A stretch of DNA of 64,000 nt from Thermodesulfobacteriota bacterium (GTDB lineage Bacteria > Desulfobacterota_D > UBA1144 > Nemesobacterales > Nemesobacteraceae), in contig OZ251569.1 of the NCBI GenBank assembly GCA_965243595.1, positions 513,177 through 577,176 of the forward strand. The letters run 5' to 3'. The position numbers and the translations under genes are program-made. The notes under the pieces are model-generated. The model was not told the origin of the DNA. It did no database searches and was given only the letters and a program-made list of their open reading frames with translations. Every line of letters starts with the position of its first letter. Positions within the stretch are counted from its first letter, which is position 1. Positions 1 to 64,000 of this stretch are shown one piece after another.

Positions 1-2406
1 CCTCGGGAAGCTTTCACGCAGCTGTCGAACGAATTGGCCCGCAAGACGAAAACACCTTTCCTGTTTCCAGTGCCGAACACGGACAATTCGGATGTCATAA
101 GATCTTTTCGGAGACGCTTGGAACAGGTTGCGGACCTGATCGAAACCGACAAGCCCAAAACACTTCTGGTAATACTGATCGATGCGGCCGACAACGCCGT
201 CGCCGCGTCCAGAATCCCTCCCGCTGGCGAATGCTTCGTCCACGACCTGACGCGAATGCGTCAATTGCCGGACAACGTCCGGATCGTGGTCAGCACGAGA
301 ACCAGCCGCAAGAATTCCCTGGAATTGCCGTCCGAGTGTGAGGAAGTGTTCTGTCCTCCGTTTTCGCCGGAAGAAACCGGGCGATTTCTGGCGCGGCGGT
401 TTGCCGACCTACCCAGAAGTCTGGTTGAAGACTTTCATCACCTGTCGGACGGCAACCCGAGGGTTCAGTCGTCCGCCCTTGCCGGCCGCGACAGTTTTGA
501 AGAAGCCATGACATTCCTCCGCCCGGGCGGAAAATCCCTGGAAGACATTTACAGGGAGTCGGTGGACACGGCCCTGCTTCGCGCGGGCGGCGATATTTCA
601 CCGGAACTTTTCCGCTCGGCGCTCTCGATCATGCCTTCTCCCGTTCCGGCGAGACTGCTCGGTACCGTCTGCGGTACGAACGAGAACGCCATTGAAGAAA
701 TCTGCGAAGAACTGGTTCCGAATCTTCGGGTTGAGGGACGGAAAGTCAAAGTCGCGAACGAGGATTTCGAAAATTTCTGCGAAGAGCGAGGCGCCAACAT
801 CAAGAACGAAGCGATGCCACGAGTCGCGGAGGTGTTGCGTAAGAACCGCTTTGAATCGGAATACGCGGCGGTCCACTTGTTCGACATCCTGCTGGCCGCG
901 GGACGCAACGAAGAAATTTTCAACCTGATCACGGAAAAAGATTCAACGCGCGCCATCAAAGACCCGGTAGTTCGTCGCCGAACCGACCTTGCGAGGCGGC
1001 GCACTTCCGTGTCGATCGTTTCTCGTTGCGACAACTATGTTGAAGCGGTTAAAAGAATTCTCGTCGGTTCCGAAGCTATCGAGACCGCCTGGAAAACCAA
1101 CGAGACGCTACTTGGAAATCTGGATTTGTCCGCCCGTTTTTGCCAGGAGGAAATATGCAGGCTCGTTCTTAACGACCCGGAGCAACGGGGAAGGCAGGGT
1201 TCTCTCCTTGCGTACCTCAGCATGGAACACGCACTCGCTGGAAATGCTCCCGCATCCCGCGAAGCGTTTCACCGAGTTCGGGAGAAAAGCCGTTTGAGCG
1301 ATCAAGACGGCTGGAAACCTGAAAAAGAAGAGTTCGTAGCCGTGGTCACGGGATTTTATAAGAACGACGGCTGGAAAAAAGCGGAAAAGTATTGCGAGCG
1401 CTATCCGGAATTGTTTTCAGTGTTTCTGAAGTACGAACTCCTCAAGTTTGTCGCGCTCAGCGAAGGCATCGACCGAATAAGAAACATCAGACAAAAGATG
1501 AATCCTCAGCAACGTTGGATCGCCTGCGTGTTCATCAAGCGACGCGGCGGAGAGATCTCGGCCAAAGACCTTGAAGACGACCTTGGAGCTCTCACGGACT
1601 TCGACTTCGGATGCATGGATGTCGGCGACTTTGAAGAATTCGACAGGTCGAAAAGCCTCCCGCTGGTTGACGATCTTCTGTTCTTCGCCGAGGTCTGCGG
1701 AGGGTGCGGAGTCAACAGCAGGAGCGTGGCCGAACTCGTGGGAAAGATTCTGCCGCAAGCGGAACGTAAAATCGAGGATGCGATGATGAGAAGACCTTGT
1801 CTCATCGACTTCAGCTACAGGGCCGCGCGCTTGGAAACCCTCGGCGAAAACGTCGCTCTTGAAGTTGAAGATGTTTTTCAGTTTCCCGAGAGTCAAAGCG
1901 ATATCGACAAGGGTTCCAGTACGCAACAACCCCGATCTCTTGAAGGAAATATCCGCGACGCGAAGCAACTGCTGCCGTTTTACAAAACGCTCGCAGCGGG
2001 ACACGCGACAGAAGCAGACGGGAACTTGCGCGAAGCGACAAGCAGTCTGCTCAAAGAGGCAGAAACCATTTTCTCAAGCTCGCTTCCTTGGGATCTTCCC
2101 CATATCGTGGAGGTGATCGGCCGCCGCGTTTTCGATCTTCAGATCATAAACGGAATGAAGATCGATCAAACGCTCAACATCCTTGATAAAACAACCTCGA
2201 GAGGCTGGCCGTTCGACAGACTGCAACTTGCGATGCGCGGCGGCGAGTTCTTCGACAAGGTCATAAATCTCCTCCGCGATTACGCCCTGTCCCTTGAAAA
2301 TTCCAATTGGCTCGCCACGGAAAAGGCCGACGAGTTGATCGAGATCAGCCGCTTTCTGCTTCCGGTCAGCGAGGATGAATCGCGCGAGTACTTCGAAAAG
2401 CCCTGA
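1..2406 (+). CDS. STAND-family (NACHT/AP-ATPase-like) NTPase with a C-terminal helical/repeat region. It is truncated at the 5' window edge because the frame is open from nt 1.
   Basis: Walker B-like 'LLVILIDAADN', downstream 'IVVSTRT' (sensor-1-like) and 'GNP' (GxP-like) motifs. A long alpha-helical C-terminus follows. No stop between nt 1 and the first listed start, so the Walker A lies upstream of the window. Confidence 0.5.
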   Translation, partial: PREAFTQLSNELARKTKTPFLFPVPNTDNSDVIRSFRRRLEQVADLIETDKPKTLLVILIDAADNAVAASRIPPAGECFVHDLTRMRQLPDNVRIVVSTRTSRKNSLELPSECEEVFCPPFSPEETGRFLARRFADLPRSLVEDFHHLSDGNPRVQSSALAGRDSFEEAMTFLRPGGKSLEDIYRESVDTALLRAGGDISPELFRSALSIMPSPVPARLLGTVCGTNENAIEEICEELVPNLRVEGRKVKVANEDFENFCEERGANIKNEAMPRVAEVLRKNRFESEYAAVHLFDILLAAGRNEEIFNLITEKDSTRAIKDPVVRRRTDLARRRTSVSIVSRCDNYVEAVKRILVGSEAIETAWKTNETLLGNLDLSARFCQEEICRLVLNDPEQRGRQGSLLAYLSMEHALAGNAPASREAFHRVREKSRLSDQDGWKPEKEEFVAVVTGFYKNDGWKKAEKYCERYPELFSVFLKYELLKFVALSEGIDRIRNIRQKMNPQQRWIACVFIKRRGGEISAKDLEDDLGALTDFDFGCMDVGDFEEFDRSKSLPLVDDLLFFAEVCGGCGVNSRSVAELVGKILPQAERKIEDAMMRRPCLIDFSYRAARLETLGENVALEVEDVFQFPESQSDIDKGSSTQQPRSLEGNIRDAKQLLPFYKTLAAGHATEADGNLREATSSLLKEAETIFSSSLPWDLPHIVEVIGRRVFDLQIINGMKIDQTLNILDKTTSRGWPFDRLQLAMRGGEFFDKVINLLRDYALSLENSNWLATEKADELIEISRFLLPVSEDESREYFEKP

Positions 2407-2462
2407 ATATCGTCAAGGACATCGACTATGAACTGATTTACCAGCTCGACTGCCTTCTGGAA

Positions 2463-5345
2463 ATGGCGGGCGGGTTTTCCGGGGACACTCCCCGGAACCG
2501 GAAGTGCGGCGAAAATCTCGCGAGGCTCGTCAGACGCGCGGCCATGCTTCTGGGAGACGAAAAGTCTTTCCCGTACGCCAGGTCAATGGAAGCCGTCGCC
2601 TCCTTGTCGACTCCCGTCGCCGCCTGCGTTCTGAACCGGTGGGCGGACGAGGGATTCGTTGAGACGGACATGTACGCGGCGATCTTTCTACGCAAGGCGA
2701 TCAGCCGCAAAACCTTGCCCGAATCCCATGTAACCGCGCTTTCCCTGCTTGCGGGAGGTCACGGCGGGCTGCTGACGGATCCGATATGCGAGTCCGCAAG
2801 AGAACTCCCTGAAAGCGTTCGCGACAAGATTCTGACCGAGGTCGCCGGACGCGAACTGACGAATCTCGCTCCCGACGCACCGAAGGCGATGGGCGGACAG
2901 CTTGAACGCCTGGCGGAGTCGCTTGAGAAACCCAACGCTACATTCGGGAATCTGGCCGACGCGCATGCGTTTCTGAAAAGCAACTCTCTTGCGGAAAAAC
3001 CGCCACCCCGCTACCCGCTTCCCGGCACCGGTGCCGAAAACATGCAAAAACCGGACTGGTCGGAAGTCGACGTTCTGAACCCGGACGAGATGTCGGCAGT
3101 AATGGAGGCCAACAGGGCCGCGGGTTATCACGACGAAAAGACCTTCTACTCCGACTTGGCGAAACGTGTGGAGTCCGGCGACCGGATCGGGCATCTGGAC
3201 GCGATGGCCGTCATAGCCAAGTCAAAATCTTATCCCGCGAACGAAGCGCTGCATATAGCAAACTGCCTGGAGAAGTGGCAGAGGGAGGCCGTGAAGAGGT
3301 GGGCGAGGGAAACTCTCCCCGACCTGATCGTCCAACTTAGTCCGACGATTATGAGTCATTACAGCGAGCCTTTCGAGGCGCTGGTCGAAGCGTCGGGCGT
3401 TGCCGGCGAGAAGCTCAGGAACACGATCGTCGCCGCCGTGGAGAGAAACGCCCACAGGGCAAGCTCGAACGAGCTGCGGAAATACACCGCGGCGCTGGTC
3501 GGCACCCTGCCCGAGGAGGCGGCGGGAGAAGTGTTCGACTGGTACGTCTCAAGGCTGAACGACAGAATCGACGTTCGGGAAACATCGCCCGGAAGACACG
3601 ACATTCCGACTGACGACCTGCCTGACTCTTCCGACGAAATAGCCGCCGCGACGCTCTACCGCTTCCTCGGGGACATGGACGTCCGCCTCCGCTGGCGCGC
3701 CGCGCACTCCATCCGGGCGTTCGTCCGGCTGGGCGACGAGGGTGTCGTCCCGGCTCTAGTTCGACACGCCCTGGCCACCGAGTCCAGAGCCTACACGTTC
3801 GGCGACATGCCGTTTCACGAACTGACCGCGAGGCTGTTTCTGGCGATGACCCTGGCGCGCGTCGCGTTCGAATCTCCCGAAACCGTGGCGTCGGTCGACA
3901 ACGACGTTCTGCGGCTCGCAACCGACGGGCCGCCCCACGTTATGATAGAGCACTACGTGAAACGGGCGCTGATGCAAGCGGGAAAGGCCACGGAAACGCC
4001 CGGAGCATCCTCCCAGCAGATAAAGCGTCTCGCATGTCCCGTAAAGGGCTACTCGAAGCCTTCGGAGAAACAGAGCCAAGGAAGTTTCCGTTTCAGAACG
4101 AGTCCGAAGGACATACGCTTCAATTTCGATTTACTGGATACTCTGCCGTACTGGTACGAGCCCGCTATGAATATCTTCGCGGACGTATCCGCGGAAGAAT
4201 TTCTCGAACGGGCGGATTTCTGGATCGTGGACCGGTGGAACGGAAACGAAAACGACGGAGACCCGCATCGAGACCCCAGGCACAACCGTTTGGAACTGAC
4301 CGGGCGGACGACATCGAGGCACGGCGCAACCTATCCCGCCTTGGAGTCCCGCGCAAGGTATCTCGAATGGCACGCGATGTGCGTGGTCGTCGGGGAGTTT
4401 CTGCGAACCCGCAAGCTCGCGGAAACGGAAGACGAAAACCCTCTCAAAGAATGGATTGAACGTTGGGACACCGTCTACGAGGGGGCGTGGGTCTGCGACC
4501 TGCTCCGTCCAATTCCGCCGGAGCCGAGATACTGGGTCCGGCCGAGCGAGAACGACCCCGGCTGGCTCAACCCCGCTGGAGAAGAAACCCTGTTTGACGA
4601 GCTGTTCATCGAATCGCGGGGCCGGCCAGTGATTTTCTCTTATCGGGAAACGGTAAAATATTCTTCCGGCAAAAGAGAAGCGGGACAGATGGTCAAGGTG
4701 GCCTCTTCCCTGGTGCCGCCCGAAACCGCGCTTGCGCTCGCCAGAGCGTTCCGGGCTGCGGGCTATCCATGGGACGTTGAACTGCCCGATAGTTCCCTTG
4801 ACGACAACTTGAGAATAGAAGGATTCACGGCGCGGCGAACGGCGGTCGACCGCATGGGATATTCCGACGGCGGTTTCGATTCGTCGGATCCAATGAGCGG
4901 GAACGCGGCAATCGGAGTGAGCCTCGAGCCCGCGGAAATCCTCGTGAAATCCTTGCGGCTTTCCCGAACCTCTCCCTGGAGCGGAACATGGAGTTCAGAC
5001 AAATCGGACCGGGAGGTCTGCCGTTACGACTCCTGGAGCACTCAACGCAACGACGACTACGATTCCCGCGAGCTCAGCCGGCACGGCACGGCCGTCTACG
5101 GGGAGAGGCTTGCGGTCGACGCGGAGGCCCTCGCGAGGGTACTTGAGAAACTCGGCAACGACCTTCTGGTCGTCGTCAAAATGAAAAACTTCAGAGGTGA
5201 GATATATGCACGCATCAACGAAGAGGACGGGAAAGAAAGCTCTTCCGTCGGCGCCTACGTCCTCAGACGAGACGGAACCGTCGAAGACGCGAACGGAAAA
5301 GCTGCTGGAACTTGGCTCCCGGATAGCCAGGGACATAGGGGCTGA
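2463..5345 (+). CDS. Large (960 aa) HEAT/PBS-lyase-like repeat protein of unknown function
   Basis: HEAT-like repeats, e.g. 'DVRLRWRAAHSIRAFVRLGDEGVVPALVRHALA'. Uniform coding composition, same strand and closely spaced after the STAND gene. Confidence 0.55.
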   Translation: MAGGFSGDTPRNRKCGENLARLVRRAAMLLGDEKSFPYARSMEAVASLSTPVAACVLNRWADEGFVETDMYAAIFLRKAISRKTLPESHVTALSLLAGGHGGLLTDPICESARELPESVRDKILTEVAGRELTNLAPDAPKAMGGQLERLAESLEKPNATFGNLADAHAFLKSNSLAEKPPPRYPLPGTGAENMQKPDWSEVDVLNPDEMSAVMEANRAAGYHDEKTFYSDLAKRVESGDRIGHLDAMAVIAKSKSYPANEALHIANCLEKWQREAVKRWARETLPDLIVQLSPTIMSHYSEPFEALVEASGVAGEKLRNTIVAAVERNAHRASSNELRKYTAALVGTLPEEAAGEVFDWYVSRLNDRIDVRETSPGRHDIPTDDLPDSSDEIAAATLYRFLGDMDVRLRWRAAHSIRAFVRLGDEGVVPALVRHALATESRAYTFGDMPFHELTARLFLAMTLARVAFESPETVASVDNDVLRLATDGPPHVMIEHYVKRALMQAGKATETPGASSQQIKRLACPVKGYSKPSEKQSQGSFRFRTSPKDIRFNFDLLDTLPYWYEPAMNIFADVSAEEFLERADFWIVDRWNGNENDGDPHRDPRHNRLELTGRTTSRHGATYPALESRARYLEWHAMCVVVGEFLRTRKLAETEDENPLKEWIERWDTVYEGAWVCDLLRPIPPEPRYWVRPSENDPGWLNPAGEETLFDELFIESRGRPVIFSYRETVKYSSGKREAGQMVKVASSLVPPETALALARAFRAAGYPWDVELPDSSLDDNLRIEGFTARRTAVDRMGYSDGGFDSSDPMSGNAAIGVSLEPAEILVKSLRLSRTSPWSGTWSSDKSDREVCRYDSWSTQRNDDYDSRELSRHGTAVYGERLAVDAEALARVLEKLGNDLLVVVKMKNFRGEIYARINEEDGKESSSVGAYVLRRDGTVEDANGKAAGTWLPDSQGHRG

Positions 5346-5952
5346 GGGGCATCGCAACGTTACCGGTCAATGGATCGCCCACCACCTGGCCGAAAAGATC
5401 GAGGCGGCCAAGACCGACCCGACGCTCGAAGACGAATGCGTGGACCTGATCCTGAAGCTATGGAGTTCGCGCAGGGACTTTCCCCAGGGCGATCCCTTCG
5501 AGCGTTACGAGAACCTGCTCGCCACTCTTCAGGCATATTTCCCCGACGATTCAAGAATAGCGGCAGAACCGCGGCTCGGAGGTCCTCCCGAGAACGAACT
5601 GATCGATATCGCGTCCGAAGTCGACATATGCTCAAGACGGCTGGTCAAAGCCATTTTGGTAGAGGCGTTCAGGAGCACCGGGATGGAGAACGACGAACTT
5701 CTCGCGATGGCCAACGAGGCAGTTCCCGATAAACTGACGCGCTTTACGCTAAAAGCAATGCCTCCTCCTTTCGCAAGCGAAGAACGCGAAACCGAAGAAG
5801 GCACGGGGGAGGAAGAATGCCTCTTCGGGGAACTCGAGGAAAACGAAACCGACTACGCGGGGCTGCCGGACGACATCGCCCAACCAATGAAAGAACTCGA
5901 CCGGGCCGTGCGCAGGTACAAGAAGATGTACGCAGACCCGGAAGACGGTTGA
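5197..5952 (+). CDS. Hypothetical acidic protein; start uncertain because it overlaps the end of the upstream gene in another frame
   Basis: 251-aa ORF with protein-like composition and an acidic C-terminus. It is third in the same-strand cluster. There is no ATG/GTG downstream of 5345, so the true start or the upstream stop is unclear. Confidence 0.35.
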   Translation: MRYMHASTKRTGKKALPSAPTSSDETEPSKTRTEKLLELGSRIARDIGAEGHRNVTGQWIAHHLAEKIEAAKTDPTLEDECVDLILKLWSSRRDFPQGDPFERYENLLATLQAYFPDDSRIAAEPRLGGPPENELIDIASEVDICSRRLVKAILVEAFRSTGMENDELLAMANEAVPDKLTRFTLKAMPPPFASEERETEEGTGEEECLFGELEENETDYAGLPDDIAQPMKELDRAVRRYKKMYADPEDG

Positions 5953-6088
5953 TCACTCGGAGGCGGTTTTCGGCGTTTGCCTTTCTTCTTTTCTTCAACC
6001 TCCCGGACTTCCGGAACAAAAGCGGGTTGCTTTGCTTTCGGAGAAGATTCAAGGTCTCGGTCATATCCGCGCAGGACTCGTTTTCGGC

Positions 6089-7936
6089 TCATCCATCCCC
6101 GACCCTCTTTGCGATTTCGTCGAACCATTTCCTGATTTCGTCGTAGCCGCCGCGGTCCCGCAACCGGTCGGGCGTCATTCGTTCAGCGACATCCTCGTTC
6201 AACCAGCGCTTTACCGTGCGGCGGCGAATTGTCCCCCGTCCAACCAGCAGTTCCTTGATCCTGCTTTCGACATCGCAATCATCGGTCAGGTCAAATTCCA
6301 GCGGAGAACCGAGCATCGGCTCGAGAACATCGTTGATCGCGTCGAGATGCAGGTAATTCTCCATTTCCCGCTTCTCCGTAAGGAACGCGACGGAACCGTC
6401 GTTCCTGTCGTTCACTTCGTCTCTGGCATCCTGATATTTGTACTTGCCGTTTTCGTCGGGCAGGGCGCGGTCGTAAATATGCACTTCCGGCAAGTCGAGA
6501 TTCTTCAGGTAGCGCTGGTTTACCCACTCCCGCAGAGTGCTTCCGCCGAGAGGGACGAACGCAACCCTCGGGTCGCCGAAGACGTCCATTACCGCATCGT
6601 CCTCCTCGCGCAGCGTTCTGTTTATCCGCTCGAGAAACCGGAGGTCGTGCGGACCTTCCACGCATACCAGCACTCTGGCGCGACCGTCCGGAAGAATTCC
6701 CAAGCTCGAAACGACTTTGCGTACGACATCCTCGTCGTCCGTGAGCACCTCGCAGCCTTCTTGCCCGCGAGAGCGTACGTATCGAATGCGTTCTACGGGC
6801 AGAAGCGAGGCTACGGCCGGAACGTGAGTGGTGAGCATCACCTGATGTCCGTCGCTGTCCGCTATGGACCGGAGAGCTTCAACGACCTTGCGCTGGTTGT
6901 CGGGATGCTGGGAGGTTTCGGGTTCCTCGACCGCGTAGACGATGTTTCCCTTCCCGTTTTCCTCGCGGAGACGCTCCGCCTCGGCCATGAAGAAACTGAA
7001 CAGAATCAGACGGCGCACGCCGCTTCCCCGCTTGTTGACGGGTATGTCGTCATCGCCCGTCAGGGACAGCTTGAACAGGCCGTCCCATCTGGGCTCGGTC
7101 TTAAAATCGGGCCTGAGCTTCGACGCCAGGGAATCGTCGAACTCCGCGAGCTTCTCGATGGTTCGGTTCGCCACGCCCAGGGTTTTTTCCCGCACCTCGT
7201 TTTTCACGACATCGAGCGCTCTTTCCGCTTCGGCTATGGCTTGTTTTACCGCCACCTTCAATGGATTCTGGACTTCGGAATCTTCGTCCGTCGACGGCCG
7301 GTCCGCCCGGAAAAGCGCATACTCGGGAAGGTACCCGGAAAGTCGTTCCCAGATGGTCTTTCCGTCTTCCTTGTTGAGCGGGATTTCGACTTTCTGTAAC
7401 CGCAAGTCGTCCGAGGCATCCCATATGGCTCTTCTCAGTGCCACGTTGGAGCGTTTGTCCGCTTTTTCGTCTATTTCCGCCTGTTTTCCTATATTCTTCA
7501 GGTCGGAATTTTTCTTCAACAGCAAGTCGTCGCAACCCTGCGCCGTCGGGTGGTTGGCGACCGCGACGACTCTGGGTTTTTTCAACTGACCTCCCGGAAA
7601 ATCGAAAATCTTGTGGATCTCGAGGTGTCCGTCCTCGTTCAGAAGATGCTCGTCCGCGAGAGTCGTCTCGGAAGTCTCGTCGATCGTTATCGAGTCGGGG
7701 AAGTCCGTGAAAACGCACCCGATGCGCAATTCTCCCTCGTCTCCGGCGTGAACGCAGATGTCGGAACCGTCGATTTTTCCCAGCGGATGATGGTCGAAGA
7801 AAACGGCCGGCGCGTCGAAAACGGACGACTTGCCAGCGTCGTTTTTCCCTATAAACGCGGTCAGATCGTCTATCGGAATGCGGTGACGGTTCCTGTACAC
7901 GCGAAAATTTTCGATAACGACTTCCTTGAGAATCAC
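6089..7936 (-). CDS. OLD-family ABC-type ATPase fused to a TOPRIM nuclease domain (class-1 OLD / GajA-like)
   Basis: N-terminal 'MILKEVVIENFRVYRN' with Walker A 'GKNDAGKSS'. Signature-like 'RGSGVRRLI', Walker B 'IVYAVEEPETSQHPD' and H-loop 'LTTH'. C-terminal TOPRIM-like 'VLVCVEGPHDLRFL' plus an acidic DxD region. 615 aa, typical of P2 Old-like proteins. Confidence 0.85.
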   Translation of the reverse strand: MILKEVVIENFRVYRNRHRIPIDDLTAFIGKNDAGKSSVFDAPAVFFDHHPLGKIDGSDICVHAGDEGELRIGCVFTDFPDSITIDETSETTLADEHLLNEDGHLEIHKIFDFPGGQLKKPRVVAVANHPTAQGCDDLLLKKNSDLKNIGKQAEIDEKADKRSNVALRRAIWDASDDLRLQKVEIPLNKEDGKTIWERLSGYLPEYALFRADRPSTDEDSEVQNPLKVAVKQAIAEAERALDVVKNEVREKTLGVANRTIEKLAEFDDSLASKLRPDFKTEPRWDGLFKLSLTGDDDIPVNKRGSGVRRLILFSFFMAEAERLREENGKGNIVYAVEEPETSQHPDNQRKVVEALRSIADSDGHQVMLTTHVPAVASLLPVERIRYVRSRGQEGCEVLTDDEDVVRKVVSSLGILPDGRARVLVCVEGPHDLRFLERINRTLREEDDAVMDVFGDPRVAFVPLGGSTLREWVNQRYLKNLDLPEVHIYDRALPDENGKYKYQDARDEVNDRNDGSVAFLTEKREMENYLHLDAINDVLEPMLGSPLEFDLTDDCDVESRIKELLVGRGTIRRRTVKRWLNEDVAERMTPDRLRDRGGYDEIRKWFDEIAKRVGDG

Positions 7937-8000
7937 TACTGTTCGCCTCTCGTTTTCATAATTGGATTATCCACAGGTTTCACTTGGGAAAAACCGGAAC

Positions 8001-9164
8001 TCATTTCCCCGGCAGACCGTCCTTCAGCTTTTTCAGGTTCTCCTCGTAACCCTTCAGGTACCCGAGAAAAGGATGGGATATCGTCTTTTCGGCTTCGATG
8101 AAAGTCCTTATGTTCCAGCCCGCCTCAACGAGGTCGGAGGCGGCGAACGCAAACTCCAGGGTGTTCGTCAGAAAAACTCTCGCGCTCTCTTCGTCGCAAT
8201 ACGCGCGGGCCCGGTCGGAATCGCCGTGCACGTAGCGATTGCGACAGTTCACCGCTTCTTCCGTCACCATGTCGAAGTCCGGAATCTTGTCCCCGATCAG
8301 CTCTTTTATACGACGCGCGCGGCGGACAACCTTTTCCTTAAGCGTGATTTTTCTTCCGGGCCGGCCGGAGGAAACGGCCTCGGGAGGAAGAAGGTCGAAC
8401 ATGTTCGCGACCGCGACCAGGCGGTCCACGTCGTACAGGCTCCGCTTCGCGAAGCAGCCGGAAAACCTGTCTCTGGCTTCGCTTCTCGCTTCGTATCGCT
8501 CGAGCCAGCCGCTCATGACCCGCTTGAACTCCTCCGGGTTGCCGACGGGATCTACGAGAGGTTCGGGTTTCACCTCGCTTTCCAACCGTTCGCGCCCGTA
8601 AAACCGCCTCGCGTAAACCCGAAACCTCCTCGTCTCCGGCTCTCCCCCCGAGGCCGCCCGCTTGCGAAGCAGAAGGTTTTCCAGATTCTGCGGACGGCCC
8701 GCGAGAAGCTCGAGAAACCGCAGAATTTTTTCGGTCCCGCCGACGGCGTCCCGGTAATTCACCGCTTCGGCGAACCGCAGATGCACGTAGGTTCTGTTGT
8801 CCATCCTTGCGCCGTCGGGACCGGTGGACAGATATGTTTCGCGGCGAGCCGATATGTTTCCCAGCGACGTGTCGACTTCGAAAACCTGGTTCCTGCCCGT
8901 GTAGTAAAAGACCGCGGCGGCGAAAACGTCGGGGTCGTGAAACAGGACGTTTGCGTCGTCGGAAAGAAAACTCGCCTCGTCCACGGTCTCTTCCCCGGGG
9001 GAAAAGTGTTCGGAGACGTCGGTCCCGAAAACGACGCAGTCGAGAGAGAACACGGCGTAATAGACGCGTTTTCCTCCTGCGTCGGGAATTCTTGAAACGC
9101 GAATCAGTTTCCGTTCGCAACCGATCAGCGACACGTCGCCCAGGTCGTTCACCGTTCCCTTCAT
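8001..9164 (-). CDS. Hypothetical 387-aa protein immediately upstream of the OLD-family ATPase in the same operon. Its N-terminus has truncated paralog fragments elsewhere in the window.
   Basis: 64-bp gap to the OLD gene on the same strand. Protein-like composition with no recognisable catalytic motif. N-terminal 'DVSLIGCERK' is related to the fragments 'DVAEVSLVGTCYGES' (~14.1 kb) and 'DVAEVSLIGMGYGES' (~28.75 kb). Confidence 0.6.
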   Translation of the reverse strand: MKGTVNDLGDVSLIGCERKLIRVSRIPDAGGKRVYYAVFSLDCVVFGTDVSEHFSPGEETVDEASFLSDDANVLFHDPDVFAAAVFYYTGRNQVFEVDTSLGNISARRETYLSTGPDGARMDNRTYVHLRFAEAVNYRDAVGGTEKILRFLELLAGRPQNLENLLLRKRAASGGEPETRRFRVYARRFYGRERLESEVKPEPLVDPVGNPEEFKRVMSGWLERYEARSEARDRFSGCFAKRSLYDVDRLVAVANMFDLLPPEAVSSGRPGRKITLKEKVVRRARRIKELIGDKIPDFDMVTEEAVNCRNRYVHGDSDRARAYCDEESARVFLTNTLEFAFAASDLVEAGWNIRTFIEAEKTISHPFLGYLKGYEENLKKLKDGLPGK

Positions 9165-9179
9165 AAAGTCGACGAAACG

Positions 9180-9395
9180 TCAATCGTCGCCTCCCGGTCC
9201 GTCGGACTCCCCGCCCCACACCTCGAGGCGGATTTCCCGTCCGGCCACGTCGAATTTTCCCTGAACTTCCTTTCCCGAAGGAAGAGTGAACGCTCCGGCG
9301 AACATACGGTTCTCCAGGGCGAAAAACAGGGGATTCTCAAGATCGACGGGCGTCGACTGCCCGGCAACCGGCGGCTTGTCCGAATCGTCTGCCAA
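9180..9395 (-). CDS. Small leader-like ORF (71 aa) heading the OLD operon. Its first ~50 codons and the upstream region are duplicated at 14187–14342.
   Basis: ORF 'MADDSDKPPVAGQSTPVDLENPLFFALENRMFAGAFTLPSGKEVQGKFDVAG...'. An AT-rich promoter-like region lies upstream (9400–9500). In the second copy the only differences are P->T and A->V substitutions, i.e. amino-acid sequence is retained. Confidence 0.4.
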   Translation of the reverse strand: MADDSDKPPVAGQSTPVDLENPLFFALENRMFAGAFTLPSGKEVQGKFDVAGREIRLEVWGGESDGPGGDD

Positions 9396-9400
9396 AACTG
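9246..9400 (-). repeat. ~155-bp dispersed repeat, copy 1 (5' end of the leader ORF of the OLD operon)
   Basis: Near-identical to 14187–14342 by direct reading (about 95% identity). Confidence 0.8.
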
Positions 9401-9565
9401 CTCCTCCGCAGATGCTGCAAACTTTTTCCCATTTTTCCTAACTATCGCAAATTTTTCATTTTTGCCTCCTTTGGACAGTTGTCCACATAATTTCCAAAAG
9501 TTTAAAAAATGATCTTCGAGAACATTCCCGGAGAAACAATCTATAAATCAGAGTTTCTTAAAAGC

Positions 9566-12262
9566 CTAAAGCCCTACAGAGTCGGTTTCCGCCTGTATCT
9601 GCGCGGCGACACGGGAACGAACCTGCTCATAGACCGCGATGCCCGATTCAATCTCCACCTCGAAACTGACGGCAATTGCATAGGGAACGGATTCATCATG
9701 CTTACCCGCCGTGTTGCGACAGGAAATATTGAGCATGAGATGTCCTTCATCAATCAGGTTTGTGGCGTTTCCCCCACATCTGCGCTCGTGCAGTATCGTT
9801 CCCCGCCTCACGGACCTGTCGCTCGGCTGATCTTGTTCCCGATGCGGAACCGGCCAGTATTTTTCACCGTTGCTGAAAGCTGTGTCCAAGGCCACCGCGC
9901 GGTACCCCTGATGCCTCATGTTGATCGGAGAGAACCACGCAAGCGTCAGCGTAAGGACGCGAGACGCCCGCAACCCGTCCAAGTCAGGGGGAAGGGGTAT
10001 CCGGTACAGCAAGGAGCTTTCAGGGTCTATCGTTCCCCAGCCCAGCAGCGTGGCGCGGTTCTCCGCACAACCTACGACACGGTCGATTCCAGGCACTCCG
10101 TATCCCAGCAGGCGGGCGATGTTGTCGCGTCTCTGGATATGTTTTCCCCGCCCCTGCGGTTCGAAAGTCGCGTCAAACTCCGAGCCCTTCGGTCCCCAGC
10201 GGGATCCGTGCACCAGCAGGGTTCTTACCGCCAGAGCCAGATACTCCTGCGGAATGTCCAAAAGGCTGGAATTGTCCTCGCCTTCGCCGGAAACGAGCAC
10301 GTCGTGAATCCTGTGCGCGGCTCTCGTGGCAAGAGCCGTCGCCACGCTGGTGCCGTGCGAGAACCTCTCCGCACGGTTGCTGCCCGATTTCCCCGGAGTC
10401 GCCACTTTTATTCCGAAGAACCGTTCCGAGCTTCTCGCCGGAGCGATTTTTATCGAGTCTTCGCCGGCCCGGCCCGAAAAACGTACCGGAGTCCTGCCTC
10501 CTTCCACCAGCAGGTCGGGTTTGACGGTTTTACGGTATCCCAGACCCATCGCCGAAACGATGCTCGGCAGCTCTTCGTCCGTGAAAGGGTCTACGAGACC
10601 TTGGTACCCGTGTCCGGCGAAGGCGGACCCCGAGTTCGCCGCACCGACGGTCAGAACGTTGATCGCTTCGGCCGGGGAAAGCAGCGTCCTGTGAATCTTG
10701 CTGTCGTTCACCGCATTGAGGATAAGTTTCTCGCGCAGGTCCGGAGACGCATTTTCCAGTTCCGCAAGAGTGCCGAATCCCGACACGACGAGTTGATCCG
10801 TCACGTTGCCGGCGCTTACCAGGAACTGCACCCCGTAGCGGTAAGCCAGGTGGTCGAGCAGGCGCGCGAGCGGACTCACGACTCCGGCGAAAGGGCGGCA
10901 CCTGTCTCCCAGCGACAGGTTGATCAAAATCACGTCCGGCGCCGAGGCCGGCTGCCCGCCGTCTCCTTCCTTTATGCGCTTCACCGCCCGGTAGACGACA
11001 TCTACGAACAACCGGTCCGGCAGCAGGCTTTCCGTCCCGCGGCCGTCCGGTCGCATTACGGGCAGCACGAAAAGGGGTCGCGGAATCGGCGGTTCTTCCC
11101 CGTTGAGGTCGCCGTGGATAATGAGGGACGACATTTCGGTTCCGTGCACCCGGTTTTCCACCAGGCAGACAGGTTCCAGGTCGTCGGGGTCGTCGATTAT
11201 CAGCCGTCCGGCGAGCCTGGCATGGTTTTGCGCCGGAAACCCGTCAAGCAAAGCCGCGACGGGCTTTCGTCGGCTTATATCCGGATCGGGGAAGATGTCC
11301 TCCTTCCCCTCTTCCTCTCCGTCTTCGGCGTCGTCTTTCGACGGTACGTGAGCTACGGATTGCGGACGCAGGAACATGATCTCGTCGGCCATGGCCAGCG
11401 TTATGTCCGGGTGATCGATCAGCCTTTGAACCTGGCCGGCAGGCACGTCAACCAATGCGGCGTGATAGCGGATATCCTGGATGACGGCGTGGTCGACGAT
11501 TTCCCCGCCGATGGAACCCACTTTTTCCTCCAGATCTCCGAAGCTGCGCCGCCGCCGCGAGCGGTCCTCGTAGTACCAGAGCTCGACCTCGAACCGAACG
11601 TCTTTTTCCGGATGTTCCTCAAGTTCCCCTCTCCAGAACGATACGGTCTCCGCCGGAACGCGGTCCTGCGGTCCCCACGGCCGCACCTCGATCAACAGCG
11701 AAAACAGTTCCTTCCACTGTCCCGTTCCATGCGGAAGCGGCTTTCCTTCGCGGAAAAGCTTCCAGAGTTTCAGAAGCTCTTTCAGCGACCGCTCGTCGGG
11801 CATGGCGAGATAAAGGCGGGCACTGATTTTCTTTTCCTGTCTTCTCTCGACACCCAGGTAGAAGTCGCCGGTGGGATCGACCTCTTCTTCTGACTCGCCG
11901 AGATATTCAAGCCCGAGTTTCCTGGCCTGCGCGTAAAAATCTCTCAGCGGTCCCGCGACCTCGAAAACGATCGCGCGTTCGGGGGCTATCGAGGACGGGT
12001 CGTCGCGCAAGCCCGCAAGCCCGTCCCGGTCTTCGAGGGCCTCGGTCAGTTTGCCGAACAGCGGGGCGAGGCGTTCCACCTGACGTTTGCGCGAAGGAGT
12101 CTGAAGATTGCTGACGAACCCTCTGCGATTCGCGGATTTTTCCGAAGGAGCGGGACTAGGAAGCCTGAGTAGGGGATATGCCTGCATGTTCCGTTTTTCG
12201 TTTCGTCGAGGGGGCGCGTTCGCGGGTTCTCCAGATTTCCAGCTGCTCCTTTGCGATTTCAT
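9566..12262 (-). CDS. S8-family subtilisin-like serine peptidase with a long N-terminal extension (IetS-like)
   Basis: Catalytic-triad contexts 'AALLDGFP' (Asp), 'VHGTEMSSLII' (His), 'ILINLSLG' (oxyanion Asn) and 'SHGTSVATALA' (Ser). 898 aa. Lies downstream of an AAA ATPase. The first ~100 nt overlap the upstream gene, so the start is probably an internal Met. Confidence 0.75.
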   Translation of the reverse strand: MKSQRSSWKSGEPANAPPRRNEKRNMQAYPLLRLPSPAPSEKSANRRGFVSNLQTPSRKRQVERLAPLFGKLTEALEDRDGLAGLRDDPSSIAPERAIVFEVAGPLRDFYAQARKLGLEYLGESEEEVDPTGDFYLGVERRQEKKISARLYLAMPDERSLKELLKLWKLFREGKPLPHGTGQWKELFSLLIEVRPWGPQDRVPAETVSFWRGELEEHPEKDVRFEVELWYYEDRSRRRRSFGDLEEKVGSIGGEIVDHAVIQDIRYHAALVDVPAGQVQRLIDHPDITLAMADEIMFLRPQSVAHVPSKDDAEDGEEEGKEDIFPDPDISRRKPVAALLDGFPAQNHARLAGRLIIDDPDDLEPVCLVENRVHGTEMSSLIIHGDLNGEEPPIPRPLFVLPVMRPDGRGTESLLPDRLFVDVVYRAVKRIKEGDGGQPASAPDVILINLSLGDRCRPFAGVVSPLARLLDHLAYRYGVQFLVSAGNVTDQLVVSGFGTLAELENASPDLREKLILNAVNDSKIHRTLLSPAEAINVLTVGAANSGSAFAGHGYQGLVDPFTDEELPSIVSAMGLGYRKTVKPDLLVEGGRTPVRFSGRAGEDSIKIAPARSSERFFGIKVATPGKSGSNRAERFSHGTSVATALATRAAHRIHDVLVSGEGEDNSSLLDIPQEYLALAVRTLLVHGSRWGPKGSEFDATFEPQGRGKHIQRRDNIARLLGYGVPGIDRVVGCAENRATLLGWGTIDPESSLLYRIPLPPDLDGLRASRVLTLTLAWFSPINMRHQGYRAVALDTAFSNGEKYWPVPHREQDQPSDRSVRRGTILHERRCGGNATNLIDEGHLMLNISCRNTAGKHDESVPYAIAVSFEVEIESGIAVYEQVRSRVAAQIQAETDSVGL

Positions 12263-13187
12263 TCGCGGAACGCCCGCCGAGCGCGAGAACCTGACGACGG
12301 ACGAGGTCGAGAAAAAACTGCTCCGCTTCTCCGTAGCTCAGCCCCCCGAGTTTTCCGGCCGCGAGCCGGGGGGATATTCCCAGTTCCACGCCGGCGCGGT
12401 CGGCGAGGGTTTCCAGAAAAGCGGCGGTCTGATTCCGGTTCGGCGCCGGCAGGGACAGCCGCAGCTCGAATCTTCTCCACACGGCGCGGTCGAGCAGTTC
12501 CGGATGGTTCGTGGCGGCGATGACGACGACGTAGCTGGGGAGTTCGTCGACCTGCATGAGCAGCGACGTCACAACGCGTTTTATCTCGCCCGTCTCGTGC
12601 CTGTCGCCGCGCTCCTTGCCCACGGCGTCGAATTCGTCGAAAAAAAGTACGCACGGAGTCGTGCGCGCGTAGTCGAAGACATGCTTCAGCCTGCCCGCCG
12701 TCTCGCCCAGGAAACTGCCTATCATCGTTTCGTAGCGCACGACGAAAAACGGCACGGCGAGACTTTCCGCGACGGCCTCGGCCAGCGAGGTCTTTCCGTT
12801 GCCGGGCGGGCCGACGAGCAGGACGCTGTGTCTCGGCTCGACGGAGTGGGAGCGCAGGACGTCGGCTCTCGCCTGTTCTTCGATCAGCTGGTCGACGGCC
12901 GTTCTCGTCGATTCGGGCAGGAAAAGTTCCCCGAGCTCCCTTGCGGGTTTTATCTCCGCCATGAAGTTCCGCGCTTTCGTCGAGACCGCGTCGTACGCAC
13001 CCCCGTTTCGGTGGAATTTTCCGTTTCCGTTCGAAGATGCTAGAAGACGCTCCAGACGGTCGGCGAGAATATTGTGTCGCTTGGCGCGTTCCTCGGCGAT
13101 TATTCTTTCCACGGTTTCCCTGAAAACTTTTCCGTCGCCGCTCCCGCCGGACTTCACCAAGCTGATCAGAAGGTCGCTTCTAGGCAT
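12156..13187 (-). CDS. Classical AAA+ ATPase (IetA-like), upstream partner of the S8 peptidase
   Basis: Walker A 'GPPGNGKT', Walker B 'VLFFDEFD' and second region of homology 'VVVIAATNHPELLDRAVWRRFE'. 343 aa. Confidence 0.85.
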   Translation of the reverse strand: MPRSDLLISLVKSGGSGDGKVFRETVERIIAEERAKRHNILADRLERLLASSNGNGKFHRNGGAYDAVSTKARNFMAEIKPARELGELFLPESTRTAVDQLIEEQARADVLRSHSVEPRHSVLLVGPPGNGKTSLAEAVAESLAVPFFVVRYETMIGSFLGETAGRLKHVFDYARTTPCVLFFDEFDAVGKERGDRHETGEIKRVVTSLLMQVDELPSYVVVIAATNHPELLDRAVWRRFELRLSLPAPNRNQTAAFLETLADRAGVELGISPRLAAGKLGGLSYGEAEQFFLDLVRRQVLALGGRSANEIAKEQLEIWRTRERAPSTKRKTEHAGISPTQAS

Positions 13188-14186
13188 CTCCGGTTCTCCC
13201 TGTCGTTTCGATCATCATGGAACCAACGGCCAGCCGCCCCGATGGTCCGAAGCGACGCCCGACGATTATCATTGTATAACACCAACGAGCCGCGGGCAAG
13301 AAATTTATGCGAGACCGACGCGGCAAGGGGTCAGGTCTTTTTGAGGAAACAGCATCCGCCCCTCCGCCGAGACACGACGCGGTCCGGCGGACAAAAAACT
13401 CCTGATTTCTTCTCCGCGAGACGCCCGTCTGGAACAAAGGACCGTCACATCCTCCAGATGCGGGGGAAGCCGGAAGACTCTCCCGGCCGTCGGCACTGGA
13501 CCGACGACTCCCGGCCCGCAGAGATTATCTCCGTCGTCTCAATCCCGTTTTCCGTTTTTCGAGTGAGAGGAGACCGGCATCCGTTCGAACTGGCGGCGGA
13601 AACCTTTCCTCCAGTCCACCGCACATAAGCCTAAGGCTTTCGGGTGGGGATGTCCGTATCGATTTCCCACACCCGCGCTTATCAGGACGACCCTGGAGAA
13701 ATAAAAGGAATGGTCTCCGCGCAGAGTCCGCTTTCTGACCCGTGATGAGGAGCCGCCATGACATCGGAGCTCATGAATTTCGGCCGCCTGCCCCTGCTTC
13801 TGAGAATTTCCAGAATCTTCAGGGTCTCCCAGGTCGACCGATTGCGGCTCAGAGCGGAAGCGTCGCCGCGGTCGTAAGCGAAACGAACGAACTCCGGGCA
13901 GGTGAACACGGACGCGCAGCAGAAATCGGCGGACGAGCAATGGCCGACCACCTTGGACAGCTCGGCAACGTGATCGTCGCGTCAATGAGAAGCGAACACG
14001 AGCGAGACCTGTGTCGAGAGATTGACCCCGATTCCTCTCAGGTACGATACGGCGGAACTCCGGGCAAGATGCGGAGTTTCCTTTTCGAGACAGGAATCGA
14101 CGATCATCCACTCGCCCCAGCCGACGTGAACGACCACCGACTCGCCGTAGCACGTGCCGACCAGCGAAACCTCCGCGACGTCCGGC

Positions 14187-14342
14187 CACGTCGAACTTTC
14201 CCTGAACTTCCTTTCCCGAAGGAAGAGTGAACACTCCGGCGAACATACGGTTCTCCAGGGCGAAAAACAGGGGATTCTCAAGATCGACGGGTGTCGACTG
14301 CCCGGCAACCGTCGGCTTGTCCGAATCGTCTGCCAAAATTTC
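14187..14342 (-). repeat. ~155-bp dispersed repeat, copy 2. Here it is fused out of frame to a fragment homologous to the start of the 387-aa gene family.
   Basis: Same sequence as 9246–9400. Downstream in the +1 frame it encodes 'DVAEVSLVGTCYGESVVVHVGWGEW...', which matches the fragment at 28727–28800. Confidence 0.8.
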
Positions 14343-14517
14343 TCCTTCGCAACATCTTAACATATCGGTCGAAGCCGTTCGCAAAACCGCCGTCATGAGT
14401 GGCGACAGCACCGATCTTGCGGTAAACTGCTCGAAAGACAATAATACGTCGGGCCGTCAAAGGCGCGTTGCGCGCGAGGAAGTCCCGAATTGTCGTCTCG
14501 CAAGGAAAACATGTTCA

Positions 14518-14844
14518 ATGAGCATCAATATCTCGGAACACTCTTTTGAAGGGCCCCATCCATGCGACGGCAATTCTCTGCGACGCTTGCCGGGCGTGTA
14601 CGTAATTCTCGGACTGAATTACGGCAACAGGTGGGAAGTCGTAGACGTAGGCGAAGCGCGAGACATCCGGAACCGAATCGCATCCCACGAACGCGGGGCT
14701 TGCTGGCGCGCGCAGGATCTGGCCAGTCTTTCGGTAGCGGTTCTCTACACCGACAGGCATCCCTATCGCTATAACGAACATCGGCGAATGCGTTTAGAGG
14801 CGAGAATCAGGAGAGAATACAATCCGCCTTGCGGCTTCAGGTAA
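14518..14844 (+). CDS. Small GIY-YIG-like nuclease-domain protein (~108 aa)
   Basis: 'GVYVILGLNYGNRWEVVDVGEARDIRNRIASHERG' fits the GIY-(10–11 aa)-YIG...R...H/E pattern. ATG at 14518 inside a longer ORF. Confidence 0.4.
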   Translation: MSINISEHSFEGPHPCDGNSLRRLPGVYVILGLNYGNRWEVVDVGEARDIRNRIASHERGACWRAQDLASLSVAVLYTDRHPYRYNEHRRMRLEARIRREYNPPCGFR

Positions 14845-15165
14845 GGACGGAGCGGGAAAGCGGCGGAGATCACGCGTGAAACGACCCTTGACGCGATCTT
14901 TTCTGAAAAGCCGGCTCACAGGGTCCCGAGGAATTGATGTTCAACTTCACGTTTCCCACATTCAACAAAGAGCATGTGGCTTGGCTTCGTGAAGGCCTGG
15001 TTTCCTGGAACAAAAGACGCGAAGAACAAGATTTCATTCCATACTTTGACGGCGCAGACCTCAAAAAGGAGCTCCAAGGAGCACCGTACCCGCCCCAAGA
15101 AGAAACCCTTGACTCGGGCTTGGGATACGGCCAGATAGACATGTCAGGACCATAAGCCACAAACT

Positions 15166-16188
15166 TCAGTTTGGAACGGGAGCGTTTGTCGACGGCTCAG
15201 CATGTACGCCCGGAAGGCGGTCGTTGATGGCAATGGACAGTTCCCGTCCGTGATTTCTGGTGTTGTCCGTGACGACCGTCTTCGCTCCCGTCGCTTCGAC
15301 AAACGCGAGCGTCCCCTCGAAATCGGCGTGGTTGGACAGCGCGACGCGGTAGGCCCTGTCCGAAAATTCCAACAGCGGATTATCAGGGTCAACCATAAAC
15401 GCACTGCAGGTCACGCTCGTCCCCTCGATCAGTTCGTTGCCGAAACCGTCGCCCTTTGAATACAACCGCACGTAGGACCGTTCCTTTGTCGCGAACCGCC
15501 CGGTCTCCGAATCCAGCGCTTCCAGGACGCCAACCGCGAACCCGTGCTCCCGATACACCTTTATTTCTCTCATGAGGCGTTCGCTGGCCAGAATCGGAAC
15601 GTTCAATTCAGGCCCGAGAACCTGAAGTACGCGTTCGATGGTTCCTCTGTGAGCCCTGATGTGCACAGAGCCGTGGCGCAGGCGGCTGCATACCACTTCC
15701 AGGAGACGTTCCTCGGCCTCGGCCTGCGTGTACCGTCGAACGCTTCTCGGACTTCCGTAGGTGCTGTCCACGACGAGCTGATCGACCTGTATCACGTCGT
15801 CAAGCGGCCAGCCGAAGTCGCCGGAATAGCCGCACAGCGTGCCGTCGGGGAGCGTGAGCGAGACCTGGCACGACCCGAGCATGTGACCGGACGGCGGAAG
15901 AGTCAGCACAGAGCCGTCTTCGAGAACGCGCTCGCCGCCCCGGTCGACCGGTATGAGGTTGTCGCGGTATTCCAGGTCGGCGTCATGCTCGGCGATAAGA
16001 AGCGAAAGAGTCTCCGGACTCATGAACAGGTCCTGCTGTCCCTTGCTCCTGTTGAAATCCCCCATGTGGTCGTCGTGGACATGCGTCTGGATCCGAACCG
16101 CGCAGTCCCCCGCGTAGCCGTCGCAGACGGTCCTCGGTCCGAGACGCACCGCGCCGTTTCCGAGGACGTCAACGACCGGACGCGCCAT
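15166..16188 (-). CDS. Metallo-beta-lactamase-fold hydrolase/nuclease
   Basis: 'HVHDDHMGD' is an HxHxDH motif. 340 aa. Last gene of a three-gene minus-strand operon. Confidence 0.75.
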   Translation of the reverse strand: MARPVVDVLGNGAVRLGPRTVCDGYAGDCAVRIQTHVHDDHMGDFNRSKGQQDLFMSPETLSLLIAEHDADLEYRDNLIPVDRGGERVLEDGSVLTLPPSGHMLGSCQVSLTLPDGTLCGYSGDFGWPLDDVIQVDQLVVDSTYGSPRSVRRYTQAEAEERLLEVVCSRLRHGSVHIRAHRGTIERVLQVLGPELNVPILASERLMREIKVYREHGFAVGVLEALDSETGRFATKERSYVRLYSKGDGFGNELIEGTSVTCSAFMVDPDNPLLEFSDRAYRVALSNHADFEGTLAFVEATGAKTVVTDNTRNHGRELSIAINDRLPGVHAEPSTNAPVPN

Positions 16189-16891
16189 TGTTCACGGTCT
16201 CCGAGATATGGCTCCGAAGCAGGGCCTCAACGTTTTCCTTCCCGACATCCAGCATGGAGACGTTGAAACGCTCGTCGCCGACGAGCGTGAAGAATCTGGC
16301 GCCCAGACGGCCGGTCGCCCCCTGAAGGTTAAACCGCTCGATGCCCGATTTCAGAACAGAATCCTTGGCCGCCTGCGTCAGGCCTCCGAGACGCGCAACG
16401 TCCTCCTCCGCCACCGAGCCGATAAAAACGTAGCGTCTCTCGACGACCGTACGCATGCGCAGAACTTCGTCTACGCACTCTTCTACGGAGCGCCCCGAAC
16501 GCTTTCGGAGCTGTGCCACCTGGCGGACTTCCCTGCTGTTGAGTCCCTTCGAAAGTATGACTTCGGCAACGGCCCGCTGGTCTTCGGGATCCGGGAATTT
16601 CGCCAGCTCGACGGCCGACGTGAAGCCGATGAACCCTTTCCCCGCGCCCCAGTCGACCAGGTGTCGAACATCCTCGGGCAGTTTCAGGATGCGCAGGAAA
16701 CGACCGATGTGCCCCGTACCGTCGAGCCGGACCGCCTCGGCGCAATCCTCCAGGGAGGTCCCTTCGTCGCGGGCCTTGCGAAGAAGCAGGCCCACCTCCA
16801 CCGGAGACAGCGGCCGACCCTTCTTTTGCCTTCCGTATCCGACGGACATGCGAAGACGCCCGAGATCCATGGCGTTCAAGCCGGCCAGCAT
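16169..16891 (-). CDS. ParB-like HTH domain protein (start taken at an internal Met 5 nt after the upstream stop)
   Basis: 'LSPVEVGLLLRKARDEGTSLEDCAEAV...GHIGRFLRILKLPEDVRHLVDWGA' resembles the ParB central HTH, as in 'RLLKLPeeVqelv'. Confidence 0.5.
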   Translation of the reverse strand: MLAGLNAMDLGRLRMSVGYGRQKKGRPLSPVEVGLLLRKARDEGTSLEDCAEAVRLDGTGHIGRFLRILKLPEDVRHLVDWGAGKGFIGFTSAVELAKFPDPEDQRAVAEVILSKGLNSREVRQVAQLRKRSGRSVEECVDEVLRMRTVVERRYVFIGSVAEEDVARLGGLTQAAKDSVLKSGIERFNLQGATGRLGARFFTLVGDERFNVSMLDVGKENVEALLRSHISETVNNGASGR

Positions 16892-16896
16892 CCGTT

Positions 16897-17382
16897 CTAC
16901 TCCTCGAGGAATCCCCTGTCCGTCAGGGACTGCTCGATCAGCATGGCCGCCGCTTCGTCCTGGTTGGCCCCTTCCTCCGCAGCGAATCTCCGCAGCGCCG
17001 CATGCGTATCCTGGGTCACCGTCGCGATGATCTGCGTCACTTTCCCCCCGCTCTTCGCCCACTCGATCACATCCTCAACCGGCTTGTCCGGATCCTTTCT
17101 GATCTCGCTGACGACTTTTTTGCGCTGGACATCCGTCATCGGCGCCATTTCCCGCGCGAGCCTGACCGCGCGCCCGGTGTCAACGTTTCCGTCCCGTTCC
17201 ACCGACGAGTCCTGCGCCCTCACGGCGACGTTGACGTCAACCTTGTGGTCGTCGACAAGAGCCTTCAGCTCGGGGACGAGCCGGGGGTACTTCACGTAGT
17301 CGCGCACCTTGTTCTCCGACAGTCCCGTGGTCCGGGCCACATCGGGAACGCTCCCGTAGATATTGTACCCCGTATTATTCAT
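16897..17382 (-). CDS. Small ParB-like HTH domain protein
   Basis: 'VPDVARTTGLSENKVRDYVKYPRLVPELKALVDDHKVDVNVAVRA' is ParB-HTH-like. First gene of the operon that contains the metallo-beta-lactamase-fold gene. Confidence 0.45.
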   Translation of the reverse strand: MNNTGYNIYGSVPDVARTTGLSENKVRDYVKYPRLVPELKALVDDHKVDVNVAVRAQDSSVERDGNVDTGRAVRLAREMAPMTDVQRKKVVSEIRKDPDKPVEDVIEWAKSGGKVTQIIATVTQDTHAALRRFAAEEGANQDEAAAMLIEQSLTDRGFLEE

Positions 17383-17580
17383 GAAGACACATTGGGAGTC
17401 ATGTTTGGAGTTTTTTTTGGTGCGAAGCGGTCGGTTGCAACAAGTTATGGGGTTTTCGGCAAGCCGGACTTGAGGATTTCGTAAAAAAAGGGGGGAAGTT
17501 CCCGATTTCGGCGTTTTCGGGACGCACCTCTCCCGCTCCCACCTGTTCGACTGTCCGGATTTATGGATTGCGATTCGGTA

Positions 17581-18282
17581 TCAGCCGCCCACCCAGCGCA
17601 CCCTGTCCATCATCGTCCACAACTTGTTCCAGTGCCCCGCGGCACAGGACGCTATGACGAAGTAAAGCCTGCGCGCATGACGCACCACGCGCGAAGCCAC
17701 GAGCAGCACTCGCTCCCTGAACCTGCGCAGACTCCAGCCTCTCTGCTCCACCTCCGGTTCCTCTATCACCGGATTACGGATACTGGACAGAATGTCCGGA
17801 GCCGCCTCTTCTTCTATCCATTGATGAAGGATGTCCGCTTTCCGTGCTTTTTCCGCTTCCTCCATCATGCGCCTTCCTATGTTCATGAACTGGTAGGAAA
17901 GCACAGAGAACAAAAACAGCGCCTCGTTGCGGGGATGAACTCCTTCTCTCTCCACGGGCGCGCAGGGCTCGAGCGCCCGCCCGCCGTAATGACTCTTCGG
18001 TCGGTCGGAGCAGGGAAGACCGGAGTGAACCACATTCTTGAATTCCCCTATGTGCCCCTCCGCCTTGCCGCGACGACGATACAGGGCCAACACCTGATCA
18101 GCATCGTGGGTGTCGCAACTCAAGCTGGTCACCAGCCAGAAGTGTTCGGGAAACAGCTTGCCCGCTCTGCGAACCACTACCAGCACCACCCGCCTCTCCC
18201 TCTCCCACGACTCTGCCTTGTAGGGCATGTTGTAACACTGCATCCACACACCGGGAGGAAGATACAGATAGGGCGCGGCCAT
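17581..18282 (-). pseudogene. IS4/IS1380-like DDE transposase, C-terminal fragment
   Basis: '...ADQVLALYRRRGKAEGHIGEFKN' matches the C-terminal conserved block of DDE_Tnp_1 transposases. The N-terminal catalytic half is missing. An IS1182-family element lies immediately upstream. Confidence 0.55.
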
Positions 18283-18299
18283 CCTCTCGAGTCTGGCGT

Positions 18300-19850
18300 T
18301 GGACTTGAGTCTGTCGGACTTTAGCGTCTATGTTCAATCGAGGTAAAATAAGAGAATCACAAGAACTACAGGAGAGAGAAGCATGCCTGAATTCGTTACG
18401 TTTGATCGGTCCACGCCAAGCATGTTGCCCGCGAGGGTGGATGATTACGTGCCCCAAGGGCATCTGGCCCGTTTCGTAGTGGAGATAGTGGCGCAACTGG
18501 ACCTGAGCGATTTGACGGAGGCGTATTCGGGCAGGGGTTCCAGGGCGTATCATCCTTCCATGATGGTAGCCTTGCTGTTTTACGGATATGCCACGGGGAC
18601 ATTTTCCAGTCGCAAGCTTGAGCAGGCTACATACGACAGCATTGCGTACAGGTATATCTGCGCCAACAACCATCCCGACCACGACAGCATAAACAGTTTC
18701 CGCAAGAGGTTTTTGGAGCAGCTTGAGGGGTTGTTCGGGCAGATTCTCGTGATGGCTCACGCGATGGGGATTCTCAAGATGGGGACGGTGAGTCTGGACG
18801 GCACGAAGATAAAGGCCAACGCGTCGAGACGCAAGAACTTGAGCTGGAAGCAGATACGCAAGGTGGACAAGCGCATACGCAGGGAGATAAAGGAGCTTAT
18901 GCGTAAGGCACAGGAGGCGGACAACAGCGAGAGTCCCGACGGAATAGACATTCCCGAGGAGTTAAACAGTCGCAGTGAGCGTCTTGAGGCTTTGAGCGAC
19001 GCGAAGCGGGAGCTTGAGCGCAGAGCGGAGCACAGATACGAACGAGAGAGAAAGCAGTATGAGGAGAAGATGGAAGAGCGCAGGGCCAAGGAACGACGCG
19101 ACGGGCGCAAGATACCAGGCCCCAAACCCAGGGAGCCTCAGCCCGGGCCGACGGACAAGGACAGGGTTAATCTTACGGATGAGCAGTCACGGATCATGTC
19201 GGTGAGCACTGGAGGATACGAGCAGAGTTACAACGTTCAGGCGATGGTGGACACCGAGAGCCGGATGATAGTGGGCAGGCACGTGACGCACAACGGCAAC
19301 GACAAGCGGGAGATGGAGCCTGCCCTTGAGCAGCTGGCAGAGGCGGAGAGGCTGGTGGGGGAGGCGGACAATCTTTTGGCCGACGCGGGTTACTACAGCA
19401 AAAAGAACGTGGAGGCTTGCACAGAGCACGGGGTCAGGCCGGTGATTTCCATACGCAACGAGAGGAGAGGTCACAAGTCGGCAAAGCCGCCCAAAGCCGT
19501 TGCGAAGAACAAGACGGCAGTGGATGAGATGAAGGAGCTTCTGGAGACGGAGGAAGGCAAGGCGTTATACGCCAGGCGCAAAAGCACTGTGGAACCGATG
19601 TTCGGAGTGATAAAACACGTGCTGGGGTTTGGCCGGTTTTTTATGCGAGGGATCAAGGCTGTGAGCAGGGAGTGGAGTCTGGTATGTATAGGCTACAACC
19701 TGAAGAAGATGTTCACATTGAGGACGAATTAGAGAGGGAGGAGGCAAAAACGGGAGAATAGACGGCAACGCACACGCAAAAACGGACAATATACTGCCAA
19801 GGTATCACGCCGTCTTGAACAAAACGACTGGTTCTCGATGTCAAACAGCT
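18300..19850 (+). mobile_element. IS1182-family (IS5 superfamily) insertion sequence; ends approximate
   Basis: Contains an intact transposase gene. Clear inverted repeats were not resolved by eye, only a weak 'atcgag' match at the two ends. Confidence 0.55.
18383..19732 (+). CDS. IS1182-family transposase
   Basis: N-terminal transposase_31/DUF772-like region, then 'DAGYYS' and 'VEPMFGVIKHVLGF' DDE-domain blocks. 449 aa. Confidence 0.85.
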   Translation: MPEFVTFDRSTPSMLPARVDDYVPQGHLARFVVEIVAQLDLSDLTEAYSGRGSRAYHPSMMVALLFYGYATGTFSSRKLEQATYDSIAYRYICANNHPDHDSINSFRKRFLEQLEGLFGQILVMAHAMGILKMGTVSLDGTKIKANASRRKNLSWKQIRKVDKRIRREIKELMRKAQEADNSESPDGIDIPEELNSRSERLEALSDAKRELERRAEHRYERERKQYEEKMEERRAKERRDGRKIPGPKPREPQPGPTDKDRVNLTDEQSRIMSVSTGGYEQSYNVQAMVDTESRMIVGRHVTHNGNDKREMEPALEQLAEAERLVGEADNLLADAGYYSKKNVEACTEHGVRPVISIRNERRGHKSAKPPKAVAKNKTAVDEMKELLETEEGKALYARRKSTVEPMFGVIKHVLGFGRFFMRGIKAVSREWSLVCIGYNLKKMFTLRTN

Positions 19851-19895
19851 CCAATCAGGCTAATCTGCCTCGTCCGTTAGCAAAGTCCGACAGAC

Positions 19896-20519
19896 TCAAT
19901 TGGGTTCGAAATGCTCAAGCTCGTTTCTGCGGTCGCGCAGGTAAAGAATGGAATTCTTTTGGCTGCCGGTTAATTCCAGAGGTCTGGAATGAACAAACGG
20001 TTTTGCCGCGCAGGCGCGTTTTACGGCTTTTAGAAAATCGACGAGTCTTACGGAGTGTATGTTGTCGACAATCCAGTCATAATCAAGCTGATCAGTTTTT
20101 TTGCCCGTCGTTTCGTCTTCGGCTTCAACGAACATTTTTTTCATATGCTTTTTATTGAAATCCGCGACGTTTATCTTGTTCGTTCCCGCGGCGACGATTA
20201 TGGAGAAAGTGTAGAGGGAATGATGCAGGCAGATGATTATCCACTTCCAGAGAAACGGGTTCCCCTCGCTCTCGACTCGCCTGATAAATTCCTCGGCACG
20301 GAGAAGAGAGTCTATGGCGTTTGTCGCGGTGTTGATTACCAGAAAATCTTTCATTTTGCTTGATGCGGAATTCCGGTCCGAACGAAGATTGCGGAATAAG
20401 CTACTCTGGACAACGCGCGAGTCAAAGAGTCCCGAAAATATATCGTCTGGAAAGTTTTCCGGCCGCGGCGGCATCTTTGGGTCAAGGACGCGCCCGCGGT
20501 TTTCGTCTGTTCCATCCAT
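19896..20519 (-). CDS. Hypothetical protein in a low-GC patch; possibly foreign
   Basis: 207-aa ORF with no recognisable motifs. GC is clearly lower than the surroundings. Confidence 0.35.
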   Translation of the reverse strand: MDGTDENRGRVLDPKMPPRPENFPDDIFSGLFDSRVVQSSLFRNLRSDRNSASSKMKDFLVINTATNAIDSLLRAEEFIRRVESEGNPFLWKWIIICLHHSLYTFSIIVAAGTNKINVADFNKKHMKKMFVEAEDETTGKKTDQLDYDWIVDNIHSVRLVDFLKAVKRACAAKPFVHSRPLELTGSQKNSILYLRDRRNELEHFEPN

Positions 20520-20761
20520 AATGGAAAGCTCTCTGCCCAGTCATATGGCCGGATACGTGTCGGACCGCCGTTTGGATACTCTTCGGTTGAAAGTCGCGGC
20601 CGGCCGAAGTGCAACCGATACCTTGACGGAAGAACGTGAGGAATTTCCCGTGCGGGACGCACCTTGGCAAGAAGCGCAAACCGTCGGTCTTGTGGCTTTA
20701 ATGTAGAGATTGCTGTAGACTGAGACGATAATCGGAAGACTTTTACAGCAGGAACAATTCC

Positions 20762-22131
20762 ATGCCTGAGAGCAATCCTGACCGCCATAGACTAAGATTT
20801 TCCCAGAGATACGGTTTCAAGGGAATTCCCGAACCCGTGAAGCCGGGGGAAATCAGCGAGAAAGCTCGAAAACGGATATGGAACAAGCTGTATGAGTCTG
20901 TGAGATGGGTTTGGAGCTACAACGAAGATTTCTTTAAATATAAGAAGGTGGATGACCCATGGGTCGACATCCTTGCATACCTGTATGACGAATCTTTCGA
21001 ATTGACGTTGGATACGTTCTCACCTTCCTACAACAGGTTTCTTCGGGAATACAAAGACCTTATATGCGGTTCCGACGAAGATGCGTTACCGCCCGAGGAA
21101 CTCCTCGACCTGATTGAAGGGATCATCGCCCATCAGGAGTGTCCTCCGGAATTCGTCAACGACATCGCCGAAACATTCGAAGAATGCCGTCTTCCCTACG
21201 GGGTGAACAAGACCCCTCCGGCGAGCATTTACGTCGCCGAGGACGAAGCGACGCGGAAACTGGCACTGCAACCGGCTCTGGCCGTCTTGGCGGAACCGCG
21301 TTTCGAAGTCGCGGACGAGGAATTTCGAAGTGCCATATACTGGAAAAATATCTGGACGCCTACACCACCGCGCTGAAAGGTCAGCGGTTCGACCTGATGT
21401 ACATCGACGCGTTCGCCGGCACGGGTTCCGTGGAACTGCGTCGGGAAGACTATCGGGGGTTTGTACAGGAATTCATACCCGGTTCGGCGAAGATAGCTGT
21501 GGGAATTGAGAACAAGCCGTTTGACAAGCTGGTTTTCGTTGAACGGGATACCGGCAGGTGCGAGAAGCTGCGGGAGGTCGAGAGGGAAAACCCCGGCAGA
21601 AACATCAGGATAGAAAACCGAGAGGCGAACGAGTTTCTGGTCGGCATGACGGAGAACTGGGGCAACTGGCGGGGCGTGCTTTTTCTGGATCCGTTCGCAA
21701 CTCAGGTTCGGTGGTCGACCGTTGAAAAGATAGCGGGCTTCAATGCGCTCGACACGTGGATTCTCTTTCCGACGTCCGCGGTTTCGCGCATGCTGCCGAT
21801 ATCCAGAAAGCCTGGAGACATCAGCGAGGCGTGGGTCGAGAAGTTGAACAAGGTATACGGCGACGACAGCTGGAAAAATCTTTACGGCAAGAACCCGCAG
21901 TTGCACCTGTTCGGAGTTAAAGAGTACAAACGGACTCACGGCGTCAGCGGGCTTGTGGAAATCTACAAAGATAAGCTCGGGGAGCTTTTCGGCGACAGGT
22001 TCCTTCGAGAGTCCTGCCCTTTGAAAAACTCGAACAACTCGGAGCTGTTCGAATTCCTGTTCTGCGTCGGCAACGAAAGAGGAATCGGTCCCGCGAAAAA
22101 AATCGCTGAACATATTCTGGGGCACATATAA
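20762..22131 (+). CDS. tcmP: TcmP (three-Cys-motif partner protein) family domain preceded by a 204-aa N-terminal region in another frame. There is an apparent +1 frameshift near 21300–21375.
   Basis: The TcmP-like region runs from '...[35 protein letters not shown]...' to the end at 22131. This frame has no ATG, GTG or TTG near the domain start; its upstream part is Arg-rich junk. The other frame (20762–21376) has protein-like composition. Confidence 0.55.
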
Positions 22132-22133
22132 CG

Positions 22134-22802
22134 ATGTCTTCGCGTTCCTCCATAGAATGGACCGAAGTCACCTGGAATCCTGTGACGGGCTGCACGAAGA
22201 TAAGCGACGGTTGCAAACACTGCTACGCGGAACGGATGGCCGGGCGCCTGCGGGCGATGGGAGTGGAGAAATACCGTCGCGGGTTCGAAGTCGCCCTCCA
22301 CGAAGATGCCCTGAAGGAGCCGCTCGGATGGAAAAAGCCGAGGCTCGTTTTCGTCAACTCGATGAGCGACCTGTTTCACGAAGCCGTCCCCGCGGAGTTC
22401 GTGGAATCGGTTTTCGACGTGATGAGCCGGGCGCGGGAGCATACGTTCCAGGTGCTCACCAAGCGGCCGGAGCGGGTCCTGCGGCTCGGCGCCCGGCTTC
22501 GGTGGACGCCGAACGTCTGGCTGGGCGTGAGCGTGGAGTCCGAAAGATGGCTGGGCCGTCTGGACGCGATTGCGGACACGGGCGCCTGCGTGAAGTTCCT
22601 TTCCCTGGAACCGCTGCTGGGGCCGCTTCCCGGGATCGATCTTTCGGGCGTCGACTGGGTCATAGTCGGCGGGGAATCGGGGCCGGGAGCGAGACCCATG
22701 GAGGCCGACTGGGTGAGGGACATACGGGACGGCTGCGCGGAGAGCGGGGTTCCCTTTTTCTTCAAGCAGTGGGGAGGAGTGTTCAAGAAGCGGCGGGGGT
22801 GA
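22134..22802 (+). CDS. Phage Gp37/Gp68 (DUF5131) three-Cys-motif protein
   Basis: '[28 protein letters not shown]' is the hallmark N-terminus. Starts 3 nt after the TcmP-like gene. Confidence 0.8.
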
Positions 22803-22962
22803 GTTCTCGATGGCAGGACGTGGAACCAGATGCCCGCGAGGCCTTCGGCTCTGGAGGAAAATAGAGACGGCTTGCGGTTAGGCAGGGATTTCTGAAGGTT
22901 GCCGCAAAGGACCTGTCGACTCGGCGCGGGGAGTCTTTACCGGTTCCGCGACCTCTCTGGTT

Positions 22963-23214
22963 TCAATACGCGGTTTCAGTCGGCGTCACGCTTTTGCAAC
23001 CGCGCGTCAACGCCACGTAGAGGTCCCGATGAGTGCCCCAGTTTTTCTCCTGCCAGTCGACATCGCGGACAATCACGGCGTGATCAGACTTGAGTCTCTT
23101 GACCAGGGGACACGGCGCCGAGGAATAGCTGATTTGGAGTTTTGAAGCCGATACCTCGATCAGTCCATCTTTAAAACTTTTCGTCTGGCGCTTGATTTCT
23201 TCCCCATACACCAA
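22963..23214 (-). pseudogene. Remnant of an SF1 helicase C-terminus
   Basis: 'DLYVALTRG' resembles helicase motif VI ('YVAxTRA'). Only 83 aa remain. Confidence 0.3.
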
Positions 23215-23253
23215 ATTTGATTATAACTCCATCGGGGAAAATCGTTCGGCACC

Positions 23254-23583
23254 TTATCCCGGCTCGTCCGAAATCGGATAGCATTCCCCGATGCATTCCG
23301 CCAGAAGACTCTCTATTACGCCGTTGTCGTACTTCACGCCTCGAACGCCGCAGTGGTAATCGCGGTTAAGCTCGGGATGTTCGGGGTTCGCCTCCGGTTC
23401 GTGAGTCGCGCTGAGCCTTCTGTCGTCCGCGCTTTCTGCCTCCCCGTGCTTCTTCATGTGTCCGACGTTGATGATGCCCAGTTCCCCGTCGGGACTGGAG
23501 GCAAGCGGCATGTCTTTCTTCAGATATTCGATTCGGCTCGAGACGTCGTCGCCCTTGATCATGTCGAGGCAGAAGACGGACAA
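23254..23583 (-). CDS. Hypothetical small protein
   Basis: 109-aa ORF with protein-like composition and no motif. Confidence 0.25.
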   Translation of the reverse strand: MSVFCLDMIKGDDVSSRIEYLKKDMPLASSPDGELGIINVGHMKKHGEAESADDRRLSATHEPEANPEHPELNRDYHCGVRGVKYDNGVIESLLAECIGECYPISDEPG

Positions 23584-23694
23584 ATGCTCCTCCCGGGGGC
23601 TTCTCAGGCGAACGGGGCCCGGCTAATACGGCCGTTGTCGTCAATCTTGGAAGAGCCGGCGTAGCGAGCTGTGTCGCTGTCGTCCGGAATCGGG

Positions 23695-24909
23695 TCAGCT
23701 GGCAACGCCGACGCTCCTCAGGAATTTCAGGGCGTTAGGGTTGCAGTTGAGAAAACCCGACACCGATCCGCTCCCTGAAATTCTCAGTATCTTGTCCGCA
23801 AGATCGGAGCATTGATAAAAGAATACGAATTTCAAGGATGATGAGTCCAGAAATTCCAGGGAGAGCACTTCGTCCGGAGAGGATTCCCATTCCGCCACGA
23901 TGTTTCCCTCGTATGTCAAGGCCAGGCCGGGAACCGCTTCTATGCCCGAATCGAAAACCCGCTTCAGAAAGTCGATCAGCCCCCGGTAGGAATCGCCCGA
24001 AAGCGGCAGTTGCCCCAGCCCTTCCGATTCTTCCTCGAGAGCGGCCTCTCTGAGTTCCTCGATTCGGGGTCTTATCCTGTCTTCGATTTCTTTTTCGGAC
24101 AAGCCGCTTCTCAGTTCCCGAAGGTTTCGGCAGAGATCCCGCAGGAACTTCATGGCCTTGGGATGGTGGTCGAGAAAATCCGACACCGAACCGTCGCCCG
24201 AAGTCCTGAGTGTTTTGGAAGAAAGGGAGTCGGGATAGAAAAACACGAATTTCAGTCGGAAGAAGTCCACAAATTCCAGTATGAGAAACTCCTCGTCGGA
24301 AGATTCCCACTCAGCCCTGATGTTTCCCTCATAGGTCAGGTCCAGCTCGGGAACCAGATACATGCCCATATGGACGATTTTGTTCAGAAACCGAGCCAGT
24401 CCCCGGTAGGAATCGTTTGACAACGGCAGCTGTCCCTCCGATTCTTCCTCGAGAGCGGCCTCTCTGAGTTCCTCGATTCGGGGTCTTATCCTGTCTTCGA
24501 TTTCTTTTTCGGACAAGCCGCTCCCCGGTTCCCGAAGGTTGTCGCGCAGCTCCAGGCAAGCGGAGAAACCGTCTTTCTCTGGGGAGGAATTCCCAGCATG
24601 CTCCTGCGACCTTCCGCCGCGGACGACATAGATCCGGGTCGCGAATTCATTGACCTTCACGCGGACGATTCCCTGCCGCTGCAGTTCGGCGAACACCTGG
24701 TCGAGGACACCTTTTTTCGCCCATCTGTTCATGCGGGTATAGACGGTGTGCCAGTTGCCGAAACGTTTCGGCAGTCCTCTCCACTTGCACCCGCTTTCGG
24801 CCACGTAGAGTATGGCATTCAGAAAATCCAGATTGCTCATCTTTACGTTGCCGCGCTGGCGGGGCAGCAAATCCTTGATCCGCTCGTATTGCTGAGGCGT
24901 GAGTTTCAT
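23695..24909 (-). CDS. Chimeric protein: an IS5-family transposase N-terminal HTH (DUF4096-like) followed by two tandem copies of a ~135-aa domain of unknown function
   Basis: N-terminus 'LNAILYVAESGCKWRGLPKRFGNWHTVYTRMNRWAKKG' is IS5/DUF4096-like. Two repeats follow, each containing 'SGLSEKEIEDRIRPRIEELREAALEEESEG..QLPLS.DSYRGL...LTYEGNI.AEWESS...LEF.D...LKFVFFY'. The DNA tandem repeat has a ~404-bp period (e.g. 'gagagcggcctctctgagttcctcgattcgg' at 24047 and 24451). Confidence 0.6.
   Translation of the reverse strand: MKLTPQQYERIKDLLPRQRGNVKMSNLDFLNAILYVAESGCKWRGLPKRFGNWHTVYTRMNRWAKKGVLDQVFAELQRQGIVRVKVNEFATRIYVVRGGRSQEHAGNSSPEKDGFSACLELRDNLREPGSGLSEKEIEDRIRPRIEELREAALEEESEGQLPLSNDSYRGLARFLNKIVHMGMYLVPELDLTYEGNIRAEWESSDEEFLILEFVDFFRLKFVFFYPDSLSSKTLRTSGDGSVSDFLDHHPKAMKFLRDLCRNLRELRSGLSEKEIEDRIRPRIEELREAALEEESEGLGQLPLSGDSYRGLIDFLKRVFDSGIEAVPGLALTYEGNIVAEWESSPDEVLSLEFLDSSSLKFVFFYQCSDLADKILRISGSGSVSGFLNCNPNALKFLRSVGVAS
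23718..24565 (-). repeat. Tandem ~404–420-bp coding duplication inside the chimeric gene; a third diverged copy lies at 31001–31420
   Basis: Direct DNA identity between the two units. About 85% identity to the third copy over stretches such as 'gaaaacccgacaccgatccgctccctgaaattctcag'. Confidence 0.75.
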
Positions 24910-25445
24910 GTCTGAAATTTATCATACGTGATTGACGACAGATAGCGTTAACGTTCTCGTGGTTGCGACGCGAAACGAACCGGGCGCCGCTCGCGGCCGC
25001 CGTGCCGTCGAAAGACGGGAGAGTCGGGGGAGAATCCTGGCTTGATTTTCTTCCGGCGGATGCAGTAATCTGTAATCGGTCAGGATGTGCGTGTCACGAA
25101 GAGATGCCCGGCGGAATTTCACCTGCTTCTGCGTTGCTCGATCAAAAAAGACGGAGACTGGTTCGTAGCGTCCAACGATGCTCTGGACATGGTTGCCCGG
25201 GGAGAAAGCGAACGGAATTCCCGGCGTCATACGATGCAAGGACGGTGAGAGTCGGAACGGTTCGGGATTGAAAGCCGAGACGGCCCGAGTAGCAGTCTGC
25301 AGGTCGGTTCACCGCATCGAGCGGAAGCGGGAATGTAGTGCCACACGGATTTTCCTGTCTCGCAACCCCTTGCAATCTCTCGCTCTTTATTTTTAAACTG
25401 TTCAAAATGAGCCAGGCGCGAGCGGGTGAATCGAAAGAGACGTCA

Positions 25446-26480
25446 ATGACTTCAGACCAGAAACCTTTCTACCCCGGCGGTTCGAAGGCGCGCGTGAACG
25501 CCGCGGGCGACGCTTTGCGCCGCGGCGGGCGGACGGAAGAGGACATGGAGGTTCTGCGTACCTGGCGCGCCGCGCACAGACCGGTTCTGCACGCGTTTTA
25601 CAGGATTCTCCGAAACCGCGTCGGGGACGGAAACGTGATCGTCGCCCAGCGCTACAAGCGCGAGCGCACCATCGTCGACAAGCTCAGGAGACTGCCGCGG
25701 ATGAAGCTCTCCCAGATGAACGACGTCGCGGGGTGCAGGCTGATTTTCGAGAGCATGGACGACCTGTGCGAATTCCGTGCGAAGATGCTCGGTTCGAGAC
25801 TTACCCACGAACTGAAAAACGCCCCCGACAGATACGACTACGTAAAGTCTCCCAAACCGAGCGGCTACAGGGGCGTGCACGATGTCTATTTCTGCGGATC
25901 CGGACCGATGCGCGGGGAACTGCTGGTCGAAGTCCAGTACCGCACGCGCGTTCAGCACGACTGGGCCACGGCCGTCGAAGTGGTCGGATTCGTCACCGAC
26001 AGCCTGCCGAAATTCGGTCGCGGAGACCGCGGATTCCTCGAGATTTTCCGCTGTGCGAGCGAGATACTCGCCCGGGCGTTCGAAAACGAAAGATCGTGTC
26101 TCGCGGACCTGGGCGACGCGGAAGTGGTCCGGGGATTCGACCGGCTCGATTCGGAGCTCGGTCTTCTGCCCATGCTGGAAGGGCTTCGGGCGGCGGCCGA
26201 AGATGTCCCCGCGCGCGAAAACGTGATTCTCGAGTTTCGGGAAGGAGGGCCTGCGATGCGGGGCTTTTCTTCCGCCGCGAGGGCTCTCGAAGCGCTTTTC
26301 TGTCTGGAAGCGAAGAGGCTGTGCGGGGACGTGGTGCTGGTGAGAGCCGCCGGGAACGGAGGAGTGAGGATTGCCTTCAGGAACTATTTTTCCGACGCGC
26401 GGGGGTTCGTCCGAAGAATCCGCGAAGGGCGGTGCCGTCTTCTGGTCGGCGGGAAAGAACAACTCTCCCGTCAAGGTTGA
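25446..26480 (+). CDS. RelA/SpoT-domain nucleotide pyrophosphokinase (toxSAS-like) with a ~130-aa C-terminal extension; possibly a CapRel-type fused toxin-antitoxin
   Basis: 'PFYPGGSKARVNAAGDALRRG' N-terminus, 'SGYRGVHDVYF' and 'LLVEVQYRTRVQHDWATAVE' RelA/SpoT synthetase blocks. No separate small antitoxin gene is adjacent. Confidence 0.75.
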   Translation: MTSDQKPFYPGGSKARVNAAGDALRRGGRTEEDMEVLRTWRAAHRPVLHAFYRILRNRVGDGNVIVAQRYKRERTIVDKLRRLPRMKLSQMNDVAGCRLIFESMDDLCEFRAKMLGSRLTHELKNAPDRYDYVKSPKPSGYRGVHDVYFCGSGPMRGELLVEVQYRTRVQHDWATAVEVVGFVTDSLPKFGRGDRGFLEIFRCASEILARAFENERSCLADLGDAEVVRGFDRLDSELGLLPMLEGLRAAAEDVPARENVILEFREGGPAMRGFSSAARALEALFCLEAKRLCGDVVLVRAAGNGGVRIAFRNYFSDARGFVRRIREGRCRLLVGGKEQLSRQG

Positions 26481-26496
26481 CGGAGCCGAGCTTTGT

Positions 26497-26650
26497 TCAG
26501 CTTTCCAAACCCAGGAATTCTGTAAGACTTTGCGCTTTTCTCTCCACGCGCGCCATGTCTTCGGCCGTCCTGACGTGCCGGATGAACGTTATGCGCCCGA
26601 AAGCCTCCTCGGTGCCGTCCGTCCGCGGCTCTCTCGGGCTCATCGGGAGG
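26497..26650 (-). pseudogene. C-terminal fragment of the small-protein family typified by 28336..28716
   Basis: '...FGRITFIRHVRTAEDMARVERKAQSLTEFLGLES*' versus '...FGRMAFRRLPGRTPADLRRIEERARSLIDFLGLES*'. The upstream part is out of frame or degenerate. Confidence 0.4.
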
Positions 26651-27129
26651 AGACATCTGATGTGCGTGGCGGAAGATGAAGACTCCGCTTGACCGGGATC
26701 GGTATCCGGGGCCGGAATCGGAAAAAGACCGGAAACACGAATTGGCGAAGCCCGAATTGGCGTGTACGTTATTCCGAGGAGGAGAGAAACCGTGAACAAC
26801 GGGAAGAACAGTGGGAGCGATGTCGGAAGCGCTGGCGGCCGGAGTCTCGAGTCGTTGCATCGCAGTTTTTTCAAGCATCCGGATGACGGGAGCTGGAGTG
26901 CGACGCGCTCTCTCGCCCAGCCGTCTTTCCTCAAGCAGATTGACAGTCTCGCGGGCGCGCACAGCACGCCGGCGAGATATTTTTTCAGCCGTGTCCGAGA
27001 ACAGGCGGCAACGCCCGGCCGGTCCGAAGTGCTCCGGGAAACAAGCGACATACCGATCTCCGCCCCGGCTTCGAAGCTGGTCGAGAGTGGAAATTCCGGC
27101 TTTTCTTGCTGAAGCGGGAGGACGAGATG

Positions 27130-27303
27130 AAAGAGAAGAAGGACATGCCCGAAGAGCGGTCGAAAAAGCTGTCCGACGCGAAAAAGAGCCTTGACGACAT
27201 CATGAAGAGAATCGAGCCTTTTCTGCCCGAAAAAACTCAGGTTCTTCACAAGCAGTACAGCGAGTGGAAAAGCGGTGCGTCTTCTTCGGCGAAGTTCGGA
27301 TAA
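27130..27303 (+). CDS. Small ORF sharing its promoter/leader and first ~10 codons (MKEKKDMPEE) with 28336..28716, then diverging
   Basis: DNA 27062–27170 is ~85% identical to 28271–28385. The reading frames differ after codon ~12. Confidence 0.3.
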   Translation, partial: KEKKDMPEERSKKLSDAKKSLDDIMKRIEPFLPEKTQVLHKQYSEWKSGASSSAKFG

Positions 27304-27467
27304 GAGATCGATCCGTTTGCGGGAAGGCCTGAAGCGTCTTGCGGCTTGACCGGACAACCCGTAGGAAAAAACCGCCGTCGGGCGTGTTTCGACCCTTGAG
27401 CGGAAGGCTGGGTTTGCGCATAATGGTTTACAATTACCAGTGAGTTGTCTGAGCAAGGATAGAAAAG

Positions 27468-27761
27468 ATGGAAACCGCCGCGCTTGAGATTGTTCTGCAG
27501 AATATAAAGAGCTTGGAACGGAACATAAAGAGCATAGAAAAGAACCTGGAGAGGGAAATCAAGGAGTTTAAGAGCGATTACAAAACCAGGAACCAGGAAA
27601 TTGACAACAAGTTCGACGGGATCGACAATAAGTTCGACAAGATTGAAAACAAGATTGACAGGCTGACTGAGCGGATGCATCGCAACGAAATGAAAGTCTA
27701 CGGTATTTCTGTAGTCATAGCCCTTGCGGTAAGCGGGGCCGCAAGATATTTCATAAGCTGA
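27468..27761 (+). CDS. XhlA-like small membrane protein (N-terminal coiled coil plus C-terminal transmembrane helix)
   Basis: 97 aa. Repetitive 'IDNKFD' heptad-like coiled coil and a hydrophobic C-terminus 'VYGISVVIALAVSGAA'. Low-GC patch. Confidence 0.4.
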   Translation: METAALEIVLQNIKSLERNIKSIEKNLEREIKEFKSDYKTRNQEIDNKFDGIDNKFDKIENKIDRLTERMHRNEMKVYGISVVIALAVSGAARYFIS

Positions 27762-27949
27762 AAAAGGCTCTTTTGCTTTTCCCCGAAGCGGACTCCCCTG
27801 CAGTCGCGATACGGCCGCGGCCGACGGTTCTTCCCCGATGGACGCGGCGGTCTGTCCGTCTGGATCGAGGGTGCTTTAAATATTTCGTTTTCGCGTTGTT
27901 CCTGTTCGAGTCTGCGGTCTTGGAACTCGAAGGCGCGAGGAACGGTCCG

Positions 27950-28231
27950 ATGAAACGAAAAAACAAGGGAATGTCTTTTGACAGCTGGCTTGACGAAGAA
28001 GGCATCAGGGAAGAAGTCACCGTGGCGGCTCTCAAGCGCGTGCTTGCCCGCCGGATCGCCGCCGAGATGAAACGGGACGGCATTACGAAGACGGAGATGG
28101 CGCGGCGGATGCGAGCCGGCCGCGGCACTCTCGACCGCCTTCTGGACGCGGGAGACGGGTCTGTCACTCTCGCGACCCTGTGCAAGGCCGCTTCGGCGGT
28201 CGGGCGCGAGGTGCGTCTGGACCTCGTGTAG
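27950..28231 (+). CDS. XRE-family HTH DNA-binding protein (antitoxin-like)
   Basis: 'ITKTEMARRMRAGRGTLDRLLD...SVTLATLCKAASAVGREVRLDLV' is a typical HTH_XRE followed by a C-terminal dimerisation tail. ATG at 27950. Confidence 0.6.
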   Translation: MKRKNKGMSFDSWLDEEGIREEVTVAALKRVLARRIAAEMKRDGITKTEMARRMRAGRGTLDRLLDAGDGSVTLATLCKAASAVGREVRLDLV

Positions 28232-28335
28232 ATGGTGTAGGGCGGAATCTCCGCGGGTTTTCGATTTTCGCCACGGCTTCGAAGAACTGATCGAGAGTGG
28301 AAATTCCGGCTTTTTCGCTGAAGCGGAAGGGCGAG

Positions 28336-28716
28336 ATGAAAGAGAAAAAAGACATGCCCGAAGAGAAGCCGTCCGAACGGTTCGAAGAAATCATTCAGGA
28401 CTGGGAGGGCGTCGTCGACGAGGTGTGCGAGGACGAGGGAATCTTCACGGCGCGGCTGTGCGACCTCACTGCCGGCGAAATCTATCCGAGCGAAACCGCG
28501 GAGATTCCGATCGAGGACGTTTCGGACGACGACAGGGAACTGCTTCGTCCGGGCGCGGTGTTCTACCTGACGACGGGCCGGGCGCTTCGCAGTGGCCGGT
28601 GGGAGCTATTCGGACGCATGGCGTTCAGGCGGCTGCCGGGCCGGACGCCGGCCGATCTGCGGCGCATCGAGGAGCGCGCCCGGAGTCTCATCGACTTTCT
28701 GGGTCTGGAAAGCTGA
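28336..28716 (+). CDS. Hypothetical acidic small protein. It founds a local paralog family (a C-terminal copy at 26497–26650 and a shared 5' cassette at 27062–27170).
   Basis: 127 aa from 'MKEKKDMPEE...SLIDFLGLES'. Immediately followed by a fragment homologous to the start of the 387-aa gene family. Confidence 0.45.
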   Translation: MKEKKDMPEEKPSERFEEIIQDWEGVVDEVCEDEGIFTARLCDLTAGEIYPSETAEIPIEDVSDDDRELLRPGAVFYLTTGRALRSGRWELFGRMAFRRLPGRTPADLRRIEERARSLIDFLGLES

Positions 28717-28726
28717 ACGACGCTCC

Positions 28727-28800
28727 GCCTCCGGACGTCGCGGAGGTTTCGCTGATCGGCATGGGCTACGGCGAGTCGATGGTCGTTCGCGTCGGCGGGG
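28727..28800 (+). pseudogene. N-terminal fragment (~25 aa) of the 387-aa protein family
   Basis: 'PDVAEVSLIGMGYGESMVVRVGG' matches the 14.1-kb fragment. The frame then decays into an Arg-rich read-through. Confidence 0.4.
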
Positions 28801-28992
28801 ATGCGTCGCGCGTCTCTGACCGGGCTCCTGTTCACGGGCCAGGATATCCGCTCAGGCGCCGCCGCGTCCGCTTTCTCCGCCGGAAAACCTTCCCGGCGCC
28901 CCGGATTCTTTTTCTTCCGTTGAGTTTGTTTTCCCGCAGACTCTTTCATCCCTGCAATCGGAAGGATTTTTCGGTAAACTTCCACCGTTCCG

Positions 28993-30555
28993 ATGCGAAG
29001 AAAACTCCACATCCTTTTCGTTTCGGCGGCGGCGCTTCTTCTCGCCCCGTCGGCGGGCGGCCTCGAGCTCACCCTGGAGCGCGCGAAGATGCTCGCCCTC
29101 GAGAACAACCGCGACGTGAGAATCGAGATGAGCAACGTCGCCGCCGCCAGAGGCGACCTGCGGGAAAAAAAAGGCGCCTTCGACCCCGTGCTCGACTTCA
29201 CATCCTCCTACAGGGACGCGAAGATTCCCACCAACAGCACCCTCATAGAGGACGGGCGGGAGAGGCGCAAGGTCTTCGCCTTCGGAAGCGAGCTTTCGGG
29301 AAGGCTCCCCACGGGGACGTTCTACAGGCTCTACGACCTTGACGCCAGGAGAACCGAGACCGACTCCCCGCTCGAGTCTCTCTCTCCTTCCTGGAACGCC
29401 TCTCTGGGGTTCAGCGTGGGGCAGGAGATTCTCCGCGGCTTTCCCCTGGGTTCGAATGGTGTGTCGGTCGCGGTTTCGAGGCGGGACAGGAACATGTCGG
29501 TCCACGAGTTCTCGCGCGTGGTGTCGAGGACTCTTCACGAGGTGGAGAGGGACTACTGGAACGTGGCCGCCGCGCGGCGGGACCTCGAGCTTGAGCGAAA
29601 GGCCCTCGAGCTCGCGCGGGATCTCGAGCGCAGAACCAGAACGCAGGTCGAGGTCGGGGTTCTTCCCAGGGTGGCTCTCACGCAGGCGATGTCGGAGACC
29701 GCGGCGCGGCGGGTGACGCTGATAAGTTCGGAAAACGCGCTCGAGCGGGCGAAGGACGTTCTCAAAAACCGCCTCGCCCTTCCTCTCGGGGAGGAGATAG
29801 AGACGGCCGACGTCGCCGCCTCGCCCTACGTCGAGGTCTCCGAGTCCCTGGCTCTCGAGCAGGCGCTCGGAAAGCGCCCGGAGATATCGAGGGCGCGGGA
29901 GGAGGTCGAGAGAAACGAGGCGCTCAAGCGTTTCCGCTCCCGCCAGAGGCTTCCCCGCCTCTCGGTCGAGGGGAGGGTCGACTACGTGGGAGTGGGAGGG
30001 GAGGAGAACCCGGGCAGGATAGTGTTCGGCCCGCAGGACGAAGCCCCCGCGGGTCCGCTTCCCTTCAACGACCCTTCCGACGCGTTCACCAATCTCGTTG
30101 ACCGCAGGTTTCCCGACTGGAGGGTTACGGGAACCTTCAGCTTTCCGCTTTTCAACAGGGCGGCGCGGGGGGCGTACGCGAGGGCCCGGGCGGATCTCGA
30201 CAGGAGCGTGGTGAACTACGAGAAGCGGAAGGACGCCGTGCGCCTCGAGGTGAGAAACGCCGTTCGGGACGTGCGCGACGGGCAAAAGAGAGTCGAGGCC
30301 GCGGCGCTTTCGGTGAAGCTCGCGCGGGAGGTGCTCGGAAACGAGGAGGAGAAGCTAAAGGCCGGACTTTCCACCACCAGGGAGGTGCTCGAGGCGCAGA
30401 GGGACCTCATACGGGCCGAGGCGGGGGAGATAAGGGCCGTTGTCGACTACAACGTCGCTCTTTCGGAGCTTGAGCGGGCCAAGGGGACGATACTCGAGAG
30501 CAACTCCGTGGTTATGGAGGGGTCGGAGGCGGAGGCTTATCTTGAGCTGGAGTGA
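28993..30555 (+). CDS. TolC-like outer membrane efflux protein
   Basis: Signal peptide 'MRRKLHILFVSAAALLLAPSAGG', then repeated coiled-coil/beta-barrel halves typical of the outer membrane factor family. 520 aa. Confidence 0.75.
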   Translation: MRRKLHILFVSAAALLLAPSAGGLELTLERAKMLALENNRDVRIEMSNVAAARGDLREKKGAFDPVLDFTSSYRDAKIPTNSTLIEDGRERRKVFAFGSELSGRLPTGTFYRLYDLDARRTETDSPLESLSPSWNASLGFSVGQEILRGFPLGSNGVSVAVSRRDRNMSVHEFSRVVSRTLHEVERDYWNVAAARRDLELERKALELARDLERRTRTQVEVGVLPRVALTQAMSETAARRVTLISSENALERAKDVLKNRLALPLGEEIETADVAASPYVEVSESLALEQALGKRPEISRAREEVERNEALKRFRSRQRLPRLSVEGRVDYVGVGGEENPGRIVFGPQDEAPAGPLPFNDPSDAFTNLVDRRFPDWRVTGTFSFPLFNRAARGAYARARADLDRSVVNYEKRKDAVRLEVRNAVRDVRDGQKRVEAAALSVKLAREVLGNEEEKLKAGLSTTREVLEAQRDLIRAEAGEIRAVVDYNVALSELERAKGTILESNSVVMEGSEAEAYLELE

Positions 30556-31000
30556 GTTTTTTTGCTGCACCGAAAATATCTTTCCGTTATCCGGCAGGTA
30601 AATATCCCCCCGCTTGCGCCAAGGATTTCTGTTGGGGTGCCCGTATTGTTTCCCAATGTTTGCGAAGCGCGAAAAACGGCCTCTTGTAGTGTCTCATGAA
30701 AAATGAAATCCTGTAATGTCAGTATGTTGCAACTCTAAACCGCCGAACTCGGGATACCTTTGGCCGCCTATGAGTGTCGAATGAAGGCCGTTGAAAACTA
30801 CCGCGGGCCGTCTGACCGTAGCGGTTGGACCAAGACGCGACGAAGGTTTTTTCTTTCACGGTTTCGGCCGTTCCTTCCCATTACTGAAGCGTCTCCCGGG
30901 ATGTTCTCCTGCAATCTTTCCAGGTTGGAAAAAGAGTCGCCCGCGGGGGAATGGACGGCTCCTTCGTTTCGCGTCTGGCGTTTCTCCGCCGCCGTCATCA

Positions 31001-31420
31001 CTAACCGCAAGACCGGGTTTCCGACGCCTCCGCAAGGCTTCGCAGAAACTCCGCGGCTCTGGGATGGTCGTCGAGAAAGCCCGACACCGCTCCGCTTCCC
31101 GAAATTCTCAGCACCTTGCCCGGCGAGCCGGGATCCGGACGGAAAAACACGAATCTCATGCGGTCCCTGCCCAGGAATTCAAGAGCGAGTCTCTCGTCGG
31201 GAGAACGGCGCCACTTCGCTTTTAGGTTTCCCCTGTACGTCAGGAACAGGCTGGGAATCATGTCCAATCCCCGCGCCGCGAGGTCGCGGAGAAAGTCGAA
31301 AAGTTCCCTGCGGGAGTCGTCCGAAAGCGGCAGTTGTCCCTCCTCCGCTTCCTCGAGAGCGATTTTTGAAAGCTCCGCTATTCTGGTCCTGATTCTGTCG
31401 GGAATTCGGAAAGCGTCCAT
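31001..31420 (-). CDS. Standalone copy of the ~135-aa domain of unknown function that occurs in tandem in 23695..24909
   Basis: 'MDAFRIPDRIRTRIAELSKIALEEAEEGQLPLSDDSRRELFDFL...LTYRGNLKAKWRRSPDERLALEFLGRDRMRFVFFRPD...ISGSGAVSGFLDDHP'. Starts ~35 nt after the ankyrin gene stop. Confidence 0.6.
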   Translation of the reverse strand: MDAFRIPDRIRTRIAELSKIALEEAEEGQLPLSDDSRRELFDFLRDLAARGLDMIPSLFLTYRGNLKAKWRRSPDERLALEFLGRDRMRFVFFRPDPGSPGKVLRISGSGAVSGFLDDHPRAAEFLRSLAEASETRSCG

Positions 31421-31455
31421 TTCGAAAGGCTCCGGAAATCGTGCGGTTTCCGCCG

Positions 31456-32787
31456 CTACGCGGTTTCCAGCAGTTCGCACATTTCCCTGTCGAGTTTTTC
31501 CTTTGCGATGTCCAGGGGAGAGAGACCGTCCCTGTTTCTGGTGTTCGCGTCGCCTCCCCGCGTCAGGAGAAGAGACGCCACTTCCGGGTTTCCTTCTGAC
31601 GCGGCCGCGTGAAGGGCGGTCCGGCCGCTTTCGTCTCCGGCGTTCACGTCGGCTCCCTTTTCTATCAGCGCTTCCGCTCCTTGCGCGTTTCCCGCGTATG
31701 AAGCGTAGTAGAGGGGAGTCTTTCCGGTTCTGCTTCTGGCGCCGACATCCGCCCCTTTCTCCATCAGGAGGAGCGCCGTCCGGCGCCTGTCCCCGAACAG
31801 GGCGTAGTGGAGGGGTGTCCGTCCGCTTTCGTCTTCGACGTTCACCTCCGCCCCCGCCGTTATGAGAACGTCGGCGGCCCGATGCTTCCCCCTGAACAGG
31901 GCGGCCTGAAGAGGAGTCAGGCCGTTTTTTCCCCTGGCTTCGATGTCGCTCCCCGACCCCAGGAGAATTTCCGCGACATCCGCCATGCCCTTGCGCGAAG
32001 CGTGGTGAAGAGGGGTGTCGCCCTCGTCGTCCCTGGAATTCACGTCCGTTCCGGCTTCTATCAGAACGCGCACGGCCCCGGTTCTTCCCCTGCGCAGGGC
32101 GACGCTCAGGGGAGTCCGGCCGTTTTCGTCCCTGGCGTCGACGTCGGCTCCCGCCTTTACGAGGAAAGCCGCCGTTTCCGCCCTTCCCTTGTGCGCGGCG
32201 GCGTGAAGGGGGGTCCATCCGCTCTTGTTTCGCGCATTCACGTCGGCTCCCGCTTCCACGAGAAAGGCCGCCGTTTGCGCGTGTCCCGCGATCGAGGCGT
32301 CGTGAAGCGGGGTCGTGCCGGTTTCGTCTTCGGCTTCCACTCTCGCCCCCGCCTTTATGAGAATCCCGGCGACTTCCGTGTTTCCCCTGTACGAAGCGAA
32401 GTGGAGGGGGGTCGTGCCGATTTCGTCCTTGGCGGTCATGTCGGCTCCCGCCTTTACGAGGAAAGCCGCCGTTTGCGCGTGTCCCGCGATCGAAGCGAAA
32501 TCGAGAGGAGTTCCCCCGTACCTGTTTTCGGCGTTGACCTCCGCTCCGGCCTTCACCAGGGAAGACACTTTTTCCTCGTTCCCTTCAAGCGAAGCCATGT
32601 GAACGGGTTCGGTGCCGTACTTGGCCGGCGCGTTCGCGGATTTCCCGAGGAGAAAGCACATCGCTCCCGTGTTTCCCTTGCAGAAAGCCCTGTTAAGAAA
32701 GATTCTGCCGTTTTTGCCGTTCGGCATTTGCGTCTGCTCTCGTCTTGCTGGAACGCGGAACAGGAACTTTTTTCGCTTTTCCCGCAA
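31456..32787 (-). CDS. Ankyrin-repeat protein (~11 repeats)
   Basis: Repeated 'G.TPLH.A...GH...V..LL..GADVNA' units throughout. The N-terminal start is uncertain. Confidence 0.8.
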   Translation of the reverse strand: MREKRKKFLFRVPARREQTQMPNGKNGRIFLNRAFCKGNTGAMCFLLGKSANAPAKYGTEPVHMASLEGNEEKVSSLVKAGAEVNAENRYGGTPLDFASIAGHAQTAAFLVKAGADMTAKDEIGTTPLHFASYRGNTEVAGILIKAGARVEAEDETGTTPLHDASIAGHAQTAAFLVEAGADVNARNKSGWTPLHAAAHKGRAETAAFLVKAGADVDARDENGRTPLSVALRRGRTGAVRVLIEAGTDVNSRDDEGDTPLHHASRKGMADVAEILLGSGSDIEARGKNGLTPLQAALFRGKHRAADVLITAGAEVNVEDESGRTPLHYALFGDRRRTALLLMEKGADVGARSRTGKTPLYYASYAGNAQGAEALIEKGADVNAGDESGRTALHAAASEGNPEVASLLLTRGGDANTRNRDGLSPLDIAKEKLDREMCELLETA

Positions 32788-32880
32788 ACGGTTGCCGGAA
32801 AGAAAAATTCCGCCGCCCGCGTTCTCTAGATTGATTTCGGTTCATATCCTGCCCCTGCAACCTTTCCGCGGCGTATTTTG

Positions 32881-33729
32881 TTAATCTATCATGAAATCCT
32901 GCGAATCGCATGAAACCTCGGGACGGTGCGCGTCGCCTCGTTGCCGTCTCCGCTGCTTCACGCCCACTTGAATTCCGCGCGCGCGGGAGTTAAACTGTTC
33001 ACAAAGGTTCCTCCCCGATGACAAGGCCCCAGGGGGGCCTCTCCGGCGACGGAGTAGTCGGGGAGGTCGTTTTTTTGTCTCCTCGTTTTTTTCCGTAGCG
33101 TGCGTTTCGCTTCGCAGTGCGTCACTTACGAGTTCGTAGTAGCGCGTTTCTTTTCTTTCCCATTTTCTGAACATCGCCCAGCAGCAGTAATCCGCTACCT
33201 GAAGCCCGTAGTGCGAACGCGAAGAATGGTGCAGTATCTTGTACTTTACGGTTCCGGGCAGGTCTTCGGCCAGTGAATTCTTTACTCCTTTCTCGATGGC
33301 CTTTTTCGGGTTTTTCACCGGAATGGTGTCGGTGATCGCGACGATTTTCTCCGCGCCGGCTTTCCATTCTCTGGGAACGACGTCTTTGAGCAGACGAGTC
33401 AGTGTTTCGTGATAGAGACGTTTTTCTCCGCCCCGCCCCGGGTCCGTTTCAGATTTATCGACCACCAGGCAGTCGATGCGTATTTCCCCGAGGTGATCGG
33501 CGATCCTGTCGAATACGCTTTCGCGGACCCGCCAGCTGTCTTCGGCGCAGTGAAAATACTCAAGGTCCAGCCCGTCCTCCAAACAGTGGTGTTTGTAAGA
33601 ATCCAGCGCTTCGCATATCGGAAATGGACGGAGCATGCTGACGCTCGTCATGACGAAGTAACGCGTTCCGCCCGGCTTGAAGTCGAAATTTCCCGACTCG
33701 TCGAGAAAGATATAGGCGCAGTCAGACAT
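32881..33729 (-). CDS. DUF3800-family protein
   Basis: N-terminal 'CAYIFLDESGNFDF' (the YIDESG hallmark). The C-terminal ~60 aa are Arg-rich and low-complexity. Confidence 0.5.
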   Translation of the reverse strand: MSDCAYIFLDESGNFDFKPGGTRYFVMTSVSMLRPFPICEALDSYKHHCLEDGLDLEYFHCAEDSWRVRESVFDRIADHLGEIRIDCLVVDKSETDPGRGGEKRLYHETLTRLLKDVVPREWKAGAEKIVAITDTIPVKNPKKAIEKGVKNSLAEDLPGTVKYKILHHSSRSHYGLQVADYCCWAMFRKWERKETRYYELVSDALRSETHATEKNEETKKRPPRLLRRRRGPPGALSSGRNLCEQFNSRARGIQVGVKQRRRQRGDAHRPEVSCDSQDFMID

Positions 33730-33780
33730 TCGGTGTTTTTGTCATGTCCCGCGAGTTCGTTCCTGAAACGCGACGGAACC

Positions 33781-35442
33781 TCAGTGCCGAAAATGCCGCA
33801 TCCCGGTGAACACCATCGCCATGCCGTGCTCGTCGGCCGCGGCCACGGTCTCCTCGTCGCGGACCGACCCCCCGGGCTGGACTATAGCGGTTATGCCCGC
33901 CCCTGCCGCCTCGTCGACGCCGTCTCTGAACGGGAAAAAGGCGTCGGAGGCGAGAACGCATCCCCCGGTCGGCTCCCGCGCCTTCATGGCCGCTATCCTG
34001 ACCGAGTCCACCCTGCTCATCTGCCCGGCCCCGATGCCCACCGTCCGCCCGTCTCTGGCGTACACTATGGCGTTCGATTTCACGTGCTTGCAGACCTTCC
34101 ACGCGAACTCGAGATCGGCGGTCTCCTGCGCCGAGGGCTTTCTTTCGGTCGGGACCCCGAGCTTCGAGAAATCTAGCCTGCCGCTCCTGTCGCTCTGCTG
34201 TATGAGGGCTCCTCCCGTGACTTTCTTGAGGTCGTAGCCGCCCGCCCGCCCGAGGTCCGTGCCCCCGGTTTCGAGAACCCGCAGGTTCTTTCTCTCCGAA
34301 AGCGCCTCGAGAGCCTTCTCCGAGAACCACGGGGCCACCACCACCTCGGCGAACATCTTCGCCACCTCGGCCGCGGCATCTTCGTCCACCTGCGCGTTGA
34401 AGGCGATTATTCCCCCGAACGCGCTTTCCGGGTCGCAGCTTCTGGCCCCGAGGAAAGCCTCGGCGGGAGTCGCCCCGAACGCGACCCCGCAGGGATTGTT
34501 GTGCTTCACCACGACGCAGGCCGTCCGCTCGAATTCCCTCGCCAGCTCGAAGGCCGAATCCGCGTCGTATATGTTGTTGAGCGAGAGCTCCTTTCCCTGG
34601 AGCTGCCTCGCGCTCGCCACGCAGTGAGATTCCCCGAGGCCCGTTTCCGCGTAGAAGGCCCCCCGCTGGTGGGGGTTCTCCCCGTAGCGGAGGTCCGTCC
34701 TCTTCTCGAAGTAAAGCGTGCGGGTCCGCGGAAACCCCTCCTCTCCTTCCCCCGCGGCCGCAGAAGACATGTAGTTCGCTATCGCCGCGTCGTAGCGCGA
34801 CACCATGGAGAACGCTTCGGCCGAGAGGCGCAGGTTGGTTTCCGCCGAGATCTCCCCGTCGTTTCGCCGCAGTTCCCGAAGCGCGGCCCCGTAGTCCTCG
34901 GGGCGGGCGAGAACGGTCACCGATTCGTGGTTCTTCGCGGCGGCCCGAAGCATGGCCGGCCCCCCTATGTCTATGTTCTCGACGGCCTCGGCGAAGTCCG
35001 CGTCCTCCCTTCCGGCCACTTCCTCGAACGGGTAGAAGTTCACCACGAGCATGTCTATGGGCTCCACGCCGTTTTCGGCCATCTCCCTTTCGTGGACCTC
35101 GTCGCCGCGGATTCCCAGCAGTCCCCCGTGAATCCTGGGGTGGAGGGTCTTCACCCGCCCGCCCAGTATCTCGGGAAATCCCGTGAACTCCGATATCTCG
35201 CGCACCGCCACTCCCGCCGCGCGAAGCGCCGCGGCCGTGCCCCCGGTGGAGAGAATCTCCGCCCCGAGACCCGAGAGCCCCCGGGCCAGCTCCTCTATCC
35301 CCGTCTTGTCGTGGACGCTTACGACCGCCCTTCGTATTTTCGGCACCTTGGAAGTTCCTCCGGGTCTCGGGATTTTTCCGCGTAAGGTCCGCGGCGGAGG
35401 GCTCGCGGGGGAGACGGGACGCGTCCCCCTCCGCACCCCGGG
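33781..35442 (-). CDS. purH: Bifunctional AICAR transformylase / IMP cyclohydrolase PurH (start approximate)
   Basis: 'RRAVVSVHDKTGIEELARGLSGLGAEILSTGGTAAALRAAGVAVREISEFTGFPEILGGRVKTLHPRIHGG'. The listed ORF extends upstream as Arg-rich junk. Confidence 0.85.
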   Translation of the reverse strand, partial: PGVRRGTRPVSPASPPPRTLRGKIPRPGGTSKVPKIRRAVVSVHDKTGIEELARGLSGLGAEILSTGGTAAALRAAGVAVREISEFTGFPEILGGRVKTLHPRIHGGLLGIRGDEVHEREMAENGVEPIDMLVVNFYPFEEVAGREDADFAEAVENIDIGGPAMLRAAAKNHESVTVLARPEDYGAALRELRRNDGEISAETNLRLSAEAFSMVSRYDAAIANYMSSAAAGEGEEGFPRTRTLYFEKRTDLRYGENPHQRGAFYAETGLGESHCVASARQLQGKELSLNNIYDADSAFELAREFERTACVVVKHNNPCGVAFGATPAEAFLGARSCDPESAFGGIIAFNAQVDEDAAAEVAKMFAEVVVAPWFSEKALEALSERKNLRVLETGGTDLGRAGGYDLKKVTGGALIQQSDRSGRLDFSKLGVPTERKPSAQETADLEFAWKVCKHVKSNAIVYARDGRTVGIGAGQMSRVDSVRIAAMKAREPTGGCVLASDAFFPFRDGVDEAAGAGITAIVQPGGSVRDEETVAAADEHGMAMVFTGMRHFRH

Positions 35443-35550
35443 CATTGAAGGTATCACAGAGTTTCGGATTTTCAATTCCCGGCTTACAAACGGGCGGGTT
35501 TGCCGGTAAAATACGGGGAAGGGAGCCCGCGCGCTTCGGGAGCCGCCGTC

Positions 35551-36309
35551 ATGAAGAAGGAAAGATCGGTTCAGACCAAGGTGGGGATATTCGTTCTCGC
35601 GTCCCTGGCGATTTTCGTCTACGGGGTGTTCACGATAAGCGGCCAGGACGAGCTTTTCGAGAAGGAGCACACGGTGAGGACCTACTTCGACAACACCGCG
35701 GGACTTCTCGAAGGCGCCTACGTGAGACTCTCGGGAGTGGGCGTCGGAACCGTCTCCTCCATACGCTTCTCCGACGACCCGGACCTCGGAAAGGTGCAGG
35801 TGGTGATTTCCGTTCACCGAAAGGCGCTCGACCTCATCTCCCCGGACTCTCTCGCGACGATAAGGACCGAGGGGCTTCTGGGGGCGAAGTACGTGGAGAT
35901 CATTCCCGGAAAGGAGCCGGGCCTGGGGCTTGCGGGCGACGGTTCCGTCATACGGGGCTACACCTCGCCCGAGATGCAGCAGATAATCAGCCAGTCCGAA
36001 GAGCTCATATCGAACCTCACGAGCATTTCGAGGGATCTCAACAAGATAGTCCACTCGTTTTCCGACGAGAAGTTCTCCTCGGACATGCACGCGCTTTTTT
36101 CGAACCTCGCGTCCATATCGGAGTCGATAAGCCAGGGGGAAGGCACCCTCGGGGCTCTCGTCGTCGACCCCTCGGTCCACGACGCGCTCAAGGGCGTTCT
36201 GGGAGAGGCGCAGAGAAACAGATTCGTGAGGTCCGCCGTGCGCTACATGCTAGAGGAGAGGGAGAAGCGGGCGCTTCGCGAGGGCGGCTCCGCCCCGGAG
36301 TCGAACTGA
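35551..36309 (+). CDS. mlaD: MCE/MlaD-family protein
   Basis: N-terminal transmembrane helix 'VGIFVLASLAIFVYGVF', then an MCE domain 'VRTYFDNTAGLLEGAYVRLSGVGVGTV'. Confidence 0.75.
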   Translation: MKKERSVQTKVGIFVLASLAIFVYGVFTISGQDELFEKEHTVRTYFDNTAGLLEGAYVRLSGVGVGTVSSIRFSDDPDLGKVQVVISVHRKALDLISPDSLATIRTEGLLGAKYVEIIPGKEPGLGLAGDGSVIRGYTSPEMQQIISQSEELISNLTSISRDLNKIVHSFSDEKFSSDMHALFSNLASISESISQGEGTLGALVVDPSVHDALKGVLGEAQRNRFVRSAVRYMLEEREKRALREGGSAPESN

Positions 36310-36389
36310 GCTTTTCCGCCCGGGGTTGATTGTTCCCGCCTTTGGGTGCTACAATATCGGATGAAACAACGTTAAGGAGGAGTTTGGAA

Positions 36390-37154
36390 ATGCAGACAAG
36401 AATGTTTTCCGTCTTATTCGCGCTCGCGGTTCTCTTCGCGGTTTCGCCGGGCGCGCTCGCGCAGGATTCGCCTGCGACGCCCGACCCGCTGCCGGGGCCG
36501 CAGCTCGTGGTGGGCGCGGACATGTTCATCGCGGCCTACAAGGCGGACCCCGCGACGCTCAAGTCGCTTCTTCCCCCGGGCCTCAAGCCCCACCCGAACA
36601 ACCACGTGGTGATCAACATGTACACGGTTCCCCGGGCCGACCAGACCTCGGGGTTCGGAGCCTACACCCTCACCTATCTCACCATAGAGATAGACGGGGA
36701 CGACTCCTACGTGATGGGCGCCCCCGACGTGACCTATCCGGGAAGGTACTTCGTCCATTACTTCAACAGCTCTCCCAAGATGAGGAAGTTCGCCCTGGCC
36801 GCCGGAATTCCGGCCACCGTCACGGACGGCGCGACCACCACCGAGGTTAAAAACGGGGCGCTCGTAGCGAAGCTCGCGGCGGGCGGAAAGACCCTGATAG
36901 AGAGCACCGCCAAGGTCGGGGAATACGGTCCCATGGGGGGAGGCCACCTCAACTACTTCGGACTTCTCGGCGGCAAGGTGGTGAAGTATCCGATTCCGTG
37001 GAACGGCAAGGCGGCCGCCGCGGAAGGAGCGAAGATAAAGTTCAACGTCCCGAAGGATCATCCGCTCGCGAAGCTCAAGCCCCTTTCCGACCCGACCTGG
37101 GCCGTGTGGATGAAGGGAAGCTTCGTCTATCCCCAGTATCAGGTCGTGAACTGA
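36390..37154 (+). CDS. Secreted hypothetical protein
   Basis: Shine-Dalgarno 'aggagg' 10 nt upstream. Signal peptide 'MQTRMFSVLFALAVLFAVSPGALA'. Confidence 0.6.
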   Translation: MQTRMFSVLFALAVLFAVSPGALAQDSPATPDPLPGPQLVVGADMFIAAYKADPATLKSLLPPGLKPHPNNHVVINMYTVPRADQTSGFGAYTLTYLTIEIDGDDSYVMGAPDVTYPGRYFVHYFNSSPKMRKFALAAGIPATVTDGATTTEVKNGALVAKLAAGGKTLIESTAKVGEYGPMGGGHLNYFGLLGGKVVKYPIPWNGKAAAAEGAKIKFNVPKDHPLAKLKPLSDPTWAVWMKGSFVYPQYQVVN

Positions 37155-37230
37155 AACCTCCGCGGGAAAACGATCGAAAAGGTCCCGGGCGCGCCGCGGC
37201 GCGCCCCGGCGGCCTCCCACGCCTCGAACC

Positions 37231-37845
37231 ATGTCCAGGTCCGACTACGCGGTCTCCTTCGTAATAAGCCAGATAAACGCGGTTTTCGTGCTGCTTCTCC
37301 TGTTCACGCTGCGCATGGAGATTCCCTACGGGTCCGCCGCCTCTCTCGGCGGGGTGAAGTGGGGGATATTCGTTCTGAGTCCCGTCGCCACCTTTCTTTT
37401 TCTCCGCTTTTTCTGCAGATGGGCGGCGGTCGCCCAGTTCGGCAGGTTCTGGCTCATAAGCGTCTCGAACTTCATGATCGACTTCGGGGTGCTCAACCTG
37501 CTCATGTACCACTTCGGAGCGACGGAGGGAGTCTTCTACTCGGTTTTCAAGGCCGCGTCGTTCATTCTCGCCAACATGAACGGCTACGCGTGGAACAGGT
37601 TCTGGACTTTCGGCTCCGGGGGGGACGATGGATGGACGAGACAGTTCATGAAGTTTTTCGGCGTGGTCGGCGTGGGACTCGTCATAAACGTCGCGGTGGC
37701 GACGGCGGTAGTGGCGAAGTTCAGCGGCTCCGGTTCTCTCTCGCCCACGGTGTGGGCCAACATAGGGGCGCTCTCGCCCATGGCGGTGACGCTTTTCTGG
37801 AATTTTTTCGGGCTCAAGCACCTGGTTTTCGACAGGAAGCCCTGA
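37231..37845 (+). CDS. GtrA-family membrane protein
   Basis: Four predicted transmembrane helices with a GtrA-like 'GVVGVGLVINVAVATAVV...NFFGLKHLVF' arrangement. Confidence 0.6.
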   Translation: MSRSDYAVSFVISQINAVFVLLLLFTLRMEIPYGSAASLGGVKWGIFVLSPVATFLFLRFFCRWAAVAQFGRFWLISVSNFMIDFGVLNLLMYHFGATEGVFYSVFKAASFILANMNGYAWNRFWTFGSGGDDGWTRQFMKFFGVVGVGLVINVAVATAVVAKFSGSGSLSPTVWANIGALSPMAVTLFWNFFGLKHLVFDRKP

Positions 37846-37888
37846 CTTTTCCCTGCTTTTTTCCTCCCGCGGGTCGAGGAAGTTGGTA

Positions 37889-38305
37889 ATGGAATTCGCG
37901 GTCGTAATTCACGAAGCGGAGGAAGGAGGCTGCCGGACGGAAGTTCCGTCCATTCCCGTCCGCGCGACTCAGGGCGAATCCTTTGAAGAACTTCTTGACA
38001 ATGTATACGAGGCGGTTGAAGGTCGCCTGTCAGCGGAGATGCCTGTAGCGATTTTTCGCCGGGGAAAGATGCCTGCATTCGAAGCAAAGACAACAACGGG
38101 TTGCCCTGTCATTTTTTTCGGCAGGCTTCCCTGCAGAATCTTTCTGTATCGAGAGGGGGAATCCTCAAACTCGAAAAGCCCTTTGCAGACAAGCTTTATG
38201 ATTTCCGGCTCGGCTTTCTGCCTCGGCGATATCTTTTCATCTCTGTTCGTCGCTTTTATGCCTTGCTCTATTTCTTTTACCGACATTATCCTGGCCTTGG
38301 GGTAA
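37889..38305 (+). CDS. HicB-like (UPF0150) antitoxin-domain protein; the 3' end is uncertain
   Basis: 'MEFAVVIHEAEEGGCRTEVPSIPVRATQGESFEELLDNVYEAVEGRL' is a clear HicB N-domain. The C-terminal half of the ORF is low-complexity and overlaps the convergent gene. Confidence 0.6.
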   Translation: MEFAVVIHEAEEGGCRTEVPSIPVRATQGESFEELLDNVYEAVEGRLSAEMPVAIFRRGKMPAFEAKTTTGCPVIFFGRLPCRIFLYREGESSNSKSPLQTSFMISGSAFCLGDIFSSLFVAFMPCSISFTDIILALG

Positions 38306-38508
38306 TTGATATAGCTTTTGTGTCTGATGAAGGGATGGTCGCCTTCGTCCAGCGTAAAATCCGGATCGATCTTGGTAGACGTTATTCCCACCAGAAGCAC
38401 TCTTTCAATGTTTCGCTTGCGTAGCGGAGGGGTCAGGACGAAATGCAGATGGGCTCCTTTCCTGGACGGAAGCATAAGCGTGCTGCCTTGTTGCGGAATA
38501 AAGGACAT
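37969..38508 (-). CDS. Candidate PanT toxin with a MazF/PemK-like fold, encoded immediately downstream of the Panacea-domain gene
   Basis: 'KGAHLHFVLTPP...RVLLVGITS...LDEGDHPFIRHKSYINYPKARIMSVKEI' follows the MazF 'RP.VVLS...VvP.TT...Q..sid..r' layout. 42-nt gap after the PanA-like gene, same strand. Confidence 0.45.
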   Translation of the reverse strand: MSFIPQQGSTLMLPSRKGAHLHFVLTPPLRKRNIERVLLVGITSTKIDPDFTLDEGDHPFIRHKSYINYPKARIMSVKEIEQGIKATNRDEKISPRQKAEPEIIKLVCKGLFEFEDSPSRYRKILQGSLPKKMTGQPVVVFASNAGIFPRRKIATGISADRRPSTASYTLSRSSSKDSP

Positions 38509-38550
38509 TTTGATGAAGAACGGGTTTCTTACAGGAAAGAAAAAAAGAAA

Positions 38551-39102
38551 CTATGAAAGGAGGATTTCGTCAATTTCTCTTTGCGCTTCAAGTTCCGCCG
38601 CCGCTTCTCCCGCTTTTTCCCGGCTGTAACCCAGGGCGTAAAGAAGCTGCTCGTAAGTAATTTCAAAAGAAGAATCTTTGGGATTTTTCCACTCCCTGCA
38701 CTTTCTGTGAGTATAGTGGCTGAGTCCCCACTGGTTCATGTGACCGAACCGGCGCCACACTTGCGCCAGAATTTCCAGAGTCACGTTCCCCAGAAGATCC
38801 AGGTCCGCCGGTTCGTATTCTCTTGCCAGGGAGACTTCGTGGTTCCTTATCGGCGACACCCACATGGACCATCCATTGTCCGAATGTCCGCATCCCTTCA
38901 TGTAGTTCAAAGTATTGATGAGGACGGGGCCGTAGGGCATGGCCGCCAGCCTGTCTCCCAAAATGGGGTAGCCTCTTTGTTCGATGGAAGTTCTTTCGGC
39001 CAGGTAAAGCAGCTTCATGAGCTTCATGTGAGGCATTGAATTTCCCGGACTTTTACGCAGAAACCAGGCGGCCATCTGCCCTGCGATTTCTATGTCGAAC
39101 AT
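38551..39102 (-). CDS. Panacea-domain (DUF4065/SocA-like) antitoxin PanA
   Basis: 'MFDIEIAGQMAAWFLRKS...MKLMKLLYLAERTSIEQRGYPILGDRLAAMPYGPVLINTLNYMKG'. Confidence 0.8.
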   Translation of the reverse strand: MFDIEIAGQMAAWFLRKSPGNSMPHMKLMKLLYLAERTSIEQRGYPILGDRLAAMPYGPVLINTLNYMKGCGHSDNGWSMWVSPIRNHEVSLAREYEPADLDLLGNVTLEILAQVWRRFGHMNQWGLSHYTHRKCREWKNPKDSSFEITYEQLLYALGYSREKAGEAAAELEAQREIDEILLS

Positions 39103-39235
39103 TTTGATTCGCTCTCCTCGCGATACGGAGCTTACCAAGAATACCATACCGCCGCGTTTTCGGATCTGAAAACGCGACCGTTGAATATCCCGACGCGTGA
39201 AGGGAAACAAGCTTCCCCCGGAAAAATTACGGAAG

Positions 39236-39309
39236 AGCGGGCGACGGGATTCGAACCCGCGACCCTTAGCTTGGGAAGCTAATGCTCTGGCCAGCTGAGC
39301 TACACCCGC
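39236..39309 (-). tRNA. tRNA-Gly (anticodon CCC)
   Basis: Cloverleaf read by eye: acceptor GCGGGTG/CGCCCGC, D-arm TAGCTCAGCTGG, anticodon loop TT-CCC-AA, T-arm GGTTCGAATCC. CCA is not encoded. Confidence 0.8.
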
Positions 39310-39385
39310 TTGGTACGTCGCCCGTAAGTCTAGACTTGTCCGGCGGGAAAATCAAACCGCCGGCGTTCGGTATAATATAATCCCC

Positions 39386-40312
39386 GTGGAAAAGACCCGA
39401 AGCACAGGACACCTGATTACGGAAAGAACGAACCCGAGGACCGTCGACATAGACGAACTTCCGCGCGCGCGGATAGTCGATCTCGTAAACGGCGAGGACC
39501 GCGCCGCGTTCGACGCCGTTTCCAAGGCGAAGGAATCCGTCGCGGCGGCCGTCGACGTCGTTTTCCGTTCCCTGAAGGAAGGGGGCAGGGTTTTCTTCGT
39601 CGGAGCGGGCACGAGCGGACGCCTGGGGGTTCTCGAAGCGGCGGAATGTCCGCCGACTTTCGGAACGGACCCCGAGACGGTGCAGGCGGTGATGGCCGGG
39701 GGCCGCGACGCGGTGTGGAGTTCCGTGGAGGGGGCCGAGGATTCGGTCGAGGCTTCCGTGGAGGCCCTCCGCGGAAAAAAACTCTCGTCCCGGGACGCGC
39801 TCGTCGGAATCGCCGCGAGCGCGGGAACTCCTTTCGTCGCGTCGGCGCTCGACTACGCCCGGGCCGTCGGCTGTCCGACGGTTCTCGTCGCCTGCAACGA
39901 AACGGACGCGTCGGCGGCGGACGTCGTGGTGACGCTTCTCTGCGGCCCCGAGGTCATAGTGGGCTCGACCAGGCTAAAGGCCGGTACGGCCACCAAGATG
40001 GCGCTCAACACCATCACGACCGCCTCCATGGTGCTTCTCGGCAAGACTTACGGAAACCTGATGGTGGATCTGCAACCGAAGTCGGAAAAGCTCGTCGACA
40101 GGGCCGAGAGAATGATAATGGACGTGTGCGGCGTCGAGCGAGGCGAGGCGAGGGAGCTTTTCTCCCGGGCCGATGGAAACGTGAAGGCCGCGGCGGTGAT
40201 GAAGCTTAGAAATCTTCCGCTCGGCGAATCCCTCGAGCTGCTCGAGAGAAACGGCGGCTTTCTGAAAAAGGCCCTGGGCGAGGCGTCCGGCGGACAAGGA
40301 GAACTCAAGTGA
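39386..40312 (+). CDS. murQ: N-acetylmuramic acid 6-phosphate etherase MurQ
   Basis: SIS domain 'VFFVGAGTSGRLGVLEAAECPPTFG'. GTG start. Confidence 0.85.
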   Translation: MEKTRSTGHLITERTNPRTVDIDELPRARIVDLVNGEDRAAFDAVSKAKESVAAAVDVVFRSLKEGGRVFFVGAGTSGRLGVLEAAECPPTFGTDPETVQAVMAGGRDAVWSSVEGAEDSVEASVEALRGKKLSSRDALVGIAASAGTPFVASALDYARAVGCPTVLVACNETDASAADVVVTLLCGPEVIVGSTRLKAGTATKMALNTITTASMVLLGKTYGNLMVDLQPKSEKLVDRAERMIMDVCGVERGEARELFSRADGNVKAAAVMKLRNLPLGESLELLERNGGFLKKALGEASGGQGELK

Positions 40313-41490
40313 ACTGGCTTTCCTCCCTGCTCTCGAAGAAGGAAAAACTGGTCGTGGGGCTTAGCTCCGGGACCTCGATGGACGGCATAGACGCGGCGCT
40401 CGTAGCGATTTCGGGCTCGGGAGCGGACACCGAGGTCCGCATAGAGGACTTCATCTGCCGGGACTATTCCCCGACGGCCAAGGGGATTCTTTTCGCTCCC
40501 CGCGCGCTCGAAGCCGCCGACGTCTCCGACCTCAACTTCCAGCTCGGAAGCGAGTTCGCCGAAGCCGTGGTCGAGATTCTTCGCAGAAACGGTCTCGAAA
40601 CCACGGACGTGGACCTCGTGGGAAGCCACGGACAGACGATCTTCCACAACCCCCCTTCGCTCAACTTCGACATCCCCTCCACCCTCCAGGTCGGCGAACC
40701 GGACGTCATCTGCGAGGAGACGGGAATCACCACCGTGGCCGATTTCAGGACCAGGGACCTCGCCGCGGGCGGAGAGGGGGCGCCGCTCGTTCCCTATGCG
40801 GACTTCATCCTGTTTTCGGGGGCGGGGAAAAACGTGATAGCCCAGAACATAGGCGGAATCTCGAACTGCGCCCTGGTCACCGGAAAGTTCGAGGAGCTGA
40901 TCGCCTTCGACACCGGCCCCGGAAACTCGCTCGTCGATTCGGTGGTGCGCATAGACTCGGACGACGAGATGTTCTACGACAAGGACGGCGCCATGGCGTC
41001 GGAGGGTTCCGTGGACGAGGGGCTTCTGCGCGAGCTGATGAGGGACTTCTACCTTCGCCGAAAGCCCCCCAAGTCAACCGGCCCGGAGCGTTTCGGAATG
41101 GTCATGGCCGAGGAGTATTTCCTTCTCGTGGAAAACGGGGAGATCTCGGTCGAGGACCTTCTGCGCACCCTGGTCGAGTTCACCGCCTGCTCCATAGCGG
41201 ACGCCTACCGGAGATTCGTCTACCCCTCGGCGGAAGTGGACGAGGTGATCCTGAGCGGCGGCGGAGCGCGAAATCCGCTTCTGGTCTCGAGGCTCGCGGA
41301 CAGGCTGGGAGACGTTCCGCTCGTTTTCTCGGACGACTACGGCATCCCCGTCGACGCGAAGGAGGCGGTCGCCTTCGCCGTTCTGGCGAACGAGACCGCG
41401 TGCGCCAACCGGGCGAACGTGCCCGCGGCCACGGGGGCCCGCGGCCCGACCATTCTCGGGAAAATATCGATCGGAAAAAACCACGCCTAG
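40309..41490 (+). CDS. anmK: Anhydro-N-acetylmuramic acid kinase AnmK
   Basis: 'LVVGLSSGTSMDGIDAALV' N-terminus. 393 aa. 4-nt overlap with murQ. Confidence 0.85.
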   Translation: MNWLSSLLSKKEKLVVGLSSGTSMDGIDAALVAISGSGADTEVRIEDFICRDYSPTAKGILFAPRALEAADVSDLNFQLGSEFAEAVVEILRRNGLETTDVDLVGSHGQTIFHNPPSLNFDIPSTLQVGEPDVICEETGITTVADFRTRDLAAGGEGAPLVPYADFILFSGAGKNVIAQNIGGISNCALVTGKFEELIAFDTGPGNSLVDSVVRIDSDDEMFYDKDGAMASEGSVDEGLLRELMRDFYLRRKPPKSTGPERFGMVMAEEYFLLVENGEISVEDLLRTLVEFTACSIADAYRRFVYPSAEVDEVILSGGGARNPLLVSRLADRLGDVPLVFSDDYGIPVDAKEAVAFAVLANETACANRANVPAATGARGPTILGKISIGKNHA

Positions 41491-41494
41491 CTCC

Positions 41495-43012
41495 ATGTAC
41501 GAAAATCCCGCGGTGTTTTCCCCGAAAGACGTCCCGGCCGCCCGAAGGGCGGGGCGGTTCGTCATGCCTAGAATCGATTTCGGGGATCCCGGGACGGTCG
41601 GGCGGGCGGAGGCACTCGTGCGCGACTTCGGCGTCTGCGGGTTCATAGTGTTTCGGGGGGAGATCGAGGAGGTCAGGGAGACCACCGCGAGGCTCGACGC
41701 CCTCTCGGATTTTCCGCTTCTTTTCGGCTGCGACGTCGAGCGGGGTCTCGGACAGCGGGTCCGGGGCGGAACCTATTTCCCGTTCGCGATGTCCCAGGGC
41801 GCGGCGGACGACCCCGATCTCGTCCGCCGCCAGGCCGCCGCCACGGCGGAGGAGATGAGGTACTGCGGACTCAACCTCGCCTTCGCCCCCGTTCTCGACG
41901 TGAACTCCGAGCCCCGCAATCCCATAATAAACGTGAGGGCGTTCTCCGACGACCCGTCCGCGGTCTCGCGCCTGGGCGGAGCGTTCGCCGAGACCCTCCA
42001 GAAGGAAGGGGTCATGGCGTGCGCGAAGCATTTTCCCGGCCACGGGGCGACCGCGCGCGATTCCCACGTCGAGCTTCCGGTCGTCGAAAAATCCCTCGAA
42101 AGCCTCATGGAACGCGACGTCGCTCCCTTCCGCGAGGCGGTCGCCGGACGGCTCTGCTGCGTCATGCCCGCCCACGTCTCGTATCCCGCCCTCGACCCGG
42201 GGGGAGTTCCGGCGACGCTCTCCGCCCCGATCCTCGGAGATCTTCTTCGGGAAAGGCTGGGATTCGACGGCATCGTGGTCTCCGATTCCTTCATGATGGA
42301 CGCCCTCGGGGGAGCGGAGAAGGAGGAGGAGAACATGCTCTCCGCGATTTCCCGCGGAGTGGACGTGGTTCTCGACCCGCGCGACCCCGCCGGGTTTCTC
42401 GAAAAAAACGGGAACGGCGCGTTTTTCCGGGATCCCGCCCGCGCGGAGTCCCTGGCCAGGACGTTCCGCGCCGCGGGACTTTTCGCCCCGAAGAAGACCG
42501 ACGTTCCCGCGCCCGATTTCGAAGGCAACCGGAAGCTCGCAGAAGAGATATGCGCCCGGTCGGCCTGCGTGCTTCGGGGCGGAGCGCTTCGCGGAGAGAG
42601 GATATTTCTCTGCTGCTTCGCGGCCGCGGAGAACCCCGGCCTGCTCGACGCTCTCGTCGCCGCGCTCGAAAAGGGGGGAAAGAGGGTGGAGAGAAGGTTC
42701 TCCTTTCCCGAAAATCCCCCGCTTCCCGACGGCGTCTCGCTTCTCTGCGTGGTTTCGACCGGGGTTTCGGCCTGGACGCGCGACTGCTTCGTTCCCGACG
42801 CCGCGGCGGGGTGGATAGACGGCTTTTCCGGCTTTTCGGGCGAAAAGGCGCTTCTGTGCTTCGGCTCTCCCTATCCCGCGGCGCGCTTCGGCTTTTTCGA
42901 CGCAGCGGTCGCTCTTTTCGATTCCGTGCCCGGGGCGGGCCGCGCGGCCGCGGGGATTCTTCTGGGAGAGAGGACGGCGGGGGCGGAGCTTCCGGTGGAC
43001 ATCGGCCGATGA
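41495..43012 (+). CDS. nagZ: Glycoside hydrolase family 3 beta-N-acetylhexosaminidase (NagZ-like) with a C-terminal extension
   Basis: 'KHFPGHGATARDSHVELPVV' GH3 active-site region. Confidence 0.8.
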   Translation: MYENPAVFSPKDVPAARRAGRFVMPRIDFGDPGTVGRAEALVRDFGVCGFIVFRGEIEEVRETTARLDALSDFPLLFGCDVERGLGQRVRGGTYFPFAMSQGAADDPDLVRRQAAATAEEMRYCGLNLAFAPVLDVNSEPRNPIINVRAFSDDPSAVSRLGGAFAETLQKEGVMACAKHFPGHGATARDSHVELPVVEKSLESLMERDVAPFREAVAGRLCCVMPAHVSYPALDPGGVPATLSAPILGDLLRERLGFDGIVVSDSFMMDALGGAEKEEENMLSAISRGVDVVLDPRDPAGFLEKNGNGAFFRDPARAESLARTFRAAGLFAPKKTDVPAPDFEGNRKLAEEICARSACVLRGGALRGERIFLCCFAAAENPGLLDALVAALEKGGKRVERRFSFPENPPLPDGVSLLCVVSTGVSAWTRDCFVPDAAAGWIDGFSGFSGEKALLCFGSPYPAARFGFFDAAVALFDSVPGAGRAAAGILLGERTAGAELPVDIGR

Positions 43013-44748
43013 CCCTCCACCCCGTCGACTGGATTCTCGTTGGCTGCTACCTTCTATTCTCCCTCGGGGTCGGCTTCTGGTTCTCGAAAAGGGCGTCGGG
43101 AAGCGTCTCCTCCTACTTCGTTTCGGGCAGGAAGCTTCCCTGGTGGCTTCTCGGAACCTCCATGGTCGCCACCACCTTCGCCGCCGACACCCCGCTGGCC
43201 GTGACGGGATGGATAAGGACGGAAGGCATATGGAAGAACTGGTTCTGGTGGAACTACGCGTTCAGCCACGCTCTCGTGATAATCGTTTTCTCCAGGCTCT
43301 GGAGGAGGGCGGAGGTGGTGACCGACAACGAGCTCATAGAGCTTCGCTACGGGGGTCGGCCCGCCGCGTTTCTTCGGGGGTTCAAGGCGTTTTACTTCTC
43401 CACCGTCTTCAACTTCATAGTCATGGGATGGGTGATAACCGCCATGACCAAGGTGTTTTCGGTCTTTTTCGGAGTGGGGCAGATATACGCGGTGTGTCTC
43501 TGCGTGGGGATAGTGCTCGTCTACACGGTCTTCTCCGGCCTCTGGGGGGTGGTGGTGACGGATTTCGTCCAGTACGCCATAGCCCTTCTCGCCACCGCGG
43601 CCCTGGCGGCGGCGGTGATAAACTCGGACGCCGTCGGGGGGTACTCGCAGTTTCTCGCGAAAATAGGGGAGCTCGACCCCGCGACGACCGCCATGTTCAT
43701 ATCCCCTCCCTCCGAAGGCGGGGAGTTTTTCTCTTCCGACTTTTTCACCTTCGCCGTGTTCATGACCGTGGTCTGGTGGTCTTCCCACAACGCCGACGGC
43801 GGCGGCTACTTCATCCAGCGCCTGTGCTCTGCGAAGGACGAGCGCCACGCGCTGTGGGGAACGGCGTGGTTCGCGCTCAACCACTACGTGCTCCGCTTCT
43901 GGCCCTGGGTGCTCGTGGCCCTCGCCTCGGTCGCCGTCTTTCCCGACGCCCGCGCCGCGGGGGGAGACGACGAGGCCATGTATCTCGTGATGATAAACGA
44001 GTTTCTCTCGCCCGGCCTCCGCGGTCTTCTGCTGGTTTCCTTCCTGGCGGCGTTCATGTCGACGGTCTCCACGCATCTCAACTGGGGAGCTTCCTACATA
44101 GTGAACGACGTGTACGGAAGGTTCGTGCGGAGAAACGCCCCGCAGGAGCATTACGTGCTCGTCTCCAGGATAGCCACCGTGGCCCTGGCCGTCTGCGCCG
44201 GGGCGGTGGCCCTGCGGATAAAGAACATAGGAGACGCGTGGATATTCCTCTGGGCCATGAGCTCGGGCATAGGACTCGTTCTCATTCTGAGGTGGTTCTG
44301 GTGGCGGATAAACGCGTGGAGCGAGATAGCGGCCCTGGGGTCTTCGCTCGTCGCGATGACCGTCATCGTTCTCTGGGCGGGCGCCTCGGGGACGCCGCTT
44401 GAGCTCAGGCACCAGATACTGGTCGTCCCGGTGTCCATAGCGTGCTGGGTCGCGGCCACCTTCCTAACCGCTCCTGAGTCCCCGGAGAAGCTCCGCGCCT
44501 TCTGCGAGAGGGTGAGACCGCCGGGGTTCTGGTCCCCGGTGCGCCCTCGGGCGTCCGCGTCCGAAGAGCGGGCGGGCTTCGGGGGAATCGTTCTCAACTG
44601 GATTCTGGCGGCGTCCTTTCTTCTCTGCCTCATGCTCGGGACCGGAAAGCTGCTTCTCGGCGAGACGGCCTCCGCCCTCGGGCTTCTGGCGGTCTCCGCC
44701 CTGGGGCTCGCGGCGGTCGTCGTCCGCCGCCGCGGGTTTTTCCCCTAG
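43009..44748 (+). CDS. Sodium:solute symporter (SSS) family transporter
   Basis: ATGA start/stop overlap with the nagZ-like gene. About 13 predicted transmembrane segments with SSS-like 'GRKLPWWLLGTSMVATTFAADTPLAVTG'. Confidence 0.75.
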   Translation: MTLHPVDWILVGCYLLFSLGVGFWFSKRASGSVSSYFVSGRKLPWWLLGTSMVATTFAADTPLAVTGWIRTEGIWKNWFWWNYAFSHALVIIVFSRLWRRAEVVTDNELIELRYGGRPAAFLRGFKAFYFSTVFNFIVMGWVITAMTKVFSVFFGVGQIYAVCLCVGIVLVYTVFSGLWGVVVTDFVQYAIALLATAALAAAVINSDAVGGYSQFLAKIGELDPATTAMFISPPSEGGEFFSSDFFTFAVFMTVVWWSSHNADGGGYFIQRLCSAKDERHALWGTAWFALNHYVLRFWPWVLVALASVAVFPDARAAGGDDEAMYLVMINEFLSPGLRGLLLVSFLAAFMSTVSTHLNWGASYIVNDVYGRFVRRNAPQEHYVLVSRIATVALAVCAGAVALRIKNIGDAWIFLWAMSSGIGLVLILRWFWWRINAWSEIAALGSSLVAMTVIVLWAGASGTPLELRHQILVVPVSIACWVAATFLTAPESPEKLRAFCERVRPPGFWSPVRPRASASEERAGFGGIVLNWILAASFLLCLMLGTGKLLLGETASALGLLAVSALGLAAVVVRRRGFFP

Positions 44749-44774
44749 CGCGGGTTTAACGTTCCCTCCTTTAT

Positions 44775-45395
44775 GTGTTATATAGAATGACCGTCGTGGC
44801 CGTAAGCGTGAAAATGATGAAGCGCCCCCGCCTCTCCTTCTGGGAGAGGCTCTACCTGCCCCAGGTGCTGAGGGGGCTTGCGATCACGCTTCGGCACATA
44901 ACGCGCTTTCGGCCGATAACCGTGAAGTATCCCGAGGAGGTGAAGGCCCTTCCCGAAAACTACAGGGGACTTCACGTGATGCCGGGAGACGACGAGGGGC
45001 GGATAAGGTGCGTCGCGTGCAAGCTCTGCGAGATCGCCTGCCCCACCCAGGCCATCTCCATAGTGTCGGAACCGGCGGACGACTACGGCGTCGAGAGGCG
45101 TCCCGAGGTGTACAACATAGATTTCATGCGCTGCGTTTTCTGCGGGTTCTGCGTGGAGGCGTGTCCCTGCGACGCGCTTCGCATGGGAATGAAGTACGAG
45201 CTCGCCTCCTACAGCCGCGCGGGGCTCGTTCACACCAAGGAGGTCTTCTTCGACCCCGACGTGAAAAGCCGGGCGCCCAGGGACAACGCCAACTTTCTCT
45301 ACAGCATGGGACGGGGAGAGATACTGGATTCTCCCGAGGAAGTTTCCGGAACGGAGAAGCTTGACGGCACCTATTCCGCGAAAAAGCATTCTTGA
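44775..45395 (+). CDS. NuoI-like 2x[4Fe-4S] ferredoxin (NADH-quinone oxidoreductase subunit I homolog), orphan
   Basis: 'CVACKLCEIACPTQAI' and 'CVFCGFCVEACPCDAL'. N-terminus 'FWERLYLPQVLRGLAITLRH' is NuoI-like. Confidence 0.75.
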   Translation: MLYRMTVVAVSVKMMKRPRLSFWERLYLPQVLRGLAITLRHITRFRPITVKYPEEVKALPENYRGLHVMPGDDEGRIRCVACKLCEIACPTQAISIVSEPADDYGVERRPEVYNIDFMRCVFCGFCVEACPCDALRMGMKYELASYSRAGLVHTKEVFFDPDVKSRAPRDNANFLYSMGRGEILDSPEEVSGTEKLDGTYSAKKHS

Positions 45396-45448
45396 AACCT
45401 TCCGCGGCTGATTTTTCCGACAGCTTCCGCAAAGACTCTTTGTTCATT

Positions 45449-45459
45449 GTTACGGTAAC
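45449..45459. promoter_or_regulatory. Perfect 11-bp palindrome GTTACGGTAAC in the AT-rich region upstream of higB; candidate operator
   Basis: Read directly. It is followed by a TGAC-N6-GTCA inverted repeat at ~45460–45475. Confidence 0.35.
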
Positions 45460-45543
45460 TTGACGTTTCTGTCAGCTTGTTTATATTCGTCGCAATCCAG
45501 GGAATGAAGTGCTTTAATTTAAAATGGGAGCGGTGTAGTTTGA

Positions 45544-45840
45544 TTGATGCGTGTCGTGTCCAAAAGAAAACTGGAGAAGTTCTGTAAGCGTCATGCGGAT
45601 GCCGAACAATATCTTCTTTCTTGGTTTCGCAAGGCTAGTGCAGAAGACTGGGATAACCCGGGGGAAGTTAAAGCGAGATACGGCAACGTCAAAATTATTA
45701 AAGGAAGCCGAGCGGTCTTCAAGATCAAGGGCAATAAATACAGATTGGTGGTAAGGATTAATTATAGAAAACGAGCGGTCTACATACGTTTTGTAGGTAC
45801 TCACGAGCAATACGATTCTATAGACGCGACGGAGGTATGA
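45544..45840 (+). CDS. higB: HigB-family toxin (RelE/ParE superfamily)
   Basis: 'VFKIKGNKYRLVVRINYRKRAVYIRFVGTHEQYD'. 98 aa. Low-GC region. Confidence 0.8.
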   Translation: MMRVVSKRKLEKFCKRHADAEQYLLSWFRKASAEDWDNPGEVKARYGNVKIIKGSRAVFKIKGNKYRLVVRINYRKRAVYIRFVGTHEQYDSIDATEV

Positions 45841-45934
45841 AAATACGGATTGGCAGCTGAATGAATGACATGTGTTTTAGCTGCGTTTCGTAAGTATCTA
45901 TGCGCAACAGGTTTACATTTGGAGGTGTGTAAAC

Positions 45935-47155
45935 ATGGGTAATATCAAGCCGATTCGCAATGAAGCGGATTACGAAGCCGCATTGGCTCGAATCGAGGAA
46001 ATCTTTGATGCCGAAGCCGGAAGTCCCGAGGAGGAGGAACTTGATGTTCTCATTGATCTGGTCGAACTATATGAGAGCAAGCATGTGGTGCTGGGCTACC
46101 CGGACCCCGTTGAAGCGATCAAGTTTTGTATGGAGCAGTCAAACTTGAAACAACGCGACTTGATTCCTCTTATCGGAAGTCGCGCCAAGGTTTCAGAGGT
46201 TCTTTCCGGCAAACGCGCCATAACGATGTCCATGGCGCGCGCGTTGCACGAACATCTGGGGATTTCCGCTGAAATTTTGCTCGGGAAACCTGGCGGAGTG
46301 TTCGAGAATACGTTGAACGACATTCAATGGAGTCGATTTCCGCTCAAGGAAATGGCAAGGCGCAAGTGGATTCCCGGTGGTTCCGATCTTGATGCACATG
46401 CCGAGGAACTCATCGGCAAGATGGCAACAAAGGCCGGCGGATGGAACGAGACATGCGCCGCCACGCTGTTCAGGAAGAATGCTCATCGGTATGTCAACTC
46501 TAAGACGGATTCTTACGCGCTAAAGGCCTGGTGCTTGCAGGTCTTGGTGCTCGCGAACCGGAATCCACCCCCGGCGAACTACAGGTCAGGCACGGTCACT
46601 CTGGACTTTCTCAGGAAAGTCGCTCGTATCAGCTGGTCGGAAAACGGCCCGCGGCTTGCGAAAGAGTTTTTGGAAAAGCATGGAGTTTCTCTGGTGACCC
46701 TGAGGCATTTGCCAAGAACTTATCTGGACGGAGCCGCCTTGCGTCTGGGCGACGGTCGACCGGTGATCGGGCTTACCCTGCGTTACGACCGCATAGATAA
46801 TTTCTGGTTCTGCCTGCTGCACGAACTTGCGCATTTGGGCCTTCATATGGACAAAGACGACGGGGAAGCATTCGTTGACGATTTAACTCTGCGCAAAACC
46901 GGAGGAACGGTGCGGGATTCAAAAGAAGCGCAGGCCGATCACTGGGCCGAAGAAGCGCTGATACGGAAATCGGTCTGGGAGACGAGCGAGGCGCGGCTGC
47001 GGCCCACCGCCATGGCCGTTATCAACTTGGCGAATTCTCTGAATGTTCATCCGGCGATAGTCGCGGGCAGGGTGCGGCGCGAACGGGACAATTACCGTCT
47101 GCTGTCCCAGTTCGTCGGAAACGGCATGATTAGGTCTCAATTCGATTTTTCCTGA
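45935..47155 (+). CDS. HigA-like HTH antitoxin fused to an ImmA/IrrE (COG2856) HEXXH metallopeptidase domain
   Basis: N-terminus 'IKPIRNEADYEAALARIEEIFDAEAGSPEEEELDVLIDLVELYE...AIKFCMEQSNLKQRDLIPLIGSRAKVSEVLSGKR' and C-terminus 'FCLLHELAHLGLHMDKDD'. 406 aa. Confidence 0.75.
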   Translation: MGNIKPIRNEADYEAALARIEEIFDAEAGSPEEEELDVLIDLVELYESKHVVLGYPDPVEAIKFCMEQSNLKQRDLIPLIGSRAKVSEVLSGKRAITMSMARALHEHLGISAEILLGKPGGVFENTLNDIQWSRFPLKEMARRKWIPGGSDLDAHAEELIGKMATKAGGWNETCAATLFRKNAHRYVNSKTDSYALKAWCLQVLVLANRNPPPANYRSGTVTLDFLRKVARISWSENGPRLAKEFLEKHGVSLVTLRHLPRTYLDGAALRLGDGRPVIGLTLRYDRIDNFWFCLLHELAHLGLHMDKDDGEAFVDDLTLRKTGGTVRDSKEAQADHWAEEALIRKSVWETSEARLRPTAMAVINLANSLNVHPAIVAGRVRRERDNYRLLSQFVGNGMIRSQFDFS

Positions 47156-47158
47156 CGG

Positions 47159-49006
47159 CTAAAGCCAGTCTTCTCCGCCGAAGATGTCGGTTTCCCCGTG
47201 AAACCCGGGTTCCGGGTCGCTGTTCCGAAATCCCCTGAACTGCAGGAGCCCCGAAATCGCGGACTTTATCTGCCTTCTCTCGGCCACCAGGTGAACGCCG
47301 CCGTTTTCGTCGTAGAACTCGGACGACATTATCTTCGGGTCCACCCCCCGCCCGCCGCTTGTGAGCTTCACCACCCTGTCTCCGGCAAACGCTATGGTCG
47401 CCTTTTTCTCCGCTATTATGAAGTCCCCCTGCACGGCGTAGCTTGCGAGCGCTCCCCCCGTGGTGGGATGTCCCAGGATGGAGATGTTGGGAAGACCGTG
47501 CTCCCGGAGTCTCATGAGCGCCTCTATGGTCTTGGCCATCTGGTAGAGCGCGACGGTTCCTTCCTGCATGCGCGCCCCCCCGCTCACCGTGACCGTTACG
47601 AGGGGAAGCCTGTGCTCTATGGCGTAGCTTACCGCCATGTTCATCTTCTCCCCGAAAACGCTGCTCATCGACCCGCCCATGAACCGGAAGTCGCAGACGG
47701 CCACCGCCACGGGCATTCCGAACATCGTGCCGTAGCCCGTGACCAGCGAGTCCTTCGAGTCCGTCTTGCCGGCGAGCTTCTGCCTCGAGGACGCGTAGTT
47801 GAAAAACTTGTACACGGGGTCTATGTCCTCCACGGCGAGCTCCGGCCTTATCTCGTGAAACGACTCCCCGTCGAGCAGGAAGTCGAGGTAGTCGTCGGAG
47901 CTCAGCGCCTCGGGCCTGTGGCAGTAGGGGCAGGAGGAGTTGTTCGCGTGAAGTTCCTCCCTGGTGAGCTGGCTCTTGCAGCCGGGGCGGATTATCTTTC
48001 CCTGGCCGTCCTTTTCGTCGTTGCAGAAATGGGGCTCGGAGCCGTAGATGGCTATCTGCATCTCCGATATGTCGTGGCTCTGCCTGCTTCCGCTGAAGTA
48101 GTTGGGAAGCCAGGCCTTTATCTTTTTCGATATGCCCTCGTAGATTCTCTGCTGCTTCTTCACCCGCCCGCACCTTCTTATCTTTTCCCGAAGCTCCTCT
48201 CCGAGACGCCTGGGGTCCGAGCTTTCAAGCTCCCGCGCGGCGGCCGCGAGCGACTTTCCGAGGGTTCTGAGCGTCTGGGTCATGTAGCCGGGCTTTCCGA
48301 GCGGGGCCTCCTTCACTATCTCGTCTATTATTCCGTAGCGCTTCATGTGGACGGCGGTGGGCTGGAGCACTTCGAGTGCCTCGGCCACCTTGTCCGCGCT
48401 TCGAAACAGAATCGCCGAGCACCCCTCGGCCGTTATGACGGAGTATTCGGCCCGCGAGAGCATGAGCCTCCTGTGCCCTAGCTGTATGGCTATGGCGCCG
48501 CCGCTTCCACCGAGTCCCAGGACCGTGGACACCGTCCTCGCGCGAAGCGAGATCATCTTCGACTGGCAGTAGGATATGAGCCACGACTGGAGCTTTTCGG
48601 CGGAGTACTCGTAGGGGTCTCCTCCCACGGTGTCGACGAACGTGAAGAGCGTGAGGCCGTTTCGCTCCGCGTAGTCCATCATGCACCACGAAAGCCCGTA
48701 CCCGTCGGCCTTCACCATTCCGTAGTTGAGCGCCGCCCTTTCGTTTTCGCCGGAAGGCGTCTGCTGGGCTATCACGGCCGCGAGCGTCCCCGTCGGCTTG
48801 AACCTCGCCGTTCCTACTATCACCGAGGGGTCGTTCACGAACTCTATCTTCTTTCCGGAAGGGGCGTGGAGGAAGTTTCGGAATCCCGAAAGCTCGTTCC
48901 ACGGGGTGAAGTCCGCGAAAAGGGCGCCCAGCACGTGCTTTGACTTCACGCGGTCGTAGGACTTGGCCTCTTCGTGGGCCTGGAGGATTTTGGGAGTCTT
49001 CGCCAT
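47159..49006 (-). CDS. accAD: Acetyl-CoA carboxylase carboxyltransferase, fused alpha (AccA) and beta (AccD) subunits
   Basis: The N-terminal half is AccA-like. The C-terminal half carries the AccD zinc finger 'C..C...CPYCH' and 'GGSMSSVFGEK...VSGGARMQEG'. The ATG at 49006 follows an Arg-rich upstream extension, which was rejected. Confidence 0.75.
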   Translation of the reverse strand: MAKTPKILQAHEEAKSYDRVKSKHVLGALFADFTPWNELSGFRNFLHAPSGKKIEFVNDPSVIVGTARFKPTGTLAAVIAQQTPSGENERAALNYGMVKADGYGLSWCMMDYAERNGLTLFTFVDTVGGDPYEYSAEKLQSWLISYCQSKMISLRARTVSTVLGLGGSGGAIAIQLGHRRLMLSRAEYSVITAEGCSAILFRSADKVAEALEVLQPTAVHMKRYGIIDEIVKEAPLGKPGYMTQTLRTLGKSLAAAARELESSDPRRLGEELREKIRRCGRVKKQQRIYEGISKKIKAWLPNYFSGSRQSHDISEMQIAIYGSEPHFCNDEKDGQGKIIRPGCKSQLTREELHANNSSCPYCHRPEALSSDDYLDFLLDGESFHEIRPELAVEDIDPVYKFFNYASSRQKLAGKTDSKDSLVTGYGTMFGMPVAVAVCDFRFMGGSMSSVFGEKMNMAVSYAIEHRLPLVTVTVSGGARMQEGTVALYQMAKTIEALMRLREHGLPNISILGHPTTGGALASYAVQGDFIIAEKKATIAFAGDRVVKLTSGGRGVDPKIMSSEFYDENGGVHLVAERRQIKSAISGLLQFRGFRNSDPEPGFHGETDIFGGEDWL

Positions 49007-49137
49007 TTCGGGTTCGGAGGGTCCGCGTCCGCGCGCTTTTCGGAATTCCGCGCGTCTCATGGAGTGTCGGCCCGTGCCGTGCCGTCTTTCCGCGGGGGAG
49101 GTTGCGCGTGCCTGGCGCGCGCTGGGTCTTCGCTTTC

Positions 49138-49461
49138 TTACGCCGTGAAAGACTGTCCGCAGCCGCACGAACCGGTCGCGTTGGGGTTTTCTATGGCGAA
49201 TCCCTTTCCGTTGAGACCGTCTTTGAAGTCGAGCACGGCTCCGTCGAGATAGGTGTAGCTCAGTTCGTCGATGGCGACCTGCACGCCCCCGGATTCGATC
49301 ATCCTGTCCGAGTCCTCGGTCTCGTCGTCGAATCCCATCTCGTATGAAAACCCGGAGCAGCCCCCGGGCACGATTCTCACCCGGAGAAACGCGTTTTTGA
49401 TGTCGTCCTCGGCAAGCAGTCTTTTTATTTCGTCTACGGCCTTGGGAGTTACGGAAAACAT
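49138..49461 (-). CDS. A-type iron-sulfur cluster carrier (IscA/ErpA/HesB family)
   Basis: 'RVRIVPGGCSGFSYEM' and C-terminal 'GSCGCGQSF'. Confidence 0.85.
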   Translation of the reverse strand: MFSVTPKAVDEIKRLLAEDDIKNAFLRVRIVPGGCSGFSYEMGFDDETEDSDRMIESGGVQVAIDELSYTYLDGAVLDFKDGLNGKGFAIENPNATGSCGCGQSFTA

Positions 49462-49577
49462 CCTTTCCCTGCCTCCTCGCTGTCGTTTTTCTTCCCCGTT
49501 CCCTCAAGGACTAAAATACAGTTCCGCCGGGGGATTGTCAAAGCTGTTGCCCGACGCCGCGGGTTTGCTGTATAGTC

Positions 49578-50714
49578 TTGCGCGTGAGCAGAACCGCCTA
49601 CCTCATAATCGATTCGAGCGAGGCCAACTCGGACCTCTACCACAGAACGGGATTTTTCGTTCCCGACCCCGTCATATTCTTCGAGCACGATGGAAAGACC
49701 ACCCTGGTGCTGAGCGACCTCGAGCTTGAAAGGGGCAGGCGCCGGGGGGCGGCCGACGAGATAGTCTCCTTCCCGCGGTGCGTCGCCGCGCTTCGCGAAA
49801 GGAAAAAGAGGTCTCCCTCGACGGCGGACGTGGCCGCGTTCGTTCTGCGGGAAAGGGGAATAAGGAGCCTCGTGGTCCAGAGGACCTTTCCGGTCCTCTA
49901 CGCGGACGCTCTCCGCGGGGCCGGATTTTCCGTAAGGGTCGCGAAGACGCATTTTCTTTTCGAGGACCGTCTGGTGAAAACCCCGCGGGAGGTCTCGCTC
50001 GTAAAAAAGGCTCTTTCCGCCACGGCGGCGGCGATGAGACGCGCGGTCTCGCTCGTTTCCTCCTCGACCCCGGAGGGCGGCCTGCTCCGTCTGGGCGGAA
50101 AACCTCTCACCTCCGAGACGGTGAGGTCCGAGATCGATTCCTTTCTCGCCGCCCGCGGCTACCTCGCCTCGAACACCATAGTGGCCGGAGGGGTCCAGGG
50201 CTCCATGCCCCACGAGAAGGGCTCGGGACCGCTTCGGGCCGGGTGGCCGATAGTGATAGACATATTTCCCCGCTCCCAGGAAAACGGCTACTTCGGCGAC
50301 ATGACGAGAACCGTGGTGAGGGGAGAGCCTTCGGCCGAGCTTCTGCGGATGTACGACGCGGTTCTCGGGGGACAGAAGACGGCCCTCTCGATGATAAGGG
50401 ACGGCGCGCGGTCAAGGGACGTGCACGCCGCGGTGGAGGAGTTTTTCTCCGGCAGGGGCTTCGAGACGGGGGTTTCGGATTCCGGCGAGCCGCGGGGGTT
50501 CATTCACTCCACCGGGCACGGCCTGGGCCTCGACATCCACGAGCCGCCGAGGATAGGTCCGGGAAAGGAGATTCTCAGGGAAGGAAACGTCGTCACGGTG
50601 GAGCCCGGGCTCTACTACGGGAGTCTCGGGGGAATTAGGATAGAGGACGTGGTGCTTGTTACCCGCGGGGGATGCGTGAATCTCACGAGGTGTTCCAAGA
50701 AATTCAGGGTTTAG
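49578..50714 (+). CDS. M24-family Xaa-Pro aminopeptidase/dipeptidase
   Basis: '[17 protein letters not shown]' and '[11 protein letters not shown]'. Confidence 0.8.
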
Positions 50715-50730
50715 GTCCGGGAGAAATTCG

Positions 50731-51507
50731 ATGGCGGAGAAAAAGACGTTCGAGGACGTGGTTTCTCTCTCGAGGAGACTTCGGGCTCCCGACGGGTGTC
50801 CGTGGGACAGGGAGCAGACGATGGAATCTCTCCGTCCCTACGTTCTCGAAGAGGCGTACGAGGTGATACAGGCCATAGAGAGCGGGGACGCGGCGAATCT
50901 CGTCGAGGAGCTCGGAGACTTTCTCTTCCAGGTCGTGTTCATTTCCCAGATAGCCCGCGAGGAGGGAAAGTTCGACGTGGGCGACGTCGTGGCGGAACTG
51001 TGCGACAAGCTCGTGAGAAGACATCCCCACGTGTTCGGGGAGAAAAAGGCGAAAAACGCGCGGGAAGCCGTCGACTCCTGGAATTCGCAGAAGAGGAAGG
51101 AAAACGGGGGAAAGTCCGCCCTCGGGGGGATTCCGAGGGCCATGCCTTCCCTGCTTCGGGCGCAGAGAATCGGGGAGAAGGCCGCCCGCGGGGGATTCGA
51201 CTGGCCCGGCGCCGCGGAGGTTCTTCGCAAGGTGAGAGAGGAGCTCTCGGAGCTTGAGCGGGAAATCGGGGCCGGAAACCGCGACGGGGCGCGGGAAGAG
51301 TGGGGCGACCTGGTTTTCTCCATGGTAAGCCTCGCGAGACACCTCGGCATCGACGCCGAAACCGCTTCCCACGAGGCCGCGGGCAAGTTCGCCGAGAGGT
51401 TCTCGCTGCTTGAAAAAGCGGTCGAAGAGCGAAGCGGGGACATGAACGACATGTCCGCAGAAGAACTCGACCGGATGTGGGAAGAGGCGAAAAAATCCCC
51501 GGCGTGA
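50731..51507 (+). CDS. mazG: Nucleoside triphosphate pyrophosphohydrolase MazG
   Basis: 'CPWDREQTMESLRPYVLEEAYEVIQAIE' and 'ELGDFLFQVVF'. Confidence 0.8.
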   Translation: MAEKKTFEDVVSLSRRLRAPDGCPWDREQTMESLRPYVLEEAYEVIQAIESGDAANLVEELGDFLFQVVFISQIAREEGKFDVGDVVAELCDKLVRRHPHVFGEKKAKNAREAVDSWNSQKRKENGGKSALGGIPRAMPSLLRAQRIGEKAARGGFDWPGAAEVLRKVREELSELEREIGAGNRDGAREEWGDLVFSMVSLARHLGIDAETASHEAAGKFAERFSLLEKAVEERSGDMNDMSAEELDRMWEEAKKSPA

Positions 51508-51653
51508 CGGCAGACAGGCGCTATTAGAAACTCCGACGCAGACCGATGTTCGCGGAATGAAAAGGCTTGGCAATTGAAAAACTACTCAACCTGATTCTCA
51601 TCTATTGACACTGCCCATTTATAAAGTAAAATTCAGCTAGGGAGTTTTTTACG

Positions 51654-52160
51654 ATGCAGGAAAGTATTTGCAGGGCGGCGCACGTTGCGAATTTCATCCT
51701 GAATAGAGCGGATGCGGAAGGGCGGAATATAAGCATTCTAAAACTGCTCAAGCTTGTCTACATATTTTTCGGCTGGACGAGTGCCTTTCATCCCGACCGC
51801 TACCTGTTTTCCGACCGCATAGAGGCTTGGCAGTACGGTCCCGTGATTCCCTCGCTTTATTACGAATTGCGCAAATTCGGCAGAGAGCCCATAAGGGGCA
51901 CCCGAGCGCTTGTTTACGACCCTTCCAAAGACGAATCTCCCAGAGTGGCCTTGGAAAACGATATCCATAAAGAAATACTGAAAACTCTGGAAACCATCTG
52001 GAATTCGTATAAAAACGCCCCGGCGGAACATATAGTCGCCCTGACGCATCAGGAAGGTACTCCGTGGCGAGAATTTTATGACAAGACGTATGGTAAAGAG
52101 ATTCCGAAAGATAGTATTCGCACTTATTATCAGAGACTGTACAAGAAGTTTGCAAACTGA
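51654..52160 (+). CDS. Panacea-domain (DUF4065) antitoxin-like protein
   Basis: 'ISILKLLKLVYIFFGWTSAFHPDRYLFSDRIEAWQYGPVIPSLYYELRKFG'. Low-GC patch. Confidence 0.75.
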   Translation: MQESICRAAHVANFILNRADAEGRNISILKLLKLVYIFFGWTSAFHPDRYLFSDRIEAWQYGPVIPSLYYELRKFGREPIRGTRALVYDPSKDESPRVALENDIHKEILKTLETIWNSYKNAPAEHIVALTHQEGTPWREFYDKTYGKEIPKDSIRTYYQRLYKKFAN

Positions 52161-52162
52161 CC

Positions 52163-52375
52163 GTGTCTCAAAAGAAAGAAGAATTGTTCGGCAAGATTCT
52201 GCAGGGGTTGCAGGAAGGGCGGAGCCAGCAAAATGAAGAGCACTATAGGGGTCTGGCTGAGCGTTACAGAGAAGAAACCGCTGGAATAAAGCAAGAAAGA
52301 GAATTACAGTGCGGTTTCAAGTATGAAGTGCAACAGGAGGGTCAATGCCGAAGAATAACTGATTCGGTGTTTTGA
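52163..52375 (+). pseudogene. Small ORF directly downstream of the Panacea gene, interrupted at codon ~49 by the IS30 left inverted repeat; candidate disrupted PanT toxin (N-terminal part)
   Basis: 3-nt spacing from the Panacea gene. The IS30 inverted repeat starts at 52309, inside the ORF. Confidence 0.35.
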
Positions 52376-53389
52376 AGCCAAGACCTCGTCTTGGTCTGTT
52401 GTTCAATCTCTCCGTAGCCTCCGCGGTCTGTTCTTTCGTAATGGAAGAGAAGTCGCTGCCCTTGGCGAAGTACTGGCGAAGCAGACCGATAGTGTTTTCG
52501 CACAGCCCACGGTCCCCCGAGCGGTAAGGACGAGCGAAGTAGAAATCGGCTTCGAGCTTCTGGGAAATCAGCTTGTGGCGAGCGAACTCCTTGCCGTTGT
52601 CCGAAGTTATCGAATGCACCGTGTCTTTGTAGGGAGTGAGCATTTCCACGACCGCCGCGGCAACGACATCGGAGTTTCTGGATTCGACCCTGGCAGCCAG
52701 GGTCAGGCGTGTTTTGCGCTCAACGAGAGTTACCAGGTGGGAGCCTTTCTCTCTGGAACCCGACACCGTATCCACTTCCCAATCTCCCACGCGCAGTTTC
52801 CGTTCCACTTCCTCGGGTCTTTGCTCTATGCTCACCCTGTCGGGCATATGTCCCCTGCCGTCGGAGCTTCCGTGAGGTTTCTTCTTCTTTCTCCCGCAGC
52901 GCAGATGCGTGTATAGGTTTCCTCCTCGCTCTCTGTCTTCCCATATATGATCGTAGAGGCGCTGGTGGCTTATGCGCAGGTCCAGATTCTTGCGAAACCA
53001 TCCGCAGACCTGTTGAGGGCTCCAGTCGTATCCGAGAAACAGCTGCGCGAAGCGCAGGAGAGGCTCGCTGATTCGTTTTCGGTTGTCTGCCCGACGTTCG
53101 TCGGCCCGACTCTGGGCTCGTTGGGCGCGATAGCGTTGGGCGCAGGAGTTTCGGCGCAGTTCTCTGCTGATGGTGGATTTATGAACCCCGAGGTTGTTGG
53201 AGATCTCGGTTTGTGAGAAGCCGGCTTTGATAAAGTGCTCTATCAGGTACCTTTGCTTCTCGGTAAGCTGCGTGTATCTGTTCATTGAAGTGCTCCTTTT
53301 ATTGTGGTGATAAAAAAGTGCTGTGAATGCTACCGCAGCTTGCCTTCTTTATCTATCACTCAAGTTGCACTTCACACTTGAAACCGCAC
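52309..53389 (-). mobile_element. IS30-family insertion sequence with 26-bp terminal inverted repeats
   Basis: Left inverted repeat gtgcggtttcaagtatgaagtgcaac (52309–52334). The right inverted repeat's reverse complement is gtgcggtttcaagtgtgaagtgcaac (53364–53389), a 25/26 match. One transposase gene lies inside. Confidence 0.85.
52317..53285 (-). CDS. IS30-family transposase
   Basis: N-terminal HTH 'LTEKQRYLIEHFIKAGFSQTEISNNLGVHKSTISRELRRN' and a DDE region 'DWEVDTV...TSDNGKEF'. 322 aa. Confidence 0.85.
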   Translation of the reverse strand: MNRYTQLTEKQRYLIEHFIKAGFSQTEISNNLGVHKSTISRELRRNSCAQRYRAQRAQSRADERRADNRKRISEPLLRFAQLFLGYDWSPQQVCGWFRKNLDLRISHQRLYDHIWEDRERGGNLYTHLRCGRKKKKPHGSSDGRGHMPDRVSIEQRPEEVERKLRVGDWEVDTVSGSREKGSHLVTLVERKTRLTLAARVESRNSDVVAAAVVEMLTPYKDTVHSITSDNGKEFARHKLISQKLEADFYFARPYRSGDRGLCENTIGLLRQYFAKGSDFSSITKEQTAEATERLNNRPRRGLGFKTPNQLFFGIDPPVALHT

Positions 53390-53583
53390 AGAAAGGAGTT
53401 GCGGGATGGGTGAAGTGGGTGGTCTCGCTCTGGCTTTTGTTTATAGCCCTTGTGGTGGTTTCCGTCGGAAGATCTTGGCTCAGCTATTCCGACGGCGTCC
53501 TAATGACTTTGCTTGCGACGACCACCGTCAACATCATAGGTCTGGCGTATTTCATGGCGAAGGGGCTTTTCCCGGGGAAGTAG
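53390..53583 (+). pseudogene. Two-transmembrane-helix ORF fragment right after the IS30 right inverted repeat; possible C-terminal half of the disrupted PanT candidate
   Basis: 'GWVKWVVSLWLLFIALVVVSVG...VLMTLLATTTVNIIGLAYFMAKGLF'. It has no start of its own outside IS-derived sequence. Confidence 0.3.
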
Positions 53584-53856
53584 CTTTCTTTGCTTGGTCT
53601 ACATCAACTCCCGTTTCAATGTCCTTTGCAAATACGGTCCATTGTAGCTGTGCGAGATTTGCTAAAGAAGCCGCGGCTTTTTTCGGAATGGGTTTGAGAA
53701 CGAAATTTCGCGAAAAGCGGACCAATTCCCGATTCCCAGATTGATTTTCCCCGTTCCGGCCTTTATAATTAACCGTGTGCTCACGGGCCGGACCGCCGGA
53801 CGGAAGCGTCCCTCCGTTCCCGGGCGGTCTTCATCAAGGAAAGGAGGTATGAGAAA

Positions 53857-54822
53857 TTGAAAAGACATTCTTTTGAAGCAATAGCCGGTTTCGCGCTCGG
53901 CGTCCTGTCGCTGGTTCTGCAGGCCGCCCCGGCGGCCGAGGCCGCGGAGCACGTCTCTGGAAAGAACGAAAACGGGTTCTACGTGGGTCTCGAGGCCGGA
54001 ATCTCGAAAGCCCGGAATTTCAGACTCGCGCAGTTCGCGGTCAATCACCCTACGCGCTGCGACACCCTGCTCTACTCCGATCCTTCCGACGCGCCCACCG
54101 ACGGCGCGTGCGCCGACAACTCTTCGGCCGCGCTAGTCGAGAACAAGTTCGCCCCGGGCGCGGGCTTCGTCGGCGCCGCCGCCGTGGGCTACGCTCTAGG
54201 CAATCTTCGTTTCGAGGCGGAGTACCTCAACCGCCGCCAGGGCCCCAGAAGCAAGCTCGTCAGTCTGGGCTCGGGCGGAAACGATCCTCTGGCGACCAAG
54301 CGCAACGAGTGGAGCGAGGTCGATCCGCCGTCGGAGAGCGTGAGCGACTTCAACGCGCAGCATTTTTTCCTCAACGCCTACTACGATTTCAGGAACGATT
54401 CGCCCTGGACGCCGTATCTCGGCGGGGGCGCGGGCTTCGGCCTCATAGACATGAGGTACAGGGCCCGGTTCACGCGCAAAACGGATCTCGGGACGGAGGA
54501 ATGGCAGCAGTCCGCCTCCGGCACCACGAGCGTAGTCGACACGAAGCTTCGGGGCACGCCTTTCGGTTTTCAGGCCATCGGAGGGGTCGACTACGACCTC
54601 ACCGAGCACACGTCGGTCGGCGTGAAGGTGCGCTGGACGCGTTTCCGCGGATTCAAGGACAACGGCAAGCTCTGGAGAACTCTTCGAAGCCACGCGCCCG
54701 TGCGCGCGGACGGCACGACGCCGTTTACGAGCGACTTCGACCTCGGAGCGGCGAGCAACTGGGCCTTTACCGTGGGCATAAAGTATTACTTCTGCAACCA
54801 CGGACATCCCGACCATACCTGA
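53857..54822 (+). CDS. Outer-membrane beta-barrel protein (OmpA/OmpW-like barrel)
   Basis: Signal peptide, then 'GFYVGLEAGIS' and alternating-hydrophobic beta-strands. C-terminal aromatic. Confidence 0.6.
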   Translation: MKRHSFEAIAGFALGVLSLVLQAAPAAEAAEHVSGKNENGFYVGLEAGISKARNFRLAQFAVNHPTRCDTLLYSDPSDAPTDGACADNSSAALVENKFAPGAGFVGAAAVGYALGNLRFEAEYLNRRQGPRSKLVSLGSGGNDPLATKRNEWSEVDPPSESVSDFNAQHFFLNAYYDFRNDSPWTPYLGGGAGFGLIDMRYRARFTRKTDLGTEEWQQSASGTTSVVDTKLRGTPFGFQAIGGVDYDLTEHTSVGVKVRWTRFRGFKDNGKLWRTLRSHAPVRADGTTPFTSDFDLGAASNWAFTVGIKYYFCNHGHPDHT

Positions 54823-54829
54823 CGCGCGT

Positions 54830-56032
54830 TCAGGAAAGCAGCCGGCCCATGAGCCTCCAGCCTTCCTCCTCGAACACGCCGGTGGACGCGGCGCATTCCT
54901 CGGTGTAGACGAGCGGGCTTTGCGAGTTCCCGCCGTCGGAGGAGTCGAGTATGGCGAAGGGAACGGGCTCGTTCACGTGGGTTCTCACGTCGACGGGCGT
55001 CGGGTGATCCGACATGACGAGAATCCTGTACTCGCCGAACTCCCTCATTCCCTCGAGCACCGGGCCGACCACCTTGGAGTCGAAGTCCTCGACCGCCCGT
55101 ACCTTGAGCCCCGCGTCTCCCACGTGTCCGGTCTCGTCGGTGGCCTCTATGTGTATCATCGCGAGGTCGACCCCGCGAAGCGACCCGAGGGCGTACTCGA
55201 CCTTCCCCTCGTAGTTGGTGTCGAGGTATCCCGTGGCCCCGGGAACGTCTAGCACCTCCATTCCCGCGAACTTTCCTATTCCCTTGACGAGGTCGACGGC
55301 CGACACGACCGACCCCGATATTCCGTAAAGCTCCCGAAGGGAGGGCATCTCGGGCCTGGTTCCCTGTCCCCAGAGCCATATCGAGTCCGCCGTGTTCTTT
55401 CCCGAGACCCTTCTTTTTTCGTTCACGGGATGGTCCGCGAGGACCTCCTGAGATTTCTCCATGAGGGCCGCGAGCTTTTCCGAACCGTCTCCCGAGGGAA
55501 GCCACGGTCCTATCTCGCTTCCCGGAATGTCGTGGGGCGGAGTGGTCCGGATGTCGGGATTTCCGCCCCGCCAGAGAAGAAGGTGCCTGTAGCTCACCCC
55601 CTGGCTCAGGGAGAACTCCTCGCAGTCGATTTCCTTCTTCAGGCTCGCTATCATCTCCCCCGCCTCGTCGTCCGTTATGTGTCCCGCGCTGTAGTCCTCG
55701 AGCAGCGTTCTTCCCCTTCTCCGCCTGAACGTGACGAGGTTGCAGCGCACGGCCACGTCCGTTTCCCCGAGAGAAATCCCCATGCTCGCCGCCTCGAGCG
55801 GGGAGCGGCCCGTGTAGTAGAGCGTGGGGTCGTAGCCCAGCACGGAGAGGTTTCCGACGTCGCTTCCCGGTGGAAGGGAGTCGGGAATGGTTTTGGCTGT
55901 TCCGAACACCCGCGCGTTTCGGGCCACGAAGTCGAGGTTCGGGGTTCGGGCGGCCTCGAGCGGAGTCTTTCCCCCGAGACTCCTGAGCTTGTGGTCGGGC
56001 ATGCCGTCGCCCTGAAGGATGACGTACTTCAC
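54830..56032 (-). CDS. apgM: Cofactor-independent phosphoglycerate mutase, archaeal-type (ApgM family)
   Basis: 'MKYVILQGDGMPD' N-terminus, a metalloenzyme-superfamily 'DETGHVGD' block and 'VMSDHPTPV'. 400 aa. Confidence 0.75.
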   Translation of the reverse strand: MKYVILQGDGMPDHKLRSLGGKTPLEAARTPNLDFVARNARVFGTAKTIPDSLPPGSDVGNLSVLGYDPTLYYTGRSPLEAASMGISLGETDVAVRCNLVTFRRRRGRTLLEDYSAGHITDDEAGEMIASLKKEIDCEEFSLSQGVSYRHLLLWRGGNPDIRTTPPHDIPGSEIGPWLPSGDGSEKLAALMEKSQEVLADHPVNEKRRVSGKNTADSIWLWGQGTRPEMPSLRELYGISGSVVSAVDLVKGIGKFAGMEVLDVPGATGYLDTNYEGKVEYALGSLRGVDLAMIHIEATDETGHVGDAGLKVRAVEDFDSKVVGPVLEGMREFGEYRILVMSDHPTPVDVRTHVNEPVPFAILDSSDGGNSQSPLVYTEECAASTGVFEEEGWRLMGRLLS

Positions 56033-56094
56033 GGGGAAAAGATGGTATACGCAAATCCGAAGGAATCAAGACCGGCGGCGGGGGGAGAGGCGGC

Positions 56095-56469
56095 TCACGA
56101 TATGTCGACCGCGTGCTTCTTGAGGTCCGCCATGTCGATCACGTCGAGGGCGGAGGCGTGGGTCGAGCGGAGAAACACCGGGGGAGCCGCGCCCGCCTCG
56201 AACGCCTCCTTCCAGCGAAGGGCGCAGAGACACCACCTGTCGCCCGCGGCGAGCCCCGGGAATCCGAACTCCGGCCTCGGGGTCGTGAGGTCGTTTCCCC
56301 GCGATTTCGAAAAGGCGAGAAACTCCTCGGTCATCTCCGCGCACACCAGATGCCTTCCCGGGTCCTCGGCCGAGTCGCGGCAGCAGCCGTCCCTGAAAAA
56401 CCCGGTCGCGGGCTCGGAGCCGCACTCCTCGAGAGCCTCTCCGAAAACGTTTCTCTCCCCGTCTTCCAT
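56095..56469 (-). CDS. DUF2237-family protein
   Basis: 'GFFRDGCCRDSAEDPGRHLVCAEMTEEFLAFSKSRGNDLTTP...GDRWCLCALRWKEA'. Confidence 0.7.
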   Translation of the reverse strand: MEDGERNVFGEALEECGSEPATGFFRDGCCRDSAEDPGRHLVCAEMTEEFLAFSKSRGNDLTTPRPEFGFPGLAAGDRWCLCALRWKEAFEAGAAPPVFLRSTHASALDVIDMADLKKHAVDIS

Positions 56470-56570
56470 CGTTTCTCCCCCGTCGTCCGCGACCTTCGCG
56501 GTCCGCGCGCCGGCACCATCATTATATACTTATTTCTCCGAGTCGAGTATATAATTTTCCCCGTCGTCCC

Positions 56571-57860
56571 ATGTCCGATTTCACCGTGAAGGAAAAGCCC
56601 TGGGTCTTTCGGGGAGAAGCTACTCCCCCCGGGGACAAGTCCGTTTCCCACAGGGCCCTTCTGCTGGGAGCCCTGGCGGAGGGAACGACCCGCGCGCGGG
56701 GATTTCTCGTTTCGGCCGACACCATGGCGACGGCCGCGGCGCTCGAAGAAATGGGCGTCGGGATAAGGATCGCCCCCGGGTCGGCCGAGATCTCCGGAAG
56801 GGGGCTTTTCGGGCTGCGCGCCCCGCGTGGGGCGCTCGACGCGGGAAACTCCGGGACCACCGCGAGGCTGCTCGCCGGAATACTCAGCGCCCAGGATTTT
56901 TCCTCGACGATAACCGGCGACGCGTCGCTTCGCCGCCGTCCCATGTCGCGTGTCGCGGTTCCGCTTCGCCTGATGGGCGCCCGCGTCTCGGGGGAGGGAG
57001 ACTTTCTTCCGCTCGAGATCGAGGGGACGAAGCTTCGGGGCGCGACCTACTCTCCTCCCCAGGCGAGCGCGCAGGTGAAGTCCGCCGTCCTTCTGGCCGG
57101 GCTCCACGCCGAGGGCGAGACGACCGTGGCGGAGAAAGTGGCCACGAGGGACCACACCGAGAGAATGCTCCGCCACTTCGGAGTCGGCGTCTCGGTCGTC
57201 GGAAACGAGGTCTCGGTCTCCCGTCCCCGGCCGTTCCGCGGGGCGGACCTCGAGATTCCCGCCGACATGTCCTCCGCGGCGTTTTTCATCGTGGCGGCGG
57301 CCGTGAACCCGGGTTCCGAGGTGCTTCTGCGGAACGTGGGAGTGAATCCCCTGCGCACGGGCGTTCTCGACGTTCTTCGGGAGATGGGCGCGGACGTCTC
57401 GGTCGAGAACCGCGGGGAGATCTGCGGGGAGCCCGTGGCGGACATCGTCGCCCGCCACGGGCCGCTTCGCGCCGTCCGGGTAGACGGAGAACTGGTGTCG
57501 CGCGCGATAGACGAGCTTCCCGCGGTCGCCGTCGCCGCGTGCTTCGCCGAGGGAGAGACGGTGATAGCCGGGGCGGGGGAGCTTCGGGTGAAGGAAAGCG
57601 ACAGGATAAGCGCGATGGCCGGGGAGCTCCGCTCGCTCGGGGCGGACGTGAGGGAACTGCCCGACGGAATGGCGATAAGCGGCGCGGAGGACGTCCGCGG
57701 CGGGCGGTGCCGCTCGCGCGGCGACCACAGGGTCTGCATGTCCCTGGCCGTCGCGGCCACCCGGGCGCGGGAGGAGACGGTCGTCGAGGACGCGCGGTGC
57801 GCGGACGTCTCCTTTCCCGGGTTCTTCGAGACCTTCTCCGCCCTAGGGGGCGGGAGATGA
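56571..57860 (+). CDS. aroA: 3-phosphoshikimate 1-carboxyvinyltransferase (EPSP synthase) AroA
   Basis: 'GDKSVSHRALLLGALAEGTT' and 'GNSGTTARLLAG'. Confidence 0.9.
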   Translation: MSDFTVKEKPWVFRGEATPPGDKSVSHRALLLGALAEGTTRARGFLVSADTMATAAALEEMGVGIRIAPGSAEISGRGLFGLRAPRGALDAGNSGTTARLLAGILSAQDFSSTITGDASLRRRPMSRVAVPLRLMGARVSGEGDFLPLEIEGTKLRGATYSPPQASAQVKSAVLLAGLHAEGETTVAEKVATRDHTERMLRHFGVGVSVVGNEVSVSRPRPFRGADLEIPADMSSAAFFIVAAAVNPGSEVLLRNVGVNPLRTGVLDVLREMGADVSVENRGEICGEPVADIVARHGPLRAVRVDGELVSRAIDELPAVAVAACFAEGETVIAGAGELRVKESDRISAMAGELRSLGADVRELPDGMAISGAEDVRGGRCRSRGDHRVCMSLAVAATRAREETVVEDARCADVSFPGFFETFSALGGGR

Positions 57861-58531
57861 AGGGAGAGGACACCATAATCACCATAGACGGACCCGCGGG
57901 AGCGGGCAAGAGCACGGTCTCGCGCCTGGTGGCCGACGCCCTGGGGTTTTCCTGTCTCGACACGGGAGCCATGTACAGGGCGCTGGCCCTCAAGGCGGGC
58001 CGCGAGGGGACGGACTTTCGCGACCCGCAAGCGCTCGGCGCGCTGCTTCGCGAGACGGCCGTGGGGTTTTCCCGGGACGGAAGGGTTCTTCTCGACTCGC
58101 GCGACGTCTCGGGCGAGATAAGGACCGCGGAGGTCTCGGCCCTCTCCTCCGAGCTCGCAGCGCTCGGGCAGGTGAGGGAGTTTCTCGTCGCCGTCCAGAG
58201 AAAGATGGGCGAGTCGGGACGTCTCGTCGCCGAGGGCAGGGACACGGGAACGCACGTCTTTCCCGGGGCCGCGCACAAGTTCTACCTCGACGCCCCGCCC
58301 GGCGAGAGGGCGAGGAGGAGGTCCGGCCAGGACGGCCCCGCGGGCCGGGACGTCGGGGAAACGGAGAGGGATATCCGCGAGCGGGACCGCCGCGACGTCC
58401 TCCGGAAACGCAATCCGCTCCGCCCCGCTCCCGACGCCGTGGTGATAGACACCGCCGGGCTCGACGCCCGGGGGGTCGCCCGCGAGATACTCCGCCGCGC
58501 GGCCTCCCTCCGTCCCCGGGACGGAGAATGA
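57857..58531 (+). CDS. cmk: Cytidylate kinase Cmk
   Basis: 'ITIDGPAGAGKSTVSRLVADALGFSCLDTGAMYRA'. ATGA overlap with aroA. The listed longer ORF is an Arg-rich read-through. Confidence 0.85.
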   Translation: MKGEDTIITIDGPAGAGKSTVSRLVADALGFSCLDTGAMYRALALKAGREGTDFRDPQALGALLRETAVGFSRDGRVLLDSRDVSGEIRTAEVSALSSELAALGQVREFLVAVQRKMGESGRLVAEGRDTGTHVFPGAAHKFYLDAPPGERARRRSGQDGPAGRDVGETERDIRERDRRDVLRKRNPLRPAPDAVVIDTAGLDARGVAREILRRAASLRPRDGE

Positions 58532-58628
58532 CCACTCCCCGCCGTTTTCCCCGCTTTATTTTTGGCGGTTTTCGTGTACCCTGTTGCCTTCAAGCACCCA
58601 GAACACTGACACAAGGCGGCCGACGGAC

Positions 58629-60344
58629 ATGATTCAGGAAAACCAGACGACGGATTCTGACGAAAAGAGCTTCGAGGAACTGCTCGACGAGAGCATGAAA
58701 ACGCGCCTGAGCGAGCCCGAAAACGGCGAGCTCGCCACGGGCAGGGTGATAAGGGTCGATTCCGACTCCGTCTTCATAGACCTCGGGTTCAAGTTCGAGT
58801 GCATGATCCCCATAGGCCAGTTTGCGAAAAAGGACGGGGAGTACGAGGTGGCCGTGGGTTCGGAGATAGAGGTGCTGGTCGAGCGGCCGAATCCCGGCAC
58901 GGTGCGGGCGTCGAAGCAGAAGGCCGACGCGCTTCGGGAAAGAAAGGCCATCGAGGAGAAGTTCAGAAACGGAGAGCCGGTGAGCACGAGGATCCTCAAG
59001 CGGATCAAGGGCGGCTTTTCCTGCGACATAGGCACGGGCGCGTCGTTCAAGGTGTTTCTTCCCGGCTCCCAGGTCGCGCTTCGTCCCATCGGGGACTTCG
59101 ACCGGATGGTGGGGCAGACCATAGAGACCCGCATAATCCAGAACAACGACAACGGCGTCGTGGTGTCGCGCAGGGTCATCCTCGAGGAGGAGAGGGAGGA
59201 GAAGAGGAAGCGGACGCTGGCCACCATAGCCGAGGGCCAGACGGTCCCGGGACGCGTGGTGAAGATAATCGACACCGGGGCCTTCGTCGACATAGGCGGC
59301 ATGGAGGGATTCGTTCCCATAGGAGAGATTTCCTGGGGAAGGGTGAGACATCCCGGCGACGTTCTGAGCGAGGACCAGGAAGTAGAGGTGAAGATACTGA
59401 AGCTCGAGATGGAAAGCGGGAAGATGACCCTGGGCGTGAGGCAGACCACCGAGGATCCGTGGGAGAACGTCGCGCGGAAATACTCGGCCGGCGACAGGGT
59501 CAGGGGAAAGGCGGTCTTCGCGGCGGACTTCGGCGTGTTCGTCGAGCTCGAGCCCGGGGTGGAGGGACTCGTGCACGTGAGCGAGCTTTCGTGGCTCAGG
59601 AACTTCCGCCATCCCGGCGAGGTGGTCTCGGCCGGAAGCGAGCTCGAGGTGGCCGTTCTGGCGGTCAAGCCCGGGGAGAGGAGAATTTCCCTGAGCCTCA
59701 AGCAGATACAGAAAAATCCCTGGGACGAGTTTCGCGACGCCCATCCCCCCAACACCAGGATCACGGGCACCGTGAGGAACGTCACGGACATAGGCGTGTT
59801 CGTCGAGGTCGCTCCGGACATGGTGGGACTGGTCCGTCCCGAGAACATAAGGTGGGACGGCGACGCGGACCCGCGGGAGGCGTTCGGAAGCTCCGACATA
59901 GGAAAGGAGATAGAGGTCGCGGTGCTCAACGTCATCCCCAGGCAGAGAAAGATAGGGCTCGGAATAAAGCAGCTCGCCCCGGATCCCTGGAACAAGGTGC
60001 TCAGAAGCTACAGGGTGAACGAAAGCGTGGTCACTTCCACCGTGGAGGAAATACTGGACGCCGGAGTCGCGGTGGCGCTCGAGGACGGCGTGCGGGGCTT
60101 TTTCGCCGCCCGCGAGTTTCGGGGAGAGGGAGGGGAGGCGGGACACCGCTCCCTCAGGGCGGGAGACGAGATAAGCGGCCTGGTCACGGGGTTCAACAAG
60201 CCCAAGCACCAGGTCAACCTCAGCGTGAGAAGACTCGAGAAGAAGCGCGAGAAGGAGACCATGAAGAACTTCGCGTCTTCGGGCGCGGACGGCTCCTTCA
60301 AGCTCGGGGACATACTGGACGAAAAACTGAAGGCCCTCGACTAG
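58629..60344 (+). CDS. rpsA: 30S ribosomal protein S1
   Basis: Six S1 domains ('GRVV.I.D.GAFVD.GG..GFV...E.S'). Confidence 0.9.
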   Translation: MIQENQTTDSDEKSFEELLDESMKTRLSEPENGELATGRVIRVDSDSVFIDLGFKFECMIPIGQFAKKDGEYEVAVGSEIEVLVERPNPGTVRASKQKADALRERKAIEEKFRNGEPVSTRILKRIKGGFSCDIGTGASFKVFLPGSQVALRPIGDFDRMVGQTIETRIIQNNDNGVVVSRRVILEEEREEKRKRTLATIAEGQTVPGRVVKIIDTGAFVDIGGMEGFVPIGEISWGRVRHPGDVLSEDQEVEVKILKLEMESGKMTLGVRQTTEDPWENVARKYSAGDRVRGKAVFAADFGVFVELEPGVEGLVHVSELSWLRNFRHPGEVVSAGSELEVAVLAVKPGERRISLSLKQIQKNPWDEFRDAHPPNTRITGTVRNVTDIGVFVEVAPDMVGLVRPENIRWDGDADPREAFGSSDIGKEIEVAVLNVIPRQRKIGLGIKQLAPDPWNKVLRSYRVNESVVTSTVEEILDAGVAVALEDGVRGFFAAREFRGEGGEAGHRSLRAGDEISGLVTGFNKPKHQVNLSVRRLEKKREKETMKNFASSGADGSFKLGDILDEKLKALD

Positions 60345-60366
60345 ACCCCGGGCCGCGGGCGTCGCC

Positions 60367-61248
60367 TTGAACCACTTCCTGAAAACTTTCCTCTGCGTAC
60401 TCGTCGTTCTCTTCGCCGTCTCGGTCGGGATCGGAATCGGGGCGCTGGTTTCGGGAGGGACGGGCGATTTCGACCGCCCGGGCGTGGCGGTCGTGAACGT
60501 CGAGGGAGTGATACTCGATTCCGCTCCCTACCTCGAAAGCATAAGGCGGATACGCGCGGACGATTCCGTGAAGGCCGTGGTGGTGAGGATAAACTCTCCC
60601 GGCGGGGCCGTAGCCTCCTCCCAGGAGATCTACGAGGAGATAAGAAGGCTCGGCGAGGACGTGCCCGTGGTGGCGAGCATGGGAACCGTGGCCGCCTCGG
60701 GAGGCTACTACGTGGCCTGCGCGGCCGCCGGCATCTACGCCAATCCCGGGACCGTGACCGGAAGCATCGGCGTCATAGCCCGGTTCGCCAACTACGAACA
60801 GCTGCTCGAGTGGGCGAGGATAGACGTCGAGGTGATAAAGAGCGGAAGGATGAAGGACGCGGGTTCCCCGCTGCGGGAGATGTCCGGGGAGGAAAGGGCG
60901 TATCTCCAGGGGCTGATGGACGAGGTGCACGAGCAGTTCAAGGAGACGGTGGCGGCCGCCAGGGGGCTCGACCGCGAGCGGGTCGCCTCGCTTTCCGACG
61001 GAAGGATAGTGACGGGAGCCACGGCCGTGGGGCTCGGGCTCGTGGACGGGACGGGAACCCTGGAGACCGCCCTCGCCGAAGCGAGAAGGCTGGGCGGCCT
61101 GGAAGACGACGCCCCCGCGGTGGAGTACCCCAGAAAGAGGCATCCCCTGCTCGAGCTCCTCTCTCCCGAAAGCTCCGCGCGCCGTCTCTTCGCCTCTCCC
61201 GCCCGGACGGGCTTCGGCCTTTTCTACCTGGCGGGCGCGTCCCACTAG
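60367..61248 (+). CDS. sppA: Signal peptide peptidase SppA (36K type)
   Basis: 'AVVVRINSPGGAVASSQEI' and 'GTVAASGGYYVACAA...GSIGV'. Confidence 0.85.
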   Translation: MNHFLKTFLCVLVVLFAVSVGIGIGALVSGGTGDFDRPGVAVVNVEGVILDSAPYLESIRRIRADDSVKAVVVRINSPGGAVASSQEIYEEIRRLGEDVPVVASMGTVAASGGYYVACAAAGIYANPGTVTGSIGVIARFANYEQLLEWARIDVEVIKSGRMKDAGSPLREMSGEERAYLQGLMDEVHEQFKETVAAARGLDRERVASLSDGRIVTGATAVGLGLVDGTGTLETALAEARRLGGLEDDAPAVEYPRKRHPLLELLSPESSARRLFASPARTGFGLFYLAGASH

Positions 61249-61349
61249 CCCCGCCCGGCGCGATTGTCATTCCCCGCGAAAACTGATATTCTAGGACCGG
61301 ACGGCCGGGGCGGCCGCGGAAGCTCCCCGGAACGTTTTTCGGACGGCCC

Positions 61350-61739
61350 ATGAAGCACGTAAGAAGATTCTTTCTCGTTCTGCTGATCGGTTTTCTGGCG
61401 ATCTTCTATTTCCAGAACCGCCAGACGGTCGGCCTCATGTTCACGCAGGTGTTTCCGTTCAGGCTGGACCTTCCGTTCGTCGACGAGTTCGGCCCCGTGG
61501 GAATCTACAACGCCGGCCTGCTGGGAGCCTCGCTCGCGCTCGGCGCGCTCGCGGTTTCGCTTCTGGGCCTTTTCAGAGGCGCGTCGAGCCGCTCGAAGCT
61601 CAGGCGCAGCGGGGAAACCGTGAAGGACCTCGAACGCAAGGTCGAAGAGCTCGAGAAAAAGCTTCTGGAGCAGAAGGTCGAGCGGCTGAGCGAGAAACCC
61701 GCCGCCCCCGGGACGGGGATGTTCCAGGCCCCGAAATGA
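61350..61739 (+). CDS. LapA-domain (DUF1049) inner-membrane protein
   Basis: Two transmembrane helices followed by a coiled-coil 'KDLERKVEELEKKLLEQK'. Confidence 0.55.
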   Translation: MKHVRRFFLVLLIGFLAIFYFQNRQTVGLMFTQVFPFRLDLPFVDEFGPVGIYNAGLLGASLALGALAVSLLGLFRGASSRSKLRRSGETVKDLERKVEELEKKLLEQKVERLSEKPAAPGTGMFQAPK

Positions 61740-62740
61740 GCCTTCCCCCCCGCGAAGCGGATTCCCGGAAACCCCTCCCGGGGTTTCGCCGAAAGCCCCC
61801 GTGGATAAAGGCCAGGATCCCGGGCGGAGAGAACTACTCGAGGCTTCGGGGGCTTGTGCGCGAACTCGGCCTTCACACCGTCTGCGAGGAGGCCAGATGC
61901 CCTAACATAGGGGAGTGCTGGGGGGCGGGCACCCTCACCTTCATGATTCTCGGCGACGTCTGCACGAGGAGCTGCGGCTTCTGCCACGTGAAGACCGGAC
62001 GGGGAGGGCCGATCGACCTGGAAGAGCCGGGGCGGGTGGCCGAAGCCGTGGCGCGCCTTCGGGAAAACGACGCGCGCGTGTCCCACGTGGTCGTCACTTC
62101 GGTGAACAGGGACGACAGGAACCTCGAGAGCGCCCGCGTCTTCGCCCGAACGGTAAGGGAGATAAGAAGGACCTCGCCGGGCGTGAGGATAGAGGTCCTG
62201 GTTCCCGACTTCAAGGGAGAGGCGGAGGCGATAGGGGAAGTCGTGGACTCCGCTCCCGACGTCTTCAACCACAACGTGGAGACCGTTCCCAGACTCTATT
62301 CCCTGCCGCAGAGAACCGCCACGGGAAAGACGAGGTCGGTGAGGCCCCAGGCGGTCTACCGAAGGTCCCTCGACCTGCTCTCGAAGGCCGGCAGGGAGGG
62401 CCCGGAGGGGATGCTCGTCAAGTCGGGCGTCATGGTGGGTCTCGGGGAGACCTGCGAGGAGCTTCTGGGGACGCTCGAGGACCTCGGGGACGCGGGATGC
62501 GACATAGTGACCGTGGGACAGTACCTGCAACCGACCGCCGACCACATACCGGTGTCGCGGTTCTATCATCCCGTCGAGTTCGAGTCGCTGAAAAGCTACG
62601 GGGAGAAGGTTCTGGGAATTTCCCGCGTGGAGTCGGGACCTCTCGTGCGAAGCTCCTACCACGCCGGGAGGCAGGCCGCGGAGCTCTCCGCCCCGCCCGC
62701 CGCCCCCGTTGCCGAGGCGGCTTCGGCTCTCAGCCGATAA
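61736..62740 (+). CDS. lipA: Lipoyl synthase LipA
   Basis: 'CEEARCPNIGECW' and radical-SAM 'CTRSCGFCHV'. Confidence 0.9.
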   Translation: MSLPPREADSRKPLPGFRRKPPWIKARIPGGENYSRLRGLVRELGLHTVCEEARCPNIGECWGAGTLTFMILGDVCTRSCGFCHVKTGRGGPIDLEEPGRVAEAVARLRENDARVSHVVVTSVNRDDRNLESARVFARTVREIRRTSPGVRIEVLVPDFKGEAEAIGEVVDSAPDVFNHNVETVPRLYSLPQRTATGKTRSVRPQAVYRRSLDLLSKAGREGPEGMLVKSGVMVGLGETCEELLGTLEDLGDAGCDIVTVGQYLQPTADHIPVSRFYHPVEFESLKSYGEKVLGISRVESGPLVRSSYHAGRQAAELSAPPAAPVAEAASALSR

Positions 62741-63851
62741 GTTCTGCTATCTCCCCGGCCAGGGCTTCGAGCCGCTCTTTCGGGATTTCGTATTCCTCGG
62801 AAATTCTCCTCGCGTCCTCCCGCGAGAGCCTCGCGCCCCGTCCTTTTTCGATCACGGGCTCCCGTCCCCTCCTGTCGAGAAGGAGCTTCGCCACGTCCCA
62901 CCTCGAGTAGTGGCCCAGAGAGTCGAACACGGCCTTGACGGCCTTTATCTGGTTGGCCCAGCAGTCGGCGTACAGTATCTCGTCCTTCCCGAAGACGGGT
63001 CCCGCCAGGTATCTCCCCGCGGGGTTCACTATGGAACTTCCCCCCGCCGCCCAGTCGTAGTTCACGTGGTCTCCGTCGCGCACGCCGCTCCATCTTTCGG
63101 GAAAGTCCCCGGGCCCGAGCCGTCCGCACGCGCTGAGCACGAAGGCGCCCGCCTCGAACGCGTGAACCCTGACGAGCGACTGCACGTTGCAGCCCGCCCC
63201 GAGATTTTCCGTGTCGGGGGCGAGCAGCTTTTCGTCCCCCCTCTTCCAGTTCCCCGGCCACACGGCCGCGTGAAAGTCCGCCCCGCTGTAGACCATGGCG
63301 GCCCTCACGAGCACCATGTGGTTCTCCCAGCATATCAGGCCGCCGATTCTTCCTATGTCGGTGTCGTAGGCGGCAAGGTCGCTTCCGTCGCCCTGGCCCC
63401 AGTAGATTCTCTCCGTGTAGGTGGGCATGAGCTTCCTGTGCCTGCCCAGCACCCTGCCCTCGCGCGATATGAAGAGAAGGGAGTTGTAGACGGTGCGGCT
63501 TCCCTTGCGGCCGGAGAGCTCGTTGCATCCCATGACCAGGTGCAGGTCCGCCGCGCGGGCCGCTTCGGCGAGCGCCGCGGTCTCCTCGCCCGGAATCACG
63601 ATCGAGTTGTCCTGGAGGGCGATCATGAAGTCCGTCCACTCGTGGGCGCCCGTCTCGTAGCCCACCGTGTAGTAGGCTGGATAGCACGGAATGAACGCCT
63701 CGGGAAACACCAGGAGCTCCGCCCCGCCTTCCCCCGCCTCCCTTACGATCCGCAGGGCCTTTTCGAGGGTTTTCCCCTTGTCCATGAAAACGGGGCTCGC
63801 CTGGGCGACCGCCGCTCTCACCTTCTCCCTTCCGCCGAGAACCTTTTTCAT
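62730..63851 (-). CDS. Nitrilase / carbon-nitrogen hydrolase family protein
   Basis: 'LLVFPEAF' (Glu), 'HRKLMP' (Lys) and 'ICWENH' (Cys) catalytic-triad contexts. Confidence 0.8.
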   Translation of the reverse strand: MKKVLGGREKVRAAVAQASPVFMDKGKTLEKALRIVREAGEGGAELLVFPEAFIPCYPAYYTVGYETGAHEWTDFMIALQDNSIVIPGEETAALAEAARAADLHLVMGCNELSGRKGSRTVYNSLLFISREGRVLGRHRKLMPTYTERIYWGQGDGSDLAAYDTDIGRIGGLICWENHMVLVRAAMVYSGADFHAAVWPGNWKRGDEKLLAPDTENLGAGCNVQSLVRVHAFEAGAFVLSACGRLGPGDFPERWSGVRDGDHVNYDWAAGGSSIVNPAGRYLAGPVFGKDEILYADCWANQIKAVKAVFDSLGHYSRWDVAKLLLDRRGREPVIEKGRGARLSREDARRISEEYEIPKERLEALAGEIAELIG

Positions 63852-63870
63852 GGAACCGCCGCCGCAGACC

Positions 63871-64000
63871 CTAGGTTATTATCCTGCCGCCCGGCGGCTC
63901 GTCGCCGCCGCCGGCGGCCTTGCTCCGGTTCTGCTTGGCCCTTCTGTAGATGAGTTCGAACAGCCTTTCCTTGAAGTCGTTGTCGAAGGCGCACACGCTC
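63871..64000 (-). CDS. 3' end of an unidentified gene running off the window
   Basis: Open frame 'SVCAFDNDFKERLFELIYRRAKQNRSKAAGGGDEPPGGRIIT*'. Only 43 codons are visible. Confidence 0.2.
   Translation of the reverse strand, partial: SVCAFDNDFKERLFELIYRRAKQNRSKAAGGGDEPPGGRIIT

Follow-up and report, generated by a model that had tools for sequence, protein, structure and literature searches.

Do the related gene starts that recur at three loci of this defence island belong to a system that exchanges the first gene of an operon, or are they leftovers of recombination? Within the window, that is, the whole 64,000-nt stretch analysed here, the evidence favors the latter. The three loci are probably scars that illegitimate recombination left in a defence island now in decay, with no functional element among them.

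Results

The relatedness of the three loci, read by eye in the initial annotation, is real. Self-comparison of the window (BLAST and repeat search) returned a direct repeat of 173 nt, 9238–9410 against 14179–14351 (166/173 identical, 96%, ungapped, E=1e-75, longest perfect tract 58 nt), and an inverted match of 70 nt, 14116–14185 against 28731–28800 (64/70 identical, 91%, E=2e-21). The positions first given for the loci stand, with each end a few bases short. Copy 1 (R1, 9238–9410, minus strand) comprises 15 nt of 5'UTR, including the RBS, and codons 1–52 of an ApeA-like gene, and runs on into the body of that gene. Copy 2 (R2, 14179–14351, minus strand) is an orphan duplicate of this gene start, joined without frame continuity to another gene, MBL-A. 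The two homologies overlap here by seven nucleotides, CCGGACG in gene orientation (14179–14185), a microhomology found by junction alignment in both parent sequences. Copy 2 is thus a recombination junction, as had been proposed. Its two frames do come from two different ancestral genes, but they abut at the junction instead of overlapping. The MBL-type frame ("PDVAEVSLVGTCYGES") has counterparts in copy 3 and in the intact 367-aa proteins P0001–P0005, and the supposed "STWP" coding frame results from reading ApeA in the wrong frame. A 265-aa ORF (P0007), placed at copy 2 by the NCBI annotation, spans this junction (J1), forms a one-member cluster and is likely spurious.

A looser likeness had been seen to "DVSLIGCERK" in a 387-aa ORF. 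It is marginal and not above chance: the nucleotide local score was 19 against a shuffle mean of 14.1, and 41 of 1000 shuffles were as good (21 of 1000 for protein), for a pair chosen post hoc. The likeness falls in motifs that are each conserved in one of two unrelated families, "KVSLIDC" (ApeA_NTD1) and "EVSLIGTGYGES" (MBL).

The same 387-aa ORF (9164→8001) lies in one frame with what had been described as the leader ORF of the OLD operon (9395→9180), the two being parted by a single TGA at 9180–9182. Pfam ApeA_NTD1 (aa 33–295) crosses this stop, upstream of HEPN_Apea (aa 347–428), ApeA homologues of 490–520 aa are continuous across it, and the related loci L004 and L090 carry TGC (Cys) at this codon. 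The "leader" is therefore the N-terminus of a single ApeA-like HEPN gene (8001–9395, minus strand), now a pseudogene broken by a TGC→TGA nonsense mutation. A second lesion is an in-frame deletion of 117 nt at approximately 8911–8919; these 117 nt are present in L090. The second gene of the pair, an OLD/AriA-like ATPase of 615 aa (6089–7936, minus strand; Pfam AAA_15 E=2e-73; PADLOC AriA E=4e-61, Old E=3e-22), is intact and 91% identical in nucleotides to its 614-aa orthologue in L004, where an OLD-type ATPase gene follows ApeA as it does in this genome.

Both L090 and L091 hold the 173-nt segment only once, with the ApeA body on one side and a 108-aa gene on the other. L090 1–707 matches window 8830–9410, L090 535–1507 matches window 14179–15125 at 90%, and copy 1 agrees with the single copy of L090 at 165 of 173 positions. 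Copy 2, as in L090, is continuous with the native ApeA upstream spacer (U2, 14352–14517) and the divergent 108-aa gene (14518–14844, both listed on the plus strand), whose protein had no match in Pfam or NCBIfam. As judged from these alignments, the arrangement in L090 and L091 is the empty site. It follows that the window carries a 4,768-nt insertion (9411–14178) inside the first 52 ApeA codons, flanked on both sides by the duplicated 173-nt target. The ancestral layout, kept in these relatives, was one ApeA-like HEPN gene divergently transcribed from the 108-aa gene. A search for terminal inverted repeats bounding the block found none, and the island ORFs scanned included no tyrosine or serine recombinase. 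At the junction 9410/9411 (S2|R1), a possible microhomology has at most 4 nt.

The insert, all on the minus strand, is by its alignments a composite: an MBL-A fragment fused to the tail of MBL-B, an intact IetA–IetS defence pair, and an AT-rich spacer. The MBL-A fragment (13764–14185, codons 7–147 of the 367-aa family) is 91% identical in nucleotides and 84% in amino acids to L001 10019–10440, and has a TGA (13982–13984) in place of the Trp of SHWHDDH. The MBL-B fragment (13442–13773), from a ComEC-type MBL family of 303–304 aa, retains approximately the last 110 codons including the stop, with two frameshifts (81.5% nucleotide identity to L002 7711–8046; tblastn to P0036 residues 195–304). 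The two come from unrelated genes and are joined at an 8–10-nt microhomology, forming a chimeric MBL pseudogene. IetA (12156–13187), an intact AAA+ ATPase (PADLOC IetA E=1e-141; Pfam AAA), shares 93% amino acid identity with P0218. Its upstream region (13188–13401) is part of the IetAS cassette, since homology to L006/L007 reaches 13401, and a promoter scan placed a promoter-like site there (13299→13271). IetS (9566–12262), an intact S8 peptidase (PADLOC IetS E=2.5e-287, full profile; Pfam Peptidase_S8), likely starts near 12082, judged against an 838-aa orthologue. It has 89.5% nucleotide identity to L006/L007, with homology stopping exactly at the stop codon, and the cassette as a whole has sharp limits in this comparison. 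The spacer S2 (9411–9565, 155 nt, 34% GC) forms the 3' end of the block and contains a promoter-like site (9485→9458, promoter scan) upstream of ApeA; it had no homologue in any fetched locus or metagenome contig. The neighbourhood of IetAS here is idiosyncratic: none of 80 IetAS loci had MBL-A, MBL-B, ApeA or OLD within 10 kb.

Besides the MBL-B tail, two further features go beyond the initial annotation, a second 5'-end duplication and an older operon remnant, both toward the right edge of the island. Copy 3 (28713–28800, plus strand) is an MBL-A stub (nt 1–88), with its start ATG mutated to CTG and the gene cut after approximately codon 29; it shares MBL-A nt 19–88 with the fragment at copy 2. 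It is the truncated start of MBL-A, a remainder of its three-gene operon, beside TolC. The adjoining "139-aa gene" (28262–28716, plus strand) is a chimera, in which a copy of the 5' end of a small gene Z (28262–28365) is fused in frame to approximately codons 74–190 of the operon's 190-aa middle gene, at a 10-nt microhomology (GCCCGAAGAG; junction alignment; L001 9643–10088 against window 28355–28800, 93% identity). The source copy (27054–27156, plus strand; 73 nt upstream plus codons 1–10, MKEKKDMPEE) is 88% identical to it by self-BLAST. The third operon remnant (26481–26608, minus strand) retains ~40 codons from the end of a paralogous middle gene together with ~21 nt of an MBL start, and also occurs in the same-species strain L005 (97% block).

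Comparison with L005 and the sister species defined the right edge, with the core TolC-like gene at 28993–30555 (edge and gene 28862–30555, plus strand). From 28944, this flank is 98.7% identical to L005, whereas the island contents of the two strains are almost wholly different. From approximately 28862, the window resembles the TolC-upstream sequence of the sister species rather than that of L005. The sister species keeps IetAS in the slot adjoining TolC, and third-position identity to it is 0.83 for IetA versus 0.75 for TolC, similar divergences.

The six differences in the 70-nt overlap all affect first or second codon positions, two in one copy and four in the other, and those between R1 and R2 are split 3/4, a pattern suggesting that the fragments decay neutrally. 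By Fisher's test the two duplications do not differ significantly in divergence (p=0.21). Copy 2 agrees with the L001 allele at 68 of 70 positions but with copy 3 at only 64 of 70, and the R1–R2 distance of 7 is nearly as large as the R–L090 distance of 8–9.

Discussion

The island is a mosaic from repeated recombination, as initially proposed. Its partners are not paralogous operons, though: the joins, at microhomologies of 7–10 nt, connect distinct genes (ApeA, MBL-A and MBL-B), which makes this illegitimate recombination and not homologous exchange. The alignments show the 4,768-nt block within ApeA codons 1–52, with the 173-nt target (RBS and codons 1–52) duplicated on both sides of it. 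The reading frame of ApeA thereby remained complete, now with a different sequence upstream (copy 1), and an orphan 5' end (copy 2) was left joined out of frame to the block through the 7-nt microhomology. The block holds, in this order, MBL-A codons 7–147, the last ~110 codons of MBL-B, IetA–IetS with its own promoter-like region, and the 155-nt spacer. We infer that it moved within the genome, inverted, out of the TolC-adjacent slot. This duplication-generating, microhomology-mediated move may have been template switching or repair of staggered breaks, and the fragments would have decayed neutrally thereafter. The likely consequence is that the ApeA–OLD pair lost its native promoter region; in addition, the 173-nt repeats could now and then loop out the IetAS block. 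Evidence for the TolC slot as the origin is circumstantial. Nothing matches the 60 nt to the right of copy 3 (28801–28861) and S2 is without a homologue, so no sequence documents that IetS–S2 once joined the TolC flank. It also counts against this reading that, in the sister species, a gene other than an MBL gene lies upstream of IetAS.

Alternatively, a fragment from another strain, with IetAS and the spacer already directly upstream of ApeA–OLD, was imported, a possibility we take seriously but rate as clearly the less likely. Such a fragment may have circularised at CCGGACG and then entered through one crossover within the 173-nt homology to the ApeA 5' end, or a linear piece may have entered by homology-facilitated illegitimate recombination (HFIR). 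Copies 1 and 2 would then be donor and recipient alleles, and copy 3 an unrelated older remnant. One illegitimate join would be enough, and the S2|R junction would have no microhomology because it was native to the donor. The 4% divergence of R1 and R2, close to that between R and L090, would be compatible with two alleles of separate ancestry too, as would the finding that L001, not copy 3, is the closer match of copy 2. Single-crossover integration giving 109–950-bp duplications of homology has been seen experimentally in E. coli (PMC3240628), and HFIR has been proposed for orphan arrays of T6SS and Rhs loci (PMC5361080). On the other hand, the IetS–S2–ApeA adjacency was not found in any genome or contig searched. 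Import would also make a coincidence of the 70-nt overlap that the block start has with the stub beside TolC, of the sister-species IetAS in the same TolC slot, and of an IetAS divergence in line with the species divergence.

Exchange between paralogous defence operons by homologous recombination or gene conversion, one of the two initial proposals, is improbable. L001 does have two paralogous copies of the MBL-A operon and the window at least three remnants of such operons, but at 67–71% DNA identity these are too diverged for efficient homologous exchange, and the ApeA/MBL-A, MBL-A/MBL-B and Z/middle-gene partners have just 7–10 nt in common. We give still less weight to the other, cassette exchange, taken here as a programmed mechanism (shufflon, integron-like or phase-variation-like) that swaps the first gene or the 5' end of defence operons and in which the 173-nt segment serves as a portable expression cassette. 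Two separate cases within 20 kb of an RBS and first codons duplicated before another gene, one of them (Z to middle gene) in frame, would suit it, as would the clustering of several breakpoints close to gene starts. However, the copy-2 fusion is out of frame to a partner with a nonsense codon and frameshifts, every junction has a different microhomology with no common site, no tyrosine or serine recombinase is among the island ORFs scanned, and no terminal repeats bound the block. Moreover, shuffled sequences fold as well as the MBL-A 5' end does (z=-0.5), an Rfam search gave no matches, substitutions in the copies are unconstrained, and relatives have a simple single-copy site. Least probable of all is an assembly artefact, with the 2.27-Mb contig misjoined or one of its repeats wrongly resolved. 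Junctions J1 and S2|R1 are indeed present only in this assembly, and P0007 is a one-member cluster. Yet collapsed or misjoined repeats would be identical, and these copies have diverged, to 96% and 91% identity, at positions scattered over their length. Both sides of every junction are independently backed by other assemblies (L001, L002, L004, L006, L090), the junctions lie at microhomologies, and the fragments have decay mutations of their own.

Comparison with known systems

Illegitimate recombination in a fast-turning defence island, the reading we prefer, is an ordinary process, well documented and not novel; the region offers a nucleotide-level example of such turnover, including an empty site. 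Arrays of orphan modules in Vibrio cholerae T6SS effector-immunity loci, and the C-terminal displacement in Rhs/CDI loci, have been ascribed to HFIR (Kirchberger et al. 2017, PMC5361080). There, as here, conflict loci gain modules by insertion, with one end anchored in shared sequence and the other an illegitimate join, and displaced older genes leave orphan fragments and short duplications. Those arrays, however, keep a constant 5' part and displace 3' toxin tips, and their orphans are often intact, useful (immunity genes) and re-expressible, whereas what is duplicated here is an unrelated gene's 5' end, the fusions yield pseudogenes, and each module is a complete defence system unrelated to the others. 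A circular molecule that integrates through a short homology by a single (Campbell-type) crossover leaves direct duplications of that homology, of 109–950 bp in one study (Amarir-Bouhram et al. 2011, PMC3240628). Copies 1 and 2 likewise repeat a homologous segment on both sides of a 4.77-kb block, but that case involved a laboratory plasmid with engineered homology, whereas for the present block, whose ends are gene fragments instead of vector sequence, there is no known circular donor.

Some integrating elements, such as e14 or phage 21 in the icd gene of E. coli, bring along a replacement for the end of the gene they enter, so that ~165 bp of it is duplicated. In both situations, a diverged direct repeat of a ~170-nt gene end flanks the insert and the target gene stays intact by using the body-side copy. 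Such elements have an integrase of their own that acts at a defined core site, whereas the block described here has neither an integrase nor an att-like core common to the other junctions, and ends in a junk gene fragment. A further counterpart is the defence-island hotspot, where cassettes turn over rapidly between strains. With its conserved TolC flank, its differing contents and discrete cassettes such as IetAS, this island displays the same phenomenon.

Repeats and the joint at copy 2

The initial annotation had read three related loci by eye, and the comparison of the window with itself bears them out and refines their coordinates. A 173-nt direct repeat (9238-9410, copy 1, and 14179-14351, copy 2) is identical at 166 of 173 positions without gaps (E=1e-75), and a 70-nt inverted match (64/70, E=2e-21) connects 14116-14185 with 28731-28800 in copy 3. 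These two homologies share the 7 nt at 14179-14185. Therefore, copy 2 is a true junction, as had been proposed. In gene orientation, CCGGACG stands at the crossover in both parents, a 7-nt microhomology common to the parent from the HEPN gene ApeA and the parents from MBL-A, a 367-aa protein family (copy 3 and the relative L001). The resulting fusion is out of frame. The six substitutions in the 70-nt overlap all affect the first or second codon position. What the initial annotation saw is real, and there is more to it than was first described.

A looser match of the MBL start to 'DVSLIGCERK' does not rise above chance. About 2-4% of shuffles equal it, the pair was picked post hoc, and its residues sit in motifs that are each conserved within one family, the two folds being unrelated. 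We rejected it as a homologue on account of the shuffles.

A decayed ApeA-like gene ahead of an intact ATPase

The genes of interest around copies 1 and 2 are all encoded on the minus strand. What had been called the OLD operon consists of an OLD/AriA-like ATPase (6089-7936, minus strand; Pfam AAA_15 PF13175, E=2e-73; PADLOC AriA, E=4e-61), with an ApeA-like HEPN gene ahead of it (8001-9395, minus strand). In the C-terminal half of the ATPase, Pfam TOPRIM found no match even at E<=1; part of the alignment to the PADLOC profiles GajA and Old reaches into this half, and a 'CVEGPHD' motif is seen by eye.

The supposed leader ORF (9395->9180) and the 387-aa ORF (9164->8001) share one frame, with a single TGA (9180-9182) between them. 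ApeA_NTD1 (PF18862, E=2e-11) aligns straight over this stop, at amino acids 33-295 of the read-through product, and is followed by an Apea-type HEPN domain (PF18739, E=3e-7, amino acids 347-428) with the Rx4-6H motif visible in the alignment as 'RNRYVH', an architecture that makes the gene ApeA-like. Eighty-odd homologues of 490-520 aa are unbroken at the position of the TGA, which is TGC (Cys) in two close relatives, L004 and L090. Therefore, there is no leader ORF: the initial annotation had taken the start of ApeA for one. The window also lacks 117 nt of ApeA that L090 keeps. Since the stop and the deletion leave no uninterrupted frame of ~490-520 aa, the gene is a pseudogene, and copy 1 is the RBS and first 52 codons of an ApeA gene that a C->A change to a stop codon has inactivated. 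Recoding of TGA in ApeA and MBL-A was rejected, because relatives carry TGC (ApeA) and TGG/Trp (MBL-A), genes of up to 960 aa are open under table 11, and a TGA ends the second gene of the MBL-A operon.

The HEPN gene and the ATPase (6089-9395, minus strand; L004 1-3209) look like a two-gene module kept together in a relative. The lesions of the HEPN partner differ, with a frameshift in L004 and the TGA plus deletion in the window, and on L090, where 230 N-terminal codons are present, these form an open frame. A search of genome contigs for ApeA gave no matches, and the look-ups returned no exact protein record for the 387-aa ORF, the 139-aa ORF close to copy 3, or IetA of the window.

IetAS between the repeat copies

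Two adjacent and co-oriented genes lie between the two repeat copies and form an IetAS pair: the S8-family peptidase IetS (9566-12262, minus strand; PADLOC PDLC04233, E=2.5e-287, profile positions 1-851 of 855; Pfam Peptidase_S8) and the AAA+ ATPase IetA (12156-13187, minus strand; PADLOC PDLC04232, E=1e-141, positions 1-328 of 330; Pfam AAA). Both stay below the NCBIfam equivalog cut-offs (IteA 227 bits vs 510, IteS 48.5 bits vs 900), which makes the pair a divergent subtype. We consider the pair a predicted anti-phage system of such a subtype, recognised in full only by the additional PADLOC profiles.

A close IetA relative (P0218, 93% identity) is found on two loci, L006 and L007, whose homology to 13401->9566 (89.5%) ends exactly at the stop codon of IetS. 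This sharp end indicates that IetAS acts as a discrete cassette. An AT-rich spacer (9411-9565, 155 nt, 34% GC) and MBL debris lie outside the cassette. None of 80 IetAS loci had MBL-A, MBL-B (a 303-304-aa family), ApeA or OLD neighbours, so that a conserved MBL-IetA-IetS or IetAS-ApeA-OLD operon was rejected. The search of genome contigs for IetA retrieved only relatives of at most 68% identity.

MBL-A fragments and their operon

The frame PDVAEVSLVGTCYGES... downstream of copy 2 corresponds to codons 7-147 of MBL-A, a ComEC-type MBL-fold family (P0001-P0005, up to 85% identity), with a TGA in place of the Trp of SHWHDDH. At '...KFMSSD|VMAAPHHGS...' it switches to the last ~110 codons of MBL-B (P0036/P0037), a part which carries two frameshifts. 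The DNA agrees: 14185->13764 aligns with L001 10019-10440 at 91% identity and 13773->13442 with L002 7711-8046 at 81.5%, the switch point being TGAGCTCC(GA). In intact homologues the MBL fold is recognisable (P0001, Lactamase_B, 26.1 bits with a cut-off of 22.7; P0036, TIGR00361 ComEC_Rec2 C-terminal region, E=3e-22); the fragment of the window alone has no Pfam match. NCBI annotates a 265-aa CDS here (P0007), which is the 5' end of ApeA translated in the wrong frame and on into this debris.

MBL-A occupies the third position in a conserved operon (~235 aa, 190 aa, 367 aa), found twice in L001 and once in L003, amid CBASS, Gabija and other defence genes. Copy 3 belongs to a remnant of it: 28355-28800, 93% identical to L001 9643-10088, holds the last two thirds of the 190-aa middle gene and then MBL-A up to nt 88, with CTG in place of the start codon ATG. 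The MBL-A portion of copy 2 begins at nt 19 and that of copy 3 ends at nt 88, hence the 70-nt overlap. The 139-aa gene is a chimera. Its front part duplicates the 5' region of a small gene, Z (27054-27156 vs 28262-28365, 88% identity), and the frame continues across GCCCGAAGAG into the middle gene at about codon 74. An older operon remnant, the third, occupies 26481-26608 (minus strand).

The same three-gene operon, ending in a ComEC-type MBL protein of 367-379 aa (L001 8728-11104 and 20485->18040; L003 8716-11104), recurs in defence islands next to CBASS, Gabija and toxin-antitoxin genes, and its remnants in the window are 28336-28800, 13764-14185 and 26481-26608. Its MBL protein weakly resembles the '6A-MBL' anti-phage model, and the ~235-aa and 190-aa proteins have no Pfam, NCBIfam or PADLOC match. 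We regard the operon as a candidate uncharacterised defence system.

An empty site in relatives

The 108-aa gene beside copy 2 has near-identical relatives, and two of their contigs, L090 and L091, cross the site. L090 1-707 matches window 8830-9410 (94-96%) and L090 535-1507 matches 14179-15125 (90%). Both contigs hold a single 173-nt segment, which runs into the body of ApeA on one side and into the native ApeA upstream spacer (14352-14517) and the 108-aa gene on the other, a single copy continuous with both flanks. Therefore, the window carries a 4,768-nt insertion (9411-14178) with a 173-nt target duplication. Since copy 2 holds no more than part of a gene, the ancestor must have had a single copy, and this would hold even had L090 reverted. 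Of the seven differences between the repeats, three are specific to copy 1 and four to copy 2 when L090 serves as outgroup; the two have both drifted after the event. Two further relatives, L088 and L089, extend only into the 108-aa gene and do not cross copy 2. The end of L004, 16 nt inside the repeat, was dropped as a sign of duplication in a relative, its offset being unlike a k-mer-graph break.

Origin of the insert

In L006 and L007, IetAS lies directly upstream of TolC, in the same orientation. Their TolC is 87.5% identical to that of the window over the first 792 nt, which marks them as a sister species; third-position identity to the window is 0.75 for TolC and 0.83 for IetA. In a strain of the same species as the window (L001/L005; core 98.7% identical from 28944), the TolC slot is filled by quite different cassettes. 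From about 28862, the sequence upstream of TolC in the window is like the sister species and unlike the same-species strain, and the slot is now occupied by the beheaded MBL-A operon of copy 3. From IetAS in the slot of the sister species and the matching stub in the window, we infer that the block left that slot.

The block would have exited the TolC slot and re-entered, inverted, at the 5' end of ApeA. The observed order is that expected from an inverted transposition with staggered, and thus duplicating, breaks at the target and at the left end of the donor; two nested inversions with staggered breakpoints could give the same order. Through the insertion, ApeA-OLD was severed from its native upstream region, and it now stands behind IetAS and a spacer with a promoter-like site. 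The nonsense mutation and the deletion in ApeA came later; OLD is still intact. The divergences of the two duplications (7/173 vs 6/70) are statistically indistinguishable (p=0.21), and both are of the same order as the within-species third-position divergence of about 6%. Neither the spacer at 9411-9565 nor the 60 nt to the right of copy 3 has any match, and no sequence ties this spacer to the TolC slot; metagenome scans gave no hits for the spacer or for an invariant part of the 173-nt repeat. A 'TGCG' common to the repeat start and the sequence right of copy 3 is, at 4 nt, too short to count as microhomology.

Recombination mechanism

Illegitimate recombination and pseudogene decay in a fast-turning defence island are likely to account for the arrangement. 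This reading has good support, because the junction microhomologies differ, the fusion is out of frame, the fragments carry nonsense mutations or frameshifts, and the scanned island genes gave no tyrosine or serine recombinase. The initial annotation had suggested cassette exchange or recombination between paralogous operons. A programmed exchange of cassettes is unlikely: the boundaries do not share one site, the junction sequences being CCGGACG, TGAGCTCC(GA) and GCCCGAAGAG, and Pfam scans of about 20 island ORFs, only some of the small ones among them, found no tyrosine or serine recombinase. The only recombination enzymes found are DDE transposases away from the junctions (18383-19732 intact; 17581-18282 and 23695-24909 partial). 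No terminal inverted repeats pair the ends of 9411-14178, the duplication of 173 nt exceeds the 2-15 bp of transposons and IS elements, and the block codes only for IetA, IetS and gene fragments. Homologous exchange between paralogues is likewise unlikely; the joined ApeA and MBL-A genes share 7 nt at the crossover. So is an assembly artefact, given the divergence between the copies. The idea of a hotspot formed by a hairpin or quasi-palindrome at the 5' end of MBL-A was rejected (z=-0.5 vs shuffles in the window and L001). We also rejected integration at a tRNA, tmRNA or structured RNA, since tRNAs occur only at 39 kb and 44 kb and Rfam gave no hits in 1-34 kb.

A serious rival, which touches the origin only, is that the block was imported from a strain with IetAS already ahead of ApeA-OLD, via a single crossover of a circularised fragment or homology-facilitated illegitimate recombination (HFIR). 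The near-star relations among the two repeat copies and L090, and among the MBL-A portions of copies 2 and 3 and L001, would fit such an import. Single crossovers yielding 109-950-bp duplications are documented in E. coli (PMC3240628), and for orphan arrays in T6SS and Rhs loci HFIR has been put forward as the explanation (PMC5361080). However, the donor was not found, and the coincidences at the TolC slot would stay unexplained. A further idea is that start regions are systematically fragile or targeted, so that 5' ends are shuffled among defence genes and sometimes give expressible in-frame fusions, such as a 126-aa product, by homology-independent promoter or 5'-end capture instead of random accidents. 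The window does hold two independent duplications of an RBS and first codons, each ahead of another gene, and roughly seven of ten mapped breakpoints are no more than about 160 nt away from a start codon (a post hoc count), three of them in the first 90 nt of MBL-A-type genes. We nevertheless consider this idea very improbable, and retain illegitimate recombination with decay.

Further features of the island

Two adjacent plus-strand ORFs of 790 and 960 aa (34-2406 and 2463-5345) match positions 350-771 and 1193-2087 of PADLOC Avs3a. The window begins inside this Avs3-like pair, which may be either a split, decayed gene or a two-gene variant. Just after a PDC-M41-like pair (21139-22802), a UvrD/GajB-like helicase is reduced to its last ~80 codons (22966-23238, minus strand), at a place where the same-species L001 holds a full GajB-GajA pair. 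Duplicated gene ends occur in the L001 island as well, namely a DUF5131 3' end after MBL-A (L001 11116-11497 vs window 22727-23106) and an MBL-B 3' end ahead of the operon (L001 8561-8645 vs window 13444-13529). Therefore, such scars are common in the island of this species and not peculiar to this genome.

A 340-aa protein (weak MBL-like match) and HTH_ParB and ParB_N genes (15121-17368, minus strand) are 95.7% identical to L088 3647-5894. In L088 this module follows GmrSD and an SNF2 helicase; in the window it is truncated by the transposase fragments at 17581-18282. Between their 340-aa and 108-aa genes, L088, L089 and L090 have a pentapeptide/FRG gene that is absent from the window. The 404-aa ORF at 23695-24909 (minus strand), with an IS4/5-type DUF4096 N-terminus, contains a ~414-nt tandem duplication (23716-24126 vs 24139-24540, 76%), and a third related copy of the segment lies at 31041-31399. 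Just beyond the island, a 443-aa ORF (31500-32600, minus strand) has at least eight tandem 99-nt (33-codon) repeats of ankyrin-like period. A 36-nt inverted repeat (86%) surrounds a 322-aa gene (52317-53285), and a 42-nt edge segment (52347-52388) recurs at 23117-23158 (86%); 52304-53394 could represent a small mobile element, or the ends of one.

Implications

For annotation, the leader ORF becomes a piece of a pseudogene, the 139-aa gene a chimera and the 265-aa CDS a spurious ORF. An intact IetAS arrived in, and disconnected, the ApeA-OLD module, which then decayed. The two repeats keep a 58-nt perfect tract, in principle enough for a rare RecA-dependent loop-out of the 4,941-nt unit. With its empty site, 173-nt duplication, microhomology joints and dated neutral decay, the locus is a nucleotide-resolved example of defence-island remodelling, and represents, instead of a new mechanism or system, a known phenomenon that is here well resolved.

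Follow-up and report, generated by a model that had tools for sequence, protein, structure and literature searches.

The 64-kb stretch of DNA analysed here (the window) carries three copies of a ~135-aa domain that forms the conserved C-terminal part of a large protein family, B, and a B gene lies directly upstream of a second small gene, C, in every locus in which C was examined (~12 loci). We infer that B and C form a pair resembling a toxin-antitoxin or abortive-infection module, in which the B-domain would bind and control C, and we give this reading a chance somewhat short of even. Two of the copies, u1 and u2, lie within one ORF (locus 1), and the third, u3, stands alone behind an ankyrin-repeat gene (locus 2).

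Three copies of the B-domain in the window

Searching the window with the family profile recovered the three copies that an earlier note on this DNA had described and no further ones, and the motifs quoted in that note match conserved columns of the family. Features are given below by window coordinates.

23254-23706, minus strand: gene C, ~150 aa; TTG start overlaps the stop of the fusion ORF; split by a 1-nt deletion (C5 to C4 in a run at ~23618)
23695-24909, minus strand: fusion ORF, the B gene of locus 1, 404 aa; IS5-type HTH remnant, u1 and u2
23698-24126, minus strand: unit u2, 143 aa; profile match 23704-24099, E 7.3e-61; P0019/P0022 lineage
24020-24139, unstranded: copy of the 120-nt tract at the start of u2; repeat family D3, 414-nt spacing
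24127-24540, minus strand: unit u1, 138 aa; profile match 24124-24513, E 1.7e-62; P0018/L009 lineage
24434-24553, unstranded: 120-nt tract at the start of u1, 92% identical to 24020-24139; recombination or gene-conversion tract
24691-24903, minus strand: DUF4096 HTH (fusion residues 3-73); Pfam PF13340, E 1.2e-22, positions 1-76 of 76
31001-31420, minus strand: unit u3, stand-alone ORF of 139 aa; profile match E 9.6e-76
31104-31119, unstranded: cross-over interval of u3, within conserved R-x-S-G codons
31456-32787, minus strand: ankyrin gene, 443 aa; 11 Pfam Ank matches, E 8e-84

The copies are less alike than the ~85% DNA identity first estimated by eye: u1 and u2 share 75%, and u3 shares 61-62% with either of them. 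Repeat search placed u1 and u2 at a spacing of 414 bp (family D3) rather than the ~404 bp of the earlier note, and TRF called no tandem repeat on them. Amino acid identity between the u1 and u2 cores is only 60%, whereas the value is 88% between the u1 core and P0018, a single-domain protein, and 86% between the u2 core and P0019. At the DNA level u1 is 87% identical to the B gene of locus L009 and 85% identical to the B' gene of L004, and L017 and L018 span u2 and the DNA 3' of it at 99.3% identity. Outside the 120-nt tract, u1 and u2 are 69-72% identical. The earlier view of recent paralogs arising by tandem amplification does not fit these values for the cores, nor the hybrid make-up of u3 described below; u1 and u2 come instead from different old B lineages that recombination brought together, fused in frame via the common 120-nt tract.

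The in-frame joining of a DUF4096 HTH to two domain copies was confirmed by Pfam and the ORF list. The N-terminus of the fusion matched the IS5 transposase model NF033580 at positions 4-84 of 258 only, scoring 85 bits against a cut-off of 110 bits, and the ORF contains no DDE domain; because the match is partial and below the cut-off, we take the HTH, which corresponds to the first (N-terminal) third of an IS5-family transposase, to be a remnant. No second DUF4096 HTH was found in the window or in the fetched loci, save in the L008 ortholog described next. The variable N-terminus of B has been replaced at this locus by the IS5 remnant. An assembly artefact was ruled out by the presence of the same HTH, u1 and u2 ORF on an independent contig from another metagenome assembly (L008; P0016, 402 aa, 91% DNA identity), and L017 and L018 speak against an artefact too for the part from u2 onward. 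Between the two ORFs dN/dS is 0.39 overall, 0.33-0.39 in the units and 0.85 in the linker from HTH to u1, and 101 substitutions have produced 0 stops against a neutral expectation of 4.25 (P~0.014).

At locus 2, u3 begins 35 nt past the stop of the ankyrin gene, with GGAG 9 nt 5' of its ATG, which bears out the earlier description of a single-domain ORF closely following an 11-repeat ankyrin gene; it has neither a variable N-terminus nor a C partner. Orthologs of u3 lie downstream of an Ank gene in L001 and L002, where the order purH-DUF3800-Ank-B is kept, and Ank-linked B copies are retained in at least three genomes with dN/dS of 0.41-0.46 (0.95 between u3 and copy A of L002). In L002 a B copy also comes directly after a Fic gene, the two overlapping by 4 nt. 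Comparing u3 with the two L002 paralogs, we counted 105 Ank-linked, 4 Fic-linked and 5 other informative sites upstream of the cross-over interval, and 28 Fic-linked and 1 Ank-linked site downstream of it; the flank downstream of u3, through the OEP gene, is of the Fic-linked type (94%). This pattern indicates that u3 is a clean hybrid of Ank-linked and Fic-linked B paralogs that arose by a ~5.6-kb deletion between them.

The B family and its fold

A full HMMER search with the domain yielded 935 cluster representatives (E≤1e-3). Most members are proteins of ~250 aa (usual form ~225-320 aa) with the domain at the C-terminus, preceded by a hypervariable extension of ~110 aa (median 107 aa); 70 of 123 such N-termini had no BLAST relative among the rest of the set. 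The N-terminal part is replaceable: the fusion ORF and its L008 ortholog carry an IS5 HTH there, P0023 carries HNH+TPR, and u3 lacks it altogether. Arg and Trp residues are conserved in the domain. It had no match in Pfam, NCBIfam or the PDB (Pfam-A was scanned at E≤1 with u1, u3 and the fusion ORF and at E≤0.01 with 68 relatives), in keeping with the earlier judgement that no confident family assignment could be made. Viral contigs and phage records yielded no homologs.

The AlphaFold2 model of the B-domain (pLDDT 91) has helices packed against a five-stranded antiparallel sheet. Foldseek against the PDB (E≤10) returned no significant structural neighbour, all matches having E > 0.01; the best were the MotA DNA-binding domain (E 0.02-0.04, TM 0.41-0.50), Pur-alpha and Sub1/PC4, at rmsd >5 Å, with type III secretion chaperones scoring about alike. 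B-domains evolve at dN/dS of 0.33-0.46, compared with 0.14-0.17 for purH, OEP and DUF5131, and values near 0.4 are also compatible with slowly decaying genes.

Gene C and its coupling to B

The C profile matched the window in two frames, at 23610-23702 (profile positions 2-32) in one and at 23266-23610 (positions 33-142) in the other. The alignment of L017 with the window spans 1490 nt at 99.3% identity and contains a single gap, and the C gene of L017 is intact (P0284, 150 aa); because the lesion is a single homopolymer indel relative to this nearly identical intact copy, the frameshift in the window may be an assembly error. C is degenerate in L007.

C starts within the end of B or 0-2 nt after it in L004, L005, L006, L009, L010, L012, L013, L014, L017/L018, a Thiocystis contig and the window, and the B-C junction is visible at the contig end in L008 and L015. 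The pair thus consists of two small co-directional genes with overlapping or abutting stop and start, as is typical of toxin-antitoxin modules, and in the window the fusion ORF has remained translationally coupled to C. At least six B-domains occur without C (u1 and u3 of the window, L001, both copies of L002, and L007 3333-3710), and every C gene examined has B upstream; this gene order and asymmetry of orphans come from about a dozen loci, several of them of one clade. On a Rhizobium plasmid, a gene distantly resembling C (30% identity) stands alone. B-domain and C divergence are correlated over 36 locus pairs (r=0.91), as simple co-inheritance would also produce.

An Arg, a Ser and two His residues are invariant in C, which matched nothing in Pfam, NCBIfam, PADLOC or PDB sequences. 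Its AlphaFold2 model (pLDDT 87) had a best PDB Foldseek E of 0.43 (top matches 0.4-0.7), and the ADP-ribosyltransferase toxins RhsP2 and DarT aligned to it with TM of 0.33-0.38 only.

Genomic setting and comparison with known systems

A gene of ~220 aa, A, often precedes B, and in the clade of the window an Agp-like HNH/TPR/GreAB-C/PIN giant can stand in for A. Such giants (~2000 aa, with HTH_upstream_double_PIN, PIN-TPR-GreABC and permuted GreAB-C domains) lie directly upstream of B-C in L004, L009 and L014. Neighbours include AbiJ, TcmP/DUF5131, RelA_SpoT and DUF3800 in the window, KAP NTPase, RelA_SpoT and AbiJ-HEPN in L007, and a DncV-like NTase in L017, and the Thiocystis pair is surrounded by HicAB, Phd/PIN and a DUF499/DUF1156/SNF2 island. 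The B-C pair thus sits amid toxin-antitoxin and anti-phage genes. The immunity or defence setting suggested earlier is therefore upheld as far as a conflict/defence island and orphan copies resembling immunity or antitoxin genes are concerned, and finds no support for polymorphic-toxin immunity, since no neighbouring gene has a secretion or trafficking domain.

The upstream genes were Ank, Fic (DUF4172), the IS5 remnant, A and the HNH/TPR/PIN giant, with no variable toxin tip of the kind expected in a polymorphic-toxin cassette. The domain gene lay directly downstream of a candidate toxin gene only in L002 (Fic), and in the standard cassette it lies upstream of C. The earlier suggestion of a SUKH-like domain found no backing: no SUKH (SMI1/KNR4) model of Pfam-A or NCBIfam was matched (searches as above), and no SUKH structure was among the best 50 PDB Foldseek matches (E≤10), none of which was significant. 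SUKH and other polymorphic-toxin immunity proteins resemble the B-domain in being small alpha+beta proteins with multiple paralogs and orphans that recombine, but the B-domain has no sequence or structure match to them and no secreted toxin, and a typical B carries a long variable part at its N-terminal end and is followed by a conserved partner gene.

Type II toxin-antitoxin modules whose antitoxins are modular or promiscuous (Panacea/PanA, PMC8832971; NetFlax, PMC10440598) offer a closer parallel: the small genes overlap and are co-directional, B-C lies beside other toxin-antitoxin pairs in defence islands, parts outside the conserved B-domain are swappable, and B also occurs as an orphan or near Fic, Ank or an Agp-like giant while C was never alone in the loci examined. 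Unlike those modules, B and C resemble neither Panacea/DUF4065 nor any catalogued antitoxin or toxin in sequence or fold, a DNA-binding domain cannot be recognised in most B proteins, and a third gene, A, is frequent.

The B-domain weakly matches PDC-M32A (window E 2.2e-5; 15 of 68 relatives, best 5.5e-6), a component of a two-gene phage-defence candidate that PADLOC lists from a 'guilt-by-embedding' prediction (bioRxiv 10.1101/2024.01.29.577857). Both occur as two-gene cassettes within or beside BREX/DISARM/RM-type systems, but the match covers only positions 257-328 of 375, and neither C nor A matched PADLOC, so no PDC-M32B partner is present; because C has no PADLOC match, we regard B-C as a distinct cassette that has no more than a distant domain in common with PDC-M32. 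The giants of L004, L009 and L014 recall the Bab/Agp amyloid Abi system (bioRxiv 10.1101/2024.11.07.622273) and TPR-GreAB-C-PIN systems (PF20698/PF24388/PF24407), but the window has no giant, and neither B nor C is related to Bab. Local alignment of B N-termini with the adjacent giants, whose own N-termini are cut by contig or locus ends, reached E 0.012 at best and brought out no amyloid-type motif common to both.

Proposed mechanism and alternative readings

As a toxin-antitoxin-like module, the pair would have C as candidate effector and the B-domain as the part that binds and restrains it, with the variable N-terminus of B as an exchangeable regulatory or sensing part. Domain-only copies would then be orphan antitoxin-like genes, harmless, under weak constraint and possibly cross-protective; orphan antitoxins are common in genomes (PMC7192599). 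A broader version, which we consider doubtful, is that B-C with optional A constitutes a widespread toxin-antitoxin or anti-phage module novel in all its parts, with a fast-diversifying N-terminal sensor or decoy joined to an undescribed C-neutralising fold, the domain being re-used promiscuously, alone or in new fusions, as a guard near Fic, ankyrin, Agp-like giants and IS debris, and shuffled by homologous recombination among paralogs.

B could conversely be a positive regulator, the sensor-adaptor of an abortive-infection system whose N-terminus senses phage and whose domain switches on C (and A or the giant). The hypervariable N-termini beside a conserved domain, the linkage of B-C in three loci to an Agp-like protein (Agp serves as sensor in a proven Abi system, bioRxiv 10.1101/2024.11.07.622273), and the weak resemblance to PDC-M32A all suit this account, which we nonetheless think rather unlikely: domain-only, IS5-HTH and HNH/TPR copies persist under constraint, a poor fit with an essential sensing N-terminus, alignment of B N-termini with the truncated giants brought out no common motif, and no homologs came from viral contigs or phage records. 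A nucleic-acid-binding module, with B as transcriptional or RNA regulator of the cassette, would agree with the best-scoring Foldseek matches, the conserved Arg and Trp and the fusion to an HTH. The shared layout of helices on a five-stranded antiparallel sheet with the MotA C-terminal 'double-wing' and Pur-alpha/PC4 is a resemblance that gives no basis for homology (E 0.02-0.08, TM 0.27-0.50, 9-17% identity), secretion chaperones score as well, and the HTH is an accidental IS remnant of this lineage only, making this reading distinctly improbable.

An immunity-protein array, possibly SUKH-like, belonging to a polymorphic-toxin locus or to one for contact-dependent competition, is the most improbable reading of all. 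Several paralogs, orphans, inter-copy recombination, nearby IS debris and the L002 copy adjoining Fic are what such an array would show, but the upstream genes encode no Rhs, LXG, PAAR, HINT, haemagglutinin or other secretion-linked domain, the gene constantly paired with the domain is small, of cytoplasmic type and downstream rather than a toxin upstream, SUKH is absent from sequence and fold matches, and the typical member carries a 110-aa variable N-terminus where immunity proteins are compact. That the three window copies are functionless debris of decayed cassettes, too young to be lost, is also improbable, if less so. The frameshifted C of the window and the degenerate one of L007, the partner-less deletion hybrid u3, the IS-derived fusion N-terminus and the dN/dS of the linker and of u3 against L002 copy A speak for decay; against it stand a fusion ORF intact in two lineages 9% apart with constrained units and few odds of escaping stops by chance, Ank-linked copies kept in at least three genomes at dN/dS of 0.41-0.46, and a C lesion that may belong to the assembly.

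Significance

If the toxin-antitoxin-like inference holds, B-C would be an unannotated cassette missed by the current defence and toxin-antitoxin catalogues (Pfam, NCBIfam and PADLOC), comprising about 935 B clusters, at least 125 C clusters and at least 564 A clusters, in which the B-domain and C have confident models and no recognisable fold neighbour. The window also provides a clean natural example of module remodelling, in which recombination between paralogs removed 5.6 kb and made hybrid and fused genes that were kept under selection. Such remodelling shows that the N-terminus of B is dispensable and the domain is not, which gives experimenters a minimal construct.

The domain units in the window

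The domain occurs in two loci of the window, as two units (u1 and u2) inside one fusion ORF and as a stand-alone gene (u3), and a further gene, C, directly follows the fusion ORF:

23695-24909, minus strand: fusion ORF of 404 aa (IS5-type HTH remnant, u1 and u2)
24127-24540, minus strand: u1, cut from the 404-aa ORF at a repeated 'NLRE..' motif
23698-24126, minus strand: u2, cut from the 404-aa ORF at the same motif
31001-31420, minus strand: u3, stand-alone ORF of 139 aa
23254-23706, minus strand: C of locus 1, its TTG start at 23706 overlapping the fusion ORF stop (23695-23697)

The family profile matched u1, u2 and u3, the three copies of the earlier note (E-values of 1.7e-62, 7.3e-61 and 9.6e-76, respectively), and nothing else in the window, and both u1 and u2 could be aligned with u3 over the whole length. 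The IS5-transposase helix-turn-helix (HTH) remnant reported ahead of the tandem units was recovered as a DUF4096 HTH at residues 1-73 of the fusion ORF (E-value 1.2e-22); since it covers only positions 4-84 of the 258 in the IS5 transposase model, the DDE domain is missing and what is left is a remnant. The position of u3 behind an ankyrin-repeat gene was also reproduced, with its start 35 nt past the stop of an 11-repeat Ank gene and a GGAG ahead of the start.

The description of the units as recent paralogs with about 85% DNA identity and a period of about 404 bp had to be revised. Measured DNA identity was 75% between u1 and u2 and 61-62% between u3 and either of them, the spacing was 414 nt, and the 414-bp repeat was not called by Tandem Repeats Finder because its copies are too diverged. 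Nor are u1 and u2 fresh duplicates of each other: the u1 core is 88% identical in amino acids to P0018 (a single-domain protein of 258 aa) and the u2 core 86% identical to P0019, while u1 and u2 are only 60% identical. They are near-identical only in their first 120 nt (92%), which marks a tract of recombination or gene conversion. The tandem arrangement is not an assembly artefact: the independent contig L008, from another metagenome, has the identical order of HTH, u1 and u2 in an ORF of 402 aa (91% DNA identity) adjoining the RelA_SpoT gene as in the window, and u2 together with the DNA downstream of it recurs in L017 and L018 (99.3% identity). No contig on record was returned when the window's fusion protein and the 109-aa fragment of its C were looked up as exact sequences.

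A hybrid gene at locus 2

Contig L002 carries two copies of the domain in the gene order purH-DUF3800-Ank-copyA-HATPase-375aa-Fic-copyB-OEP, and u3 was scored at all sites where copyA and copyB differ. From its start codon to 31119, u3 has 105 sites of copyA type, 4 of copyB type and 5 of neither; from 31104 to its stop, 28 are of copyB type and 1 is of copyA type, and the downstream flank into the OEP gene is of copyB type (94%). From this site pattern and the copyB-type flank we conclude that u3 is a hybrid, whose cross-over fell within the conserved R-x-S-G codons and removed about 5.6 kb. The adjacent Ank gene (31456-32787, minus strand) scored strongly, through its repeats, against PADLOC PDC-M72A (2e-74) and Legionella Ank effector models; all of these matches fell far short of their cut-offs and were not taken as functional evidence.

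Family, fold and distribution of the domain

None of the units had a match in Pfam, NCBIfam or PDB sequence. Only 15 close relatives came out of a word-indexed search, and their alignment was used as the query for an exhaustive HMMER search; this returned 935 cluster representatives at E ≤ 1e-3, including 172 at E ≤ 1e-10. The domain is almost always C-terminal in its protein, here termed B (median extension: 107 aa N-terminal, 8 aa C-terminal). The N-terminal regions of B are hypervariable (70 of 123 without a BLAST relative among the others) and replaceable, being an IS5 HTH in the window, HNH and TPR domains in P0023 and nothing in u3, and a Pfam scan of 68 relatives found no recurrent domain. 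The Pfam, NCBIfam and PADLOC scans (units, 68 relatives, A, C) and the PDB sequence-profile searches (A, B, C) yielded no usable result, the sole exception being a weak partial match of the domain to PADLOC PDC-M32A (E-value 2.2e-5; profile positions 257-328 of 375), seen in 15 of the 68 relatives. PDC-M32 is a two-gene defence candidate from 'guilt-by-embedding' in BREX, DISARM and RM loci, and is a prediction only (bioRxiv 10.1101/2024.01.29.577857).

The AlphaFold2 model of the domain was confident (pLDDT 91, pTM 0.84), and is built of a pair of helices, an antiparallel sheet of five strands and a helix at the C-terminus. R13, S36, W70, R105, S107 and G108 are invariant residues of the domain. 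No Foldseek match in the PDB reached E ≤ 0.001; the top ones (E 0.02-0.5) were the C-terminal domain of T4 MotA, Pur-alpha, Sub1/PC4 and type III secretion chaperones; against BFVD there was no significant neighbour, only uncharacterised viral proteins at E of about 1e-3 to 1e-2.

A degenerate peptide pattern searched against 185,579 species genomes hit one locus only, in a Thermodesulfobacteriota MAG; the broader family alignment was too diverse for pattern construction. Metagenome scanning gave 4 loci, the viral-contig scan none, and phage records held no relative. Plasmids and phages searched by tblastn with B and C yielded nothing beyond one distant C-like gene, which stands alone on two Rhizobium plasmids.

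Partner genes C and A

When the window was compared with the fetched loci, the DNA directly downstream of B proved to be conserved as well. It codes for C (about 150 aa), whose start overlaps or abuts the B stop in L004, L005, L006, L009, L010, L012, L013, L014, L017, L018, an 18.9-kb Thiocystis contig and the window; the two genes are translationally coupled. A third gene, A (about 220 aa), lies upstream of B and overlaps it in L005, L010, L011, L012 and L013, and the match lists of C and A have 19 contig sizes in common. Neither A nor C matched Pfam, NCBIfam, PADLOC or PDB sequences, and mutual homology of A, the B-domain and C was rejected (hhalign probability <1%). Named members, all 'hypothetical protein', come from Gammaproteobacteria, Thiocystis and one Nitrososphaera MAG. 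C has invariant or near-invariant residues (R10, A28-F29, L38-S39, H96-x-P98 and H112) and a confident structure model (pLDDT 87) with no significant Foldseek neighbour in the PDB, the ADP-ribosyltransferase toxins RhsP2 and DarT appearing only at E of about 0.6 (TM 0.33-0.38).

In the window, C is split over two frames (23610-23702 and 23266-23610). Over 1490 nt aligned with L017 (99.3% identity) the single gap is one C missing from a C5 run at about 23618, and the L017 counterpart is an intact 150-aa protein (P0284); the frameshift reflects either inactivation in the very recent past or an assembly error in the homopolymer. Next to C on its downstream side, an 83-aa ORF (22963-23214, minus strand) without family assignment is about 99% conserved in L017 and L018, where it is called as an 83-aa gene. 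In L007, the C gene after B (P0024; 8524-8805) lacks the conserved C-terminal His motif and is thus degenerate, and a second, u1-like B-domain copy (3333-3710) lies 4 kb off without any C.

Genomic setting

The region at about 20.7-33.7 kb also holds an HTH_37 gene, DUF3800 and the following genes:

20762-21376, plus strand: AbiJ_NTD4-only protein, 204 aa
21139-22802, plus strand: TcmP and DUF5131 pair (TIGR04474 6e-43, DUF5131 3e-95), left edge of the variable region
25338-26480, plus strand: RelA_SpoT nucleotidyltransferase-domain protein, 380 aa (E-value 5.7e-13), divergent from the fusion ORF

The AbiJ copy looks truncated, since its L007 ortholog has 314 aa with a DUF7014/HEPN C-terminal domain. 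In L007 and L008, too, the RelA_SpoT gene lies beside the B locus, and by analogy of size and setting its product recalls toxic small alarmone synthetases or fused CapRel-type defence proteins. Defence-type neighbours elsewhere include a KAP NTPase and AbiJ-HEPN in L007 (a Thermodesulfobacteriota MAG) and a DncV-like NTase near the L017 locus. In L008 a 2.1-kb insertion (960-3056, against window 25095-25222) separates the fusion ORF from the RelA_SpoT gene and carries an AAA_21/AAA_15 ATPase gene; the site looks like a hotspot of defence-gene gain and loss. In Thiocystis a B-C pair without A is flanked by HicAB and Phd/PIN and belongs to a DUF499/DUF1156-methylase/SNF2 island.

Directly upstream of B-C in L004, L009 and L014 is a protein of about 2000 aa (HNH/TPR/HTH_upstream_double_PIN/PIN-TPR-GreABC). 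Its domain set matches that of Agp in Bab/Agp, an abortive-infection system shown by experiment (bioRxiv 10.1101/2024.11.07.622273). We looked for A hidden within these Agp-like giants, and for a Bab/Agp-like motif common to them and the B N-termini, and found neither in the sequence at hand, in which contig or locus ends truncate the giants N-terminally.

Scans for promoters and terminators near the two loci gave nothing above shuffled expectation. Between the loci, a 55-nt direct repeat (27102-27156 and 28311-28365, 89% identical) was found; small ORFs at 27106-27303 and 28297-28716 share the start MKEKKDMPEE, and the end of the latter (...DFLGLES) resembles that of a minus-strand ORF at 26497-27456 (...EFLGLES), so that these ORFs look like another small paralogous family. 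A tRNA-Arg(gcg) called by ARAGORN (44468-44546, plus strand) is absent from Rfam at gathering score; on tRNA-Gly(ccc) (39235-39309) both agree.

Functional interpretation

Our preferred reading, tentative and rated at somewhat under an even chance, takes B and C for a pair of the toxin-antitoxin-like or abortive-infection kind. C would act as the effector, the B-domain would bind and restrain it, and domain-only genes would serve as orphan antitoxin-like copies; orphan antitoxins are abundant (PMC7192599). In organisation B-C is similar to type II toxin-antitoxin modules whose antitoxins are modular or promiscuous (Panacea, PMC8832971). In the loci examined no C lacked a B, whereas B-domains exist without C; the co-divergence of B-domain and C (r=0.91) was not counted as evidence for interaction. 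The main rival takes the same parts and makes B an activating sensor-adaptor, which we consider unlikely, if a serious contender.

That the window copies are mere debris is improbable and is contradicted by the preserved ORFs: the fusion ORF is open despite 101 substitutions, for which neutrality predicts about 4.25 stop-creating changes (P~0.014). Measured against its L008 counterpart, dN/dS in this ORF was 0.28 for the HTH, 0.85 for the linker, 0.39 for u1 and 0.33 for u2; among the Ank-linked copies (window, L001, L002) it was 0.41-0.46, next to 0.34 for Ank and 0.14-0.17 for purH, OEP and DUF5131. The B-domain genes are under moderate purifying selection. A nucleic-acid-binding role, suggested by the non-significant fold matches of the model, is quite improbable, and the likeness to polymorphic-toxin immunity proteins, possibly SUKH-like, that the earlier note raised is very improbable, as this reading does not pass the tests that define it.

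The B-C pair is outside every catalogued family; A, B and C have no sequence neighbour, and the two modelled proteins (B-domain and C) no structural one. It offers a lead to an unannotated gene cassette, and the loci a clean example of paralog recombination remodelling defence-island genes.
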